This document shows positions 1 to 64,000 of a stretch of 64,000 bases of DNA, one piece after another. Numbering within the stretch: the first letter of the stretch is position 1; every line of letters begins with the position of its first letter. Made by a program: the position numbers and the translations under genes. The notes beneath the pieces were generated by a model. That model saw only the letters and a program-made list of their open reading frames with translations. It was not told where the DNA came from and searched no databases. The DNA comes from Carpediemonas membranifera BICM (Eukaryota > Protista > Fornicata): positions 62,001 through 126,000 of the forward strand of contig JAHDYR010000004.1 of NCBI GenBank assembly GCA_019828565.1, given 5' to 3'.

Positions 1-22
1 AAAATTCATCCACAACAACAGG

Positions 23-3000
23 ATGCAGCAGCGACGATGCAGAAAGTTCGTTCCACGCCTCCCACTTACGCAGCTGGTACGTTCCCCGCTTCGGTGCAGA
101 GATGCAGCCCGCGGCGAGTTCAAGAGCGCTTACGCAGTGTATCCGAGCAATGGTGCGTCCTCCCCGAGAATATCACGCAGCAGCGAGTGCAGAGCAGTAG
201 AGGACATGATCAGCGACGCCACGACGCGCGTCTTCGCCCCAGAGGACAAGCTCCACCTCAAGCCCATCGGATCCTCGCCCCTCACTGCTACAGACCTCAC
301 CCGCGTCCTCGACCACCTCTCGACATTGGACGTGCTGCCCAGAGAGTTCAGCATGAGGCTGACTGAGCCCGACCTCACTGTCCGTTTAGAAGGAGATGAA
401 CTCATCTCTGACATGCCCACCGACAGCCAGCTCAAGGGCCTGCTTGGCAATTGGAATAGGACAAGGCCGCGCTCTTGCATACACACCCTGGGCAACCACG
501 GCAGTATCATCACCAGCGTCGCCATCCTCCCGGACTTCACCATGGTCACTGGGTCACGCGACGGACCCGACCGACTATGGTCCACAAACGGGAAATGTAT
601 CAGGAGTTTCAGTGGCCGCGAGGATGGCGAGGGTGGCACACACCTGGCTGCAGCATCTGACGGGTCGACCCACCTTGCGTGTAGATGGGGGTGTGACCTC
701 AAACTCTGGGATGTGACAACAGGAGAGCTAATTCGAGTAATGAGGGGTCACATGAAGTCTGTGTACTGCGTGACACTCTCTTGTGATTGCAGAACTATTG
801 TGACCGGTCTCAGGGACGGTTCGATCATATCTTGGAATATTTACAGTGGGGTTTCTCTATGGGAAGTCCAGGGTCATTCTGGTTCGGTTGAGTGTATCAC
901 GTTCTCTCCGTGTGGCAAGACTATTGTCTCTGGCTCTGGGGATGACACGATCAAGGTGTGGGACGAAGCTTCTGGCATACTCGAGCAGACTCTGGAGGGC
1001 CATGCAGACAGTGTAAGCGCAGTGGCATTCTCTCATGACGGCGCCATGCTGGCGTCTGGGTCATATGACACTTCGATAAGGCTCTGGGACACCGAGACGT
1101 GGGCTTCTGTCATCGAACTCAGAGGCGACTCGGGCTGGGTCACAAGCCTCGCCTTCTCGCCTTGTGTCGGCATGCTTGCTTCGGGACATTCTAGCGGCGC
1201 TGTCAAGGTATGGAACAGCAGCTGTGCTGAGTCAATCAAAACGCTCAGGGGCCATAGGGCGTCGGTGCTCAGTGTAGCCATTTCCCCAGACGGGTCGACC
1301 CTGCTCTCTGGCTCTGACGACAAGACCGCCAAGCAGTGGCATATCAAGCACTCGCCAGAGATCAAGGAGGTCTGCGCCCAACCCACGCTCGGCGCCGACA
1401 TCCGCCTGCCGTCCGACGACTCGCCCCTCTACCTCGCCGACCTGGCGCGGGTCGTCATCCACATCCTCGCCACGGGCCTGCCCCGCTCCTTCGAGATGAG
1501 GCTGGCCCACCCACCTGTCGCTGTCAGCATGGATGATGGCCTCTTCTTTGAGACCCCATCAAACTCCGAGGTTAGCGGCCTACTCGCCCCGCTCAACCAG
1601 AGTCGCCTCAACAAGCTGGTCGCCCAGGCCTGCACCGACGCCGGGATCGCCCTGCCTGCCGCGTCCACCGCCGTCATGGACCCTAACGGCTTCATCTCAG
1701 TCTCGCCCGCGGATGACAAGATCGCCGCCGCCCTACTGCCGCTCAACCATCTTAGACTCGACGCAGCAGTTGCTAGAGTCTGCGCCCAAGCGGTCACGGC
1801 CAAGACCGCGATCAGAGTCACCCACGCCGACCTGCCCGCGCTGAAGAAGCTCCTCGCGCGCGTCGAGGCCTCTAGGGTCGCGCCCCGCTCATTCGAGGTT
1901 CAGCTCGACGACCCAGCCGCCACCGTCACCCTCGGCCCGACCGGCTTCGAGGTCGCCCCACCCAGCGATGTTGTCGATTATGTTGTCAGCGGCTTCAGCT
2001 TCCTGACCGCCCACCTCGACGCCATCTCGACCGCCGATGAGATCAGCCTGGGCGAGCACGCGCCGCTCACGATTGGCGACCTGAAGACCGTGGCTGGCCT
2101 CCTGCTGAGGCGGGAGACCTTGCCCACCTCATTCGCGATGAGGCTGACCCGCCCCGAATGCGCCATCAGCACTGACCGCAACGGCTTCTTCCAGTCGTCT
2201 CCTGAGACAGCCGAGGTGCAGACCGCGCTCAACCCGCTCAACCGTGCGCAGCTCAGCAGGCGGCTGTCCGAGATCTGCGCCGAGCCGATCACTGAGGAAA
2301 CAGACCTCTGCGTCGCCTTTGGCAGTCACGTCCCGTGCTTCGCCAGCGACCTGCGTCGCGTGCTCGACCACGTCACAGCCACGGCCGACCTGCCCCGGAG
2401 CTTCACGATGAGGCTGACCCACCCCGCGACAACCGTCACCCTCGGCCCGACCGGCTTCACCGCGACGGGCGCAAGCGAGGAGGTCAGCGCCATCATCGAG
2501 CATGCCAATCGTGCAAGCCCTGTTATCGCCATGCTACAAGCAGAAATGATGTCGAATTCCGCTCTCGATGCTGTTGACGAAGCACTGTACGTGGCCGCGG
2601 ATCTGAGCGACGCCAAGCGCCTGCTGGCCGCCGCCGGCCCGCACGCGACGCAGCACGAGGCGCGAGTGCTCGCGCTGAGGACCGACCTCGCCCGCCTCCA
2701 GCCCGTGCAGGCGCTCGCCAAGGACCCGATGCCCGCGCTCAAGGGGCCGCGTCAAGGAGGCGCTGGAGAGGAGCGACGAGCTCCACGCGCACATCATCAG
2801 CGGCGACGTCGACAAGATGCGCTCGAAGACGCTGCTCCGGAGTGTCAAGTTCGGCCCCGTCGTCCTCAACTGCCTCGACCGCGAGCGCCGGTCGCCGCTG
2901 CACAACGCGTTCGTGCACGACCAGCCGCAGGCCTTCGCGGCGCTGCTCAAGGCCGGCTGCCTGCTCGACGACGCCTTCCCGGACGGCCACCCGCTGCTGG

Positions 3001-4511
3001 CCGCCGTCGCCAAGCCACCGATGCTGGCCGCGATGCTGGCCGCGAGGGTTGACATCGACACCGTCAGCCGGAACACGACTGCGCTCGTGGTCGCCATCCA
3101 GGGCGGCCACTGGGACTCCGCGACGAAGCTGCTCGCCCGCGGCGCCGACCCCCTCCTCCCGCCGGTCGGCGTCAACGCGCTGCAGGCCGTCAAGGGCGTG
3201 GCCGACCCGCTCATGACCGGCGTGATCCGGGCCGCCATCAACGACGCCCTGACGAAGCAGCTCAGCGACGCCATCACGCAGGGCGACACCGCTGCCGTGA
3301 AGCGCCTGCTCGTGGCGGGCGTGTCCGCGAACGGCGTGGACGGCAAGATGCCGCCGCTCTTCGCTGCCGTCAAGGCGGGCAACTTCGACATCGTCAGCCT
3401 GCTGCTGAAGCACGGCGCCGACCGGGCCGCGACGTACAAGGGCAAGACGGCTGCGCAGACAGTCAAGAAGGGCAGCAACCTGCAGTATCTCCTGATCCAG
3501 GACCAGACGCCCGAGCCGCTCGTGCAGCCCGACCTCAACGCGGACATCACGAAGCCGGCGGGCAGCATCGCGTTCAGCCAGGCCGACCGCATCGGCGAGG
3601 GCGGCATGGCGGCCGTCTTCCGCGGCACGTACGGCGGCACCGCCTGCGCCGTCAAGGTCGTCGCGCAGGCCGACCTGAACGCGATGCAGGCCGACCGACT
3701 CCAGAGCGAGATCTTCATCCACAAGCAGCTGCGCCACAGCAACGTCGTCGCGCTCTACGCGCTCGAGCAGGACGACCGGGAGATCCGGCTCGCGCTCGAG
3801 CTCGCGTCGGGGTCGCTCTCGGCGCTGCTGCTCTCGAAGGTCGACCTGCCCTGGGACGCGCGGCTGCAGTTCGCGCGCGACATCGCGGCGGCCATGGCGT
3901 TCATCGTGGGCGAGGGCTACGAGCACAGGGACCTCAAGTCGCTCAACGTCCTCGTCGCGAAGGGCAGCGCCAAGATCAGCGACTTCGGGCTGACCGCGCT
4001 GCTCGACCAGCGCGTGGCGGACGTCGAGGGCTCGTGGCCGTGGATGGCGCCTGAGCGCTTCGACGGCGTGGGCGGCGAGAAGGCCGACGTCTACGCCTTC
4101 GGCATCACGCTCTGGGAGATCGCCGCGCGCGACATCCCGTACCGCCAGGAGCGCCTCGGGCTCGACGCCATCCGCGCGCACGTGCGGGCTGGCTACCGGC
4201 CGATGACCCCCGCGGGCACGCCGGCGGCCGTGGGTGAGCTGATCCGCCGCTGCGTGGCGCCCGACCCGCGCGACCGCCCCACCTTCGCGGAGGTCGTCGC
4301 CGCGCTGCCCGACAGCGTCGCGACCGAGATGTACACGGAGAGCGCCGTGCGCAACCACGAGGTCGGCACCTTCGCGAACGCCAGCGCGCCCTGGATGACG
4401 CTGTCCGAAGACGAGAGAGCAGCCGCGCTCGCCGCGATGGGCACGGTCACCGCGACATACCGCACGAACGCGCCGCACATCGCCGCATTGACCGACCTGA
4501 ACGACCTATAG
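23..4511 (+). CDS. Modular WD40 / linker-repeat / ankyrin / TKL-type protein kinase (~1495 aa once one +1 indel at ~2743-2746 is corrected)
   Basis: ORF 23-3052 has 7 WD40 repeats (GH...WD) and about six PRxFxMRL linker repeats. ORF 2817-4511 has ankyrin repeats (SPLHNA, TALVVA, PPLFAAVKAG) and an intact kinase (IGEGGMAAV, VKV, HRDLKSLN, DFG, WMAPE). The paralog at ~53140 reads through this junction in frame (PALRGRVKEALE), so the extra G is likely an error. Confidence 0.85.
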
Positions 4512-4587
4512 ACACTGGCTTGACCCCACCTCCCAATAAATCCCACATACGTGATCAACAGACAGTATGTAATCCTAATATGTAACT

Positions 4588-5589
4588 TTACTGTCCCTCG
4601 AACAGGTGGCGCACAGGGTCGAAGAAGGGGTGGCCCATCGCCTCCCGGGCCGTTGGCCGCTCCTGGTGGTCGAACCGGAGGAGCGTCTTGACGAAGTCAA
4701 CCGCGTCGGGTGGGCAAAGATGCTTGTTCTTGTCGGTGATGAACCCCTCGAGTGGTCTCGCGGGCAAGTTACGGTCGACGAGGTCGGAGATGTGCTTCTT
4801 CATGGGGATCTCATACTTGGCAAGGTACTCCGTGAACGACCTGTTGCCGAGCACCTCCACGATCTTCTCCAGCTGGTTCTCGTTGCTGGAACCCTTGAAG
4901 AAGGGCTCCTTGAGGAAGATCATGGCCGCCAGCTGAGCTCCCAGGCTCCAGAGGTCCAGGGAGTAATCGTACTGCCTGAAGTCCACGAGGAGCTCGGGCC
5001 CCTTGAAGTAGCGCGACGCCACGCGGACGTTGTACTCCATGCCGGGCAGATAGAACTCAGCGAGACCGAAATCAATGAGGCGGAGCTCGCGGCGCTTGTG
5101 ATCGATCATGATGTTGTGCGGCTTCACATCGCGGTGCATGATGCCCATCGAGTGGCAGAAGTCGAGTGCGATGAGGAGCTTGTACATGTAGAAGCGGATG
5201 TCGTCGATGGATAGCTTGGGATAGAGCGTGCGGAAGTCCTCGGTGTCGACGAGCTCAGTAACAAAGGCAGGCGTCTTGGAAACGGGATCTCTGACAACGT
5301 CAAGGAGGTGGACAATGTTGGGGCCATTGGCGAGGTTCTGGAGGATCTTGATCTCGCGCTTGATCTTCTTCTTCTTCACAGGCTTCAGAACTTTCACCAC
5401 GACGAACTTATCTGCTGTGCAGTCATAGCCCTTGAAGACCTCGCTGTATTTCCCTCGTCCAATCTTTGCGCAAAGCTCGTAGTTGTTCTGTTCTCCCCAG
5501 GAGACGCGGATGTTGTCGTATTCGTAGTATGCGCGTCCATGCTCGTAGCAGGCGTCTTTGTAGACTCTAGCAACACTCGGTTTCGTCAT
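4588..5589 (-). CDS. CSNK2A1: Casein kinase II catalytic (alpha) subunit
   Basis: CK2-specific motifs [48 protein letters not shown]; 333 aa, uninterrupted. Confidence 0.97.
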
Positions 5590-6374
5590 TAGCGTATCCT
5601 TGATGGTATAAGCGATAACCTAATGGCGAAACGACCGCTCAAGCTCGATCAGCGATCAAAAGTGCGTAAACTGCACAATGACACGGCGTTTAAAGCAGAC
5701 AGAGCTGTGGTGAACTCTGAGTTTCGATCATTTACACCACCACAAGTCTCAACGCCACCACTAACTTCCATGTCTAACTCCGATTCGAGGTCTGGCCAGC
5801 GTTGGCTGAGTCGGCCGCCGCACCCAACCCAATACCCACTATCTGTGTTGTAGAGGCGCATAGGGGGAGGCGATTGACCGTCAAGAAGACGGCGAAGTAT
5901 GATGGGGTGCTTTTGTCTTCTGACAGTTGCTTCTGGCCGTTCGCGGGACCCTTACCTTATCCCATCACGTCCACCACCCTTCTTAAACATAGACTATGAC
6001 TAGTTGGGCACGCAGTTCATGAGTGTCCTTAAATGGCCCTGATTCTGGGTCTACCAGACTGGTGCAGTTTTGGACTAAACAGAACTAAACAATCAGTTTT
6101 AACAAAACAACGCGAGACTCACATACCCGCCAGATGATTGATTACGAACAGCACTGCACGAATGCTCATGCATTGCCTTTGAACTGCATCGTTTTAAGAA
6201 GGGCGGTTGCTGCCATTCCCTCTCCTGCCACTCCTGTGCCTTTTCCCGCCGTAGCCGCCACTGCAAGGACGGAGATCGAACCTGCCGAGCAGTCATTGAA
6301 GAGCCGCATCGCGAAGCAACGGTGCGTCCTCCCCGAGAATCTCACGCAGCAGCGAGTGCAGAGCAGTAGAGGAC

Positions 6375-9300
6375 ATGATCAGAGACGCCACGACGCGCGT
6401 CTTCGCCCCAGATAGCAAGCTCCACCTCAAGCCCATCGGATCCTCGCCCCTCACCGCTACAGACCTCAGCCGCGTCCTCGACCACCTCTCGACATTGGAC
6501 GGGCTGCCCAGAGAGTTCAGCATGAGGCTGACTGAGCCCGACCTCACTGTCACGATGAGGTATGGCAAGCTGGCCGCCGACAAGCCCGACAGCGCCATCG
6601 ACGATCTGCTCGCTGCCTGGCATGCGAGGATGGCTGAGTGCATCCAGACGATGAAGGGTCACACCAACTGGGTGCTCAGCGTCGCCTTCCTCCCTGACGG
6701 CGCCATGGTCACTGGGTCACGCGATGGGACGACCAAGCTGTGGGACAAGCGCGGCGTGTGCACGACGATGGAGCATGGCGGGAAGGTTCGGTGCATCGCC
6801 GTCTCCCCGGACGGGTCGACCATCGCCTCGGGCGGGACTGACCGCAAGATCAAGCTGTGGAGGCGCGGCAGACTCGTCAAGACGCTCGAGGGACACACCG
6901 ATATTGTGAACAGCCTCGCCTTCTCCCGAGACGGCAAGACGCTGGTGTCCGGATCCGATGACAAGACAGTCAGGTCGTGGGACGTCGCCACCGGCGTGTG
7001 CAGGACGATGGAAGGGCACTCCCATTTGGTGCTCTCCGTCGCCATCTCCCCCGACGGCAAGACCATCGTCTCTGGATCAAGGGACAAGACAATCAAGGTG
7101 TGGGACGCTGAGTCGGGCAGACTCGAGCAGACTCTGGAGGGCCACAAGAATCCTGTCAACGCCGTCGCCATCTCCCCGGACGGCGCTCTTCTGGCCTCTG
7201 GGTCTGGCGACAACACCATCAGACTCTGGGACACCAGGACCTGGGAGTGCGTCGCCGTCCTCATGGGGCACACGCACTATGTCAACAGCGTCGCCTTCTC
7301 GCCCGACGGCAGGACCCTCGCCTCTGGGTCTGGTGACAACACCACCAAGTTCTGGAGCATCGGCAGCGGCGAGTGCTTCGAGACGCTCTGGGGTCATGAC
7401 AGAGATGTGAACAGCGTCGCCTTCTCCCCAGACGGGTCGACCCTGCTCTCTGGATCTGACGACAAAACCGCCAAGCAGTGGTCCCTTGGTCGCTCTCCCG
7501 AGCTCACCGCCCTCGACCAGACCCTCGCCCAGCCTGTCCCGGCCGCGGCCATCGTCCGCCTCGAGGGCACCGTCGCCGACCTCACCCGCGTCCTCGACCA
7601 CCTCTCGGCGCGGCCCAGAGAGTTCAGCATGAGGCTGACTGAGCCCGACCTCACTGTCACGATGAGGTATGGCAAGCTGGCCGCCGACAAGCCCGACAGC
7701 GCCATCGACGATCTGCTCGCTGCCTGGCATGCGAGGATGGCTGAGTGCATCCACACGATGAAGGGTCACACCGATGACGTGACCAGCGTCGCCTTCCTCC
7801 CTGACGGCGCCATGGTCACTGGGTCATGGGATGGGACGACCAAGCTGTGGGACAAGCGCGGCGTGTGCACGACGACGATGGAGCATGGTGGGGCTGTTCG
7901 GTGCATCGCCGTCTCCCCGGACGGGTCAACCATCGCATCGGGCGGGACTGACCGCAAGATCAAGCTGTGGGACCAGACCGGCAGACTCGTCAAGACGCTC
8001 AAGGGTCACACCAGGAAGGTTAACAGCCTCGCCTTCTCCCCAGACGGCAAGACGCTGGTGTCCGGATCCTGGGACAAGACAGTCAGGTCGTGGGACGTCG
8101 CCACCGGCGAGTGCAGGACGATGGAAGGGCACTCCCATTTGGTGCTCTCCGTCGCCATCTCCCCCGACGGCAAGACCATCGTCTCTGGATCAAAGGACAA
8201 GACAATCAAGGTGTGGGACGCTGAGTCGGGCAGACTCGAGCAGACTCTGGAGGGCCACACGAGTTATCTCGCCACAGTCGCCATCTCCCCGGACGGCGCT
8301 CTGCTGGCCTCTGGGTCTGGCGACAACACCATCAGACTCTGGGACACCAGGACCTGGGAGTGCGTCGCCGTCCTCATGGGGCACACGCACTATGTCAACA
8401 GCGTCGCCTTCTCGCCCGACGGCAGGACCCTCGCCTCTGGGTCTTGGGACAACACCACCAAGCTCTGGAGCATCGGCAGCGGCGAGTGCTTCGAGACGCT
8501 CTGGGGTCATGACAGAGAGCTGAACAGCGTCGCCTTCTCCCCGGACGGGTCGACCCTGCTCTCTGGATCTGACGACAAAACCGCCAAGCAGTGGCATATC
8601 AAGCACTCGCCAGAGATCAAGGAGGTCTGCGCCCGACCCACACTCGGCGCCGACATCCGCCTGCCGTCCGACGACTCGCCCCTCTACCTCGCCGACCTGG
8701 CGCGGGTCGTCATCCACATCCTCGCCACGGGCCTGCCCCGCTCTTTTGAGATGAGGCTGGCCTTCCCTCCCGCGACAATCACGTTGGACAAGAACAGGTA
8801 TTTCAAGACGAGCGCCGATAATTCTGAGCTGACAGAGCTGATCAAATCTTTCAACACCCACATATCTCAGCGTATGGCCGAGAAGATCCTCCGCGAGCTT
8901 TCAGCTGTCGTGAATACGATCACCGCCGACTCGGCTCCGGAGTCCCTGCGCGCCTTAGTGCGTCGTCTCGACCAATACAAGAGCACCGCGAATGCAGCTG
9001 GGGATGGGCCCCGTTCGTCTGCCGTGCGTGACCCTGTTCTGCGGAGGCACCTCGCCGTGGCCGCGTTTGCCCAAGACTTCCTTGACCTCGTCGACGGTGG
9101 CATGAGCCCAAAGATCGCTGTCACCGCTCTGAAACACTCCGACGGTGCCACACCAGCCGACTATCACGACGCTTCGGAGCTCGTGCAGACCGCCATCGAC
9201 GCGTTCATCGCCCAGCCGACGTCCCAGCACGCCGAGCGTATTCCCACGAGCTACACCCACGCCGGCCTGATTCGCGCGCTGGCGTACACGAAGGAGTACA

Positions 9301-9545
9301 TGGAGGACGCCGAGGAGGAGCTCGCCGAGTACCTGGCGGCCGTCCCCGAGCCTGACCCCCTCGCCATCCTCGTCGAGGCCCGGATCCGCGGGTCAGCCCC
9401 CCTCACGCGGTTCTTCTGCGAGACATTCCCGCAGCTGGCAGAGAGATTCGCGACGGCCGATGAGCGGTCAACCGACGACAACGAAGCCGAGCCTCAGCCG
9501 CAGCCGGAGTCAGAGGACGACCGCATCCAGCAGGCCTGGGAGTAG
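6375..9545 (+). CDS. Linker + two 7-blade WD40 cassettes + linker + helical region (N-terminal part of a WD40-AAA gene, ended by TAG)
   Basis: Two near-identical ~1107-bp units (MKGH at 6651 and 7758). The paralog at 29006 has CAG at the position of this TAG and continues into the AAA domains. Confidence 0.85.
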   Translation: MIRDATTRVFAPDSKLHLKPIGSSPLTATDLSRVLDHLSTLDGLPREFSMRLTEPDLTVTMRYGKLAADKPDSAIDDLLAAWHARMAECIQTMKGHTNWVLSVAFLPDGAMVTGSRDGTTKLWDKRGVCTTMEHGGKVRCIAVSPDGSTIASGGTDRKIKLWRRGRLVKTLEGHTDIVNSLAFSRDGKTLVSGSDDKTVRSWDVATGVCRTMEGHSHLVLSVAISPDGKTIVSGSRDKTIKVWDAESGRLEQTLEGHKNPVNAVAISPDGALLASGSGDNTIRLWDTRTWECVAVLMGHTHYVNSVAFSPDGRTLASGSGDNTTKFWSIGSGECFETLWGHDRDVNSVAFSPDGSTLLSGSDDKTAKQWSLGRSPELTALDQTLAQPVPAAAIVRLEGTVADLTRVLDHLSARPREFSMRLTEPDLTVTMRYGKLAADKPDSAIDDLLAAWHARMAECIHTMKGHTDDVTSVAFLPDGAMVTGSWDGTTKLWDKRGVCTTTMEHGGAVRCIAVSPDGSTIASGGTDRKIKLWDQTGRLVKTLKGHTRKVNSLAFSPDGKTLVSGSWDKTVRSWDVATGECRTMEGHSHLVLSVAISPDGKTIVSGSKDKTIKVWDAESGRLEQTLEGHTSYLATVAISPDGALLASGSGDNTIRLWDTRTWECVAVLMGHTHYVNSVAFSPDGRTLASGSWDNTTKLWSIGSGECFETLWGHDRELNSVAFSPDGSTLLSGSDDKTAKQWHIKHSPEIKEVCARPTLGADIRLPSDDSPLYLADLARVVIHILATGLPRSFEMRLAFPPATITLDKNRYFKTSADNSELTELIKSFNTHISQRMAEKILRELSAVVNTITADSAPESLRALVRRLDQYKSTANAAGDGPRSSAVRDPVLRRHLAVAAFAQDFLDLVDGGMSPKIAVTALKHSDGATPADYHDASELVQTAIDAFIAQPTSQHAERIPTSYTHAGLIRALAYTKEYMEDAEEELAEYLAAVPEPDPLAILVEARIRGSAPLTRFFCETFPQLAERFATADERSTDDNEAEPQPQPESEDDRIQQAWE

Positions 9546-9551
9546 TGCGGC

Positions 9552-12410
9552 ATGGCCAGCGCCGCGATGGACGAGCTGCTAGCGATGAGCGGCATGCGCG
9601 CGCTGAAGAGGGAGTGCGTCAACCTCGCTCAGCAGATCCGCGTCCGCAACGACCCGCGCACTGCGCAGCTCTACGCCGCCACGCCGATGCAGCTCAACTT
9701 CATCCTCAGCGGCAACCCTGGCACGGGCAAGAGCACGTGCGCTAAGCTGATCCACCGCTTCCTGGCCGACATCGGCGCTCGCGATGACACGTTCACCGAG
9801 CGCAACGGCGGCACCCTCGCCGACACGTCGCCGCTGGACATCACGAAGGAGTTGGACAGCCTCTTCCCGGCCGGCTTCAGGGGCACCGTCTTCATCGACG
9901 AGGCCTACCAGCTGAACCCCGCCCAGAAGAAGTCGGGCAAGTCAGTCATGGACCGCATCCTGGACGTGGCCGAGACGCGCCGCGGCGACGTCACGATCAT
10001 CCTGGCAGGCTACAAGGACGACATGAAGGACCTGCTGGCGACGAACCCGGGTCTGAACAGCCGCTTCTCGCGCCAGTTCGTGCTCGAGGACTTCGACAAG
10101 GACACGCTGCAGGAGATGTTCACCCAGCTGGCGACCAAGCAGGGCTGGTCCCTCGCCCCGGCAGTTGCCGAGATCGCTGGCCGTCGCCTCGAGCGCTTCA
10201 AGTCGCGCGACACCTTCGCCAACGGCCGCACCGTCCGCAACATGTTCAGCCAGGCCATCGAGGCTGCGGCCAAGCGCCTCATCTTGGGCGGCGAGCACAT
10301 GCTGCTGCCCGAGGACATCCTCGGACCAGCGCCATCGGCCGACTCGAACCCCGAGCTGCGCCGTCTCCTGGCCGAGCTGGACGGCTTGACCGGGCTTGGC
10401 GAGGTGAAGGAGGCTGTCCGGGGTCTGCTTCAGACAGCGAAGGTCAACTACGACAACGAGCTCCACCTCCGCCCGCTGCACGCCTTCGCACTCAACCGCC
10501 TCTTCTTCGGAAACCCTGGGACGGGCAAGACGACCGTCGCACGCCTGTACGGCCAGATCTTGAAGCACACGGGCCTGCTCAGCAGCGGCGAGGTCATCGA
10601 GAAGCGGCCCAGCGACCTGGTCGGCGACGCCGTGGGGCAGAGCCGGTCGAGAACGAAGGCCGCGATCGAGGAGGCGCGCGGCAAGGTGCTGCTCATCGAC
10701 GAGTGCTACTCCCTCGACGACGGCGTGTACGGCAAGGAGGCGCTTGACACGATCGTTGAGCGCGTGCACAACAAGCCCGGCGACGACATCGCGGTGCTCA
10801 TGCTCGGCTACGAGGAGCCCATCCGCCGCATGCTGCGCAACCAGAACGCGGGGCTGGCGAGCCGCTTCGACCCCGAGAGCGCGTTCATCTTTGCCGACTT
10901 CGACGACACCGCGCTCGAGGCCATCCTGAAGCACGCCATCGCCGAAAGCGGCCTCGCGTGCCGCAGAGCTGTCGTTGTCAACGCGATACAGCTGCTGGCC
11001 AAGGAGCGCGTCAAGCCCAACTTTGGCAACGCCCGCGCTGTGGTCAACCTCGTGAACAAGGCGAAGCGCCACATGATCCAGCGCGATCCAACCTCGCGAA
11101 AGATCGCAGTTGCTGATCTCACGCAGGCTGACGACGGCAAGGACCCGTTCGAGCCGCTCGACGGCCTGTACAAGGTCAACCACATCCGGCAGAGGTTCGA
11201 GGACCTCGTCCGTATCAAGCAGGGCATGGAGCGGAACGGCAAGTCAGCCGCCTCAATGCTGGTCCGCAACTACGTCTTCTCGGGCTCCCCGGGCACAGGC
11301 AAGACGACCATCGCGCGGTGCATGGCCAAGATCCTCTACCGCCTGGGTGTGCTGGCAACCGACACGTGCAAGGAGGTCGTCGCACGCGACATGATGGCAG
11401 GCTACGTGGGGCAGACGCCGGGCCGAGTCAAGGAGCTGATGGACGAGGCGGTCGGCGGCGTCTTCTTCGTGGACGAGGCTTACGGCCTTGGAGAGGGCAT
11501 GTTCGGCAAGGAGGCGATCGAGACGATGCTCAGCGAGATGACGTCGGACAAGCACAAGGGCAAGACCGTCGTCGTCCTGGCGGGCTACCGCGCCGATCTC
11601 GACCGCATGATGGACGTCAACGCCGGCGTCCGCTCGCGCTTCACCGAGCCGATCGACTTCCCCGACTGGTCGGCGGCCGACTGCACCAGCTTCATCGCGG
11701 GCAAGCTCGAGGGGGAGCACCTCAAGTTCGGCTCAAACGAGCAGGCCGCTCTGCGCAGCCACATCGAGGCCGTTGTTGGCCGGGCTTCCTGGGCCAACGC
11801 ACGAGACGCCAACACGATCTTCGAGGACCTGCTGCGCCAGCAGGCGATCCGCGCCGCTTCGGTCGTCGAGGCTGAACCTTCGATCGCGGCCGATGACGTC
11901 GACGCCGCCATGGCCAAGTGCAAGCGGAACCACCCTGAGAGCGCCAGCCTGCCGCATCTCGTCGAGGAGCAGCCAGTCGCCCTCGCCACCGACAGCGAGG
12001 TCCAGCCCAGACGCGAGACGCGGCAGGACGTCAGAGTTGAGCAAGTCGAGGAAGTCGACGAGACTGTCGATGTGGTGACTCGCGTTGAGCGCGACGAGGG
12101 CGTAACCGACGAGATCTGGGAGGAGCTGGAGCTGGCCAAGCGCGAGGAGCAGCGCCGTCGGGAGGAGGAGGAGCGGCGTCTGCGGGAGATCGAGGAACAA
12201 CTCAAGCGTGAGAAAGAGGAGAAGTCGCGCCGTGAGCTCGAGCGCCAGCAGCGGGAGGCCGAGGAGAGGCGCCGGAAGGAGGCGGCCATTCAGCAGAGAC
12301 TGAGGCAGATCGGGCGGTGCCCCGTTGGATTCGAGTGGATCAAGGTCGGCGGCGGGTACCGGTGTGCTGGCGGCAGCCACTTCGCGAGCGACGCCGAAGT
12401 GTTTGTCTGA
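9552..12410 (+). CDS. Triple CbxX/CfxQ/SpoVK-type AAA+ ATPase with E/R/K-rich coiled coil and C-terminal [22 protein letters not shown] motif
   Basis: Three Walker A motifs (GNPGTGKS, GNPGTGKT, GSPGTGKT), three Walker B motifs (FIDEAY, LIDECY, FVDEAY), NPGLxSRF-type Arg fingers and NGR/NAR sensor-2 motifs. Confidence 0.9.
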   Translation: MASAAMDELLAMSGMRALKRECVNLAQQIRVRNDPRTAQLYAATPMQLNFILSGNPGTGKSTCAKLIHRFLADIGARDDTFTERNGGTLADTSPLDITKELDSLFPAGFRGTVFIDEAYQLNPAQKKSGKSVMDRILDVAETRRGDVTIILAGYKDDMKDLLATNPGLNSRFSRQFVLEDFDKDTLQEMFTQLATKQGWSLAPAVAEIAGRRLERFKSRDTFANGRTVRNMFSQAIEAAAKRLILGGEHMLLPEDILGPAPSADSNPELRRLLAELDGLTGLGEVKEAVRGLLQTAKVNYDNELHLRPLHAFALNRLFFGNPGTGKTTVARLYGQILKHTGLLSSGEVIEKRPSDLVGDAVGQSRSRTKAAIEEARGKVLLIDECYSLDDGVYGKEALDTIVERVHNKPGDDIAVLMLGYEEPIRRMLRNQNAGLASRFDPESAFIFADFDDTALEAILKHAIAESGLACRRAVVVNAIQLLAKERVKPNFGNARAVVNLVNKAKRHMIQRDPTSRKIAVADLTQADDGKDPFEPLDGLYKVNHIRQRFEDLVRIKQGMERNGKSAASMLVRNYVFSGSPGTGKTTIARCMAKILYRLGVLATDTCKEVVARDMMAGYVGQTPGRVKELMDEAVGGVFFVDEAYGLGEGMFGKEAIETMLSEMTSDKHKGKTVVVLAGYRADLDRMMDVNAGVRSRFTEPIDFPDWSAADCTSFIAGKLEGEHLKFGSNEQAALRSHIEAVVGRASWANARDANTIFEDLLRQQAIRAASVVEAEPSIAADDVDAAMAKCKRNHPESASLPHLVEEQPVALATDSEVQPRRETRQDVRVEQVEEVDETVDVVTRVERDEGVTDEIWEELELAKREEQRRREEEERRLREIEEQLKREKEEKSRRELERQQREAEERRRKEAAIQQRLRQIGRCPVGFEWIKVGGGYRCAGGSHFASDAEVFV

Positions 12411-12677
12411 GTAGTAAAGATTCCAAGCAGGCGATCCCCAGACCGCACGCTCGGCATAGATCGGTAAAGTGATTGATGGGCAGACACGCTCTCCCGGGGC
12501 CTGTCGCTGGTCTCGTTACTCGCCTCAATGTCGACCTCATCTCATGAGGTGGCATCATCGCGGATTCCATCGACTGGGCCAAGTCGCATCCGAAGATGTC
12601 GAGAAAGACTGGCGAGGGTAATGGCCGAATGTCAGACCAGTGGTAGTTGGCTCAGCATTTACACCCGCCCCGACCCA

Positions 12678-13127
12678 TCACCAGCCCTCCTCCGTCACAG
12701 GCCCGGGCCGGACCTCCGTCGCCCGCCTGAACGCGGCCGTCTCCCACATCGCCCTCATCGGGGCGGTGACCATCTCGGGGCCGACGAGCCCGAGCTCCTC
12801 GTGCGTGTTGCGGCCCAGGCCGTACCAGCCGAAGGCTGTGGCCAGCCAGTAGCGGTCGTTCGAGTCTGCCCGGACGGCCGTGACGACCTCGGGGAAGTCC
12901 CACTCGACGTACTCGCTCTCGTTGTGGACGAAGATGCCGTAGAACCCGCTGCCGTCCGCCCGCACGAGCACCCACAGGAACTCGCTATCGAAGTCGTAGT
13001 GCAGGAAGGCGCGGCGCACCTGCCAGGGAAGCGTGACCGGGAACGGCGTGGCGCTCTCCTCCGAGTGGATGTTAAGGTAGGGGCGAAGCCACGCCCTGAC
13101 CGAGCCAGCGCAGTGCAGCCCGCGGTC
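12678..13127 (-). pseudogene. 3' fragment of the RCC1-like gene at 44381-45992, carried in a segmental duplication
   Basis: Near-identical to 44381-44830; similarity stops abruptly after ...cgcggtc at 13127. Confidence 0.75.
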
Positions 13128-13158
13128 TTTTCACAAATTTCATCAGCCGTCATTTATC

Positions 13159-13953
13159 TTACACGTCATAGTTAATCTTCCGCACGGGAGCCGAGTACAC
13201 GGGGTTCATGGTGTGCAGCACGGGCTTGTTCTTAGGCTGGGGCCGCAGCCCAAGAGCAGCAGGGCCCTGGAACTTCTCGCTCGAGTACTTGGGGACGGGG
13301 GTAAAGTTACCTTCCCTTCCGCTCCGAACAGTCATCGTAGTCTTAAAAGTGCCAGCGATAGGCCTGGCCTTGGGCGCTGTTTTGGCTCTGCGGGACTTCA
13401 CCTTGACCTCGCGGTAGGGATTGTCGTCAAAATTTTTGCCGGGAGCGGGGCAACCAATCGGCCCGCCGAGGGCAGCCTTATCCCGCGCGTGTTTATCACG
13501 GCGGGCAACCTTCAGGGGGGCGTCATAGTCGTCTGTCTTGTGGACGGGGTAGGAAGTCTGGAATGAGCTGCCGTCCACCGCAGTAAACGGGCGCGGGCAG
13601 CCGAAGTTCTTGCCCAGGCGCTCCTGTTTGACTGGCTTGGCCTTGGGGGAGAAGTACGTGGGTGGAGGGTTGAACGCGCCGTACGCGCTCCCCAGACCAG
13701 AAGACTTCTTCGGACTCGGGGCGTACTTGATGTCTCCTGCAAGGAAGTTTTTGTCTTGCTTCTTTTTCTTCTGTTCCCACTTGTCGCCGGGCGCCAGGGA
13801 GTTCAGCGGGCCGAAGTAGCTTGATCTTGGCCTGCTGTTGGAAAAGTTCTTTCCGGTGGAACTTGTTCTGAACGGCATCGCCTTGGGATCTTTGTATTTT
13901 TCGCCCATGTGCACGTACAGAGCTGGTCCAAAAGCACCATCGTGAAGAACCAT
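13159..13953 (-). CDS. CFAP96: Cilia/flagella-associated protein, CFAP96 (C4orf47/UPF0602)-like
   Basis: Motifs KKSSGLGSAYG, GKNF, DDYDA and FDDNPY resemble CFAP96 from memory. ATG at 13953 follows an AT-rich leader. Confidence 0.65.
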   Translation of the reverse strand: MVLHDGAFGPALYVHMGEKYKDPKAMPFRTSSTGKNFSNSRPRSSYFGPLNSLAPGDKWEQKKKKQDKNFLAGDIKYAPSPKKSSGLGSAYGAFNPPPTYFSPKAKPVKQERLGKNFGCPRPFTAVDGSSFQTSYPVHKTDDYDAPLKVARRDKHARDKAALGGPIGCPAPGKNFDDNPYREVKVKSRRAKTAPKARPIAGTFKTTMTVRSGREGNFTPVPKYSSEKFQGPAALGLRPQPKNKPVLHTMNPVYSAPVRKINYDV

Positions 13954-14102
13954 GGTTAAGATTAAGATTTTCAATGAAAACTGTGCTAAACTGCACATTC
14001 CACAATTGAAGTCTGCTATATACGATTGAGAGTTACTTTACTGCTTGCACTGTGCACTCTATGATACTTCAACAATGATAAAGGAGAAATCTTGAACCCG
14101 GC

Positions 14103-14870
14103 GTGCGTTCTTTCACGCAGGCTAAGTACACATTCACTTGCCTGCTTGCGTGCGTCTCTGCATCTGCGCACGCGTTGACCCCACCGAGGACGGTCAACCT
14201 GTTCGACCAGGAGGTCCTCAAGCAGATCGTCAGCATTGTTCAGCAAAAGGTGTCGAAGGCAAAGACAGCGGATCGGTGCAGGTGGATTGGCGACCTGGCG
14301 ATGTGGAGGGACCCTGACATAACCCCACTCGTCCGGGACTTCAGGGAAGCCTACGTTGGAATTGCAGCGCCATTTCAGAGCTGGTTGGGCGAGTACTCCA
14401 CAGCCACCCGGGTCTGGCTCTCGCGCGCGTCACCCGGGTACCTGACCCGTCTTCGTGCTGGATTAGAACGGGTGCGTCCGCTCCTCCATGATCGGCCGGG
14501 TGTTCGACTGGATTTTCTCGACACCCTAGGCGAGCTCGACACTGAGGTTGCCGCCATAGCCGCCGATCATGGCAGGTATCATCCTCGAATACATGCATTG
14601 CCCGAGGGGCAACGGGTGGGTCGCACTGGTACCGTGGCCGAGGCCCTCGTCGGCGTGCTGTCGTGCGTCACGCGCATGAGTGCTGCAGTGACCAAGCTGA
14701 CCGCACCATGCTCTGCCAGAATCCCGCGTGCAAGGGAGCTCCATGGCGCGTTGAACGGCTACGTCGGCATCCCGAGCAGAGAAACATACTTCTCAATCTC
14801 TCTCACCGAGATAAGAGCGCCAGCGAGAACATCCTTTGGTGCACCTTCGATGCAACTTCAGATCAGATAG
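14103..14870 (+). CDS. Hypothetical protein (start uncertain)
   Basis: 255-codon open frame between two genes; no recognised motif; ORF track uses a GTG start. Confidence 0.4.
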   Translation: MRSFTQAKYTFTCLLACVSASAHALTPPRTVNLFDQEVLKQIVSIVQQKVSKAKTADRCRWIGDLAMWRDPDITPLVRDFREAYVGIAAPFQSWLGEYSTATRVWLSRASPGYLTRLRAGLERVRPLLHDRPGVRLDFLDTLGELDTEVAAIAADHGRYHPRIHALPEGQRVGRTGTVAEALVGVLSCVTRMSAAVTKLTAPCSARIPRARELHGALNGYVGIPSRETYFSISLTEIRAPARTSFGAPSMQLQIR

Positions 14871-15170
14871 AGCAATCTCCTTTCCACTACGACTCCCAGA
14901 GAGGTGCTCTTCCTCACTATCATTAACTTGCTAAGTTGAGCAAACACGCGCTGCAGCGCGCGTGATATGCTGCGCACGATTGATAGAGTATGACCATCCT
15001 GATGCTGCTTGGATCACTGTGTGTTTTGGACTCAATTCTAATCCTGCGCACATCAACATGAATGATAAAGGAGAAATGGCCGACTGTCAGGGTCACTGGC
15101 CTCGTAGAAGTGACGGAGGACACTGAGTTGACGACGCAGTTTAAGGCTCATCGCATGACATTTTTGCACG

Positions 15171-15893
15171 ATGTTGGGATTCGCCTATCGCCAACGCCTG
15201 CGGCTAATTCGCGCTGCCCTTGTCGAAGGAGATTCTACAGAGCTCTTGAAGCAGTTGCTGATGCTTTTCGCGCCGTTGCTTTCTGCTCTAGCATTCTTTT
15301 GCCCAACTTTGCCCTTTGGTGCTGCCAGATACGTTGGCATCGCACTCATCGGCTCTTCAGTTCTAGGAACGATCCACTACTTCAGCCAATCGACGAAATA
15401 CTACCCGTTCAAGCGCGTCTACGGCTCCCCGACCAAAGCCCGCTCGCTCTTCAAAAAGACGGTCTCTGGCCCACCAGCGGAGATCAAAACAATGCACGTG
15501 CCCCGCCCCTCTTCATTCTCCATCGCTTGCATCCGCAACTTCGACGCCATCTCCATTTTCATTCTTTGTGCACCCGCAGTTGGCCTCCCCGGCACCCGAT
15601 CCATCGTTGCCGCGGTAATGGCGAGGCTCATGTGCTATGCCTTTTCCCTTCACGCAGAATACCGCGTCAAGCAGGAGGCGATTTGGTCGCGCGGCGCCTA
15701 CGACGTCTTGTTCGAGACAACAGCGGCGGCGATTCCATCCGTCACGGTCGCCACACAGACTGGAAACCCGCGGACTGGCACTCGGGTCGGTGGTACAACG
15801 AGAGGGTCTCGCGATAGGACACCGACCATGGTCCTTCCGTCTGGACGGGCCCTCCCCGCCCATATGTTGAGCCCTGGTCGTCGCGTGCTCTGA
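15171..15893 (+). CDS. Multi-pass membrane protein, weakly Nur1/Mug154-like; true 5' end may be at 15062
   Basis: Two pairs of hydrophobic segments separated by a Y..F-containing loop, then a low-complexity tail. The family assignment is a weak impression. Confidence 0.45.
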   Translation: MLGFAYRQRLRLIRAALVEGDSTELLKQLLMLFAPLLSALAFFCPTLPFGAARYVGIALIGSSVLGTIHYFSQSTKYYPFKRVYGSPTKARSLFKKTVSGPPAEIKTMHVPRPSSFSIACIRNFDAISIFILCAPAVGLPGTRSIVAAVMARLMCYAFSLHAEYRVKQEAIWSRGAYDVLFETTAAAIPSVTVATQTGNPRTGTRVGGTTRGSRDRTPTMVLPSGRALPAHMLSPGRRVL

Positions 15894-15977
15894 TAGCTGC
15901 TCCATTTACATGATACATTGCAAAACACATAAATCGAGCTCAATGCTGTCGTTTATCATACTGTTACAAAGTAAAGC

Positions 15978-18900
15978 CTAGCTCAATCCAAACTCGGCGT
16001 TGATGCCCTCGGCAAGAGCCATCTTCAGCCGTTCTTCCATCACATCCTTCCTCTCGAACCTTGTGATCTTGAGCAGGTTAAAGCACGTGGACGCCGAGGG
16101 AATCCTCGACGGCCCCTCCACGACTTGGACAGTCAGAGGCGGCTGGAAAGCAGCCACACCACCGGCGGGCGGGTGTCGCTGCCCCGTCATAAAGTGAAGC
16201 AAGGCCGAGACATCCGAATCTGGCCAGGAAGCGAGCACGTTGAAGAACATGATGACGCCCCTGTCAGCACGGGTAGCGTTCTTCACGGCGATGTTGTCGA
16301 TGACTTCCATGGCACTGCATGCACGCTGACCGAAGAGGAAGAGGTCGAGCTCGGTCGAGTTGAGGCTGCCAAGGTTCACAATCGGGCAAACGGAGTCGAA
16401 ACCACGGACAAAGGCGTCAAGTGGGGTCGACACAAGCTTCAGACGCCGTGACACGATTAGATCAATGTACGAGGCCTTGTTGTCATCAGTGACCGGGATG
16501 CTCGATCCACCCGGGACGAGATCAGTGCCGTCGGCGTCAGTGAACGTCAAGCCTGGGATCATATCCACCGAGTTGTCTCGGATAAACTGAATTTGATTCC
16601 GATATAGATCCGGGTCTAGATCTCGAAGATCTTGGTATCCAATCGCGTTTCCAAGAATCATTTTGAGAACGATCGGTGCGAGTCTCCCCGAAGGCACGAG
16701 ACTGTGCCTGCAGGCCTTGGCGAAGAACTGGCCGGCAAACCTGCACATTCCGAGGTCAGCATTCGGCACGAGACAGTGGCCATTGGGTGTGCTGTCGAAG
16801 AGCGTCCGATCGTCGAACAGCGCCTTGGTCAGGAGTGTGACGAGTTCCTTCCTGCAGCCCAGCACGTCTATGGCCCTTTCCGCCTTAAACTCGACCCGCC
16901 AGTCGTGCTGCAGCTCGACGGCCGACACTGCTTCGAACGCTTCTCTGGTTGTCTGTACGATGTTCCTCCTCACGACCTCCATCTTCACCACAGGGCCGTG
17001 GATGAACTTGACCTGGGCCCTGACCAACCTCTCCTTGATGGAAAAGGGGACGATATGCGGCATAGTTTCGTGCAGGATAAGGGCAGTCTCACGAGTCAAC
17101 CCCGTCATGTAAAACACGTCTGCCTGGACGAGGTGGGTCGTGGTATTGACCTCGTACAATCTATTGAGGCATGTGGCCAGGTGGACAGCAGTGGCACTGC
17201 TCAGGGCAGCGGGGGTCGACCTGCTGGCACTGGCCATGGGGTCGACGCCGTACGCCATGGCAAGCTCGGCCGCCTGCTCGCTTGGCTCGGTAAGGAGAGT
17301 GTGGAGCTTGGTGAGGCATGCCTTGATGATCTCCTGAGCTTCTGTGGCAGCTATGAGCGGCTTAGAGAGGTAGAGGTGGATGGTAGCGACCCGCATGAGC
17401 TCACTGACGACCTTCACCATCTGGTCGAAGCGGGGGGAGGCAGGGGCAGCGCACACGTCTGCGAGGACAAATGCCGTGCGGAACCAATCGACCAGGCGGG
17501 CCCAGTACTGGATGGGCGAGAGTCCGCTGGCGCTTCTTTGGGCAGCAAAGTGCGTCGCCAGCTTCTTCGAGTGCGAGTCGTGCTTCCGGGTAGCAAAGGT
17601 GGTTACGCCCTCAGCCCTGGCGTTCTCCACGGCCAGCAGATCTGACACGGATACCTGTACGAGCATCGAATGGATGTCTTCGACACTCAGTGAGATATCG
17701 AGGCCGAGAGACACCATAGCGGCTGGGGCTGCAGACAGCGAGCAGGGCGGGAGGTGTGCGAGCAGGGCGCACTCGAGCTGTCTGAGGACAGTGTTCGTGC
17801 TCTGGATCATGGGTCGCAGGGGGGAGTGGAATGCCGTGGTGATGGTCTCCTTGGACGACGTCGGACGGAGTGACCGGCGTCTGTTGGGTGAGAATATCGG
17901 TGAGAGCGGCACAGACCGGATCACGCGTGCGGGGACGGCCTGCTCGATGGTCTGCTCCAGGTAGGGGGCTGGTACGCCCATGATCCAACATGCTACGGCG
18001 ATAATGTCGGCCATGGTGTCCTCGGCGATGGCGCTGTCGTCTCTGCTCGCTACAATGATGTACAGAGGCACGCGGTGGGCTCCGTATAGCGGAAGGGCGG
18101 GCTGCATCGGCATCTGCCGTGCCATAGGTGCCATACTCGCTAAGAGGTCGAGCGCGGCGGTGACTGGAATGATCCCGACCTTCTTATGTATACTGACGGG
18201 GTTTGTTACATTGGGCACACGGTAAATGCCGGCCAGGAGACGCAGTGAGGTCCAAATGACCGGGGCAAGGGCGGGAGAGAGCGGGGACTCCGTGATGAGG
18301 GCGGCAAGGAGAGTTGTCGCGGCAGTGACATCCTGAATAGACCGACACAACCTCCCGACCTCATCAATTGATGTCGTCAAATGCCGGGCCAGGACACCGC
18401 TGTCCACGGCCATGGGCGACTGGTGGTAGAGCGAGCCGAGCACCGCCAGACCGCCCGGAGTGGTGCACAGGACCTGGGTGAGTGCGGCAGGGTCTACGTC
18501 GGAGTCTCTGAGGTAAATGGGTGCGCGGAGGAGGAGGGTGATGGCGTCACTGCGGACGGCCACGGGAAGGTCGGCCAGTCGGGTGAGGAGGCGGACAACG
18601 AGGGCGTCGGGGAGTCTCTGGTTGTCCTCGAGAGCGAGTGTGACCAGCTGGCCGATATCCGAGTCGGGGGTGGAGTCTGCGAGTTCACTGACTGCAGCAG
18701 CGGCGACGGCACTCTTCAGTTCAGGGGTTGACCGAAGTATGGTCGGGTCTCGGAGCTCCTTGAGCACAGGGAGCAGCGTCTTCACGAGCATCGGCCTGTG
18801 GGAGAGAGTGCTCAGGATAGCGTCCCGCCTAAGCGCGGGAAACGGCGCCAGCTGGTCCAAGAGCACAGCGATTGTCTTATCGGGGAGCATGTCCTCGAAT

Positions 18901-21200
18901 GAAAGCAAATCCTGCACATGGCCGTGGATCTCATCGACCCTGGCCTGGCTGAGGTCGAGGCCCTTGATCTGGGCGTGGATGAGGGTCGTGAGGGCAGTCA
19001 CCGCGCTGTGGGGGAGTCGGAGCAGCTGGACAATAGTGGGGAGGCCGTCGCTGTGGGAGACGGCGGCCTCAGCGGCAACACGGCTGACTGCTCTTACGAA
19101 GCAGCTGGCCTGGACGGAGGTGAGTGTCGCCAGAGGGGTCTGCTTGGCTACGTTGAGCATATCCTCAAGCGTTGCCCCCGCCTCCTTTGCGATCGTGGCG
19201 TACCTCAGCACGTGTGTCTCTTCAGCGTCAGGTCGGGCCCCGCCCAGCGCGTAAAGGACGGTAAACTGCGCCTTGAGGAGGTCACCTGGGGTAGCCCTCT
19301 CATGTGTGGCGGCCACAGGTGCGAGTATGGCCGCGTGGTCGAGGGCCGTTTGGTACTCGGCCTCGGTGGGGGTGCGGCCGACGAAGAGAGTGTCGAAGAT
19401 CTGGGCGAGCCAAGCTGGGATGTACTCAAGAGAATCCAGGGACGTTGCTATTGGGGTCAGCATGCGGCATAGCTTAGATGTGGTCAGCGGGTGGTACCTG
19501 AACACCGTTTGCAGCAGATTAGAGCTCACCACGGGATACTGGCACCGCGCCGTGGAGATGTAGTGCAGGAGAAGGACGGGGGTGAGGTCGGCCGTGTAGT
19601 CCGTGAGCGGGCCGTACGCCAGGACCTTGGGGACGCTGAAGAACTCGCAGACGATGCCGTGCATGAGGGTTGAGTAGAGCGTGCTCCTTGGAAAGCGGGG
19701 GACGTCGAGTGTCGCGTCCAGTAGCTTCCTGACCATCCTCTGGTCGAGCGAGTGCCGGGCGGACCCGAGCTTGTAAAGACAGTAGCTCACAACCAAGGCC
19801 CCGCACCCGTCAGTACCGTCTAGTAAATCCATCGTTTGCAGGGTGAGCGGCAGGGTGTGCGGGGCGATGTCCCGGGGCAGGTCAGAGTCAAGCATGGCTG
19901 CGGCGAGGACCACAGTCTCCGCCATGCCCCACTTGCTGCCGCTGAGCTTCAGGGGTGCGAGTACTGCCGCAGTTAGAGTGGGTCGGGTGGAGGGCGTGGC
20001 GATGGCGTATGAAAGAACACTGAGGATGGCAGTCAGGTCGTTTGAATTAATCACCCGCTCGAACCAGTACCGCTTGAGCTCGTTGCACTCCTCCTGGATG
20101 CTCGGGGTCAACCCGTGACCCAGACACGGGAGGAACCCCGCATAGATAAGGATTGGCGGGGGGTCAGCCATGTTCTGAGCCAACGTGAGCAGATGGCGCT
20201 GCACCTTGGCGGTCGTGTCAGTCGCGAAGGAGGAGGCGGAGGCAATAGTGTATAGGCAGAGTGTGTTCAGGAGCATGCTGCCGTCCGTGGTCCCGGGTGC
20301 ACGGGCAGCCTCGAGGTTGAGCAAGGGTTCGATGAAAGTGTGGAGCTTGGCTGCAGAGTCGACCCGGCTTGAGGCGACGACGTCAGCGAGCATGACGAGG
20401 AGGCCCGAGAGGGAAGACGTCAGGCCCTGGGTCATATCAGTGGACAGCGTGACCCCAGAGGGCACATGGCGCACCACAGCTTGTCTGGCGAGCAGGGAAG
20501 CTACAGAGGAGAGCAGCGAGTCCGGCACAGACCCGCGCAGAGTCGGGGCGACAGAGAGAGCAGGGTCGACCCGTTCATGGAGCAGTAGCAGGCAGTAGCC
20601 GGCCAGAGGACGGTGGTCTGGCCCTACACCGAGGTGCTGGACCTCTATGATGGAAGTTACTGACAGGGCGAAGTCCAAGGAGAGCGGGGCGAGGGCGGCC
20701 CTGAAGGTCTCGAGGACGTCAGCGGGGAGCTCGGTCGAGGGAAGGTCAAAGGAGCTGATGGGCAGGTGGATGAGGGGCGGGATGCTGTGGATGCCGAGGG
20801 GCGCGGGGGGCATGTCGTTGAGACAGGCGCCGAGGAAGGTCAGAGCTTGCGTCACAGTCGTCTGGAAGGGATAAGTCTCCTTGGGGAGTGTCAGCACGTC
20901 TAGCAGAGCCCTTGCTGTGGATATGGGATGGTCTGCTACCGTCTTGAGGGCGTTGATGAGGAAGGACTCAATCGTTGTGTCGATGCTCAGAGAGCCGTCC
21001 AAGGGCTCGTCGTCGACCTTGTTCCGCTCAGGGCTGTTCTCTGAGATTGAATGTAAAGATGCCATGAGATTTGCTGAAGGGGATGAGGTGCTTGGCTTGG
21101 TTCGCGGTGATGGAGGCACAACTCGTCGCGGAGAAGAGCCAGGCGGCCGATCCCGCGGCCTGCGTGTGCCAAACACGCTTTTGAGCTTGAATAACGCCAT
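15978..21200 (-). CDS. HECT-domain E3 ubiquitin ligase with long helical N-terminus (1740 aa)
   Basis: C-terminal HECT features: VEFKAERAIDVLG, NKASYIDL, LLHFMTG, catalytic PSASTCFNLL, terminal EFGLS*. Confidence 0.92.
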   Translation of the reverse strand: MALFKLKSVFGTRRPRDRPPGSSPRRVVPPSPRTKPSTSSPSANLMASLHSISENSPERNKVDDEPLDGSLSIDTTIESFLINALKTVADHPISTARALLDVLTLPKETYPFQTTVTQALTFLGACLNDMPPAPLGIHSIPPLIHLPISSFDLPSTELPADVLETFRAALAPLSLDFALSVTSIIEVQHLGVGPDHRPLAGYCLLLLHERVDPALSVAPTLRGSVPDSLLSSVASLLARQAVVRHVPSGVTLSTDMTQGLTSSLSGLLVMLADVVASSRVDSAAKLHTFIEPLLNLEAARAPGTTDGSMLLNTLCLYTIASASSFATDTTAKVQRHLLTLAQNMADPPPILIYAGFLPCLGHGLTPSIQEECNELKRYWFERVINSNDLTAILSVLSYAIATPSTRPTLTAAVLAPLKLSGSKWGMAETVVLAAAMLDSDLPRDIAPHTLPLTLQTMDLLDGTDGCGALVVSYCLYKLGSARHSLDQRMVRKLLDATLDVPRFPRSTLYSTLMHGIVCEFFSVPKVLAYGPLTDYTADLTPVLLLHYISTARCQYPVVSSNLLQTVFRYHPLTTSKLCRMLTPIATSLDSLEYIPAWLAQIFDTLFVGRTPTEAEYQTALDHAAILAPVAATHERATPGDLLKAQFTVLYALGGARPDAEETHVLRYATIAKEAGATLEDMLNVAKQTPLATLTSVQASCFVRAVSRVAAEAAVSHSDGLPTIVQLLRLPHSAVTALTTLIHAQIKGLDLSQARVDEIHGHVQDLLSFEDMLPDKTIAVLLDQLAPFPALRRDAILSTLSHRPMLVKTLLPVLKELRDPTILRSTPELKSAVAAAAVSELADSTPDSDIGQLVTLALEDNQRLPDALVVRLLTRLADLPVAVRSDAITLLLRAPIYLRDSDVDPAALTQVLCTTPGGLAVLGSLYHQSPMAVDSGVLARHLTTSIDEVGRLCRSIQDVTAATTLLAALITESPLSPALAPVIWTSLRLLAGIYRVPNVTNPVSIHKKVGIIPVTAALDLLASMAPMARQMPMQPALPLYGAHRVPLYIIVASRDDSAIAEDTMADIIAVACWIMGVPAPYLEQTIEQAVPARVIRSVPLSPIFSPNRRRSLRPTSSKETITTAFHSPLRPMIQSTNTVLRQLECALLAHLPPCSLSAAPAAMVSLGLDISLSVEDIHSMLVQVSVSDLLAVENARAEGVTTFATRKHDSHSKKLATHFAAQRSASGLSPIQYWARLVDWFRTAFVLADVCAAPASPRFDQMVKVVSELMRVATIHLYLSKPLIAATEAQEIIKACLTKLHTLLTEPSEQAAELAMAYGVDPMASASRSTPAALSSATAVHLATCLNRLYEVNTTTHLVQADVFYMTGLTRETALILHETMPHIVPFSIKERLVRAQVKFIHGPVVKMEVVRRNIVQTTREAFEAVSAVELQHDWRVEFKAERAIDVLGCRKELVTLLTKALFDDRTLFDSTPNGHCLVPNADLGMCRFAGQFFAKACRHSLVPSGRLAPIVLKMILGNAIGYQDLRDLDPDLYRNQIQFIRDNSVDMIPGLTFTDADGTDLVPGGSSIPVTDDNKASYIDLIVSRRLKLVSTPLDAFVRGFDSVCPIVNLGSLNSTELDLFLFGQRACSAMEVIDNIAVKNATRADRGVIMFFNVLASWPDSDVSALLHFMTGQRHPPAGGVAAFQPPLTVQVVEGPSRIPSASTCFNLLKITRFERKDVMEERLKMALAEGINAEFGLS

Positions 21201-21553
21201 CTAATACCGATATAAGGCGGTCTATCCGACGTTTAGCTCAGGCTGTTGATCGAAACTCGCGATCGGAGTCACTCAGAATTCACACGAGACTGAGTGATGA
21301 GGTGCTTAGATAGGCATTCCACGCTGTGAATCGGGTGAATCCGGGTCTGATTGTGTTTAAAAACGGTGTGTTTAAAAACGGTTTCCCGGTATTGACACAT
21401 TTATGAACCCGTCAACCCGGTTGACTCATATTGTCTGGAAAAAACGCTCGAAGTGACGACTGTATGCCCTAATACTGTCATGTGTCTCGAACCCAGCCAC
21501 CATTCAGCCGCTCAATCAGAACCACTCATTTTTTCCGAACAGACCGCGGCAAA

Positions 21554-23125
21554 ATGCGGCAACTAAACATCCCTGGAGCAACGACACAACAAACCACAGC
21601 AGTTTTAGTATCACCACGGCTTTCGAGAGACTCCTCGCAGGTATCCATGAAGACTAACGGCATGACGCTCAAGGAAGAGCAAGCTGCCATTGCAGAAATG
21701 GAACGGCTCACACTAGAGGCCAAAGCAGCATCCCGAGAGATCCGCAAGCTCGAAAAGGAGTTCACAAGCATCGTTAACACGCTCAGCCCCATGCGCAAGA
21801 TCCGCCTGGCCACCCGATCCCGCCTCAGAGCCGACAACGACGCCATGTCGTCCCTCAACCCGACCCCGCAGCGCTCCCCGCGGTCCATAGGGAAGTCCTC
21901 CTCGTCTCCGACGATCACGCCCCGAGCAGCCCTCACTCTTCCACCCATTGATGAGCTCTCCGCGCAGTTTAGCAAGAGTCGGAGCAGAATACCGTCCAGT
22001 CCAGGGTCAAGACAGCATGCCAGGCGCCGCTCAGACATCCCTACGCTGCCACTGTTCAGGCTGGGGGGCGTCGGCGAGATTGATGAGAAGACGACGACCT
22101 CGATTAGTAACTTGATGGCCACACCGAGAACGGGGCAGCACAGGGATGAAACTCTCTCAGAATGCGCAGATGAGATCAGGAATGCAGCCGGGGATCGTGC
22201 CAGGTTCATGAGGTCACATCGCGTCGAGGTGAAGCACGTGCGCACGATGAAGCGGACTATAGTTCTCAAACACGCGTTATCAGTGGAGCTGAAGGCAGTG
22301 GTATCGCCCACACCGTATGTGGTCACATGCGGGTCGGGCAGCAATTTCCTGGTGGACGCAGCAAGCTCGATCGAGGCGTTCAGGTCAGCGAAGGTGCTAG
22401 AGATCACTACGGCGCAGATTACGGCCACGCAGCGGACAAAGGAGCGCATGGAAGCCTTGGAGAGCGCGCACTGCTCCGCCTACCCCCACGTGAAGGGCCG
22501 CAGACGCACCGGAATTGTCGGGTACACCAACACGCTCGCCCGGCAGGTCCGCAAGCTCGAGGCCGAGAAGGAGGCAGCGCTGCGTGAGTCCATGGACGCA
22601 GCGAAGGCCCACCGCCAGGCCATCGGGTCGCTTTCATACATTGGTGGGCAACGAGACGACCCGCCCAACCTCACTGTGAAACCTCTGCAGGGTCGGGACT
22701 TCCAGGTCACCTCGCTCTCCCCCAGTGGCCCCAGACTGGACACGAGGGAGAGTCTCCGGCGTATGGCCACCAGCAAGGGCGACCTGACTCTCGACTCGAC
22801 TGTGAGAATGATCCAGCGGCATTGGAGGGCCTGGGTCGAACGGAAGAGGCGGGCAAGGTACGCTATAGCCGGGGGGATGCTCGTGGGCATATGGAGGGAC
22901 AGGCGGGGCGTCGGGGGCGGCAAGAACAGGACGCTCGAGACGCTTTTTACATTTATTCCATCGCATTTATTTTTATTATGGGCGAGAGGCTGCCCGACTC
23001 ACTATGGAAGTACGCCAGTCCAATACAGCAGCGCCGCTTCATGCTCCAGCTGGAGTCGAGGGGCTTCATCCCTTCGCAGGTTAAGGAAGCCACTGAGCGC
23101 GAGAGGGAGCTCGACAAGAGGCTGA
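21554..23125 (+). CDS. Coiled-coil protein with one IQ-like motif (3' end uncertain)
   Basis: Long ORF with coiled-coil segments and VRMIQRHWRAW; divergent from the HECT gene. Confidence 0.55.
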   Translation: MRQLNIPGATTQQTTAVLVSPRLSRDSSQVSMKTNGMTLKEEQAAIAEMERLTLEAKAASREIRKLEKEFTSIVNTLSPMRKIRLATRSRLRADNDAMSSLNPTPQRSPRSIGKSSSSPTITPRAALTLPPIDELSAQFSKSRSRIPSSPGSRQHARRRSDIPTLPLFRLGGVGEIDEKTTTSISNLMATPRTGQHRDETLSECADEIRNAAGDRARFMRSHRVEVKHVRTMKRTIVLKHALSVELKAVVSPTPYVVTCGSGSNFLVDAASSIEAFRSAKVLEITTAQITATQRTKERMEALESAHCSAYPHVKGRRRTGIVGYTNTLARQVRKLEAEKEAALRESMDAAKAHRQAIGSLSYIGGQRDDPPNLTVKPLQGRDFQVTSLSPSGPRLDTRESLRRMATSKGDLTLDSTVRMIQRHWRAWVERKRRARYAIAGGMLVGIWRDRRGVGGGKNRTLETLFTFIPSHLFLLWARGCPTHYGSTPVQYSSAASCSSWSRGASSLRRLRKPLSARGSSTRG

Positions 23126-24426
23126 AGGAGTACGAGAACAAGGACGCGTTGCTCAGGCGGTCCATTCTCGAGCGTGCGGCGAGCACCACTGCCGCGGAGG
23201 AGACCCCCGACGAGAAGCTCTCCTCTGGGTTCAAGCGGTACCTTGGACACACCCCCGGCGGGAAGAGCCGAGACCTCCTCTACGAGGCGTCAGGCCTTGT
23301 GTTCGGCGGGAAGCGCTCGAACGCCCTTTCCAAGGCGATGACTGCCGGCTCCGTCATGGGCGTGGCGACCGTGCTCGGGCAGCGGGGCGGGTACGAGCAG
23401 AGCTTCATGAACACGCCCACAGCCACGCAGATGAGCTTCACTAGACGGTAAATCCTTTGGCCGCTGCCTCGCCTCTACATGGCCTGATCGACGGCACGAT
23501 AGTCTCCCGGGACGTCCACAGCATGCGGCTGTCCTCGCGTGCTTCCATCTCCCACATGCCATCCATCGGGGTGAGCACCGGCCCCTCCGCCATCAGACAG
23601 CTCCATGGCGACACCGCCGACCCCAGCCTGGTTGTTACTAACAGGGCCGGGTACTTTAGCCTCTACGACCCTCGCGCCGATACCTGGGGTGAGGCTGTGA
23701 GGGCACACCGACATGCTCTCAACACTCTCGATGTCTCGCCGCATGGGGAGATACTCAGCTCGGTCGGGACTCGACCGTCAAGCTGTGGGACGCGAGACAT
23801 CTTACTCGGCCCCCTGACGGTCTTCTCGAACCATAGGTGTCAGCGATCAATGCTGGCTGCCTCGTTCTCGGCCCAAGGCCACATCATCGCCGGCGACGAG
23901 CGCGGTGGGGCAGTTGTGTACCACAACAACGGCTCGTTCAACAGCCACCCCCACAGAGACCACATCCTGCCCGACGCAGAGCAGGGCGCCCACGTGCTCA
24001 CGGCTGTAGGGACGAAGCTCGTGGCTGTGACGGGAGACAGATCGAGGCAACTCGTCGTGTGCGACCTGGGGCCGAGGAAGGAGGCTCATCATTTGATTGG
24101 CGGCATCACCCCGCAGTGGGCGGCGAGTCACGCCATCTCGACGATGGCTGCCACCAGAGACACCTGGACAAACACGAACTTTTTGGGACGTCACGATGTC
24201 GGACTGCTCAAAGTCGCAAACACCATCCAAATTCAGCGAGATGAATCAGCGACGATGCAGAAAGTTCGTTCCACGCCTCCCACTTACGCAGCTGGTACGT
24301 TCCCTATCCCGTTGGTGCAGAGATGCAGCCCGCGGCGAGTTCAAGAGCGTTTACGCAGTAGATCTGAGCAATGGTGCGTCCTCCCCGAGAATATCACGCA
24401 GCAGCGAGTGCAGAGCAGTAGATGAC
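22978..24426 (+). CDS. Frameshifted ORF with degenerate WD40-like repeats, possibly the N-terminus of the downstream WD40 array gene
   Basis: ATG 22978 after a T-rich leader; motifs FSLYDPR and AHRHALNTLDVS. Copies at ~58530 and ~50310 read through the two breaks in frame (SFTQTWVNPLAAAS; TNTNFWDVTMS...QRRCRK). Confidence 0.5.
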
Positions 24427-27400
24427 ATGATCAGAGACGCCACGACGCGCATCTTCGCCCCCAGAGGACAAGCTCCACCTCAAGCCCATCGGATCCACGC
24501 CCCTCACTGCTACAGACCTCACCCGCGTCCTCGACCACCTCTCGACATTGGACGGGCTGCCCAGAGAGTTCAGCATGAGGCTGACTGAGCCCGACCTCAC
24601 TGTCACGATGAGGTATGGCAAGCTGGCCGCCGACAAGCCCGACAGCGCCGTCGACGATCTGCTCGCTGCCTGGCATGCGAGGATGGCTGAGTGCATCCAG
24701 ACGATGAAGGGTCACACCGATGACGTGTTCAGCGTCGCCTTCCTCCCCTGACGGCACCATGGTCACCGGGTCATCAGATGGGACGACCAAGCTGTGGGAC
24801 AAGCGCGGCGTGTGCAAGATGACGATGGAGCATGGCGGGGCTGTTCGGTGCATCGCCGTCTCCCCGGACGGGTCGACCATCGCCTCGGGCGGGACTGACC
24901 GCAAGATCAAGCTGTGGAGGCGCGGCAGACTCGTCAAGACGCTCGAGGGACACACCGATATTGTGAACAGCCTCGCCTTCTCCCGAGACGGCAAGACGCT
25001 GGTGTCCGGATCCGATGACAAGACAGTCAGGTCGTGGGACGTCGCCACCGGCGTGTGCAGGACGATGGAAGGGCACTCAGATTGGGTTCTCTCCGTCGCC
25101 ATCTCCCCCCGACGGCAAAGACCATCGTCTCTGGATCAAAGGACAAGACAATCAAGGTGTGGATCGCTGAGTCGGGCAGACTCGAGCAGACTCTGGAGGG
25201 CCACACGAATTCTGTCGCCGCCGTCGCCATCTCCCCGGACGGCGCTCTGCTGGCCTCTGGGTCTGGCGACAAGACCATCAGACTCTGGGACACCAGGACC
25301 TGGGAGTGCGTCGCCGTCCTCAGGGGGCACGCGAGCTTTGTCTTCAGCGTCGCCTTCTCGCCCGACGGCAGGACCCTCGCCTCTGGGTCTTGGGACAACA
25401 CCACCAAGCTCTGGAGCATCGACAGCGGCGAGTGCTTCGAGACGCTCTGGGGTCATGACAGAGATGTGAACAGCGTCGCCTTCTCCCCAGACGGGTCGAC
25501 CCTGCTCTCTGGATCTGACGACAAAACCGCCAAGCAGTGGTCCCTTGGTCGCTCTCCCGAGCTCACCGCCCTCGACCAGACCCTCGCCCAGCCTGTCCCG
25601 GCCGCGGCCATCGTCCGCCTCGAGGGCACCGTCGCCGACCTCACCCGCGTCCTCGACCACCTCTCGACACGGCCCAGAGAGTTCAGCATGAGGCTGACTG
25701 AGCCCGACCTCACTGTCACGATGAGGTATGGCAAGCTGGCCGCCGACAAGCCCGACAGCGCCGTCGACGATCTGCTCGCTGCCTGGCATGCGAGGATGGC
25801 TGAGTGCATCCAGACGATGAAGGGTCACACCGCTGAGGTGCTCAGCGTCGCCTTCCTCCCTGACGGCACCATGGTCACTGGGTCATGGGATGGGACGACC
25901 AAGCTGTGGGACAAGCGCGGCGTGTGCACGACGATGGAGCATGGCGGGAAGGTTCGGTGCATCGCCGTCTCCCCGGACGGGTCGACCATCGCCTCGGGCG
26001 GTGATGACCACAAGATCAAGCTGTGGGACCAGACCGGCAGACTCGTCAAGACGCTCGAGGGGCACACCAATAATGTGTGGAGCCTCGCCTTCTCCCGAGA
26101 CGGCAAGACGCTGGTGTCCGGATCCTGGGACAAGACAGTCAGGTCGTGGGACGTCGCCACCGGCGCGTGCAGGACGATGGAAGGGCACTCAGATTTGGTG
26201 CTCTCCGTCGCCATCTCCCCCGACGGCAAGACCATCGTCTCTGGATCAAGGGATAAGACGATCAAGGTGTGGATCGCTGAGTCGGGCAGACTCTGGAGGG
26301 CCACACGAATTCTGTCTTCTCCGTCGCCATCTCTCCGGACGGCGCTCTGCTGGCCTCTGGGTCTGGCGACAAGACCATCAGACTCTGGGACACCAGGACC
26401 TGGGAGTGCGTCGCCGTCCTCAGGGGGCACACGCACTATGTCAACAGCGTCGCCTTCTCGCCCGACGGCAGGACCCTCGCCTCTGGGTCTGATGACAACA
26501 CCATCAAGCTCTGGAGCATCGACAGCGGCGAGTGCTTCGAGACGCTCAGGGATCATGCCGATAAGGTGTGGAGCGTCGCCTTCTCCCCGGACGGGTCGAC
26601 CCTGCTCTCTGGATCTGACGACAAAACCGCCAAGCAGTGGTCACTTGGTCGCTCTCCCGAGCTCACCGCCCTCGCCCAGACCCTCGCCCAGCCTGTCCCG
26701 GCCGCGGCCATCGTCCGCCTCGAGGGCACCGTCGCCGACCTCACCCGCGTCCTCGACCACCTCTCGACGCGGCCCCGAGAGTTCAGCATGAGGCTGACTG
26801 AGCCCGACCTCACTGTCACGATGAGGTATGGCAAGCTGGCCGCCGACAAGCCCGACAGCGCCGTCGACGATCTGCTCGCTGCCTGGCATGCGAGGATGGC
26901 TGAGTGCATCCAGACGATGAAGGGTCACACCGCTGAGGTGCTCAGCGTCGCCTTCCTCCCTGACGGCACCATGGTCACTGGGTCATGGGATGGGACGACC
27001 AAGCTGTGGGACAAGCGCGGCGCCTGCAAGATGACGATGGAGCATGGTGGGAAGGTTCGGTGCATCGCCGTCTCCCCGGACGGGTCGACCATCGCCTCGG
27101 GCGGTGATGACCACAAGATCAAGCTGTGGGACCAGTCCGGCAGACTCGTCAAGACGCTCGAGGGACACACAAATAATGTGTGGAGCCTCGCCTTCTCCCC
27201 AGACGGCAAGACGCTGGTGTCCGGATCCGATGACAAGACAGTCAGGTCGTGGGACGTCGCCACCGGCGTGTGCAGGACGATGGAAGGGCACTCAGATTTG
27301 GTGCTCTCCGTCGCCATCTCCCCTGACGGCAAGACCATCGTCTCTGGATCAAAGGACAAGACAATCAAGGTGTGGGTCGCTGAGTCGGGCAGACTCGAGC

Positions 27401-29965
27401 AGACTCTGGAGGGCCACACGAATTCTGTCTTCTCCGTCGCCATCTCCCCGGACGGCGCTCTGCTGGCCTCTGGGTCGTGGGACAGCACCATCAGACTCTG
27501 GGACACCAGGACCTGGGAGTGCGTCGCCGTCCTCAGGGGGCACACGCACTTTGTCTTCAGCGTCGCCTTCTCGCCCGACGGCAGGACCCTCGCCTCTGGG
27601 TCTGGTGACAACACCAAGCTCTGGAGCATCGCTAGCGGCGAGTGCTTCGCTACGCTCAGGGGTCATGCCGATAAGGTGTGGAGCGTCGCCTTCTCCCCAG
27701 ACGGGTCGACCCTGCTCTCTGGATCTGACGACAAAACCGCCAAGCAGTGGTCCCTTGGTCGCTCTCCCGAGCTCACCGCCCTCGACCAGACCCTCGCCGA
27801 GCCTGTCCCGGCCGCGGCCATCGTCCGCCTCGAGGGCACCGTCGCCGACCTCACCCGCGTCCTCGACCACCTCTCGGCGCGGCCCAGAGAGTTCAGCATG
27901 AGGCTGACTGAGCCCGACCTCACTGTCACGATGAGGTATGGCAAGCTGGCCGCCGACAAGCCCGACAGCGCCATCGACGATCTGCTCGCTGCCTGGAATG
28001 CGAGGATGGCTGAGTGCATCCACACGATGAAGGGTCACACCAACTGGGTGTTCAGCGTCGCCTTCCTCCCCTGACGGCGCCATGGTCACTGGGTCATGGG
28101 ATGGGACGACCAAGCTGTGGGACAAGCGCGGCGTGTGCAAGACGACGATGGAGCATGGCGGGTCTGTTCGGTGCATCGCCGTCTCCCCGGACGGGTCGAC
28201 CATCGCCTCGGGCGGTGATGACCACAAGATCAAGCTGTGGGACCAGACCGGCAGACTCGTCAAGACGCTCGAGGGGCACACCAATGATGTGAGAAGCGTC
28301 GCTTTCTCCCGAGACGGCAAGACGCTGGTGTCCGGATCCGATGACAAGACAGTCAGGACGTGGGACGTCGCCACCGGCGAGTGCAGGACGATGGAAGGGC
28401 ACTCCCATTTGGTGCTCTCCGTCGCCATCTCCCCTGACGGCAAGACCATCGTCTCTGGATCAAAGGACAAGACAATCAAGGTGTGGGTCGCTGAGTCGGG
28501 CAGACTCGAGCAGACTCTGGAGGGCCACACGAATTCTGTCTTCTCCGTCGCCATCTCCCCGGACGGCGCTCTGCTGGCCTCTGGGTCTGGCGACAACACC
28601 ATCAGACTCTGGGACACCAGGACCTGGGAGTGCGTCGCCGTCCTCAGGGGGCACGCGAGTTCTAGCAGTGTCGCCTTCTCGCCCGACGGCAGGACCCTCG
28701 CCTCTGGGTCTGGTGACAACACCAAGCTCTGGAGCATCGCTAGCGGCGAGTGCTTCGAGACGCTCAGGGGCCATGACGATTGGGTCCGCTGCGTCGCCTT
28801 CTCCCCGGACGGGTCGACCCTGCTCTCTGGATCTGACGACAAAACCGCCAAGTAGTGGTCCCTTGGTCGCTCTCCCGAGCTCACCGCCCTCGACCAGACC
28901 CTCGCCGAGCCTGTCCCGGCCGCGGCCATCGTCCGCCTCGAGGGCACCGTCGCCGACCTCACCCGCGTCCTCGACCACCTCTCGGCGCGGCCCCGAGAGT
29001 TCAGCATGAGGCTGACTGAGCCCGACCTCACTGTCACGATGAGGTATGGCAAGCTGGCCGCCGACAAGCCCGACAGCGCCGTCGACGCCATGCTCGCTGC
29101 CTGGCATGCGAGGATGGCTGAGTGCATCCACACGATGAAGGGTCACACCGATGACGTGACCAGCGTAGCCTTCCTCCCTGACGGCGCCATGGTCACTGGG
29201 TCATGGGATGGGACGACCAAGCTGTGGGACAAGCGCGGCGTGTGCACGACGATGGAGCATGGCGGGTCTGTTCGGTGCATCGCCGTCTCCCCGGACGGGT
29301 CGACCATCGCCTCGGGCGGTGATGACCGCAAGATCAAGCTGTGGAGGCGCGGCAGACTCGTCAAGACGCTCGAGGGGCACACCAGGGATGTGAGAAGCGT
29401 CGCCTTCTCCCCAGACGGCAAGACGCTGGTGTCCGGATCCGATGACAAGACAGTCAGGTCGTGGGACGTCGCCACCGGCGTGTGCAGGACGATGGAAGGG
29501 CACTCAGATTTGGTGCTCTCCGTCGCCATCTCCCCTGACGGCAAGACCATCGTCTCTGGATCAAAGGACAAGACAATCAAGGTGTGGGACGCTGAGTCGG
29601 GCAGACTCGAGCAGACTCTGGAGGGCCACACGAGTTATCTCGCCACAGTCGCCATCTCCCCGGACGGCGCTCTGCTGGCCTCTGGGTCGTGGGACAGCAC
29701 CATCAGACTCTGGGACACCAGGACCTGGGAGTGCGTCGCCGTCCTCAGGGGGCACACGCACTTTGTCTTCAGCGTCGCCTTCTCGCCCGACGGCAGGACC
29801 CTCGCCTCTGGGTCTGGTGACAACACCATCAAGTTCTGGAGCATCGACAGCGGCGAGTGCTTCAAAACGCTCAGAGGTCACACAGATTGGGCGAACAGTG
29901 TCGTCTTCTCTCCAGACGGGTCGACCCTGCTCTCTGGGTCAAAGGACAACACCGCCAAGCAGTGG
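24427..29965 (+). repeat. Tandem array of five ~1.1-kb WD40-propeller + linker cassettes
   Basis: MKGH starts at 24704, 25817, 26917, 28027 and 29135. Frame is broken by homopolymer indels, a 10-bp deletion near 26290 and a TAG at 28853-28855. Confidence 0.9.
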
Positions 29966-32900
29966 CCCTCCATCAAGTCGCCAGAGATCGAGGAGGTCTG
30001 CGCCCAACCCACACTCGGCGCCGACATCCGCCTGCCGTCCGACGACTCGCCCCTCTACCTCGCCGACCTGGCGCGGGTCGTCATCCACATCCTCGCCACG
30101 GGCCTGCCCCGCTCCTTCAAGATGAGGCTGGCCTTCCCTCCCGCGACAATCACGTTGGACAAGAACAGGTATTTCAAGACGAGCGCCGATAATTCTGAGC
30201 TGACAGAGCTGATCAAATCTTTCAACACCCACATATCTCAGCGTATGGCCGAGAAGATCCTCCGCGAGCTTTCAGCTGTCGTGAATACGATCACCGCCGA
30301 CTCGGCTCCGGAGTCCCTGCGCGCCTTAGTGCGTCGTCTCGACCAATACAAGAGCACCGCGAATGCAGCTGGGGATGGGCCCCGTTCGTCTGCCGTGCGT
30401 GACCCTGTTCTGCGGAGGCACCTCGCCGTGGCCGCGTTTGCCCAAGACTTCCTTGACCTCGTCGACGGGGGCATGAGCCCAAAGATCGCTGTCACCGCTC
30501 TGAAACACTCCGACGGTGCCACACCCGCCGACTATCACGACGCTTCGGAGCTCGTGCAGACCGCCATCGACGCGTTCATCGCCCAGCCGACGTCCCAGCA
30601 CGCCGAGCGTATTCCCACGAGCTACACCCACGCCGGCCTGATTCGCGCGCTGGCGTACACGAAGGAGTACATGGAGGACGCCGAGGAGGAGCTCGCCGAG
30701 TACCTGGCGGCCGTCCCCGAGCCTGACCCCCTCGCCATCCTCGTCGAGGCCCGGATCCGCGGGTCAGCCCCCCTCACGCGGTTCTTCTGCGAGACATTCC
30801 CGCAGCTGGCAGAGAGATTCGCGACGGCCGATGAGCGGTCAACCGACGACAACGAAGCCGAGCCTCAGCCGCAGCCGGAGTCAGAGGACGACCGCATCCA
30901 GCAGGCCTGGGAGCAGTACGGCATGGCCAGCGCCGCGATGGACGAGCTGCTAGCGATGAGCGGCATGCGCGCGCTGAAGAGGGAGTGCATCGACATCGCT
31001 CAGCAGATCCGCGTCCGCAACGACCCGCGCACTGCGCAGCTCTACGCCGCCACGCCGATGCAGCTCAACTTCATCCTCAGCGGCAACCCTGGCACGGGCA
31101 AGAGCACGTGCGCTAAGCTGATCCACCGCTTCCTGGCGGACATCGGCGCTCGCGATGACACGTTCACCGAGCGCAACGGCGGCACCCTCGCCGACACGTC
31201 GCCGCTGGACATCACGAAGGAGTTGGACAGCCTCTTCCCGGCCGGCTTCAGGGGCACCGTCTTCATCGACGAGGCCTACCAGCTGAACCCCGCCCAGAAG
31301 AAGTCGGGCAAGTCAGTCATGGACCGCATCCTGGACGTGGCCGAGACGCGCCGCGGCGACGTCACGATCATCCTGGCAGGCTACAAGGACGACATGAAGG
31401 ACCTGCTGGCGACGAACCCGGGTCTGAACAGCCGCTTCTCGCGCCAGTTCGTGCTCGAGGACTTCGACAAGGACACGCTGCAGGAGATGTTCACCCAGCT
31501 GGCGACCAAGCAGGGCTGGTCCCTCGCCCCGGCAGTTGCCGAGATCGCTGGCCGTCGCCTCGAGCGCTTCAAGTCGCGCGACACCTTCGCCAACGGCCGC
31601 ACCGTCCGCAACATGTTCAGCCAGGCCATCGAGGCTGCGGCCAAGCGCCTCATCTTGGGCGGCGAGCACATGCTGCTGCCCGAGGACATCCTCGGACCAG
31701 CGCCATCGGCCGACTCGAACCCCGAGCTGCGCCGTCTCCTGGCCGAGCTGGACGGCTTGACCGGGCTTGGCGAGGTGAAGGAGGCTGTCCGGGGTCTGCT
31801 TCAGACAGCGAAGGTCAACTACGACAACGAGCTCCACCTCCGCCCGCTGCACGCCTTCGCACTCAACCGCCTCTTCTTCGGAAACCCTGGGACGGGCAAG
31901 ACGACCGTCGCACGCCTGTACGGCCAGATCTTGAAGCACACGGGCCTGCTCAGCAGCGGCGAGGTCATCGAGAAGCGGCCCAGCGACCTGGTCGGCGACG
32001 CCGTGGGGCAGAGCCGGTCGAGAACGAAGGCCGCGATCGAGGAGGCGCGCGGCAAGGTGCTGCTCATCGACGAGTGCTACTCCCTCGACGACGGCGTGTA
32101 CGGCAAGGAGGCGCTTGACACGATCGTTGAGCGCGTGCACAACAAGCCCGGCGACGACATCGCGGTGCTCATGCTCGGCTACGAGGAGCCCATCCGCCGC
32201 ATGCTGCGCAACCAGAACGCGGGGCTGGCGAGCCGCTTCGACCCCGAGAGCGCGTTCATCTTTGCCGACTTCGACGACACCGCGCTCGAGGCCATCCTGA
32301 AGCACGCCATCGCCGAAAGCGGCCTCGCGTGCCGCAGAGCTGTCGTTGTCAACGCGATACAGCTGCTGGCCAAGGAGCGCGTCAAGCCCAACTTTGGCAA
32401 CGCCCGCGCTGTGGTCAACCTCGTGAACAAGGCGAAGCGCCACATGATCCAGCGCGATCCAACCTCGCGAAAGATCGCAGTTGCTGATCTCACGCAGGCT
32501 GACGACGGCAAGGACCCGTTCGAGCCGCTCGACGGCCTGTACAAGGTCAACCACATCCGGCAGAGGCTCGAGGACCTCGTCCGTATCAAGCAGGGCATGG
32601 AGCGGAACGGCAAGTCAGCCGCCTCAATGCTGGTCCGCAACTACGTCTTCTCGGGCTCCCCGGGCACAGGCAAGACGACCATCGCGCGGTGCATGGCCAA
32701 GATCCTCTACCGCCTGGGTGTGCTGGCAACCGACACGTGCAAGGAGGTCGTCGCACGCGACATGATGGCAGGCTACGTGGGGCAGACGCCGGGCCGAGTC
32801 AAGGAGCTGATGGACGAGGCGGTCGGCGGCGTCTTCTTCGTGGACGAGGCTTACGGCCTTGGAGAGGGCATGTTCGGCAAGGAGGCGATCGAGACGATGC

Positions 32901-33630
32901 TCAGCGAGATGACGTCGGACAAGCACAAGGGCAAGACCGTCGTCGTCCTGGCGGGCTACCGCGCCGATCTCGACCGCATGATGGACGTCAACGCCGGCGT
33001 CCGCTCGCGCTTCACCGAGCCGATCGACTTCCCCGACTGGTCGGCGGCCGACTGCACCAGCTTCATCGCGGGCAAGCTCGAGGGGGAGCACCTCAAGTTC
33101 GGCTCAAACGAGCAGGCCGCTCTGCGCAGCCACATCGAGGCCGTTGTTGGCCGGGCTTCCTGGGCCAACGCACGAGACGCCAACACGATCTTCGAGGACC
33201 TGCTACGCCAGCAGGCGATCCGCGCCGCTTCGGTCGTCGAGGCTGAACCTTCGATCGCGGCCGATGACGTCGACGCCGCCATGGTCAAGTGCAAGCGGAA
33301 CCACCCTGAGAGCGCCAGCCTGCCGCATCTCGTCGAGGAGCAGCCAGTCGCCCTCGCCACCGACAGCGAGGTCCAGCCCAGACGCGAGACGCGGCAGGAC
33401 GTCAGAGTTGAGCAAGTCGAGGAAGTCGACGAGACTGTCGATGTGGTGACTCGCGTTGAGCGCGACGAGGGCGTAACCGACGAGATCTGGGAGGAGCTGG
33501 AGCTGGCCAAGCGCGAGGAGCAGCGCCGTCGGGAGGAGGAGGAGCGGCGTCTGCGAGAGATCGAGGAACAACTCAAGCGTGAGAAAGAGGAGAAGGCGCG
33601 CCGCGAGCTCGAGCGCCGGAAACGGGAGGC
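29006..33630 (+). pseudogene. WD40-linker-triple AAA fusion gene (copy 2), interrupted in its coiled coil by an LTR retrotransposon
   Basis: One continuous frame from WD40 through three AAA domains; nearly identical to ~8620-12250; host sequence resumes at 43845. Confidence 0.88.
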
Positions 33631-33687
33631 TGAGAGCCAGTGCAGTTTATGTAAACAGATCTACCTGCGCAAGCCAACAATGGCACA
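33631..33687 (+). repeat. 5' LTR of outer element (57 bp)
   Basis: tgagagccag...caatggcaca, identical to 43784-43840. Confidence 0.95.
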
Positions 33688-33856
33688 ATATCGATATTCT
33701 GCTTCTACAGAATCACACAGTGGTCTATCCGTGATAGACGTCTCTTCCCTCACAACGGGGTACGAGATCTGGTTACGGGAAGTCGGTAACGTCAAAAGAC
33801 CCCGTTCTTTCCCCCCACGCATTCACGGCAAAGACCCTCGAGCTTCTACAAGCCAC

Positions 33857-34367
33857 ATGGCGGCCCACCTCCACGTTCCCGACCTTCGAGTCGTTCTGGG
33901 ACTCCCTTATCCCTGACGTGGTCTCGCAGGCACAACACGCCAAGCAAGAACCTGACAGACACGCCACGTCGTGCCGCGCAAGATACCGCGCGATCATCGA
34001 CGCTCTGCAGGACGATCTCTTCTTGCTCTGTGCTGCAGCCGCCAACACCTATAAGGACAGCCCGCTTCTCGACCCGGCGATGCGCCGGATGCAGGCTGTT
34101 TACGACCGCGCCGAGGCCGAGCTGAACGATAAGCTCGCCAGCCTCTGCACGGCCAGCCACGACCGCCACGAGGCGGACCCGGATGCGACCCTCACCTTCG
34201 CGACGCTAACGAACCCCCTGGACGACAAACCGGCCCGATCGGCCGCGGATGTCGCGAGAATCGTCAACTCTCTCCCGTCAGCGGCAACGGCCGCCCCCTC
34301 CGCCCCCGTGTCCGTGCGTGACCAGCTTCGCGCCGAGGCCAGGACCATCCTGCCTCACCTGTACCTT
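33857..34367 (+). CDS. gag: Outer element gag-like ORF, 5' part; resumes at 40317 after the nested insertion
   Basis: ATG 33857 with a probable 1-nt indel near 33911. The frame ...PHLYL joins TLMPTLDR (40317) in frame across the CCTT TSD. Confidence 0.6.
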
Positions 34368-34489
34368 TGTGGTTCAATGGGTGTTGAACTTTTACTGAGG
34401 AGAAGACTCGACACAAGGGTGTCGAGGAGAAACTCCTTGACTATTAAATATAACGTAAATCTGTGTAACTTTGGGTAGGACCCACAACA
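34368..34489 (-). repeat. 3' LTR of inner element (122 bp)
   Basis: Identical to 40191-40312; contains hairpins ctcgacac-aagg-gtgtcgag and aggag-aaa-ctcct. Confidence 0.95.
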
Positions 34490-35353
34490 CTGCCCCTCCA
34501 TGCCTGGTATAGGCATGACAGAGAGACTTGACGTCAGCATTTCACCAAAGGCCTGGACGGTGCCACCCGACCGCCAACGGTGACTCATAGGGCTGGCAAC
34601 CCCATGGCCTGAGTGCTTTCGCATCTAGCTGAACGAAATCAAAATGATGGTATCATGATCTAACTGCGGTACCGCTATGTGAGCTCTGTTTCAAAAATGG
34701 TGAAACGTGACGGAAAGGCTTACCACTGCCCCTCCACGGCCTTCCTAGGCCGTCTTCACAAACCTTATACGTGTTATATGCCATTCCATGTAATTCGAAG
34801 GCCAAGAACGATTGCTCTAGCAAACACTGCCAATGCTGAGCCCTTATCGCTCATAATCACACAGACGCCGAAAAACGTACTTAGAAGCTCCAATTCGGCT
34901 CCGTTGAGGAGTTCTGAGGCTTCTAATTTTCTGCGTCCAACTGTACTTGAATAACAACATCAAACTGACCGGAAGGAGCACTAGGAAGCTCCTAATGCCT
35001 TATTACCGACAATAAATGCATGCTTGAAGACTAAGATGACCTTGTTAGTTGTTCCTTCGACCGTTTCCGAGAAATGTGCAGGATATGTCGCCGTCAACTC
35101 ATTTGATGTCGGACAACACAGCCGTAGAGGCCGTTCTGAAGGAAATTCGTGCCAAAAATCACCGAACTTGGTGATGACGATCTGGCTAGGCCACTTATTG
35201 TTGCCCATACGTCCGTTTGTCGTTCCCTTCGCGCTCAGAAGTATCGTGGACGCAAGCGCATGGTCACCGACAATCTGTAAGTAACAAACATCAACCGTGA
35301 GGTTATATAGTCACCGCGTGCAAGCCTCAGAACGCATCACTCGCACCCTGACG

Positions 35354-36190
35354 ATGACGACTCTGATGCCCCACGACATCAAGGCCGAGGTTGCCCGACG
35401 CCTGGAAGGTTACACCAACTCCATCGAGCTGCCGCTCCAGCGAATCTTTGACGCTATTGAGCAAGGTCGTCTGAACGACGCAGCCGTAGTGCAGGACGTG
35501 AAGCTGACCCAGCAGGTCTTGGCTCTCGTGGCTCATTGCCAGGTCGCGCTTGCCGGTGTGAGGGCCCACCTCAAGCTCGGCAGGAAGCGCTTGTCCGATG
35601 GCGACATCGTGTCGGCCGCGATCCGGGGCCGCGACATCACGCTGGGTGGATCTTCACCCGGTAATGGTCACTACTCTGCAGCTCTCGTGGCGGCTGTGCG
35701 GACTGCCGGCGGGGTCAAGTCGGACACTACAGCGCGCGGATATCTTAACCGCCTGTTGGTCCTCGTCCTCGCACCGGACTACTTCCGTGTCGCTGTCTAC
35801 GGCATCAGCCGGCGCATCCCGGCTCCCAACGACTTCTGGGCAACCCTGGTCAGCCGCTTGTGCCACGACGGCTACCTGCCCGCCATTGGCGATGAGGCTC
35901 ACTGGGAGCCGCTTCAGGTCTCTGATCCGGACCGCTACTACACTGTCACGTGCGTAGTCCGTCACGAGTATCTGAAGACGACTTGTGGTCCCGGGTCTTT
36001 TGTGTTGATCCTGCAGTATGACGGATACTCGGGACTCAGCATCGTGTCCCTCAACGCTGATCTCTGCCTTGTCCGGTGTGTGCGAGAGTACTTGGCTGAG
36101 AACGCCCTTGAGCGCCACGCTGACCCGACTTGGTTGGTCGAGCTGACGGACACGGAGGAGACGGAAGACGAGGAATCTAGCTCTGAATAA
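35354..36190 (+). CDS. Antisense accessory ORF of the inner element (278 aa), chromodomain-like C-terminus plus acidic tail
   Basis: Intact ORF between pol and the 3' LTR, converging on the pol stop with a 42-bp gap; pattern YYTVTCVVRH...LILQYDGY...VREYL. Confidence 0.7.
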   Translation: MTTLMPHDIKAEVARRLEGYTNSIELPLQRIFDAIEQGRLNDAAVVQDVKLTQQVLALVAHCQVALAGVRAHLKLGRKRLSDGDIVSAAIRGRDITLGGSSPGNGHYSAALVAAVRTAGGVKSDTTARGYLNRLLVLVLAPDYFRVAVYGISRRIPAPNDFWATLVSRLCHDGYLPAIGDEAHWEPLQVSDPDRYYTVTCVVRHEYLKTTCGPGSFVLILQYDGYSGLSIVSLNADLCLVRCVREYLAENALERHADPTWLVELTDTEETEDEESSSE

Positions 36191-36232
36191 ATCGTTTGTT
36201 CCTCGAGGATACAGCTTCGATGTTGAGAAGTT

Positions 36233-39200
36233 TTACAGACCGTCACGCTTGGCTTGGTCAGACTTCAAATATGTATCGAGGGCTTCCAAATCTTTGACGT
36301 GCGAATAAGGTTCGAATGAAGCCTCTGAATCCTCGAATCCGACCCAGTGTACGAGGTACTCGCGCCTTGACTTGGGGCCCGAGCCTCTAGAGCGTGAGAT
36401 GCGCTCGACATGCCACTCATCGACGGAAGCGGCTGCGAGGTCATAGATCTGTTGCTCCGAGAGCTTGCCTGGGTCAAATCTTCGCACACGTGCCGCGTCT
36501 ACCTTGATAGTTGGACCGTCCGCTGACTGACTGAGGTCTTGTACCTCATATGCGACGACAACACCATCACGTTTGACGGCTGCGACACGCCTCATGGGGC
36601 CGCGCCAGCCCGGGGCTAGCTTGCTCGGTGGTCTTGGGTAGTATTTGACCAGCACGAAACGGCTCAATATCTCGCTTCTCGATGAGGTTGCCTTTGCGAG
36701 AGCGTCTTCGCGCATGGCTCTAATCCTTGCTTTGGCGAGTTGGATGGCGGCATCGGCTGCGGCTAGCTTCGACTGTGGCGGACCAGCCGAGGCGGCATCC
36801 GTGATATAGATCGATGACGGTATTGATAAATTGGCGCCAAACATGATCTCGGCCGGAGTCAACCGGGTCGGGATCCTGGGCATTGAGTTGACCAAGAATT
36901 GGGCGACTGGTAGGTGTGCTACCCAATCGTTATTCCTTAACTCCAGCTTCCTGGCTCTGAGGATGCGTTCGACCTCCTTGTTCGCGCGTTCGACGACACC
37001 GTTGCTCTGGGGATGGTATGCTGTCGTTATGTGGACGTCGAACCCCATCTCTTCGGAGAGGCGTTTGAACAGAGCGTTTTTGAACTCTGAGCCCCCATCC
37101 GATTGGACGACTTCGGGGCATCCGTATCGTAGAATCCAGGTGTTGACCAATGCGTTGGCTGCGTCTTTGGCTGAGGTGCTGTTGACCGGGACTAGCTCTG
37201 TCCAGCGGGAGCACATGTCGATCATTACTGTCACGTAGGACAGGCCGTTGACCGTCGGTAGCGGACCCATGGTGTCAATGGCCACACGCCGGAACGGGAG
37301 GTCTACAGCTGTATGCAGGCCGTCGGGTGTATCAACAGGAGGGCGGGCCAAGACTTGGCACTCTGGACACGCGGTAATCACGTCGTCTACGACTTGACGG
37401 GAGACAGACAAACCGTCGGCCCTAAGTTGCTCGGTTGTCATCCGGCGAGACAGATGAGCTCCTGCTGTGAGATGAGCGCGGGATACCTGATCCCTCGACG
37501 CCTGTTGCATGGAGAATACTCTCGAGAGACCGTCGGCTCCACCGTTGTCCAGACCGGCGATGTGCTGTAGGGTGAAATCTAAATCGGCGATCGAATCAGC
37601 CCACCGGCGGACCTTGGCGTTGGTGGACCGGTACATATAGAGTAGGTTCCGGTGATCCGTGAGAATAGTAAAGCTCTCCCAGCACAGGAACTTGCGCCAT
37701 CGTTGTAACGCTGCCACGATAGCGTAGGCTTCTTTCTCACCGGTACACCAGCGTGACTGGACGTCGTTGAACGCACGCGACATATAGCAAACTGGTCGGC
37801 CCTCTTGGAGTAAGACTGCTCCGTACCCGACATCGGATGCGTCAGTCATGACGGTGTGAGGCTTAGTCGCGTCGAACATGGCTAGAGCGTCGGCCGAACA
37901 TAAAGCTTGTTTCAGATCGTCCAGCGACTTCTGAAGAACGTCTCGAGGGGGTCTGCCGACCGGACATGGCGTCTAGCAGAGGCTTAGCTCGGACCGCGAA
38001 GTTGGGTATGTAATCGCGGAAATAGTTGAGGAATCCGTTGAGACCCTGCATGCCCTTCGTGGATGAAGACAGCTTGAGGTTCGCGATATCTTCGGTCCGC
38101 TGGGGTGAGATCTTCACGCTGCCTTGGGATATGATCCACCCGAGGAACTCGACCTCTTGCCGACCGAACTGGCACTTATCTCGGCCGAGCTGAAGGTTAA
38201 GCTTGTCAACGCGTTGCATGACTTTTTCGAGGTTTCCCAGGTACTCGTCCTCATCCGCACCCATGACGATGATGTCATCAATGTATATGACACAGGCGGA
38301 GCCCACCAGACCCTTGAACCCGTCTTCCATCGCCCTCTGGAAGTACGCTCCGGCGTTACGTAAGCCGAAGGGCATCCGTGTATATTGGTATTGACCAAAA
38401 ACAGTACGGAAGGCGGTTAGGTGACGGCACCGTTCAGTAAGAGGGATCTGATGGTATCCTGCTGACAAGTCTAGGGTAGCGAACACAGACTTTCCGGACA
38501 GTTGAGTGAGAACTTCGTCTATGCGAGGGATGGGGTAGTCGAATGGTTCCGTTAGTTGATTGATCTCGCGGAAGTCGACGACAAAACGCGTCTTTCCCCC
38601 CTTCTTTGGAACTATGATGGTAGGGCTCGCGTATTGAGACTGGCATGCCTCGATGTAGCGCTTTGCCAGGAGCGTATTAATGTGCTCTTGAATGATCGGG
38701 ACTTTCGGCGGGGGAACATAGTACGGCCGAATGTGTACGACTCTGTCGCCCTTGAGGACCAAATCATACGGTTCGAGCCGGCTTGGCTCGGTACGGTCCA
38801 CGAATGTCCGGGCGTAACGCTTGAGGATGTCGGCCTGCCTCTGAGAAAAGGAAGAGGACATGGCTCTGGCTTGCGCGACGTACTTCTCGAATGTAGGTGG
38901 TTCGTCGCTGGCTGCGAGCTCGCTGGTAGGCTCAGACAACGAAGGGAGAAGGCCGATCTCCACCATCTGAGGGTAACCCAGGCATACATCGAAAGCGGTC
39001 GACAGGACGTAGGCCTTAATAGTGATAGAGCATCCGCGCGGAGTGAATGGCGAGGGCGCTAAGACGAGGCGGAAGGATACCTGACCCTCGGCCTCTCTGA
39101 CGCCGCCCACTGTCTCGATAAGTGTCTTCTCGTGTGAGATCCACTTCACTGCCTTGCCGTAGCAGAGCTTGGGGTCAATGGTTGCGCAGTCAGCGCCCGA

Positions 39201-40169
39201 GTCGAACAGGACGGACACGACTTGCTTAAGAATGCTAGCCTTGACGGTGGGAAGGACACTCTGACGGGAACCGAGAGAAAACACACAACGAGCTGAATTT
39301 ACCTCAGAACGGCAGAATTCAGCTCGGTGGCCCGGCTTCTGGCACTTGGAACAGGTTGTCTTCGGAGCAGGGCATCGGCGAGCGGAGTGACCGACCTTAC
39401 CGCAGTTGAAGCACACGAATGGCTTCTTCTCGTGCTTGGGCTTGTCGATCGGCTTGCCTTTTGAGGGGGCTACGTTCGTGCGGTCAGGCTCGCGTCGATG
39501 AGGGTTCTTCGGACCGCTCCCCGTGTGCCGTGTATGGGAGGGCGTGGTGTTGGTACGCTGTGAGTCGGAGACCCCCGCAGCGCCGAAGGAAGCGATCATC
39601 TCCTTGGACTCCTTGAGGTCGCGTGACATGACGAGGACATCAGCCATTGCGTCCTTGAGATCCTTGCGCTCCGTTGATTCTCTGACTCGATACATGATGC
39701 GACTGTTGTTGGGGAACTTGAAGCAGCGGCTGTACGTCTCCTTCAAGACGTCCTCGGGATCTTCGGGTTGAACGAGCTTCAAGAGCAGATTGAATCGGCG
39801 GTTCACTCGAGCAACCTCATCAGGCTCGAAGGACTTGGCGGGGACTCGGAAGAGCTGTAGACGCATGCTCGGGCGAGAAGGTCGAAGGGCAGCACCGAGG
39901 CGCTTGAGGACTCGTTCATCTTGGGCTGCGACACGACGTTTCTTACGGAGCTTCGCGGAGAGCAGGAGAGGAGTGTCTTCAACCTCTTCGTCGTCGTTAA
40001 GGCCTGCTAGCTCTGCTATGCTAGGCTCGATGAGGTCAATAACATCATCGCGGCCGCCTAAGGCGCGATGATCGTGGAGGTTATCCGCAAAGTCCAAAAG
40101 AGCGTCCATGGAGGACTTCTTCAGGAGAGGCGGATTCTTCTTCAGGCTTCTGTAAGTTTCCGTACCCAT
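36233..40169 (-). CDS. gag-pol: Inner element Gag-Pol (2 CCHC knuckles, protease, RT, RNase H, integrase, chromodomain); one +1 indel at 37947-37951
   Basis: CFNCGKVGHSARRC, CSKCQKPGHRAEFC, LFDSGA, YIDD, TDASD, TDHRNL, H..H..CPEC, IDTMG/SDGG/VVER, EWHVERI..YLVHWVGF. Removing one C gives TPRDVLQKSLDDLKQAL in frame. Confidence 0.93.
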
Positions 40170-40190
40170 ATGTTTTGGTAGTACTAGTAC

Positions 40191-40312
40191 TGTGGTTCAA
40201 TGGGTGTTGAACTTTTACTGAGGAGAAGACTCGACACAAGGGTGTCGAGGAGAAACTCCTTGACTATTAAATATAACGTAAATCTGTGTAACTTTGGGTA
40301 GGACCCACAACA
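40191..40312 (-). repeat. 5' LTR of inner element (122 bp)
   Basis: Ends 21 bp before the gag ATG (40169). Confidence 0.95.
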
Positions 40313-40316
40313 CCTT

Positions 40317-43300
40317 ACCCTGATGCCAACACTCGACCGCGGTGCACGCCTCAAGGCCATCACAAGCAAGGGCACCCAACTGTACGGCCAGAACGCGGCC
40401 CACCGCCTTAACACTCTGCGCCTGCAGAAGGCGTGCGACGGGTACAACCCCGTCGTCGAGGCCGATGGCTACCATAAGATCCCCGACAGCGCCCTCCGCG
40501 CTGCGGTCCGGTCTGTCGCCCTCAAGGGATACGACGACGACGCGATCCCGCTATACGAGGCGCTGATCGAGCGGGATTCGGACGGCAACTGGCGTCCCGC
40601 CCGCGACTGCATAGACGCCCTCTCGACCCTCGAGACCGACCATCTCGGCCAGATCGTCGTCCCCAATGGCGCGAGTCGGACCTCCGCCTGTTCGCCGCGG
40701 ACGACCGCGTTATCTCCGTGGGCAAGATCGCCACCATGTCCATCACACTCCCTGGCATGGATGGCAAAACCGTCACGCTCGACTGGGACGTCCACATGAT
40801 CACAGGCACCAGCGACAGGATGCTGATCGGCAAGGACCTCCTCAGGCACATCGGCTACGTCCTCAACGACCGCCTACTGATACTCCCGTCCGAGAAGCCG
40901 GATGATAAGGACGATCTAGAAGAGCACAACATGATCGACGCCGACGTCTTCGAAGCGGCGTCAACCTCGGACTCGAAGCATTCGCTCGCCGTCACGATCC
41001 CGGACGACCACGGCACCGAGTTCGCCAACAAGGTCCGAAGCATCGTCGAGGAGTTCGATGAGGTGTTCGACCCGGCTCTCCCGCCCGAAGGCAGCAAACT
41101 ACAGCCTCACAAGATCGAACTCACACGCGATTTTCACCTCAAGTGCCGTCCTCGACAGCTTGTCGGAGAGGCTGGCTCAGCCGCCCTCTCCGAGATCGAG
41201 AAGATGAAGAAGCTCGGCATCATACGAGACAGCCAGTCCGAGCACGCCAGCCGCCACACGATGGCAACCAAGAAGAACGGCGAACCCCGCTTCTGCGTCG
41301 CATTCAACGATCTTAACGACGCCACGAAGGACGACGCCTTTCCCCTCCCCGATCTGAGGGACCTGCCCCACGAAGCCGGCGGATGCTCTTACTTTGCATC
41401 ACTCGATCTCCGGTCCGGATACTGGCAGCAGCTGATGGAGCCGGCCAGCATCCCCCTTACCTCGTTCGTAGTCCCCGGGCACCAATTCGAGTTCCTCAGG
41501 GTCCCGTTTGGACTTAAGAACGCCCCCTCCAAGTTTCAACGAGCGATGGAGGCCGTGCTAGATGGCATCCCCGGCCACCGGGTCTACGTGGATGACATAT
41601 TCCTCTACGCACGGACCGAAGAAGGATTCCTCAACACCCTGAGACTCACCCTCCAGAGAGCCAAGGACAACCGCCTGCGCCTCCGTGCGGACAAATGTAC
41701 CATCGGCGCCGCCGAAGTGGAGGTCTGCGGATTCATCATCAACAGCTCCGGCCGCTCGGTGAGCCCAGGCCGCGTCGCCGCGCTGAAGGAGCTGCCCGCC
41801 CCCACCACCGTCACAGAGCTCAGACGCACGATGGGCAAGTTTAACCACCTCGCAAACTACCTCCCGCAACTCAGCTCAGCCACAGCCCCCCTCAACGCCC
41901 TCCTCAAGGGGTCACCCAAGAAGCTAGACAAGCTCCCTTGGACTGAGGAACACGACAAGGCATTCGCGGCTCTGGAAGGAGCTGTGCACCGACAACAAGG
42001 CATTGGCACTACCCAACCTGACCTGCAAGTGGACACTTGAGACAGACGCGTCCACAATCGCAGCCGGCGGAGTGCTGTGGCAACACGAGGGCGACACGAA
42101 GAAACCCCTCGCGTACTTCTCAAAGACGTTCACAGAGACCCAACGCCGCTGGGCGACGGTCGAGCAAGAGCTCTACGCAGTCATATACTGCATCACCCGG
42201 CCAGAGTTTAGCCAGATTCTCAAGCTGAAGCCATTCACCGTACTCACAGATCACAAGAACATCGTGTGGATGATTCGCAAGGCTGAGGAAGGGACGCGCA
42301 AGCTCACGCGATGGAGACTCATCCTATCCGAGTACCCCTTCGACATCATGCATATCGCAGGGACAAATAACGTCGTCGCGGACGCCCTCTCCCGCCCCAG
42401 CGGCGCGGCGATCAGCGAAATCGCCAGCAGCACCCACCGCTTCGACATTCAGCAGGCCCACGCTGGAGCCAACGGCCATGCTTCGATCAAACAAACGATC
42501 GCCCATCTCAAGGAAGCCGGCAAGACCTGGTCTTCCATGAACTCAGACGTCGCGGAGCACGTCGCGACTTGCCCAGTCTGCCAGAAGCTCAAATCCCACC
42601 CCATCGCCAAGGCCCAGTGGCATACGACCCAGAAGACCCGCCCATTCGAGGCGGTGCAGATAGACACGCTCGGCCCGCTTCCAAAGACGAATGGCCTCGC
42701 TCACGTGATCGTGTTCATCGACGTCTTCAGCAAGTTCACTGTGCTCAAGCCGGTTGCGTCAACCTCGGCAGAAGAAGCCGCCGACGCGATGCTCCAGGTG
42801 TGGTCGCTCTTCGGCGCACCCAGCCTGATCCAGACAGACCAGGGAAGTCAGTTCAAGAACTCAACCATCGCCGCTCTCAACAAGAAGATCAGCCTGAACC
42901 ACAGGTTCTCCACGGCGTACCACCCACAGAGTAACGGCGTTGTCGAGAGAGTCAATGGGACCATCATGCGCAGACTGCGCGCCCTGCTACTAGACTCAGA
43001 AACGACCGACTGGCCCGCACTTATCCCAATCGTGCAACACATTATCAACACTTCGACACACTCGACTACCGGCTTCACGCCGTTCGAGCTGCTTTTTCGG
43101 ACACACGTCCGCGCTCACGGCCCTCCCGGAGTCACGCATCATCAGCGCCGCCAAGGCGACGCAAGACACACCTACCATCCAGGCCATTAACGCATTCCAC
43201 ACCGACATACAGGCCATGCACGACGCAGCCCGCGCGAAGATCGCCGCATACGAGCGTCACAAGGCCGCACAAACCCAACCGGCGGACAACTTCGACTGGA

Positions 43301-43755
43301 AACTCGAACGCCTAGTGCTCCTGAGATATCCTCACAAGGCCCCATCCAAGATTCTGCCTCCAGTCCGCGGCCCGCTACAACTCCTCAGGGAAGGGAAGAG
43401 CCCCAACACATTCGTCCTCCGTGACCTCGTCACCAAGTCCGAGCTGCTCGTCCACCAGGACCGCCTCATTCGCTTCGACCCAGGCACAGCAGACCTCAAG
43501 ACACTCGAGCGCATCGCCGCATACGAACAAGACGAACAACAAGTCTCCGCCATCGTCGGCCACCGCGAGCGCAACCGACGCCTCGAGCTCCTCGTCCACT
43601 GGGAAGGCCTAGAAGACTCCGAGGACTCGTACATTCCGTATAACGCATATTACGACCGCCTCGCCGCCCTGGATGACTACCTACGCCTCAACCCAGGTCT
43701 CACGCCCCTCTTCGCACGTTACAAGCGGAAGTTCCGGGGCAATGGCCGCCGTTAG
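40317..43755 (+). CDS. pol: Outer element gag 3' part and pol (protease-like, RT, RNase H, integrase, chromodomain) in four frameshifted pieces
   Basis: MLIGKDLL, LDLRSGYWQ, PFGLKNAP, YVDD, TDAS, TDHKNI, H..H..CPVC, IDTLG/TDQG/VVER, RGP, LLVHWEGLEDSEDSY. Confidence 0.9.
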
Positions 43756-43783
43756 CTGGCTAGCTTCGCCTTGAGGAGGGAAG

Positions 43784-43840
43784 TGAGAGCCAGTGCAGTT
43801 TATGTAAACAGATCTACCTGCGCAAGCCAACAATGGCACA
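43784..43840 (+). repeat. 3' LTR of outer element (57 bp)
   Basis: Identical to 33631-33687, preceded by PPT and followed by TSD. Confidence 0.95.
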
Positions 43841-43844
43841 AGGC

Positions 43845-44112
43845 TGAGGAGAGGCGCCGGAAAGAAGAGGAGGCTCGTCGTCTGCGGGAGATCGAGGAAC
43901 AACTCAAGCGTGAGAAAGAGGAGAAGTCGCGCCGTGAGCTCGAGCGCCAGCAGCGGGAGGCCGAGGAGAGGCGCCGGAAGGAGGCGGCCATTCAGCAGAG
44001 ACTGAGGCAGATCGGGCGGTGCCCCGTTGGATTCGAGTGGATCAAGGTCGGCGGCGGGTACCGGTGTGCTGGCGGCAGCCACTTCGCGAGCGACGCCGAA
44101 GTGTTTGTCTGA
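43845..44112 (+). pseudogene. Detached C-terminus (coiled coil + CPVGFEW..CAGGSH) of the WD40-AAA gene copy 2
   Basis: Matches the 3' end of 9552-12410 plus extra coiled-coil sequence. Confidence 0.88.
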
Positions 44113-44380
44113 GTAGTAAAGATTCCAAGCAGGCGATCCCCAGACCGCACGCTCGGCATAGATCGGTAAAAGTGATTGATGGGCAGACACGCTCTCCCGG
44201 GGCCTGTCGCTGGTCTCGTTACTCGCCTCAATGTCGACCTCATCTCATGAGGTGGCATCATCGCGGATTCCATCGACTGGGCCAAGTCGCATCCGAAGAT
44301 GTCGAGAAAGACTGGCGAGGGTAATGGCCGAATGTCAGACCAGTGGTAGTTGGCTCAGCATTTACACCCGCCCCGACCCA

Positions 44381-45992
44381 TCACCAGTCCTCCTCCGTCA
44401 CAGGCCCGGGCCGGACCTCCGTCGCCCGCCTGAACGCGGCCGTCTCCCACATCGCCCTCATCGGGGCGGTGACCATCTCAGGGCCGACGAGCCCGAGCTC
44501 CTCGTGCGTGTTGCGGCCCAGGCCGTACCAGCCGAAGGCTGTGGCCAGCCAGTAGCGGTCGTTCGAGTCTGCCCGGACGGCCGTGACGACCTCGGGGAAG
44601 TCCCACTCGACGTACTCGCTCTCGTTGTGGACGAAGATGCCGTAGGACCCGCTGCCGTCCGCCCGCACGAACACCCACAGGAACTCGCTATCGAAGTCGT
44701 AGTGCAGGAAGGCGCGGCGCACCTGCCAGGGAAGCGTGACCGGGAACGGCGTGGCGCTCTCCTCCGAGTGGATGTTAAGGTAGGGGCGAAGCCACGCCCT
44801 GACCGAGCCAGCGTAGTGCAGCCCGCGGTCAGTCACGGCGAATGCCGTAAACTGCTCGTGGAACCAAATGCAGTCGACTGGGAAAGGAAGCCAGGCGAAC
44901 GTGCGTACGGGTGCAGTGTGGCTGAGCCCGAGCTGGCCGAAGCCGTTGTACCCACAGACAAATGCCTGGGTCCCACGGACCAGCGCGGTCTGGCCGAAGC
45001 TGCTATACAGGGCAGTGGGCATAAAGTCGACGGGCAGAGCGACAGGGGTGAAGTCCTGGATGAACCGATCGGGCAGCCCGACCCCGAGGGAGCCGTGAAT
45101 GTTGCTGCCGCAGGCCACCACGCCCGCAGGGGTGACAATAAAAGCGTGTGTAGCGCTTCCCAGGAGGCTAACGGCGAGGTCGGCCTCGCGCCAGTGAGGC
45201 AGGGTCTGCTCGAACTTCGCGATGCGGGGTGCGGTCTCAAACGTCACGCGGGCAGGGGGTGATTCGTGTGTGACCCACGTCCACAAGCCCGCTGTCGTCT
45301 ACGGCGTCCCATTTGAACACACCGTGTGCCGTCTCAGCGACCATGCAGTGGAAGACGTGCAGGGCAATGACAGGGGGCAGGCGTACTCTGGTGAGCGGCT
45401 CGGGGTCCAGTGGCTGGGCTCGTTCGTTCTTGGCACAAACCTGCGCGAAGAGTCGGCCAGCGTAGTGGGTGTATTCAATCGAAGTCAAGCCGCTTTCAGA
45501 TTCCTCGGTCACACGACCTGCAGTCTTACAGGCCTCATTCCATGTGAAGAAAAGCTTCTTGCAGAGGAACCAGAGCTCAGGGGCGTTGGGGCCGAGGGCT
45601 GGGCCCATGCCCGCCCCGGCCTGCATTAGTGTAGACCAGATAGTACCCTGGAGGAGGGTGTATATGCGGTCGGGGAGCTGCTCGTTGGGCTTTAGGGGGA
45701 TGTTCATGCTCAAAGGTGGATCATTTTGCAAAATTGACATGATTCGATGGATGATCAGTTGAGCGTTTTCGTTATTGAAACGCAAGAGTGAGAGAGCATC
45801 GGTGAGATGTTCAATAGTCTCGATTTCTTTGGGAAAAGGCTGTTCTACGCTGATTAGTTCGCCTAAACCAAATGCACGATCCAACAGGCGAGGAATATCT
45901 CCCGGGATATGCGCAGTAATGCGCTGTGCTTCTTTCAGTATCGTATTCATCTGCCGCAATGTGGTATCGTGCGCAGGCGTAGTTTTTTGCAT
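44381..45992 (-). CDS. RCC1/BLIP-II-like repeat protein (frameshift near 45260)
   Basis: VVACGSNIHGSLGVG, FVCGYNGFGQLGL and YGLGRNTHEELGL motifs; two overlapping ORFs (45237-45992, 44381-45286). Confidence 0.7.
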
Positions 45993-46243
45993 GAATGTTG
46001 ATCAGGCTCGTGGCAGCAACTGTGCCCGAGTTCTGATCCAAAGAAAAGTGCTCATACTCTTGTATTATCTCTTGATAACTAGCAGGTCAGCGCTGACAGC
46101 GTGTCTCTGTCCCTTCCTTCTCTTCTACTTCTACTTTTTTGAAGTCGACCTACCTCGTTTCTGACTGAACAAGAATAGATTCACCCGCAAATGAATGAAT
46201 CATTCAAAATCGCCCAATAAACCTCCAGTATACAAACACATCT

Positions 46244-47100
46244 TTACTCGGCGTTCCTGGCCTTAAGCTGGGCCGCCAGGGAGCTCTGGAGGGCGGCCAT
46301 CCGCTGGGTCTGGCTGGCACCCGCCGCATCCCGGAGTTCACCCAGGACGTCCTTGGCCTTGCCGAAGTACACGGACTGCAGGCTGTTCCGCATCTGGTTC
46401 TCCATTGTCTCGACCATCTTGCCCATGTTCACCACGTGGTCGTGCCAGCCAGAGCCTGCCTTGAGGTTGTTCTCCGCCTGCTGGGTGTAGCTGCCGGCGA
46501 GGGTCTTGAGGCCGGTGCCGCTGGCGTTCATGGAGAGAAGCACGGTGGTAGTCAGGCGGTAGGCGAACTTATCGCCCTCGGGGACGACCTCGAAGACGTG
46601 GATGGAGTCCCACACACCCTGGTCCAGGCCGCGGTGGCCCTCGCCGACCTTGTGGATGAATACGCCCATGGCAAAGGCCCCGTCCTCGGTGGCGGGGGTC
46701 CCCAGGCGTAGACGGAGCACACGCCGCTCTCGTAGTACAGCTTCGTGAAGGTGGCGAAGATGTCGTTGGCCTCAACCTCGAGCTGGCGGAGGTTGTCCGG
46801 GGGAAGGACGGCGTCCTCGAGCGGAGGCTCGTACTCGTTGGAGAAGGGCGAACGGTAGCTGTCAGCGTCGCGGTTATAGTCGCAGAGAACGAAATCACGG
46901 CCGGTCTTAGCGCACTTCTTCACCTGGAGGGGCTGATCGATGGATGTAAGCCAATCGTCGGTAAGATCCGGGCAAAAGGCTGCACAGATGGCCGACCAGC
47001 TCCGGGATTTTGGTAGGAGCGAGACGGCGAACAAGGTCAAGACCTGCTTCGTACCTGTATAATCGCCATACTGCGAAACAAACTGCATATCTTCAGTCAT
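46244..47100 (-). CDS. CAPZB: F-actin capping protein beta subunit (29-nt intron at 47055-47083; two homopolymer frameshifts)
   Basis: LDLVRRL (after splicing), IDQPL, CDYNRDADSYRSP, LRQLEVEAN, WDSIHVFEV, YRLTTTVLL, HVVNMGKMVETMENQMR, VYFGKAKD. Confidence 0.93.
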
Positions 47101-47377
47101 TGTTCTATGAGGGTCGTTTTTGCTATGATGATCATCTGATTTTCATGAGACAACATAACAAACGTAAATCCGAGGAAAAAGCCAGAATAAGCGCAAATTG
47201 GTTTCTCTTGCTACATTTAAAAGTACTCGGAGCACCCGCTTCCACCCGCTCTCGTTGTGGACGAAGATGCCGTAGGACCCGCCGCCGTCCGCCCGCACGA
47301 GCACCCACAGGAACTCACGGTGGGCGAGATTGCGACTAAGATCATTTACAACGCTACCATATATCACAACCTTGCCC

Positions 47378-49371
47378 TCAGTAGTCGAAACCGGTCCTGG
47401 TTTTGGGCCGCCGCACCGTCTTCTTGGGCAGCCCAGGCGCTTCCCGTTTCACCCGCGTGGTGCCCGTCCCGGCGGTCGCAGTGGCCGGGCGACGGGTCGA
47501 CACGCTCTTCCGGGGCCTGTCGCTGGTGACCGACGGGGCCCGCTGAGACCTGACGCCGCTCTCCTCAAGCTGCTCCTTGACGAGGTCCCTGATGAGCGTG
47601 GCGAGCTCGCTCATGTTGGGGGCCGTTACAGGGCCGGCGGAGGCCCTCGCCGGCGATGGCTCGGACTCGGTCGACTCGTCCAGACTCAGTCTCCCGTAGT
47701 CAGAGTCGTATCTGACTCCAGACCTCTTGGATCGCCTCATCGTGGTCAGCTCCTGCTCAAGTGTGCTGCTCCTGGCTCTGGTGTCATCAAGCACGGCCCT
47801 GAGCTGGATGACCTCCGTCTCCATGGTCTTAGTCGATGCCTTATGCTGCGCATATTCCACCTTGAGCGCCTCGAGCGCGGCAGAAGCGTCCTTGGCCCTG
47901 CTGGCACTCCGTTCCGCCGTCTCATTGGCCCGCTGGACGGTGTCTTCCATCTTCGCCTTCTCCCCGGCCATCTTATCAACCCCGCTCAACCGCCTCCTGC
48001 AACTTCTTCTGCAGCTCCAGAACCAGGCTGCCCTGGTCATTCCCTACTCCGCTGTAGCTCCGTCCGGTTCTTATCCGCCTCCGCCCCTCGCTGCACTGAG
48101 GCTCTTCTCACACTCGTCGAGCTGAGCACGAAGCTGGTCGAGCACGACGGGGTTGGCTGGGTGGACCTCGGTCTGTCGCCTGAGCCGGTTGTACTCGAGC
48201 TCTATGGCCTGCTTGTCGGCCTCGAGTCGGGCTTGAGTCTCCCTCAGTTCAGTGATCGTGTGCTGGGCCATCGAAATAGATTCATCCCTCGCATCTGAGA
48301 TACGGCGGGGGATCTCGTCGATCACCGCCTGCATCTCATCGATAGTCTCGCGTGCTTCGAAGTACTTCTTCTCGATCCGCTGCCGCTCGCTCTGCTCAGC
48401 CTCTAGCCGAGCCGATCCTGATGTTTGAGTCGCCCTGACGTCGTCCATCTCAATCCTGGCGTCCCTGAGCGCTGTGGAGAGCTCCTCTATTCTTGCCGAG
48501 TACTTGTTCTTGACTTCGTCAATGGCGTGTTCGCTGCTCAGCTCGGCCTTAGAGAACTGAGCTTCCATCTGTCTCACGCGTGTGGCCGCGTCGACCAGGC
48601 TCTGGTTCAGCTCCTGGACACGCGCCTCGAGCCCGGGAACCTTGGCTGCCTCGACTTCCAAGCCCTTCTTCTCCACGACGACACGCTTGAGTTCGGCCCC
48701 TGTATGACTCCTCCGTCTCGGTCAGGCGGCCGTTGGCGTTTTCAAGCCGAGTCTGGGCGTCTGCGCTGCTGTGTTGGAGGGCCGTGCGGGAGCTCGTCGA
48801 TCTCCTTGGTGTGCTCCGTCTCGACCGTCCGAGCGCGCTTCTGGAGCATCTCAATAGTGGTAGTAGCGGCGTGAAGCTCTACCTTCGCTGCATGACAGGC
48901 GTTGTGGGCTGCTTCGAGCTCGCCCTTGAGCTTTCCGATACGGGTGGCGGCGTCCTTTTGGGAGACTTCAAGCGCGCTTTCGAGTGTGGTGATTCGGCGC
49001 TGCGTCTCGCGCTGAAGCTCATCACGGGCCTTCGCTAGCCCATCAACTTGCTGCTGCAACTCGTTCACCTTTGAACTCTCGCTGGCCAGCCTGCTCTGAG
49101 CAGCGGAAGCCTCGGCGCGGAATTGGGTCGACGACGCCTCTAGGGTTTCCAGATTCTTCTCATTCTCCTCCCGCTCGCGAGCAAGCTTAGCCTGAACGTC
49201 TGCAAGCTCCTTTTCCTTCTTGGCGAGGCGGTGCTCGAGGGACTCCTGGATCTCGACGTAGAACGTCTGCTGCTGCTGGAGACGTGCCTGTGTCTTCACC
49301 AGCTCTTCGCTGAGATACTTGGCCGTGATCGTTCTCTCAATTTTCTCCTCCGAAGAGAGATCCTGGTCCAT
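47378..49371 (-). CDS. Long coiled-coil protein (three frameshifted pieces)
   Basis: Consecutive E/K/A/L/Q-rich heptad ORFs 48742-49371, 48071-48676 and 47378-48040. Confidence 0.65.
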
Positions 49372-49456
49372 GGTGGATGAAGCCTCGTTGTCTAAAATGA
49401 AGTGATCACTAAATCTCGAGGGTCTGAACCCACGTGGCGCAGGTGAGGTGTCTGCG

Positions 49457-49979
49457 ATGGCGTCGCATGCAGTGTCTCAACTCAGGTCGGAATTCTTGGA
49501 TCTGTCTGATCAAATTTTCCCAAATCTCACTGCTGAATGGTCAAAAGCGGCAAAGAAAGAGGCTAAGGTGCTCCAAACTCCTGTTCTACGAAGCAAAGCT
49601 TCGCCGATAAGGAAGAATCCTGGCAGCAAGGGCCCGACAAAGCTTACTCGAAAGAAGATCGCAATACAGCTCCTCAGAGAAGAGAATGAAGGCCATACGG
49701 ACAAAGCAATCATTGAACACAAGAAAAACATTGGTCGATACGTTCACTCCTAAGGTCAGAAAGTCGAAAGTAGGCGCTAACAATCTCGTTCTTCAGAGCG
49801 CCACGCCTCTAATTGCCCTTGAGCGAAACGACGAGCCGCCTTCTCCAGTGATGACGCGCACCCCAACACTCTCTGCGCTTGTGGGAAAGGCCAACATGCC
49901 CGATATTCAGAAGAACGCGTCCCATATTGATGCCATGCGCAAGGCCATCAAGCGAGCGGGCAAGACCGCCAGCCGGTGA
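49457..49979 (+). CDS. Hypothetical basic protein (frameshifted)
   Basis: Two overlapping K-rich ORFs divergent from the coiled-coil gene; no motif recognised. Confidence 0.4.
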
Positions 49980-50193
49980 GACCCAGGAGCAGGTTATACT
50001 GCCCTCGACAGCGTCTATCTTACCATAAACTACACTCCCTGACAGCCGTGTCCGATGCGTGCCTCCCGCACTCGCGAACATGTGGTATTGACCTGCCGCC
50101 GCAAAGGGGCCATGCAGCATCATGTATCTACCACTCGTCATTTTTCTGCCAGACTCGTGATCTTATCCTTGCGTGAGGTGGGTGCTTGGCCTC

Positions 50194-53100
50194 GTGCGAT
50201 CTGGCCGAGGAAGGAGGCTCATCATTTGATTGGCGGCATCACCCCGCAGTGGGCGGCGAGTCACGCCATCTCGACGATGGCTGCCACCAGAGACACCTGG
50301 ACAAACACGAACTTTTGGGACGTCACGATGTCGGACTGCTCAAAGTCGCAAACACCATCCAAATTCAGCGAGATGAATCAGCGACGATGCAGAAAAAGTT
50401 CGTTCCACGCCTCCCACTCTACGCAGCTGGTACGTTCCCAATCCCGTTGGTGCAGAGATGCAGCCCGCGGCGAGTTCAAGAGCGCTTACGCAGTAGATCT
50501 GAGCAATGGTGCGTCCTCCCCGAGAATCTCACGCAGCAGCGAGTGCAGAGCAGTAGAGGACATGATCAGCGACGCCACGACGCGCATCTTCGCCCCAGAT
50601 AGCAAAGCTCCACCTCAATCCCATCGGATCCTCGCCCCTCACCGCTACAGACCTCACCCCGCGTCCTCGACCACCTCTCGACGCGGCCCAGAGGAGTTCA
50701 GCATGAGGCTGACTGAGCCCGACCTCACTGTCACGATGAGGTATGGCAAGCTGGCCGCCGACAAGCCCGACAGCGCCGTCGACGACCTGCTCGCTGCCTG
50801 GAATGCGAGGGATGGCTGGAGTGCATCCAGACGATGAAGGGTCACACCAACTGGGTGATCAGCGTCGCCTTCCTCCCCGACGGCGCCATGGTCACTGGGT
50901 CAGCGGGATGGGACGACCAAGCTGTGGGACAAGCGGCGTGCAAGACGACGATGAAGCATAGCGGGGGCTGTTCGGTGCATCGCCGTCTCCCCGGACGGGT
51001 CAACCATCGCATCGGGCGGGACTGACCGCAAGATCAAGCTGTGGGAGGCGCGGCAGACTCCGTCAAGACGCCTCGAGGGGCACACCAGGGATGTGAGAAG
51101 CGTCGGTTTCTCCCTCAGACGGCAAAGACGCTGGTGTCCGGATCATATGACAACACAGTCAGGACGTGGGACGTCGCCACCGGCGTGTGCAGGACGATGG
51201 AAGGGCACTCAGATTTTGGTGCTCTCCGTCGCCATCTCCCCTGACGGCAAGACCATCGTCTCTGGATCAAAGGACAAGACAATCAAGGTGTGGGTCGCTG
51301 AGTCGGGCAGACTCTGAGCAGACTCTGGAGGGCCACACGAATTCTGTCGCCGCCGTCGCCATCTCCCCGAACGGCGCTCTGCTGGCCTCTGGGTCTGGCG
51401 ACCACACCATCAGACTCCTGGGACACCAGGACCCGGGAGTGCGTCGCCGTCCCTCAGGGGGCACGCGAGCTTTGTCCGCAGCGTCGCCTTCTCGCCCGAC
51501 GGCAGGACCCTCGCCTCTGGGTCTTGGGACAACACCATCAAGCTCTGGAGCATCGCTAGCGGCGAGTGCTTCGAGACGCTCAGGGCCATGACGATTGGGT
51601 CCGCTGCGTCGCCTTCTCCCCGGACGGGTCGACCCTGCTCTCTGGATCTGACGACAAAAACCGCCAAGTAGTGGTTCCTTGGTCGCTCTCCCGAGCTCAC
51701 CGCCTCGACTAGACTCCTCGCCGAGCCTGTCCCGGCCGCGGCCATCGTCCGCCTCGAGGGCACCGTCGCCGACCTCACCCGCGTCCTCGACCACCTCTCG
51801 GCGCGGCCCCGAGAGTTCAGCATGAGGCTGACTGAGCCCGACCTCACTGTCACGATGAGGTATGGCAAGCTGGCTGCCGACAAGCCCGACAGCGCCGTCG
51901 ACGATCTGCTCGCTGCCTGGCATGCGAGGATGGCTGAGTGCATCCAGACGATGAAGGGTCACACCGATGACGTGCTCAGAGTCGCCTTCCTCCCCGACGG
52001 CGCCATGGTCACTGGGTCAGTGGGATGGGACGACTCAAGCTGTAGGGCAAGCGCGGCGTGTGCACGACGACGATGGAGCATGGCGGGAAGTTTTGTGCAT
52101 CGCCGTCTCCCCGGACGGGTCGACCATCGCCTCGGGCGGTGATGACCGCAAGATCAAGCTGTGGGACCAGACCGGCAGACTCGTCAAGACGCTCGAGGGG
52201 CACACCGATGTTGTGAACAGCCTCGCCTTCTCCCGAGACGGCAAGACGCTGGTGTCCGGATCCGATGACAAGACAGTCAGGACGTGGGACGTCGCCACCG
52301 GCGCGTGCAGGACGATGGAAGGGCACTCCAGATTGGGTGCTCTCCGTCGCCATCTCCCCCGACGGCAAAGACCATCGTCTCTGGATCGTCTGATGACACG
52401 ATCAAGGTGTGGGACGCTGAGTCGGGCAGACTCCGAGCAGACTCTGGAGGGCCACACGAGTTATCTCACCACCGTCGCCATCTCCCCGGACGGCAAGACC
52501 CTCGCCTCTGGGTCTTGGGACAACACCACTCGCTCTGGAGCATCGACAGCGGCGAGTGCTTCGAGACGCTCAGGGGTCATGCCGATAAGGTGTGGAGCGT
52601 CGCATTCTCCCCAGACGGGTCGACCCTGCTCTCTGGATCTTCCGGACAAGACCGTCAAGCAGTGGCATATCAAGCACTCGCCAGAGATCGAGGAGGTCTG
52701 CGCCCGACCCACACTCGGCGCCGACATCCGCCTGCCGTCCGACGACTCGCTCCTCTACTCGCCGACCTGGCGCGGGTCGTCATCCACATCTCGCCACGGG
52801 CCTGCCCCGCTCTTTTGAGATGAGGCTGGCCCCACCCCGAATGCATACCGTCTCTCTTGGTCCTACCGGATTCACGTCGAGCTAAGCCGCCGATGTTGAA
52901 GCCCCTTCTCGAGCTACTCAACCGCCACCTCGTGATGCAGAAACTGTTGACTGAAACACGTGCTCTCGACGCCGCTGACGAAGCGCTGTACGTGGCCGCG
53001 GCTCTGAGCGACGCCAAGCGCCTTGCTGGCTGCCGCCGGCTCCGCACGCGGAGTAGCATCGAGGCGAGTGCTCGCGCTGAGGACCGACCTCGCCCGCCTC

Positions 53101-54910
53101 CAGCCCGTGCAGGCGCTCGCCAAGGACCCGATGCCTGCGCTCAGGGGCCGCGTCAAGGAGGCGCTGGAGAGGAGCGACGAGCTCCACGCGCACATCATCA
53201 GCGGCGACGTCGCCAAGATGCGCTCGAAGACGCTGCTCCGGAGTGTCAAGTTCGGCCCCGTCGTCCTCAACTGCCTCGACCGCGAGGGTCGGTCGCCGCT
53301 GCACAGCGCGTTCGTGCACGACCAGCCGCAGGCCTTCGCGGCGCTGCTCAAGGCCGGCTGCCTGCTCGACGACGTTTTCCCGGACGGCCACCCGCTGCTG
53401 GCCGCCGTCGCCAAGCCGCCGATGCTGGCCGCGATGCTGGCCGCGAGGGTTGACATCGACACCGTCAGCCGGAACACGACTGCGCTCGTGGTCGCCATCC
53501 AGGGCGGCCACTGACTCCGCGACGAAGCTGCTCGCCCGCGGCGCCGACCCTCCTCCCGCCGGTCGGCGTCAACGCGCTGCAGGCCGTCAAGGGCGTGGCC
53601 GACCCGCTCATGGCCGGCGTGATCCGGGCTGCCATCAACGACGCCCTGACGAAGCAGCTCAGCGACGACATCACGCAGGGCGACACCGCTGCCGTGAAGC
53701 GCCTGCTCGTGGCGGGCGTGTCCGCGAACGGCGTGGACGGCAAGATGCCGCCGCTCTTCGCTGCCGTCAAGGCGGGCAACTTCGACATCGTCAGCCTGCT
53801 GCTGAAGCACGGCGCCGACCGGGCCGCGACGTACAAGGGCAAGACGGCTGCGCAGACAGTCAAGAAGGGCAGCAACCCGCAGTATCTCCCTGATCCAGGA
53901 CCAGACGCCCGAGCCGCTCGTGCAGCCCGACCTCAACGCGGACATCACGAAGCCGGCGGGCAGCATCGCGTTCAGCCAGGCCGACCGCATCGGCGAGGGC
54001 GGCATGGCGGCCGTCTTCCGCGGCACGTATGGCGGCACCGACTGCGCCGTCAAGGTTTGCCGCGCGGGCCGACCTGAACGCGGTGCAGGCCGACCGACTC
54101 CAGAGCGAGATCTTCATCCACAAGCAGCTGCGCCACAGCAACGTCGTCGCGCTCTACGCGCTCGAGCAGGACGACCGGGAGATCCGGCTCGCGCTCGAGC
54201 TCGCGTCGGGTCGCTCTCGGCGCTGCTGCTCGAAGGCCGACCTGCCCTGGGACGCGCGGTTGAAGTTCGCGCGCGACATCGCGGCGGCCATGGCGTTCAT
54301 CGCGGGCGAGGGCTACGAGCACAGGGACCTCAAGTCGCTCAACATCCTCGTCGCGAACAAGAAGGCCAAGATCAGCGACTTTGGGCTGACCGCGCGGCTC
54401 GACCAGCGCGTGGCGGACGTCGAGGGCTCGTGGCCGTGGATGGCGCCCGAGCGCTTCGACGGCGTGGGCGGCGAGAAGGCCGACGTCTTCGCCTTCGGCA
54501 TCACGCGCTCTGGGAGATCGCCGCGCGCGACATCCCGTACCGCCAGGAGCGCCTCGGGCTCGACACCATCCCGCGCGCACGTGCGGGCTGGCTACCGGCC
54601 GATGACCCCCGCGGGCACGCCGGCGGCCGTGGGCGAGCTGATCCGCCGCTGCGTGGCGCCCGACCCGCGCGACCGCCCCACCTTCGCGGAAGTCGTCGCC
54701 GCGCTGCCCGACAGCGTCGCGACCGAGATGTACACGGAGAGCGCCGTGCGCAACCACGAGGTCGACACCTTCGCGAACGCCAGCGCGCCCTGGATGACGC
54801 TGTCCGAAGACGAGAGACAGCCGCGCTCGCCGCGATGGGCACGGTCACCGCGACATACCGCACGAACGCGCCCAGCGCCCCGGCCTGCGCACGCTGAACG
54901 ACATGTATAG
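50194..54910 (+). pseudogene. Second WD40-linker-ankyrin-kinase gene (array-type WD40 cassettes + kinase tail), heavily frameshifted in this assembly
   Basis: 5' part matches 24058 onward, followed by two WD40 cassettes; 52960-54870 matches 2560-4470. In-frame TAG near 51668. Confidence 0.8.
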
Positions 54911-55282
54911 GTAAAGAGATTGGCTCAGCATTTACACCCGCCCCGACCCATCGCCAGGCCTCCTCCGTCACTCATAAGCTTTTGGAACACGTTGAAGCGC
55001 TTCTGAGCCATCAACTCGAAGGCCACAGCAAATGTGCGCCTGTCAACCGGGACTCGCCACCCAAGCACACCACCACATGGTCGCATTGAGTCATCGCTTC
55101 CATCGGCTGTCAACAGGTACGATCGGTGTCATGACAACACAGTACACTGTTTTGGACCATCATTCAGGAGCCGAGGTGGAGATGTCGGGCCGGCACTCAG
55201 AGATAGCGCCCTCGCTGCGTCGGCGCTGCATGCCACCGTTGCTGACTCGGCCGAGTTGACACGAAGAACGGGCGCGTCGACG

Positions 55283-56704
55283 ATGGACGAGGCACCACGG
55301 CAGAACGCTGTGGTTAACGATGAGGTGAATAGCAATACAGAGACATCAATCGCACTGGGCGTGCTGGAACGGGCGATCTTGCCCGCGCAGAAGCTATCGA
55401 TGCAGGCGAAAGAATGCTCGAAGGATTCAGCGCAAATGACGCTTCCCTAGCACGCGCAGCCCAGCAAGGCCACGCAGCAGTAGTGGACTTCCTGCTCTCC
55501 GACCCAGCTGGCGCCCTGCACATTGAGGAGAAAGAAGCCAACGCCCTCACCCCTCCACCTGGCCATCCAGGGCGACTACCCGGTCACCGCCGGCCTCTTG
55601 GTCACTAGAGGCGCAGACATCAACTCAGGGACGCCCAGGGCCGCACCCCGCTCCACTGGGCGTGCGAGCAGGGGTCGCCCCATCTTTGTGCGGCTCCTGG
55701 CAACACACGGCGCCGACCCTAGAGGCCACTGACGCTAGGAGCGGACCCCTCTCCACGCAGCGGTCATGGGCGGGAACTACGAGAACGTGGTCTTCCTCGT
55801 GGGCCGGGGCGTGGCGCTCGAACCATAGACCTGGACGGTGCCACGCCCGCAAGACTTGCTGAGGCAAAAGCAGCTCCAGGGCCTGTGTGTACGGTATTCG
55901 AAGAGGGCAGACGGCCTGGTGGCATCGTGTGAGGCGTGCCCCGGTCGGCTTGCTGGTGTACTTCGCTGGCCTTGTCGCGGCGATCGTCACGACGTTCCTT
56001 TTCGGGGTTATACCCTCACCCCACCCCATTTACGTGTTTATATTCGCGGTTTTGCCCCACCGTAGCAGCCCTCGTTCTTCTTAGTAATCACCAATCGAGC
56101 GAACCCCGGCGTTATCACCAACGACGACCCACACTCAAAGATCGACTACACGAAGGAGCAGCCGATCTGGCGAGTCCCTGCCACGTCAGAAAGCCCCTCC
56201 GCAGCAAAAGCACCGCCGTTCGTGCGACGTGTGTATCAGGCGGCACGACCACCACTGCGTCTGGACAAACTGCTGCATCGGTGCGGGTAATATCCGGCAG
56301 TTTTATGGCAATGCTACTTGCCACCATGGTCGCGCTTGCGGTCACGACTGTTCTTCCCTTGACTATGGTTGTCTGCCACGTCGGCGGACTCGAAACGCAG
56401 TCTGTGGGCAAAGCTGTGGAGGATTGCGGTGCTCAGATCAGGGACGGTGGTCATGGCTGCCATCGCTGGGGCCACGTTGCCTTTCGTTTATCGTTTGTTC
56501 CATCAGCAGGTCAAGAATATTTTGACAAATCTGACGACTAATGAGGCAATCAATTGGATGCGATATGACTACATCAGATACGAGAATGGCGTCTGGCACA
56601 ACCAGTTTGACCATGGATGGCGGTCTAATCTGGCCGATTTCTGCAGGTTACCCCAACAGCGGCGCCGCGTCTCAGCCACGGCGCACACAGAGGAGTTGGT
56701 GTAG
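55283..56704 (+). CDS. Ankyrin-repeat DHHC palmitoyltransferase (Akr1/ZDHHC17-like), frameshifted
   Basis: Ankyrin pieces (AAQQGHAAVVDFLL, PLHLAIQGD), CHVRKPLRSK, RHDHHCVWTNCCIG, NLTTNEAIN, NQFDHGWRSN. Confidence 0.85.
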
Positions 56705-56852
56705 TGTTTATACGTGTGTATATGTGCAAAGAGATGTCAATACCGGCTTGGGGATACGCTCAATCGACTCCCAGTACAAGTCGACTCCGCCCTTAGCATC
56801 GCCGTCGACGCCAGCGGCTCCTGTTCAGACAGCAGCGAGTACTACCTGTGAC

Positions 56853-59800
56853 AGGAGTTCACAAGCATCGTTAACACGCTCAGCATGCGCAAGATCCGCC
56901 TGGCCACCCGATCCCGCCTCAGAGCCGACAACGACGCCATGTCGTCCCTCAACCCGACCCCCGCAGCGCTTTCCCGCGGTCTATAGGAAGTCCTCCCCTG
57001 TCTCCGACGATCACGCCCCGAGCAGCCCTCACTCTTCCACCCATTGATGAGCTCTCCGCGCAGTTTAGCAAGAGTCGGAGCAGAATACCGTCCGGTCCAG
57101 GGTCAAGACAGCATGCCAGGCGCCGCTCAGACATCCCTTACGCTGCCACTGTTCAGGCTGAGGGGCGTCGGCGAGATTGATGAGAAGACGACGACACCTC
57201 GATTAGTAACTTTGATGGCCACACCGAGAACGGGGCAGCACAGGGATGAGACTCTCCAGAATGCGCGGATGAGATCAAGAATGCAGCCGGGGATCGTGCC
57301 AGGTTCATGAGGTCACATCGCGTCGAGGTGAAAGCACGTGCGCACGATGAAGCCGGACTATAGTTCTCAAACACGCGTTATCAGTGGAGCTGAAGGCAGT
57401 GGTATCGCCCACACCGCATGTGGTCACATGCGGGTCGGGCAGCAATTTCCTGGTGGACGCAGCAAGCTCGATCGAGGCGTTCAGGTCAGCGAAGGTGCTA
57501 GAAATCACTACGGCGCAGATTACGGCCACGCAGCGGACAAAGGAGCGCATGGAAGCCTTTGGAGAGCGCGCACTGCTCCGCCTACCCCCACGTGAAGGGC
57601 CGCAGACGCACCGGAATTGTCGGGTACACCAACACGCTCGCCCGGCAGGTCCGCAAGCTCGAGGCCGAGAAGGAGGCAGCGCTGCGTGAGTCCATGGACG
57701 CAGCGAAGGCCCACCGCCAGGCCATCGGGTCGCTTTCATACATTGGTGGGCAACGAGACGACCCGCCCAACCTCACTGTGAAACCTCTGCAGGGTCGGGA
57801 CTTCAGGTCACCTCGCTCTCCCCCAGTGGCCCCAGACTGGACACTGAGGGAGAGTCTCCGGCGCATGGCCACCAGCAAGGGCGACCTGACTCTCGACCTC
57901 GACTGTGAGAATGATCCAGCGGCATTTTCGGAGGGCCTGGGTCGAACGGGAAGAGGCGGGCAAAAGGTACGCTATAGCCGTGATGCTCGTGGGCATATGG
58001 AGGGACAGGCGGGGCGTCGGGGGCGGCAAGAACAGGACGCCGAGACGCTTTTATACTTTATTCCATCGCATTTATTTTATTATGGGCGAGAGGCTGCCCG
58101 ACTCACTATGGAAGTACGCCAGTCCACAGCAGCGCCGCTTCATGCTCCAGCTGGAGTCGAGGGGCTTCATCCCTGCAGGTTAAGGAAGCCACTGAGCGCG
58201 AGAGGGAGCTCGACAAGAGGCTGAAGGAGTACGAGAACATGGACGCGTTGCTCAGGCGGTCCATTCTCGAGCGCGGCGAGCACCACTGCTGCGGAGGAGA
58301 CCCCCTGACGAGAAGCTCTCCTCTGGGTTCAGCGGTACCTTGACACACCCCCGGCGGAAGAGCGGGACTCCTCTACGAGGCGTCAGGCCTTTGTGTTCGG
58401 CGGAAGCGCTCGAACGCCCTTTCCAAGGCGATGACTGCACGGCTCCGTCATGGGCGCGTGGCGACCGTGCTCGGGCAGCGGGGCGGGTACGAGCAGAGCT
58501 TCATGAACACGCCCACAGCCACGCAGATGAGCTTCACTCAGACGTGGGTAAATCCTTTGGCCGCTGCCTCGCTCTCATGGCCTGATCGACGGCACGATAG
58601 TCTCCCGGACGTCCACACAGCATGCGGCTGTCCTCGCGTGCTTCCATCTCCCACATGCCATCCATCGGGGTGAGCACCGGCCCCTCCGCCATCAGACAGC
58701 CTCCATGGCGACACTGCCGACCCCAGCCTGGTTGTTACTAACAGGCCGGTACTTTTAGCTCTACGACCCTCGCGCCGATACCTGGGGTGAGGCTGTGAGG
58801 GCTTCACCCGACATGCTCTCAACACCTCGATGTCTCGCCGCATGGGGAGATACTCAGCTCGGGTCGGGACTCGACCGTCGAAAGCTGTGGACGCGCAGAC
58901 TCTCACTCGGCCCCTGACGGTCTTCTCGAACCATAGGTGTCAGCGATCAATGCTGGCTGCCTCGTTCTCGGCCCAAGGCCCATCATCGCCGGCGACGAGC
59001 GCACGGTGGGAAGTTGTGTACCACAACAACGGCTCGTCTCAACAGCCACCCCCACAGAGACCACCACATCCTGCCCGACGCAGAGCAGGGCGCCCACGTG
59101 CTCACGGCTGTAGGGACGAAGCTCGTGGCTGTGACGGGAGACAGATCGAGGCAACTCGTCGTGTGCGACCTGGGGCTGAGGAAGGAGGCTCATCATTTGA
59201 TTGGCGGCATCACCCGCAGTGGGCGGCGAGTCACGCCATCTCGACGATGGCTGCCACCAGAGACACCTGGACAAACACGAACTTTTTGGGACGTCACGAT
59301 GTCGGACTGCTCAAAGTCGCAAACACCATCCAAATTCAGCGGATGAATCAGCGACGATGCAGAAAGTTCGTTCCACGCCTCCCCACCTCTACGCAGCTGG
59401 TACGTCCCTATCCCGTTGGTGCAGAGATGCAGCCCGCGGCGAGTTCAAGAGCGTTTACGCAGTAGATCGAGCAATGGTGCGTCCTCCCCTGAGAATATCG
59501 CGCAGCAGCGAGTGCAGAGCAGTAGATGACATGATCAGAGACGCCACGACGCGCATCTTCGCCCCAGAGGACATGCTCCACCTCAAAGCCCATCGGATCC
59601 ACGCCCCTCACTGCTACAGACCTCACCCGCGTCCTCGACCACCTCTCGACATTGGACGGGCTGCCCAGAGAGTCTCAGCATGAGGCTGACTGGAGCCCGA
59701 CCTCACTGTCACGGCTGAGGTATGAGCTGACCGCCGACAAGCCCGACAGCGCGCCGACGATCTGCGCTGCCTGGCATGCGAGGATGGCTGAGTGCATCCA

Positions 59801-62800
59801 GACGATGAAGGGTCACACCGATGACGTGTTCAGCGTCGCCTCTCCTCACCTGACGCGCACCAGTCACCGGGTCATCAGATGGGACGACCAAGCTGTGGGA
59901 CAAGCGCGGCGTGTGCAAGATGACGATGGAGCATGGCGGGGCTGTTCGGTGCATCGCCGTCTCCCCCGGACGGGTCGACCATCGCCTCAGGCGGGACTGA
60001 CCGCAAGATCGAGCTGTGGAGGCGCGGCAGACTCGTCAAGACGCTCGAGGGACACACCGATATTGTGAACAGCCTCGCCTTCTCCCGAGAGACGGCGAAG
60101 ACGCTGGTGTCCGGATCCGATGACAAGACAGTCAGGGTCGTGGGACGTCGCCACCGGCGTGTGCAGGACGATGGAAGGGCACTCAGATTGGGTTCTCTCC
60201 GTCGCATCTCCCCGACGGCGAGCAGGACCATCGTCTCTGGATCAAGGACAAGACATCAAGGTGTGGATCGCTGGAGTCAGGGCGAGACTCGAGCAGACTC
60301 TGGAGGGCCACACGAATTCTGCCTGCCGCCGTCGCCATCTCCCCGGACGGCGCTCTGCTGGCCTCTGGGTCTGGCGACAAGACCATCGAACTCTGGGACA
60401 CCAGGACCTGGGAGTGCGTCGCCGTCCTCAGGGGCACGCGAGCTTTGTCTTCAGCGTCGCCTTCTCGCCCGACGGCAGGACCCTCGCCTCTGGGTCTTGG
60501 GACAACACCACCCCAAGCTCTGGAGCATCGACAGCGGCGAGTGCTTCGAGACGCTCTGGGGTCATGACAGAGATGTGAACAGCGTCGCCTTCTCCCCAGA
60601 CGGGTCGACCCTGCTCTCTGGATCTGACGACAAAACCGCCAAGCAGTGGTCCCTTGAGTCGCTCTCCCGAGCTCACCGCCCTCGACCAGACCCTCGCCCA
60701 GCCTGTCCCGGCCGCGGCCATCGTCCGCCTCGAGGGCACCGTCGCCGACCTCACCCGCGTCCTCGACCACCTCTCGACACGGCCCAGAGAGTTCAGCATG
60801 AGGGCTGACTGGGCCCGACCTCACTGTCACGATGAGGTATGGCAAGCTGGCCGCCGACAAGCCCGACAGCGCCGTCGACGATCTGCTCGCTGCCTGGCAT
60901 GCGAGGATGGCTGAGTGCATCCAGACGATGAAGGGTCACACCGCTGAGGTGCTCAGCGTCGCCTTCCTCCCTGACGGCACCATGGTCACTGGGTCATGGG
61001 ATGGGACGACCAAGCTGTGGGACAAGCGCGGCGTGTGCACGACGATGGAGCATGGCGGGAAGGTTCGGTGCATCGCCGTCTCCCCGGACGGGTCGACCAT
61101 CGCCTCGGGCGGTGATGACCACAAGATCGAGCTGTGGGACCAGACCGGCAGACTCGTCAAGACGCTCGAGGGGCACACCAATAATGTGTGGAGCCTCGCC
61201 TTCTCCCGAGACGGCAAGACGCTGGTGTCCGGATCCTGGGACAAGACAGTCAGGTCGTGGGACGTCGCCACCGGCGCGTGCAGGACGATGGAAGGGCACT
61301 CAGAGTTGGTGTTCTCCGTCGCCATCTCCCCCGACAGCAAGACCATCGTCTCTGGATCAAGGGATAAGACGATCAAGGTGTGGATCGCTGAGTCGGGCAG
61401 ACTCTGGAGGGAGCCACACGAATTCTGTCTTCTCCGTCGCCATCTCTCCCGGACGGCGCTCTGCTGGCCTCTGGGTCTGGCGACAAGACCATCGAGACTC
61501 TGGGACACCAGGACCTGGGAGTGCGTCGCCGTCCTCAGGGGGCACACAGACTATGTCAACAGCGTCGCCTTCTCGCCCGACGGCAGGACCCTCGCCTCTG
61601 GGTCTGATGACAACACCATCAAGCTCTGGAGCATCGACAGCGGCGAGTGCTTCGAGACGCTCAGGGATCATGCCGATAAGGTGTGGAGCGTCGCCTTCTC
61701 CCCGGACGGGTCGACCCTGCTCTCTGGATCTGACGACAAAACCGCCAAGCAGTGGTCGCGGTCGCTCTCCCGAGCTCATCGCCCTCGCCCAGACCCTCGC
61801 CCAGCCTGTCCCGGCCGCGGCCATCGTCCGCCTCGGGGGCACCGTCGCCGACCTCACCCGCGTCCTCGACCACCTCTCGACGCGGCCCCGAGAGTTCAGC
61901 ATGAGGGCTGACTGAGCCCGACCTCACTGTCACGATGAGGTATGGCAAGCTGGCCGCCGACAAGCCCGACAGCGCCGTCGACGATCTGCTCGCTGCCTGG
62001 CATGCGAGGATGGCTGAAGTGCATCCAGACGATGAAGGGTCACACCGCTGAGGTGCTCAGCGTCGCCTTCCTCCCTGACGGCACCATGGTCACTGGGTCA
62101 TGGGATGGGACGACCAAGCTGTGGGACAAGCGCGGCGCCTGCAAGATGACGATGGAGCATGGTGGGAAGGTTCGGTGCATCGCCGTCTCCCCGGACGGGT
62201 CGACCATCGCCTCGGGCGGTGATGACCACAAAGATCAAGCTGTGGGACCAGTCCGGCAGACTCGTCAAGACGCTCGAGGGACACACAAAATAATGTGTGG
62301 AGCCTCGCCTTCTCCCCAGACGGCAAGACGCTGGTGTCCGGATCCGATGACAAGACAGTCAGGTCGTGGGACGTCGCCACCGGCGTGTGCAGGACGATGG
62401 AAGGGCACTCAGATTTGGTGCTCTCCGTCGCCATCTCCCCTGACGGCAAGACCATCGTCTCTGGATCAAAGGACAAGACAATCCAAGGTGTGGGTCGCTG
62501 GAGTCGGGCAGACTCGAGCAGACTCTGGAGGGCCACACGAATTCTGTCTTCTCCCGTCGCCATCTCCCCGGACGGCGCTCTGCTGGCCTCTGGGTCGTGG
62601 GACAGCACCATCAGACTCTGGGACACCCAGGACCTGGGAGTGCGTCGCCGTCCTCAGGGGGCACACGCACTTGTCTTCAGCGTCGCCTTCTCGCCCGACG
62701 GCAGGGACCCTCGCCTCTGGGTCTGGTGACAACACCAAGCTCTGGAGCATCGCTAGCGGCAGAGTGCTTCGCTACGCTCAGGGGTCATGCCGATAAGGTG

Positions 62801-64000
62801 TGGAGCGTCGCCTTCTCCCCAGACAGGGTCGACCCTGCTCTCTGGATCTGACGACAAAACCGCCAAGCAGTGGTCCCTTGGTCGCTCTCCCGAGCTCACC
62901 GCCCTCGACCAGACCCTCGCCGAGGCCTGTCCCGGCCGCGGCCATCGTCCGCCTCGAGGGGCACCGTCGCCGACCTCACCCGCGTCCTCGACCACCTCTC
63001 GGCGCGGCCCAGAGGAGTTCAGCATGAGGCTGACTGAGGCCCGACCTCACTGTCACGATGAGGGTATGGCAAGCTGGCCGCCGACAAGCCCGGCAGCGCC
63101 ATCGACGATCTGCTCGCTGCCTGGAATGCGAGGATGGCTGAGTGCATCCACACGATGAAGGGTCACACCAACTGGGTGTTCAGCGTCGCCTTCCTCCCTG
63201 ACGGCGCCATGGTCACTGGGTCATGGGATGGGACGACCAAGCTGTGGGACAAGCGCGGCGTGTGCCAAGATGACGATGGAGCATGGCGGGTCTGTTCGGT
63301 GCATCGCCGTCTCCCCGGACGGGTCGACCATCGCCTCGGGCGGTGATGACCACAAGATCAAGCTGTGGGACCAGACCGGCAGACTCGTCAAGACGCTCGA
63401 GGGGCACACCAATGATGTGAGAAGCGTCGCTTTCTCCCGAGACGGCAAGACGCTGGTGTCCGGATCCGATGACAAGACAGTCAGGACGTGGGACGTCGCC
63501 ACCGGCGAAGTGCAGGACGATGGAAGGGGCACTCCCATTTGGTGCTCTCCGTCGCCATCTCCCCTGACAGCAAGACCATCGTCTCTGGATCAAAGGACAA
63601 GACAATCAAGGTGTGGGTCGCTGAGTCGGGCAGACTCGAGGCAGACTCTGGAGGGCCACACGAATTCTGTCTTCTCCGTCGCCATCTCCCCGGACGGCGC
63701 TCTGCTGGCCTCTGGGTCTGGCGACAACACCATCAGACTCTGGGACACCCAGGACCTGGGAGTGCGTCGCCGTCCTCAGGGGGCACGCGAGTTCTAGCAG
63801 TGTCGCCTTCTCGCCCGACGGCAGGACCCTCGCCTCTGGGTCTGGTGACAACACGCAAGCTCTGGAGCATCGCTAGCGGCGGAGTGCTTCGAGACGCTCA
63901 GGGGGCCATGACGATTGGGTCCCGCTGCGTCGCCTTCTCCCCGGACGGGTCGACCCTGCTCTCTGGATCTGACGACAAAACCGCCAAGTAGTGGTCCCTT
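56853..64000 (+). repeat. Indel-rich near-copy of 21756-28863 (IQ gene, WD40-like ORF, four WD40 cassettes)
   Basis: Colinear, with the same cassette alleles in the same order, the same 10-bp deletion (~61400) and the same TAG (63989). Confidence 0.85.

Follow-up and report, generated by a model that had tools for sequence, protein, structure and literature searches.

Exchanged and diversified WD40 propeller cassettes joined to kinase or triple AAA+ modules in a putative receptor-like gene family of Carpediemonas membranifera

Carpediemonas membranifera, a free-living protist, carries a gene family that probably encodes intracellular receptor-like proteins with diversified propeller ligand-binding units, for which variable non-self is the likeliest target. 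Five loci of this family (A-E) lie in the stretch of 64,000 nucleotides analysed here (the window; contig JAHDYR010000004.1, positions 62001-126000). An earlier inspection of the letters without database searches (the sequence-only reading) had attributed this DNA to a protist, which its source confirms. The genes are built from a 1.1 kb cassette coding for a new domain of ~70 amino acids (L domain) and one 7-blade WD40 propeller, and the cassettes are followed either by ANK repeats and a TKL-type kinase or by three CbbX/EccA-type AAA+ domains. The propeller scaffold is homogeneous while four positions per blade on the top face diversify under positive selection, recombination or gene conversion moves whole-propeller cassettes within a locus and from one locus to another, and the sensor arrays have come to be linked with different C-terminal modules. 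Such evolution is characteristic of an immune-type receptor repertoire and suggests an immune or non-self role.

The cassettes are 86-100% identical at the nucleotide level, and all 13 are in frame once singleton insertion columns are removed. Blades inside one cassette share 55% of their nucleotides and ~42% of their amino acids; the conserved and exchanged unit is the whole cassette, propeller plus L domain, for which exchange and mosaicism were both seen. Similarity between loci extends over kilobases at 88-100% identity, far above chance. Tandem Repeats Finder reported no repeats over the window, since its longest period was 500 nt and the cassette measures 1.1 kb. The proteins start with a leader of ~30-90 amino acids that has no Pfam match, and for the leader, the L domain, the helical region and C-terminal motif described below and the upstream ORFs Pfam returned nothing beyond noise. 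The L domain has no sequence match in PDB or Pfam; its AF2 model (pLDDT 84) shows the order alpha-beta-beta-beta-alpha. A Foldseek search of the PDB did not support an assignment as dsRBD: its best match has an E-value of 0.54, and the dsRBDs come in at no better than E 1-2, with TM scores of 0.24-0.31.

Loci A and D carry the kinase. Locus A (23-4511, plus strand; Pfam, L profile, gene calls and kinase motifs in the translation) begins with the leader, followed by an L domain (287-502), a single divergent 7-blade WD40 propeller (~509-1357), four further L domains (1433-1642, 1844-1987, 2078-2281 and 2342-2554), ANK repeats (~2886-3460) and a TKL-type kinase (3579-4307). The L domains, five in total, correspond to the linkers of the sequence-only reading. 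One extra base near 2741, a +1 frameshift visible as a frame junction where the paralogues read through, puts the two halves into different frames; in GenBank the locus is represented by two genes (1009 and 432 amino acids). Locus D (50194-54910, plus strand; alignments and L profile) consists of a leader (~50373), cassettes D1 (50650-51770) and D2 (51771-52770, where a deletion of 126 nt removed one blade), part of an L domain (52787-52852) and an ANK-kinase module (52962-54872) that shares 96.6% identity with its counterpart in locus A. It is heavily frameshifted, with many one-base indels, and has a TAG at 51669-51671. Between the two ANK-kinase modules dN/dS is ~1.0, thus at least one copy is unconstrained. 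The catalytic motifs read from the translation are complete (G-loop, AVK with the VAIK lysine, HRDLK..N, DFG and APE). The top Pfam model is PK_Tyr_Ser-Thr and outside this genome TKL kinases from Thecamonas and Saprolegnia match best, ahead of RIPK4 and TNNI3K; by these nearest named relatives and Pfam the kinase is assigned to the TKL group.

Loci B and C carry the triple AAA+ module. Locus B (6375-12410, plus strand) is annotated as 'CbxX/CfqX' (KAG9396943.1, a model of 2055 amino acids). It reads L-propeller-L-propeller-L (6456-8903; Pfam, L profile), followed by a family-specific helical region (8904-9542), an in-frame TAG between the cassettes and the AAA part (9543-9545), three AAA+ domains (Walker A motifs near 9711, 10509 and 11283) and, after a charged coil, a C-terminal Cys motif (~12312-12407). 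The second intron placed here by the annotators (~9509-9587) was not supported, as its only function would be skipping the TAG and the paralogue in locus C, which carries CAG at this site, reads on in frame. Locus C (24241-33916, plus strand; alignments, L profile) starts with a leader, to which five cassettes are joined (24509-30058, starting at 24509, 25631, 26731, 27841 and 28949). Behind them come a sixth L domain (30059), the helical region and, at 30923-33634, the three AAA+ domains. Cassettes 1, 2 and 4 are frameshifted, a TAG is found at 28853-28855, and only 29006-33916 forms an open frame (P0001, 1636 amino acids), the last 282 nt of which are inserted DNA.

Junction alignment showed that the coiled-coil tail of locus C is split by 10.2 kb of inserted DNA (33635-43845). 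It includes a Ty3/gypsy chromovirus with Gag zinc knuckle, RT, RNase H, integrase and chromodomain (36233-40169, minus strand; Pfam), flanked by LTR segments (34368-34490 and 40191-40313) that are directly repeated at a distance of 5.8 kb and identical over 123 nt. A partial Ty3/gypsy element is the second one in the insertion (40478-43190, plus strand). The displaced 3′ end of the gene, including the conserved C-terminal Cys motif, lies at 43846-44112 (plus strand), and its flank is homologous to locus B (12144-13127 corresponds to 43846-44830, 98.4% identical). Exact-protein searches with ORFs from this flank and from locus D gave no match. The end at 44112 given for this locus in the sequence-only reading was therefore right, while 33635-43845, included in the same range, is retroelement insertion. 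Upstream of locus C a block (21473-24240, plus strand) contains ORFs of 550 amino acids (annotated as 523 amino acids, without Pfam match) and 326 amino acids; this block is duplicated before locus E.

In the AAA module Pfam detects PF00004 and PF17866 (AAA_lid_6) three times each, as in the CbbX/EccA/SpoVK clade, and with three GxPGTGK[ST] and three hhhDE motifs all three Walker A/B pairs are intact. In the PDB, EccA1 and the Rubisco activase CbbX match best (E about 1e-31). Locus B has the triple AAA part, the coil and the terminal CPxG..W..GGxRCxGGSH motif, which in locus C is cut off from the ORF by the insertion. From their intact motifs both enzymatic modules, AAA+ and kinase, are predicted to be active. 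Between loci B and C there are 165 substitutions but just 8 indels, of which seven have a length divisible by 3; this identifies the two loci as true paralogues under coding constraint. The WD40-to-AAA junction is present in two diverged copies, in locus C within one open frame, and the WD40-AAA fusions are genuine.

The sequence-only reading had described four loci that share parts in varying combinations, and their domain content and cassette counts agree with our Pfam, L-profile and alignment data. Its total of four was too low, as it missed locus E, which has a leader at ~59343 and at least four cassettes (starting at 59619, 60747, 61850 and 62972). Locus E and its upstream block (56853-64000, plus strand) are a copy of 21756-28864, a duplication that had been overlooked, and are cut by the window end. 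The upstream block contains two unnamed ORFs; the whole copy has ~1.4% one-base indels and a TAG at 63989-63991.

In the assembly, all five loci are interrupted: locus A has a frameshift, locus B a TAG, locus C frameshifts, a TAG and the retroelement, and loci D and E many indels. Reassignment of the stop codon was considered for the in-frame TAGs (some diplomonads translate TAR as Gln) and rejected, since long ORFs, for example a 1740-amino-acid HECT gene, have no internal stops. The window copies are recent duplicates, variously damaged, and the birth-and-death pattern proposed earlier is borne out in the cluster by stop codons, frameshifts, the inserted retrotransposon and a kinase under relaxed constraint. 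One could explain the combinatorial cluster mainly as an artefact, namely a decayed pseudogene field combined with a redundant or chimeric Nanopore assembly of a repeat-rich region. One-base indels are abundant at 40-64 kb of the window, the third cassettes of loci C and E differ by 0 substitutions and about 14 one-base indels, and the two loci are separated by 98 homopolymer-enriched indel events in 7.1 kb. The segment 28504-59286 (90.5-121.3 kb of the contig) recurs inverted at the contig start (1-24.9 kb) with 98.8-99.7% identity, the differences being almost all indels. In addition, gene calling for the assembly was run after repeat masking, and a lesion is found in every locus. Part of the apparent copy number may indeed be assembly redundancy. 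As an account of the whole cluster we regard the artefact as very improbable: intact gene models on other contigs confirm the architectures, B and C are true paralogues, in the upstream 3.5 kb of C and E substitutions amount to about 3.6%, and the inverted copies differ by one entire 5.9-kb element. Sequencing noise, moreover, cannot produce the selection signal described next.

Variation in the propellers is maximal at repeat registers 4, 6, 22 and 24, numbered from the GH motif. These correspond to codons 7, 9, 25 and 27 of the Podospora HNWD repeats and flank the conserved V and D identically; in Podospora codons 7/9 and 25/27 are positively selected and lie on the interaction face of the propeller (PMC1805685). 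The likeness to HET-E/HNWD genes pointed out by the sequence-only reading thus extends to the same top-face hypervariability. At the four a-priori top-face codons dN/dS is 3.9 vs 0.55 at the other propeller codons, values obtained from paralogous cassettes subject to gene conversion after technical indels had been filtered out. In a permutation test 1 of 20,000 random register sets reached the observed value.

Recombination between cassettes is evident from their mosaic structure. The nearest cassette switches blade by blade, the four-gamete test fails for 51% of the informative site pairs, and 0 of 1000 replicates reached the observed value in a PHI-like test. The comparison of WD40 and effector trees, set beforehand, is incongruent for locus D: D1 is sister to the fourth cassette of locus C (SH-aLRT 98), while D2 falls together with B2 and C5 (SH-aLRT 89, under the 95 star level), so that its propellers group with the AAA-type genes. 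The propeller of locus A is distant, although its ANK-kinase is the one that matches locus D. The module shuffling that had been proposed is thereby supported.

The L-domain profile found 28 matches among 1.84 billion representative proteins, and all 24 with a traced source come from C. membranifera, where they are spread over many contigs; so far, the family appears to be restricted to this organism. Intact WD40-L-ANK-kinase models are present on other contigs (P0245, P0247, P0250, P0252, P0254 and P0306). A third effector class elsewhere in the genome has another kinase, alone or together with IBR or RhoGEF, and in the paralogue P0124 a Ras/Roc-like GTPase is joined to the same ANK-kinase module. 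One family member was auto-annotated as 'HET-E'. No account of the family turned up in literature searches, in line with the earlier impression that the architecture is undescribed.

Such partners leave room for another explanation, in which the family is a lineage-specific expansion of ordinary endogenous signalling scaffolds, such as cytoskeletal or cell-cycle WD40 kinases, and top-face variation reflects subfunctionalisation to cellular partners. Kinase, RhoGEF, IBR and Ras/Roc-ANK-kinase partners are typical of signalling, dispersed members stand singly among housekeeping genes, and Pfam recognised neither a death or toxin domain nor a nucleotide-binding oligomerisation domain in the window ORFs. 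PADLOC returned generic kinase and P-loop matches from the window and assigned no defence system. We consider this explanation doubtful, since a dN/dS of 3.9 limited to ligand-binding positions, a homogenised scaffold and continuing cassette exchange are unexpected for stable endogenous partners. Among the 24 L-domain matches with a traced source the family was found in no other organism, and propellers of this type are joined to STAND conflict proteins.

The closest propeller relatives outside the family, with 45-56% identity over all seven blades, are WD40 arrays of fungal and bacterial NACHT, NB-ARC, nSTAND1, caspase and kinase proteins. WD40-array STAND NTPases, some with caspase or trypsin-like peptidase, resemble the Carpediemonas proteins in combining a repeat sensor with variable output; unlike them, they have their own central STAND NTPase and none has an L domain. 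In the window, Pfam scans of all long ORFs revealed neither NACHT nor NB-ARC, so the system is NACHT-free as had been stated. The only NACHT-like signals are sub-threshold or P-loop cross-matches within the AAA domains (NPHP3_N below cut-off, nSTAND3 without a stretch passing alone). The HNWD/NWD genes of Podospora anserina (het-e, het-d), which code for fungal NLRs with WD40 sensors, have near-consensus WD40 repeats homogenised by exchange within and between paralogues, and share with the Carpediemonas family the positive selection on the same two residue pairs of the top face. Their pseudogene members also share repeats with active ones, and their effector parts vary (PMC1805685). In contrast to HNWD, the Carpediemonas family has no central NACHT and no N-terminal HET or other death or effector domain, its enzymatic module is C-terminal, and the exchanged unit is the 1.1 kb of a 7-blade propeller plus L domain instead of a single 42-amino-acid blade.

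For the AAA module, the relatives are eukaryote-wide triple CbbX/EccA/SpoVK AAA+ proteins (dinoflagellates, oomycetes, haptophytes, diatoms, fungi and aphelids), which are 29-42% identical to the modules of loci B and C over 71-100% of the module and share the C-terminal CPxG(F/Y)xW...GG(W/Y)RCxGGSH motif with both. By regular expression this motif was found in 42 of 119 homologues (P0002-P0120), and phmmer matched the C-terminal tail in 50 of the 119. Their N-termini are absent, unknown, ANK, LRR+ANK, helicase or Ig-like, and in a single metagenomic fragment (P0013) WD40. Among them, only the Carpediemonas proteins have the L domain and, before the AAA part, the helical region. No description of this triple-AAA family was found in literature searches. 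Since its family is eukaryote-wide and variable at the N-terminus, the module may be a motor or hub and not an output effector domain. The combination of ANK repeats with a TKL-like kinase recalls TNNI3K, RIPK4 and ROCO/LRRK-type kinases, and LRRK2 likewise unites ANK, kinase and WD40 propeller. Unlike these, which are only 24-39% identical, the Carpediemonas proteins have N-terminal, multi-copy WD40 propellers and no Roc-COR.

For the favoured receptor-like reading, we envisage that one protein has one to five putative ligand-binding units, each an L domain with a 7-blade propeller of hypervariable top face, followed by more L domains and the enzymatic module. The propellers would bind diverse protein or peptide ligands, most likely variable non-self such as products of prey or viruses, mobile elements or conspecific partners. 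Ligand binding would gather the C-terminal modules, so that kinases could trans-activate and two triple-AAA chains could close a six-domain ring. Damaged arrays may still donate cassette variants. A more far-reaching version is NOD-less innate recognition in a metamonad, in which hypervariable propeller arrays sense, the triple AAA+ module (two chains, six-domain ring) or the TKL kinase replaces the STAND switch, and damaged arrays, for example the first four cassettes of locus C, form a donor library used via gene conversion; this full scheme is unlikely.

Animals, plants, fungi and bacteria have repeat-based, self-diversifying receptor repertoires, and in nearly all cases a STAND (NACHT/NB-ARC) switch is at their centre; to our knowledge, very little has been reported on such repertoires in free-living protists. 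With the Carpediemonas family, a deep-branching metamonad displays the same machinery of evolution: a homogenised scaffold, a selected binding face, cassette exchange and effector swapping. New are the lack of a STAND domain, the whole propeller as exchanged unit and a new small domain. The family also gives a first contextual clue to a widespread, uncharacterised eukaryotic triple-AAA+ family, in which N-termini of repeat type are recurrent (ANK, LRR and, here, WD40).

Self-comparison of the window revealed a repeat unit of approximately 1,110 bp, the cassette, and WD40 propellers were confirmed by Pfam throughout the loci that contain it. Exact-protein matches locate the window on contig JAHDYR010000004.1 (470,618 bp) of GenBank assembly GCA_019828565.1, and positions are those of the contig minus 62,000; members of the cluster are recorded under the name Carpediemonas membranifera. 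Locus A (23-4511) contains one divergent cassette and locus D (50194-54910) two, both together with ANK and protein kinase domains; loci B (6375-12410) and C (from 24241) contain two and five cassettes, respectively, and three AAA and three AAA_lid_6 domains each (Pfam). Cassette counts and effector types are thus as described in the sequence-only reading, and its four loci stand, but their number does not: it overlooked locus E (56853-64000), which has at least four cassettes and continues past the window end. The long range it gave for locus C reflects 10.2 kb of DNA inserted into the AAA gene's tail (33635-43845), which displaced the original end to 43846-44112. Two ORFs (550 and 326 amino acids) without recognisable domains are located upstream of arrays C and E (21473-24240 and 56846-59526), and this pair was duplicated along with the arrays.

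Every cassette opens with the L domain of approximately 70 amino acids, which has the conserved core DLxRVLDHL...LPRxFxMRLTxPxxTV and is followed by the seven-blade propeller. L domains are also present after the last propeller, and locus A carries five of them. The L sequence has no match in Pfam or the PDB. An AlphaFold model based on 67 L copies (pLDDT 84) shows the order helix, three strands, helix, and has no significant neighbour among PDB structures (best E 0.54). The idea of a double-stranded RNA-binding domain is not supported, since dsRBDs were matched in the PDB fold search only at E 1-2 with TM scores of at most 0.31. A short conserved leader terminates in MIRDATTRVFAPEDKL, and several gene models start at that methionine. 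In the annotation of locus B, the first intron (6323-6350, 28 nt, GT...AG) precedes the conserved MIRDATTRV start used by other members; locus B itself probably starts at 6375, and the "exon" ahead of it is probably a conserved 5′ region. A region of approximately 215 amino acids that separates the AAA modules from the last L domain was found only in this WD40-L family. Walker A and B motifs are kept in all three AAA domains, as are all catalytic motifs in the kinase.

The cassettes are 86-100% identical, and all 13 are in frame once insertion columns carried by few copies are removed, a treatment used for counting only, in which unresolved codons were written as X. Amino-acid variation is periodic, with peaks at registers 3, 4, 6, 22 and 24 from the GH dipeptide and lesser ones at 30 and 32; registers 4/6 and 22/24 flank the conserved V and D. 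Codons 7/9 and 25/27 of the Podospora HNWD repeats, which are under positive selection and lie on the top interaction face, are arranged in exactly this way (PMC1805685). With the register set 4/6/22/24 fixed a priori from the HNWD codons, dN/dS is 3.9 at these registers and 0.55 in the remaining propeller codons; the observed non-synonymous divergence was reached by one of 20,000 random register sets. The cassettes are mosaics in which the nearest relative differs blade by blade, the four-gamete test finds 51% of the informative site pairs incompatible, and adjacent sites exceed shuffled ones in compatibility in 1000 of 1000 shuffles. Blades within one cassette share only approximately 42% of their residues, and in contrast to HNWD the homogenised unit is the whole propeller with its L domain.

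Trees of the modules are incongruent, as the sequence-only reading had anticipated for WD40 and effector parts. In the propeller tree C4 is the sister of D1 (support 98), D2 falls into a group with B2 and C5 (support 89), and the propeller of locus A has a long branch of its own; the ANK-kinases of loci A and D, however, are 96.6% identical.

Outside C. membranifera the nearest propeller relatives (45-56% identity) are WD40 arrays joined to NACHT, NB-ARC, nSTAND1, caspase-like or kinase domains in cyanobacteria, actinobacteria, myxobacteria and Sordariales fungi. The family of the triple AAA module is widespread among eukaryotes and has a common terminal Cys motif; among solved structures, EccA1 and CbbX come closest to the module. 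N-termini across this family are without recognised domain or carry ANK, LRR plus ANK, helicase or Ig-like domains, with WD40 in one metagenomic fragment. The motif, CPxG(F/Y)xW...GG(W/Y)RCxGGSH, closes triple-AAA proteins of many eukaryotes (homologues P0005-P0118; 12312-12407 and 44014-44109 in the window) and has no Pfam model. Among the triple-AAA homologues P0002-P0120 it was found in 42 of 119 by regular expression, and phmmer matched the tail in 50 of 119. The ANK-kinase is TKL-like, and its closest relative is P0124 (760 amino acids, 42% identity), encoded on another C. membranifera contig. In P0124 this ANK-TKL kinase module is joined to a Ras/Roc-like small GTPase, so its N-terminal partners extend beyond the WD40 family. 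By their respective modules, the proteins are placed in the CbbX/EccA AAA+ clade, the eukaryotic triple-AAA family and the TKL-like kinases. The family shares its mode of diversification with HNWD/NLR-type repertoires, and to this extent the proposed analogy to HET-E holds. It falls outside these repertoires, because NACHT and an N-terminal effector, both tested for, are absent; the description as NACHT-free was therefore right.

As assembled, none of the five loci is an uninterrupted gene; their stop- or frameshift-separated pieces were searched individually, with no joined models as queries, and the annotators' spliced 2055-aa model of locus B was used solely in its database form. The frame of locus A is broken by a single additional base near 2741, which is lacking in locus D, in the twin of D at the contig start and in intact paralogues. 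Locus B has a TAG (9543-9545) where locus C has CAG, and the intron annotated over it is a device of gene prediction. In locus C, cassettes 1, 2 and 4 are frameshifted, C2 has a deletion common to E2, and a TAG is common to C4, D1 and E4 (28853-28855, 51669-51671 and 63989-63991). The second cassette of locus D lacks one blade and has a 1-nt deletion. This last pair of lesions, the common TAG and the C2/E2 deletion occur in more than one copy and are likelier to be real. Every in-frame stop at an otherwise conserved site is a TAG in place of CAG for Gln (9543, 28853, 51669, 63989). These are probably plain C-to-T nonsense changes; codes in which TAR is read as Gln occur in some other metamonads. 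For the ANK-kinases of A and D dN/dS is about 1.0, consistent with at least one of the two copies decaying; changes between the AAA modules of B and C were too few for dN/dS.

The insertion in locus C severs the conserved C-terminal motif and consists of two Ty3/gypsy chromovirus copies, back to back. The flank after the displaced end is 98.4% identical to that of locus B. The 123-nt LTR segments of the minus-strand element are 100% identical, which suggests recent insertion. The borders show a 58-nt direct repeat and an imperfect duplication of approximately 120 nt from the target gene, unlike a normal target-site duplication.

The assembly combines MinION R9.4 and Illumina reads, the organism is reported to be probably haploid, and gene prediction was run after repeat masking (PMC8516963). 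Loci D and E contain about one single-base indel per 70-100 bp. Across 40000-64000, approximately 0.7-1.5% single-base indels, homopolymer-enriched and with few substitutions, separate the window from paralogues or twin, as expected of an unpolished Nanopore consensus. C3 and E3 differ by no substitutions and approximately 14 indels, and C and E by 98 indel events, even in substitution-free stretches. Many of the one-base indels must therefore be technical. The contig start (record 1-24885, at least 24.9 kb; stretches L007 and L008) is an inverted copy of window 28504-59286, 98.8-99.7% identical. Differences are almost only indels, most of them private to one copy in a three-way comparison; the twin lacks a 5.9-kb gypsy element (34368-40312), and the end of the contig corresponds to where array E starts. 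The twin fits a recent large inverted duplication with short-read polishing failing in both arms; it also fits assembly redundancy. An F-actin capping beta gene is called in the twin (L008 7919-8679), with no long ORF at the matching window position (approximately 46.4-47.2 kb).

A profile search with the L domain identified 28 proteins among 1.84 billion representative proteins; the source was traced for 24, all from C. membranifera, on more than 10 contigs. Uninterrupted models (P0245, P0247, P0250, P0252, P0254, P0306) combine one or two propellers, several L domains and the ANK-kinase; P0246, P0251, P0253, P0265, P0267 and P0269 end in a different kinase, alone or with IBR or RhoGEF, and P0248 has L domains only. 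Intact paralogues read through the position of the frame change in locus A, so WD40-L-ANK-kinase genuinely exists as one gene. Only loci B and C have the WD40-AAA junction, with 165 substitutions between the copies and one open frame in C. Literature searches found no paper describing the family, in line with the sequence-only reading, and the genome paper does not mention WD40 (PMC8516963). One member is auto-annotated as "HET-E".

The window is eukaryotic and not of human origin; its other genes encode a HECT ligase, a CDK-like kinase and a CFAP96-like protein, in addition to the two chromoviruses. Approximately 200 kb away on the contig, ribosomal protein L2 is called three times in tandem, each 248 amino acids long (stretch L005, 19039-22025). 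Elsewhere, two glycoside hydrolase family 25 (lysozyme-like) genes flank the gene adjoining family member P0243 (stretch L004, 16237-18795), which may be relevant to a diet of bacteria.

The data directly support the architecture and its mode of evolution. As a mechanism, we propose that every propeller would bind ligand via its hypervariable top face, arrays would provide avidity or several specificities, and L domains could serve as spacers or contact modules. Ligand-driven clustering might activate the kinase through trans-phosphorylation or let two triple-AAA chains build a six-domain ring, like the CbbX/EccA hexamers. The main alternative, an endogenous signalling role, appears rather unlikely to us. 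The purpose of the family would be the recognition of variable non-self, and even damaged arrays may still supply cassette variants, a donor role parallel to that proposed for Podospora pseudogenes (PMC1805685).

Follow-up and report, generated by a model that had tools for sequence, protein, structure and literature searches.

Among described systems, the nearest layout is that of the fungal GalEa elements, Copia retrotransposons without a primer-binding site (PBS), in which a 9-bp sequence is palindromic together with the final A of the LTR (Donnart et al. 2017, PMC5445492). The resulting palindrome, A-CTGATCAG-T, lies directly after the 5' LTR and is named the Conserved Hairpin Site. In the accessible part of that paper the site is suggested to act as the PBS; the authors state that no model fits, and cite the retroviral dimer site as a comparison. 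A downstream complementary sequence, CHSeq2, is usual, with five families marked as being without it. The same text contains no dimer-priming model.

Other described modes of priming are summarized here as they appear in the accessible parts of the cited papers. A survey of plant LTR retroelements distinguishes three primer types, namely a whole tRNA, a half tRNA and a self-primer in cis, with a complement of at least 10 nt as the rule for the self-primer (PMC6317226). Half-tRNA priming from the anticodon arm occurs in Copia lineages (PMC6317226, PMC10886601). Tf1, Tf2, Tj1, sushi and Tcn1 are tRNA-independent, with their own sense RNA as primer and a site of ~11 nt beside the LTR (PMC7175516, PMC4600332, PMC6317226). 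In Tf1, RNase H cuts the RNA duplex between bases 11 and 12, which frees an 11-nt self-primer (PMC7175516). A novel mode of priming has been proposed for Cryptococcus Tcn2-5, according to a review (PMC7175516), and a new kind of self-priming has been suggested for the dictyostelid Skipper chromoviruses (PMC5006619).

Two nested elements and their LTR edges

The window (the whole 64-kb stretch of DNA that was analysed) contains two nested LTR retrotransposons. Self-comparison of the window delimits the outer one, a Ty3/Gypsy element, to 33631-43840, with identical 57-bp LTRs and a 4-bp target duplication. The inner element is nested within it in the opposite orientation (34368-40312) and has identical 122-bp LTRs. 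The target duplications of both elements are 4 bp long (33627-33630 and 34364-34367). The features of the locus are:

28856..44112, plus strand: host WD40 + AAA-ATPase gene (Pfam), split by the nested elements
33627..33630 (left) and 43841-43844 (right), plus strand: outer target-site duplication AGGC, from the sequence and comparison with an uninterrupted paralogue
33631..33687, plus strand: outer 5' LTR, 57 bp, TG...CA, identical to 43784-43840
33673..33684, plus strand: small predicted hairpin GCCA/TGGC at the 3' end of the outer LTR (predicted fold)
33680..34367, plus strand: first part of the outer gag (tblastn of protein P0241, 98-100%), with a small frameshift near 33800
33687..33698, no strand assigned: outer palindrome AATATCGATATT, a perfect 12-mer that begins with the final A of the 5' LTR
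33696..33713, plus strand: hairpin of 6 bp that takes in the palindrome's last 3 nt (predicted fold)
34364-34367 and 40313-40316: inner target duplication CCTT
34368..34499, minus strand: inner 3' LTR (34368-34489) and the abutting purine-rich tract (34490-34499)
35285..36190, plus strand: additional antisense ORF (301 aa) within the inner element (ORF list; no Pfam match)
36233..40170, minus strand: inner gag-pol (zinc knuckle, RT, RNase H, integrase, chromodomain), with one frameshift near 37960
40180..40191, no strand assigned: inner palindrome AGTACTAGTACT, a 12-mer at the primer-site position of the inner element
40191..40312, minus strand: inner 5' LTR, 122 bp, TG...CA, identical to 34368-34489
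40317..43755, plus strand: remainder of the outer gag, and pol (RT, RNase H, integrase, weak chromodomain; Pfam, comparison with P0241 and ORFs), with frameshifts
43773..43783, plus strand: outer polypurine tract GAGGAGGGAAG, abutting the outer 3' LTR
43784..43840, plus strand: outer 3' LTR, identical to the 5' copy

The first-pass annotation of this DNA had described a 12-mer palindrome starting on the last A of the outer 5' LTR, and had claimed the same geometry with a different sequence for the inner element. Both descriptions are confirmed. The outer palindrome occupies 33687-33698 beside an LTR that is fixed by its identical copies, and the inner site reads A-GTACTAGTAC-T on the minus strand (40191-40180), in the same register. 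The annotation had further held that no such case was described; this does not stand, since in the GalEa elements a palindrome that includes the LTR's last A already takes the place of a PBS, as the available text of Donnart et al. 2017 (PMC5445492) describes.

The window contains 12 palindromes of at least 12 bases, so that a 12-mer alone is ordinary and only its position matters. The chance that a 12-mer palindrome starts exactly on the last A of the LTR is ~2e-4 per element, given the local composition. The predicted RNA duplex of the outer palindrome, which forms no hairpin by itself, amounts to -10.9 kcal/mol, and that of the inner palindrome to -16.0 kcal/mol. A short-read contig (runs X1/X2) spans the inner palindrome without differences and none spans the outer one, although this support is not independent, as the two runs may be the source data. 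Loose contig ends at window positions 33986, 34482, 40661 and 41883-41923 (organism A, X1/X2 contigs) point to further related retrotransposon families, and the proteins P0123 and P0279 represent another named C. membranifera retrotransposon family.

The outer copy in the window is defective, with an insertion, a deletion and frameshifts. By comparison with the protein P0241, it is without ~141 codons at 40664, the protease active site among them. P0241 is named Carpediemonas membranifera J8273_8473 and matches the outer RT at 100% identity over 310 residues, by which the host is identified as this species. P0241 continues across the inner insertion point and has the 141 residues, protease site included, that are absent from the window, and it therefore most likely derives, to judge from this comparison, from a second, uninterrupted copy of the outer element. 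The domain order, PR-RT-RH-IN, is that of Ty3/Gypsy (Pfam), with the protease present in P0241 and deleted in the window's outer copy. The inner and outer elements are 29% identical in RT and 38% in RNase H-integrase. Within the inner element, one contig (runs X1/X2) skips 35277-35310 (34 nt, GT..AG), a stretch resembling a short intron at the 5' end of the antisense ORF.

An uninterrupted paralogue of the interrupted host gene lies at ~6300-12410 in the window and is 98% identical. The window as a whole (1-64000) is a tandem array of long WD40 + AAA-ATPase genes, whose repeat units are almost identical apart from a few clustered variable codons. The array resembles a diversifying receptor family.

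Related elements and the symmetry of the site

In RT trees, the outer and inner elements lie on one side of a branch together with environmental proteins, Aduncisulcus paluster proteins and proteins with an ANDGO gene id. This clade is one side of an unrooted branch, obtained from quick searches, with SH-aLRT values of 94-97 and weaker values in FastTree, and its monophyly is not proven. By this placement both elements fall in a deep protist, chromodomain-bearing Ty3/Gypsy group, which branches apart from rows resembling plant and fungal chromoviruses in trees that have neither a named reference set nor a root. For one of the trees and the controls, 67 of 215 loci were dropped beforehand; by judgement, not by a test of their own, these were taken for pararetrovirus-like genomes or, in one case, a short fragment. 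The metagenome search covered 2 of 64 parts, which leaves the clade much undersampled. A plasmid search returned 3 distant records, and the inner protein as a single query found no match among viral contigs. Eukaryotic Gypsy contigs (L029-L071) turn up in many prokaryotic genome bins, a case of binning contamination.

The chromodomain (Pfam) is above the cut-off in the inner element (E 1.5e-7) and in loci L001 and L137, and below it in the outer element (E 6.5e-5) and L136; at E 0.01 none was detected in L204, L174, L063 or L227. The RNase H motif (~42140 and ~37745 in the window) has W in most of the group, as opposed to Y in other Ty3/Gypsy elements, six residues before its last glutamate, a position that we take to be near the part discriminating RNA from DNA strands. 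As a marker of the palindrome this residue was rejected: W is present in 7/8 palindrome elements and in L227, but L204 has Y and 15 of 122 motif-bearing outside proteins have W. A scan with the motif gave 2 matches, both unrelated.

The group contains nine DNA loci, two of which (L063 and L227) were placed by later trees; L037 and L060 are without a 5' end, and L223 was set aside as a degenerate fragment. In each of the seven relatives whose 5' end is readable, a perfect palindrome starts on an A between the LTR start and gag. These palindromes are five 12-mers, one 10-mer (L174) and one 20-mer (L063):

L001: A-ATATTAATAT-T
L136: A-GTGACGTCAC-T
L137: A-ATGAATTCAT-T
L204: A-AATATATATT-T
L227: A-GTTATATAAC-T
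L174: A-TTCGCGAA-T, the 10-mer

At L174:1-86 and 5303-6100, two diverged elements apparently stand head to tail with one common LTR and a 10-mer palindrome in each.

With the window pair included, a perfect palindrome starts on an A at the LTR end in 9/9 clade elements with a readable 5' end, evidence that is partly circular, since the LTR end is fixed by two copies in three of them (outer, inner and L204) and in the other six was inferred from the polypurine tract or an upstream repeat edge, from CA or TA, and from the palindrome itself. L227 was found after the pattern had been fixed, and conforms to it. When the stretch before gag was shuffled, an anchored palindrome appeared in 21 to 284 of 2000 shuffles per element (eight elements tested). 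A blind rule recovered the palindrome in 5/6 clade loci and in 5/89 outside loci; L136 was missed owing to a wrong gag start. Among 25 outside elements with two LTR copies, several of them near-copies and a few with imprecise ends, none has a junction palindrome and 22 have TGG. A palindrome upstream of gag in the outside locus L026 was put down to chance, as an ordinary TGG site is present there.

The letters of the site vary widely across the clade and the symmetry does not. As MAFFT put the sites out of register, pairs were counted on LTR-anchored rows. All 57 pairs over the palindromes of the nine elements are Watson-Crick, with no G-T pair. The seven 12-mers give 42/42 pairs at this centre, against at most 20/42 at any of 27 other centres, and have on average 4.1 of 10 letters in common. 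Among six 12-mers, both members of the pair vary at five of the six positions, and the outer A-T pair alone is fixed. The earlier supposition that symmetry rather than sequence is conserved is thus borne out in 9/9 clade elements with a readable 5' end, with palindromes in 7/7 relatives and compensatory changes at 5/6 pair positions. On these sequence comparisons, the palindrome is a real, clade-wide feature whose conserved property is its symmetry, not its letters.

Strict Watson-Crick symmetry without G-T pairs is also what a double-stranded DNA site would be expected to have, and the palindrome could be a promoter element or the binding site of a dimeric protein encoded by the element, all the more as LTRs down to 57 bp leave little room for a promoter. 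We consider such a role improbable: the letters differ even between the two elements of one host (4 of 10 in common), and priming would be left unexplained.

The form of the site bears on how it might pair as RNA. Seven different central tetramers occur among the nine elements and all are symmetric, a pattern more in keeping with an intermolecular duplex than with a hairpin, whose loop needs no symmetry. Predicted duplexes range from -6.8 to -19.3 kcal/mol, the AT-rich palindromes being the weak ones (-6.8 kcal/mol). In predicted co-folds of 130-nt RNAs the palindrome forms an intermolecular helix in only 4/8 elements. Priming from a hairpin in cis has been weighed against this, either by one RNA that, cut or terminating past the site, would fold onto itself, or by a GalEa-like hairpin with a downstream complement. 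Hairpins can form in L136 (-1.8 kcal/mol) and L063 (-4.0 kcal/mol), local hairpins flank the outer site, and a downstream partner sequence is described for most fungal GalEa families in the available text (PMC5445492). Against it, no stable hairpin forms in 7/9 sites and the would-be loop is symmetric in 9/9. A downstream 9-mer complement like CHSeq2 (8 of 9) is absent from the eight elements tested, in which the best matches reach just 5-7 of 9 at scattered distances. Predicted folds did not reveal a flanking hairpin common to the relatives. A hairpin in cis accordingly has little probability in our estimate.

Known priming modes at the nine sites

No TGG occurs within -2..+12 of the LTR end at any of the nine elements. 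Within the LTR, Watson-Crick complements of the site reach at most 3 nt in the outer and 4 nt in the inner element, and the longest measure 3-7 nt over all nine, which falls short of the 10-nt rule for self-priming of the Tf1/sushi type. The initial 7 nt of the site recur nowhere else in the outer or inner element or in their 300-nt upstream flanks. As judged from these searches, priming by a tRNA 3' end and Tf1-type priming do not fit the sites, in agreement with the first-pass annotation, which had reported no TGG-type PBS and no complement within the LTR. The clade appears to fit none of the three surveyed primer types.

The primer might also be a host tRNA fragment or another small host RNA, the symmetry being incidental, and the half-tRNA priming of Copia lineages gives a precedent. 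The window holds no tRNA genes; four tRNAs in the relatives' loci, none of them the host's, match the site over 5 nt at best. An anticodon arm is an inverted repeat around a 7-nt loop, and its geometry does not give a gapless palindrome. Moreover, the nine different sequences would each require a self-complementary host RNA end, and the sites have no TGG. We regard a host RNA primer as very improbable.

The comparison with described systems leaves several partial likenesses, stated here within the accessible text of the papers cited. As in GalEa (PMC5445492), the protist elements have no PBS and a palindrome that includes the last A of the LTR, and L174 has the same 10-mer geometry. Unlike GalEa, which is Ty1/Copia, they are Ty3/Gypsy elements with the integrase after RT-RH. 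The GalEa sequence is nearly fixed, in two main variants, whereas the protist sites covary freely; the GalEa palindrome is a 10-mer and those of the protist clade are mostly 12-mers; and CHSeq2, usual in GalEa, was not found in the eight protist elements tested. With the Tf1 group the protist elements would have in common tRNA independence, the element's own sense RNA as primer and an RNase H cut in an RNA duplex; a site of ~11 nt beside the LTR is a further likeness. In Tf1, however, a non-palindromic site pairs in cis with a separate complementary segment at the 5' end of the transcript, and the protist elements are without such a complement. Skipper elements (PMC5006619) are likewise chromodomain-bearing Ty3/Gypsy elements of protists that have neither a tRNA PBS nor a complement in the LTR, but a polypyrimidine tract follows their LTR, not a palindrome. 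The available text of Kojima 2024 (PMC10886601) does not mention palindromes. The literature searched, which omits most subscription papers, yielded neither a Ty3/Gypsy palindrome case nor a dimer-priming proposal.

The palindrome also resembles the retroviral dimer initiation site and the Ty1 PAL sequence, short self-complementary sequences near the 5' end, the known ones of which pair genomic RNAs (PMC5445492, PMC3681743). It may accordingly be a dimer-initiation or packaging signal only, the primer being something else (a protein, a de novo start or an unseen RNA). Palindromic dimer motifs are reported, in the parts of the papers available, for Ty1 RNA (PMC3681743) and the Ty3 tRNA primer (PMC5371799), and central symmetry suits any duplex. 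The retroviral and Ty1 sites are, however, additional to a tRNA PBS and are not fixed to the LTR edge, and the Ty3 motif too is additional to a PBS. No other PBS is seen in the protist elements, and their palindromes start on the last base of the LTR in 9/9 cases, a register that dimerization alone does not require. A role in dimerization or packaging without priming therefore appears rather unlikely.

A candidate route of priming in trans

A gapless palindrome fixed to the LTR edge is most simply accounted for if the sense copy of the site is itself the primer. We give an even chance to the reading that the palindrome is the PBS of a tRNA-independent Ty3/Gypsy lineage, probably self-priming in trans, in which the cleavage and priming steps are those that we infer below.

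The identical palindromes of two element RNAs would anneal, and one RNA would be cut to become the primer for its partner. Either a full genomic RNA or a short sense transcript that stops at the site could serve as the donor. Gag would chaperone the antiparallel duplex in the particle, and the RNase H of the element may cut this donor at the 3' edge of the duplex or directly beside it, by analogy with the cut in the RNA duplex of Tf1 (PMC7175516, available text). The new 3'-OH would then face the base that directly follows the LTR, or, by way of the invariant A-T pair, lie one base inside the LTR, and would be extended to copy the U5-R of the partner. Plus-strand DNA would in turn copy the primer into the reverse complement of the site, so that the second strand transfer would pair perfectly only with a palindrome. 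An asymmetric variant would give a mirrored heteroduplex, the repair of which could restore symmetry or fix a double change; such repair would explain the fast turnover of the sequence together with its strict Watson-Crick symmetry and the lack of G-T pairs.

Two properties of the sites constrain this scheme. Since the palindromes are 10, 12 and 20 nt long, the cut would have to be set by the edge of the duplex and not by a fixed distance. The main difficulty of the model is a double cut: in a symmetric duplex both RNAs could be cut, with loss of the overlap for the second transfer, and the model therefore needs a one-sided cut or a spare RNA.

More broadly, the clade may represent a fourth way of priming LTR elements, in which the PBS is its own primer, with independent origins in protist Ty3/Gypsy and fungal Copia elements and a copying cycle that maintains the symmetry as the letters drift; we see this proposal as evenly balanced between holding and failing. 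What is new here is a GalEa-like layout in the other superfamily, with a covariation that the fungal case mostly lacks and that makes the unexplained site of GalEa sharply testable. If the proposal is true, dimerization and priming would coincide in a single step, the element would not depend on host tRNA, and annotation tools that rely on a PBS would miss a class of intact elements.

The gag reading frame can cross the palindrome, as in the outer element (33680-33698), where P0241 starts at the ATG at 33680 inside the LTR, its frame continues through the palindrome and its first residues match the translation there. In L137 the three bases directly past the LTR form the long ORF's first ATG (L137:110). 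The outer LTR, at merely 57 bp, and the inferred LTR of L063, at ~68 bp, are very short for elements with full coding capacity.

Follow-up and report, generated by a model that had tools for sequence, protein, structure and literature searches.

Based on our analysis of a 64,000-nt stretch of the Carpediemonas membranifera BICM genome (hereafter the window), we report a short palindrome at the priming position of an LTR retrotransposon. Judged from sequence, this palindrome marks a clade of Ty3/Gypsy elements in which its structure is kept while its letters vary, and it is a variant of a site known from fungal Ty1/Copia elements. We propose, at about even odds (a probability near 0.5), that the palindrome represents a duplex between two element RNAs, which would be cut to free a primer that replaces the tRNA. 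The element that carries it, here called the inner element, is a chromodomain Ty3/Gypsy retrotransposon at 34368-40312 on the minus strand, with twin, identical LTRs of 122 nt. Its features are as follows.

34364..34367, plus strand: target-site duplication CCTT (AAGG on the minus strand), 4 bp; second copy at 40313-40316
34368..34489, minus strand: 3' LTR, identical to 40191-40312
34490..34499, minus strand: polypurine tract GGAGGGGCAG, adjoining the 3' LTR
35285..36190, plus strand: antisense extra ORF, 301 codons from stop to stop, between pol and the 3' LTR
36233..37972, minus strand: RNase H-integrase-chromodomain frame (Pfam RT_RNaseH, rve, Chromo)
37863..40169, minus strand: Gag (zinc knuckle)-protease-RT frame (Pfam zf-CCHC, RVT_1), in which the RT runs into a frameshift
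40170..40190, minus strand: leader from the 5' LTR to the gag ATG, 21 nt, without TGG
40180..40191, no strand: perfect 12-nt palindrome AGTACTAGTACT, composed of the last LTR A, a 10-nt core and a closing T
40191..40312, minus strand: 5' LTR, 122 nt, TG...CA, identical to 34368-34489

The order on the minus strand is ...TTGAACCACA, GTACTAGTAC, TACCAAAACAT, ATG, and AGTACTAGTACT occupies the primer-binding position, starting on the final A of the 5' LTR. The ends of the element were set without use of the palindrome, from the identical LTRs, the 4-bp target duplication and the polypurine tract; the palindrome's start on the last LTR base therefore follows from ends that were fixed independently of it. 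The choice of the ATG at 40169 as the gag start is backed by L001, the closest relative with DNA: its homologous Gag (E 4e-22) is similar from residue 6 on, against residue 10 in the inner element. The letters at 39840-40200 are the same in a contig of the public run X1, which may derive from the source culture and so checks the sequence only. The end of a run contig at 40200 was not taken as an RNA start, because contig ends in X1 and X2, two small-share sets whose pieces are nearly identical, are uninformative on RNA starts.

The Pfam domain order Gag-PR-RT-RH-IN with a C-terminal chromodomain places the inner element in Ty3/Gypsy. The protease motif LFDSGAD and the acidic motifs of RNase H can be read in its translation, and the closest solved structure to its RT is the Ty3 RT 4ol8 (E 3.5e-52). 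Among named RTs, those closest to it belong to Carpediemonas membranifera (two, at 52% and 42%) and to Aduncisulcus paluster (42%); together with a cilia gene in the window, they point to a fornicate flagellate, free-living and related to Giardia, as the likely host. With its pol frameshift, the copy may be non-autonomous as assembled. At the antisense ORF, run contigs contain a 34-nt GT..AG skip (35277-35310), so a transcript from 35277-36190 on the plus strand is likely spliced. A Pfam search with this ORF gave no match; at the corresponding location in L001 (278-952, minus strand) there is an antisense ORF with weak similarity to it (12/28 residues, E 0.002). Run contigs matching 34441-35055 and 34482-35138 include the 3' region of the inner element and a related family, which has the same polypurine tract and LTR start and a different LTR body; further members are thus present in this host.

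The inner element lies within the gag region of a second, outer Gypsy element, and this outer element has in turn disrupted the end of a WD40-AAA host gene.

33631..33687, plus strand: 5' LTR of the outer element, 57 nt; target duplication AGGC
33687..33698, no strand: palindrome AATATCGATATT of the outer element, in the register of the inner one
43784..43840: 3' LTR of the outer element, 57 nt

Because the LTRs are identical within each element, both insertions appear to be recent. The outer LTRs are unusually short, and the start of the outer gag is indistinct. The two RTs are 32% identical and the DNAs unrelated. AGTAAA or TGTAAA, which we take to resemble the Giardia poly(A) signal, stands some 20-35 nt ahead of the LTR end in both elements (40209-40214, 33650-33655) and at or near several stop codons (36232, 12413). 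Elsewhere, the window holds a cilia gene and arrays of WD40 units of about 1.1 kb (6300-12410, 24500-33916, 50600-64000), with several near-identical copies and with some units fused to three AAA domains; the many single-base indels in these arrays suggest assembly errors or decay.

The initial annotation had described a perfect 12-mer at 40180-40191, in a register common to both elements, and a leader lacking TGG, and both descriptions were borne out by re-reading and by the LTR ends. A tRNA 3'-end site (TGG 0-5 nt from the LTR) is absent: the first TGG is at +23 in the inner element, where it falls in the start codon region, and at +34 in the outer one. No tRNA genes were found in the window, and an Rfam search of 33500-44000 with E up to 1 gave 0 matches. 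Self-priming of the Tf1/sushi type is recognised by at least 10 nt of the 5' LTR being complementary to the sequence just after the LTR, as described in the available text of PMC6317226. In the inner 5' LTR, the longest such partner is 3 nt (4 with G-U); anywhere in the element, the best is 5 nt (8 with G-U), and in the relatives it is at most 6 nt within 400 nt upstream. Cleavage of the Tf1 RNA needs flanking duplexes, according to the accessible part of bioRxiv 2022.12.06.519325, and a search for comparable ones found none. A second arm of the GalEa type (9 nt, within 60 nt) has 3 mismatches at best in the inner element and 4 in the outer, and at least 2 in all scored relatives except the AT-rich L030. 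There is no strong local hairpin at the palindrome (40140-40200, z 0.53). A z of -2.72 for 40110-40250 was set aside, as it does not come from the palindrome; the longest stem there is an upstream LTR hairpin. An 8-bp hairpin, CTCGACAC-CCTT-GTGTCGAG, lies within the inner LTR (40229-40248, minus strand).

The shortness of the 21-nt leader, which had been read as leaving little room for a primer-binding site (PBS) and a packaging signal, proved uninformative, since PBSs can be short, the Ty1 packaging signal lies downstream, and leader length within the clade varies between 16 and 153 nt. In Ty1, the PBS is 10 nt (RNA nt 94-104) and the packaging signals lie downstream at nt 237-380, as given in the portion of PMC4974528 available to us.

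Perfect 12-mer palindromes start at 12 of 63,988 window positions, or 1.9e-4 per given base, and one of at least 12 nt starts within any 9-nt span with a window frequency of 0.17%. Local dinucleotide shuffles gave a CA-anchored palindrome of at least 12 nt in 1/300 for each of the two elements. Together with the blind clade test described below, the window frequency and the shuffles exclude a chance origin. The initial annotation had also held that a second case makes chance unlikely. The verdict against chance stands, while the outer element is not an independent case: it belongs to the same RT clade as the inner one, and the two point to shared ancestry instead of independent origin.

Three scans yielded 188 loci, 174 of them with an RT match of at least 180 aa. 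Viral-contig scans with a single RT or a two-row alignment found no relative, and viral and genome scans with alignment A3 returned 108 loci, 2 of them in the clade (L085, L128); L085 and L032 are one and the same element. FastTree on 196 rows placed the inner element, the outer element and 27 loci within one group of 38 (support 0.86). In an IQ-TREE analysis of 57 chosen rows, midpoint-rooted and composed without Tf1 or Skipper, 27 clade rows formed one side of a branch (100/99), with the outer RT as a long branch inside the palindrome clade. The clade RTs stand apart from the branch with the sampled fungal and algal chromodomain elements (Aspergillus, Puccinia, Closterium, Haematococcus). 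Of the best 120 matches in a search from one clade protein, nearly all were environmental sequences without a name (51-61% identical to it), which suggests that the clade is large and little described. Loci L109-L188 are eukaryote-type Gypsy RTs on contigs filed as prokaryote genomes, most likely through binning contamination.

In the blind test, a script called the gag start and then sought, within 250 nt upstream, a palindrome of at least 12 nt at the A of a CA. Such a palindrome was present in 13/17 usable loci in the clade vs 1/89 outside it (Fisher p 2e-12, an overstated value because kin are not independent). Loci without a gag start or enough upstream DNA dropped out (10/27 clade loci, 58/147 others). 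The four clade misses comprise L057, which has a 10-mer; L026 and L052, where the palindrome is farther upstream than the called start; and L006, whose contig appears to start inside gag. By eye, a perfect palindrome was seen in 16/17 distinct clade loci with a leader; the one in L018 is imperfect, and the calls for L026 and L036 are the least secure. Four Gypsy loci outside the clade (L097; L084, L117, L126) carry CA-anchored palindromes (12-20 nt) upstream of the RT, which could be further origins or chance.

The clade palindromes are 10-18 nt long. For relatives, the 3' end of the LTR was placed by means of the polypurine tract, a TG start and short inverted repeats at the LTR termini, and in no case by a pair of complete LTRs (by script at 9 loci, by eye at L001); the LTR start was not found for L002, L026, L030, L036, L047 and L050. 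The longest palindrome within 60 nt begins at the final LTR A or 1-2 bases earlier in 15/17 scored elements (L080 left out). AT or GT follows the CA at 16/17 scored sites, the exception being L036, which has TA and a longer palindrome 42 nt upstream. Three of the 17 sites reach farther into the LTR, which is about chance level, and among the clade leaders we found no post-CA palindrome that lacked the closing T.

Twelve elements with a 10-nt core contain 10 distinct cores; as the compared rows were chosen as palindromic, their symmetry is by construction, and the unbiased evidence consists of the blind-test prevalence and the changes between sisters. L001, whose RT is 56-60% identical to that of the inner element, shows a polypurine tract, a 76-nt LTR, then A GTATTAATAC T, with the ATG 16 nt on. 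Compared with L001 (RT 60% identical), the inner element has a paired change at core positions 4 and 7. A paired change at the central positions 5 and 6 separates L015 from L050 (77%), and L009 and L052 (89%) differ by paired changes at positions 3, 4, 7 and 8, as compared by the CA anchor, the alignment having put their palindromes out of register. Both the blind test and the paired changes indicate that the palindrome is conserved among relatives as a structure.

We suggest a plausible mechanism for priming at this site. Two element RNAs would pair over 12 bp through the palindrome. In the geometry that we favour, positions -1 to +10 of one RNA would lie paired to +1 to +11 of its partner. 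One strand would be cut after +10, likely by the element's own RNase H, and the freed 3' end would prime on the other RNA, the first base added copying the last LTR A. Such a cut and such a first base would account for the A at the start of the palindrome and the T at its end. The resulting primer duplex would be 11 bp and abut the LTR, and the palindrome would be restored when plus-strand synthesis copies the 11 bases of the primer. Were a single base to mutate, the outcome would be a heteroduplex, and its repair would yield either the original sequence or a double change in a matched pair; perfect Watson-Crick symmetry at the site would thereby persist. The 12-bp RNA duplex could double as a dimer contact. 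Since cutting one RNA would part its 5' end from its body, the cycle would need the other RNA intact.

The position of the palindrome agrees with this scheme. The LTR end is set by the start of minus-strand synthesis, the U5 boundary being the first base copied, and a site anchored at that boundary is therefore most simply a priming site. The primer of Tf1 is 11 nt and is cut by RNase H. Tf1, on which Levin reportedly published in 1996 and which bioRxiv 2022.12.06.519325 also treats, offers a precedent for cleaving an RNA duplex to yield a primer. The predicted duplex energies are -16.0 (inner), -10.9 (outer) and -11.4 (L001) kcal/mol, and many clade cores are AT-rich, with weak duplexes. Co-folding of the 5' regions favoured the dimer by 9-16 kcal/mol, and the 12-mers folded alone gave no hairpin.

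We also considered a purely structural role, in which the palindrome does no more than serve as a contact for dimerisation or packaging, as PAL1/PAL2 do in Ty1 or a dimer initiation site does in retroviruses, and another primer pairs nearby. The palindromes of the Ty1 5' UTR are required for dimers and mobility, according to the accessible text of PMC6844567, and the duplex energies and central paired changes would fit a contact of this kind equally well. It has no need, however, to start on the last LTR base, where nearly all scored elements start or come within 1-2 bases, and no alternative primer site is visible. We regard this explanation as unlikely. To the same degree, we doubt that a fold-back in cis, with a 4-bp stem and a 4-nt loop, is cut and primes, or that the symmetry is a by-product of DNA fold-back copying. 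A 4-bp stem does appear at the palindrome in some longer folds, such as that of the L001 monomer, and a copying by-product would account for the perfect symmetry too. But the isolated 12-mers form no hairpin and the GalEa-type second arm is absent. Moreover, the central four bases (positions 4-7), which would be the hairpin loop and free to vary, stay complementary and change in pairs, which favours an RNA-RNA duplex over a hairpin.

Less probable still is a host primer, either a piece of a tRNA or some other small RNA, to which the site would pair with its symmetry being incidental. Half-tRNA primers without TGG are known in copia, Ty5, Osser and Bianca, as far as the available parts of PMC5371799 and PMC6317226 describe them. 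Ten cores that change in pairs, across palindromes of 10-18 nt, could not fit one tRNA, however, and the symmetry would be left without a reason. A further point against this reading is that Neumann et al. saw half-tRNA primers in plants only in Ty1/copia lineages, according to PMC6317226. Least probable are recognition of the palindrome as DNA by a dimeric protein (transcription factor or integrase) and plain chance: a DNA site would be expected to show perfect Watson-Crick symmetry without G-U type variants, as is seen here, but a sequence-specific protein would not permit letters to vary freely under a kept symmetry, and chance fails against the window frequency, the shuffles and the blind test.

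The nearest counterpart to this palindrome is the Conserved Hairpin Site (CHSeq1/CHSeq2) of the fungal GalEa Ty1/Copia elements, described by Donnart et al. 2017 (PMC5445492). In the available text of that paper, GalEa elements have no PBS, and the 9-nt sequence after the 5' LTR is palindromic with the final A of the LTR, usually with a second arm, although a few families list no CHSeq2 (PMC5445492). Its authors proposed the site in a PBS role and discussed dimer initiation sites, and in the text available they found that no known model fits (PMC5445492). The palindrome of the inner element likewise includes the final A of the 5' LTR and is in the same register. The inner element, however, is a Ty3/Gypsy element with a chromodomain and with its integrase after RNase H, whereas the GalEa elements are Copia, with the integrase before RT. 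Three further differences emerge against the part of the GalEa description available to us: the clade palindromes are 10-18 nt (12 typical) vs 10 nt, their letters vary with paired changes vs CTGATCAGT/CTAATTAGT, and a CHSeq2-like second arm (one mismatch) is absent from the inner element.

Tf1 and sushi elements are similar in being chromodomain Ty3/Gypsy elements without a tRNA site, for which a primer from their own RNA by cleavage is proposed in the accessible texts (PMC4600332, PMC6317226, bioRxiv 2022.12.06.519325). In Tf1, however, the 5' end of the RNA pairs with a non-palindromic PBS in a three-duplex fold, as the last of these describes, whereas the complement in the inner LTR is limited to the 3 nt given above. 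The Ty1 PAL1/PAL2 sequences are likewise self-complementary near the RNA 5' end and pair two genomes, but Ty1 retains its tRNA-iMet PBS, which the PALs do not replace, on the available account (PMC6844567). The dictyostelid Skipper elements are also protist chromoviruses, from which the TGG site has been lost and in which a Tf1-type complement is absent; in contrast, the accessible text reports a polypyrimidine stretch at the site instead of a palindrome (PMC5006619). In bivalve TRIMs, the inner domain contains palindromes and inverted repeats that are unexplained, as far as the available text of PMC6934838 describes, and the available part of bioRxiv 2026.05.21.726589 mentions neither a PBS nor palindromes. 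Within our coverage, which was judged mostly from titles and abstracts and left most subscription papers and Repbase reports outside, we found no published Gypsy case of a palindromic primer site.

The mode of priming is a defining trait of LTR elements, and the GalEa site has been without a fitting model since its description, as far as the available text of PMC5445492 indicates. The occurrence of a GalEa-type site in Gypsy, without a second arm and with central paired changes, reduces the candidate models to two, a duplex between molecules and a copying step; sister elements supply natural compensatory pairs. LTR finders that require a tRNA site would under-call the clade. More tentatively, and at somewhat less than an even chance, a large and mostly unnamed clade of protist chromodomain Ty3/Gypsy elements may prime reciprocally in trans, cutting a palindromic dimer whose copying rebuilds and self-corrects the palindrome; this route would be distinct from tRNA, half-tRNA and Tf1 fold-back priming, and would have been reached separately in GalEa Copia and in Gypsy. 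If priming in trans is true, dimerisation would be a precondition for reverse transcription in these elements, and no host RNA would be required.
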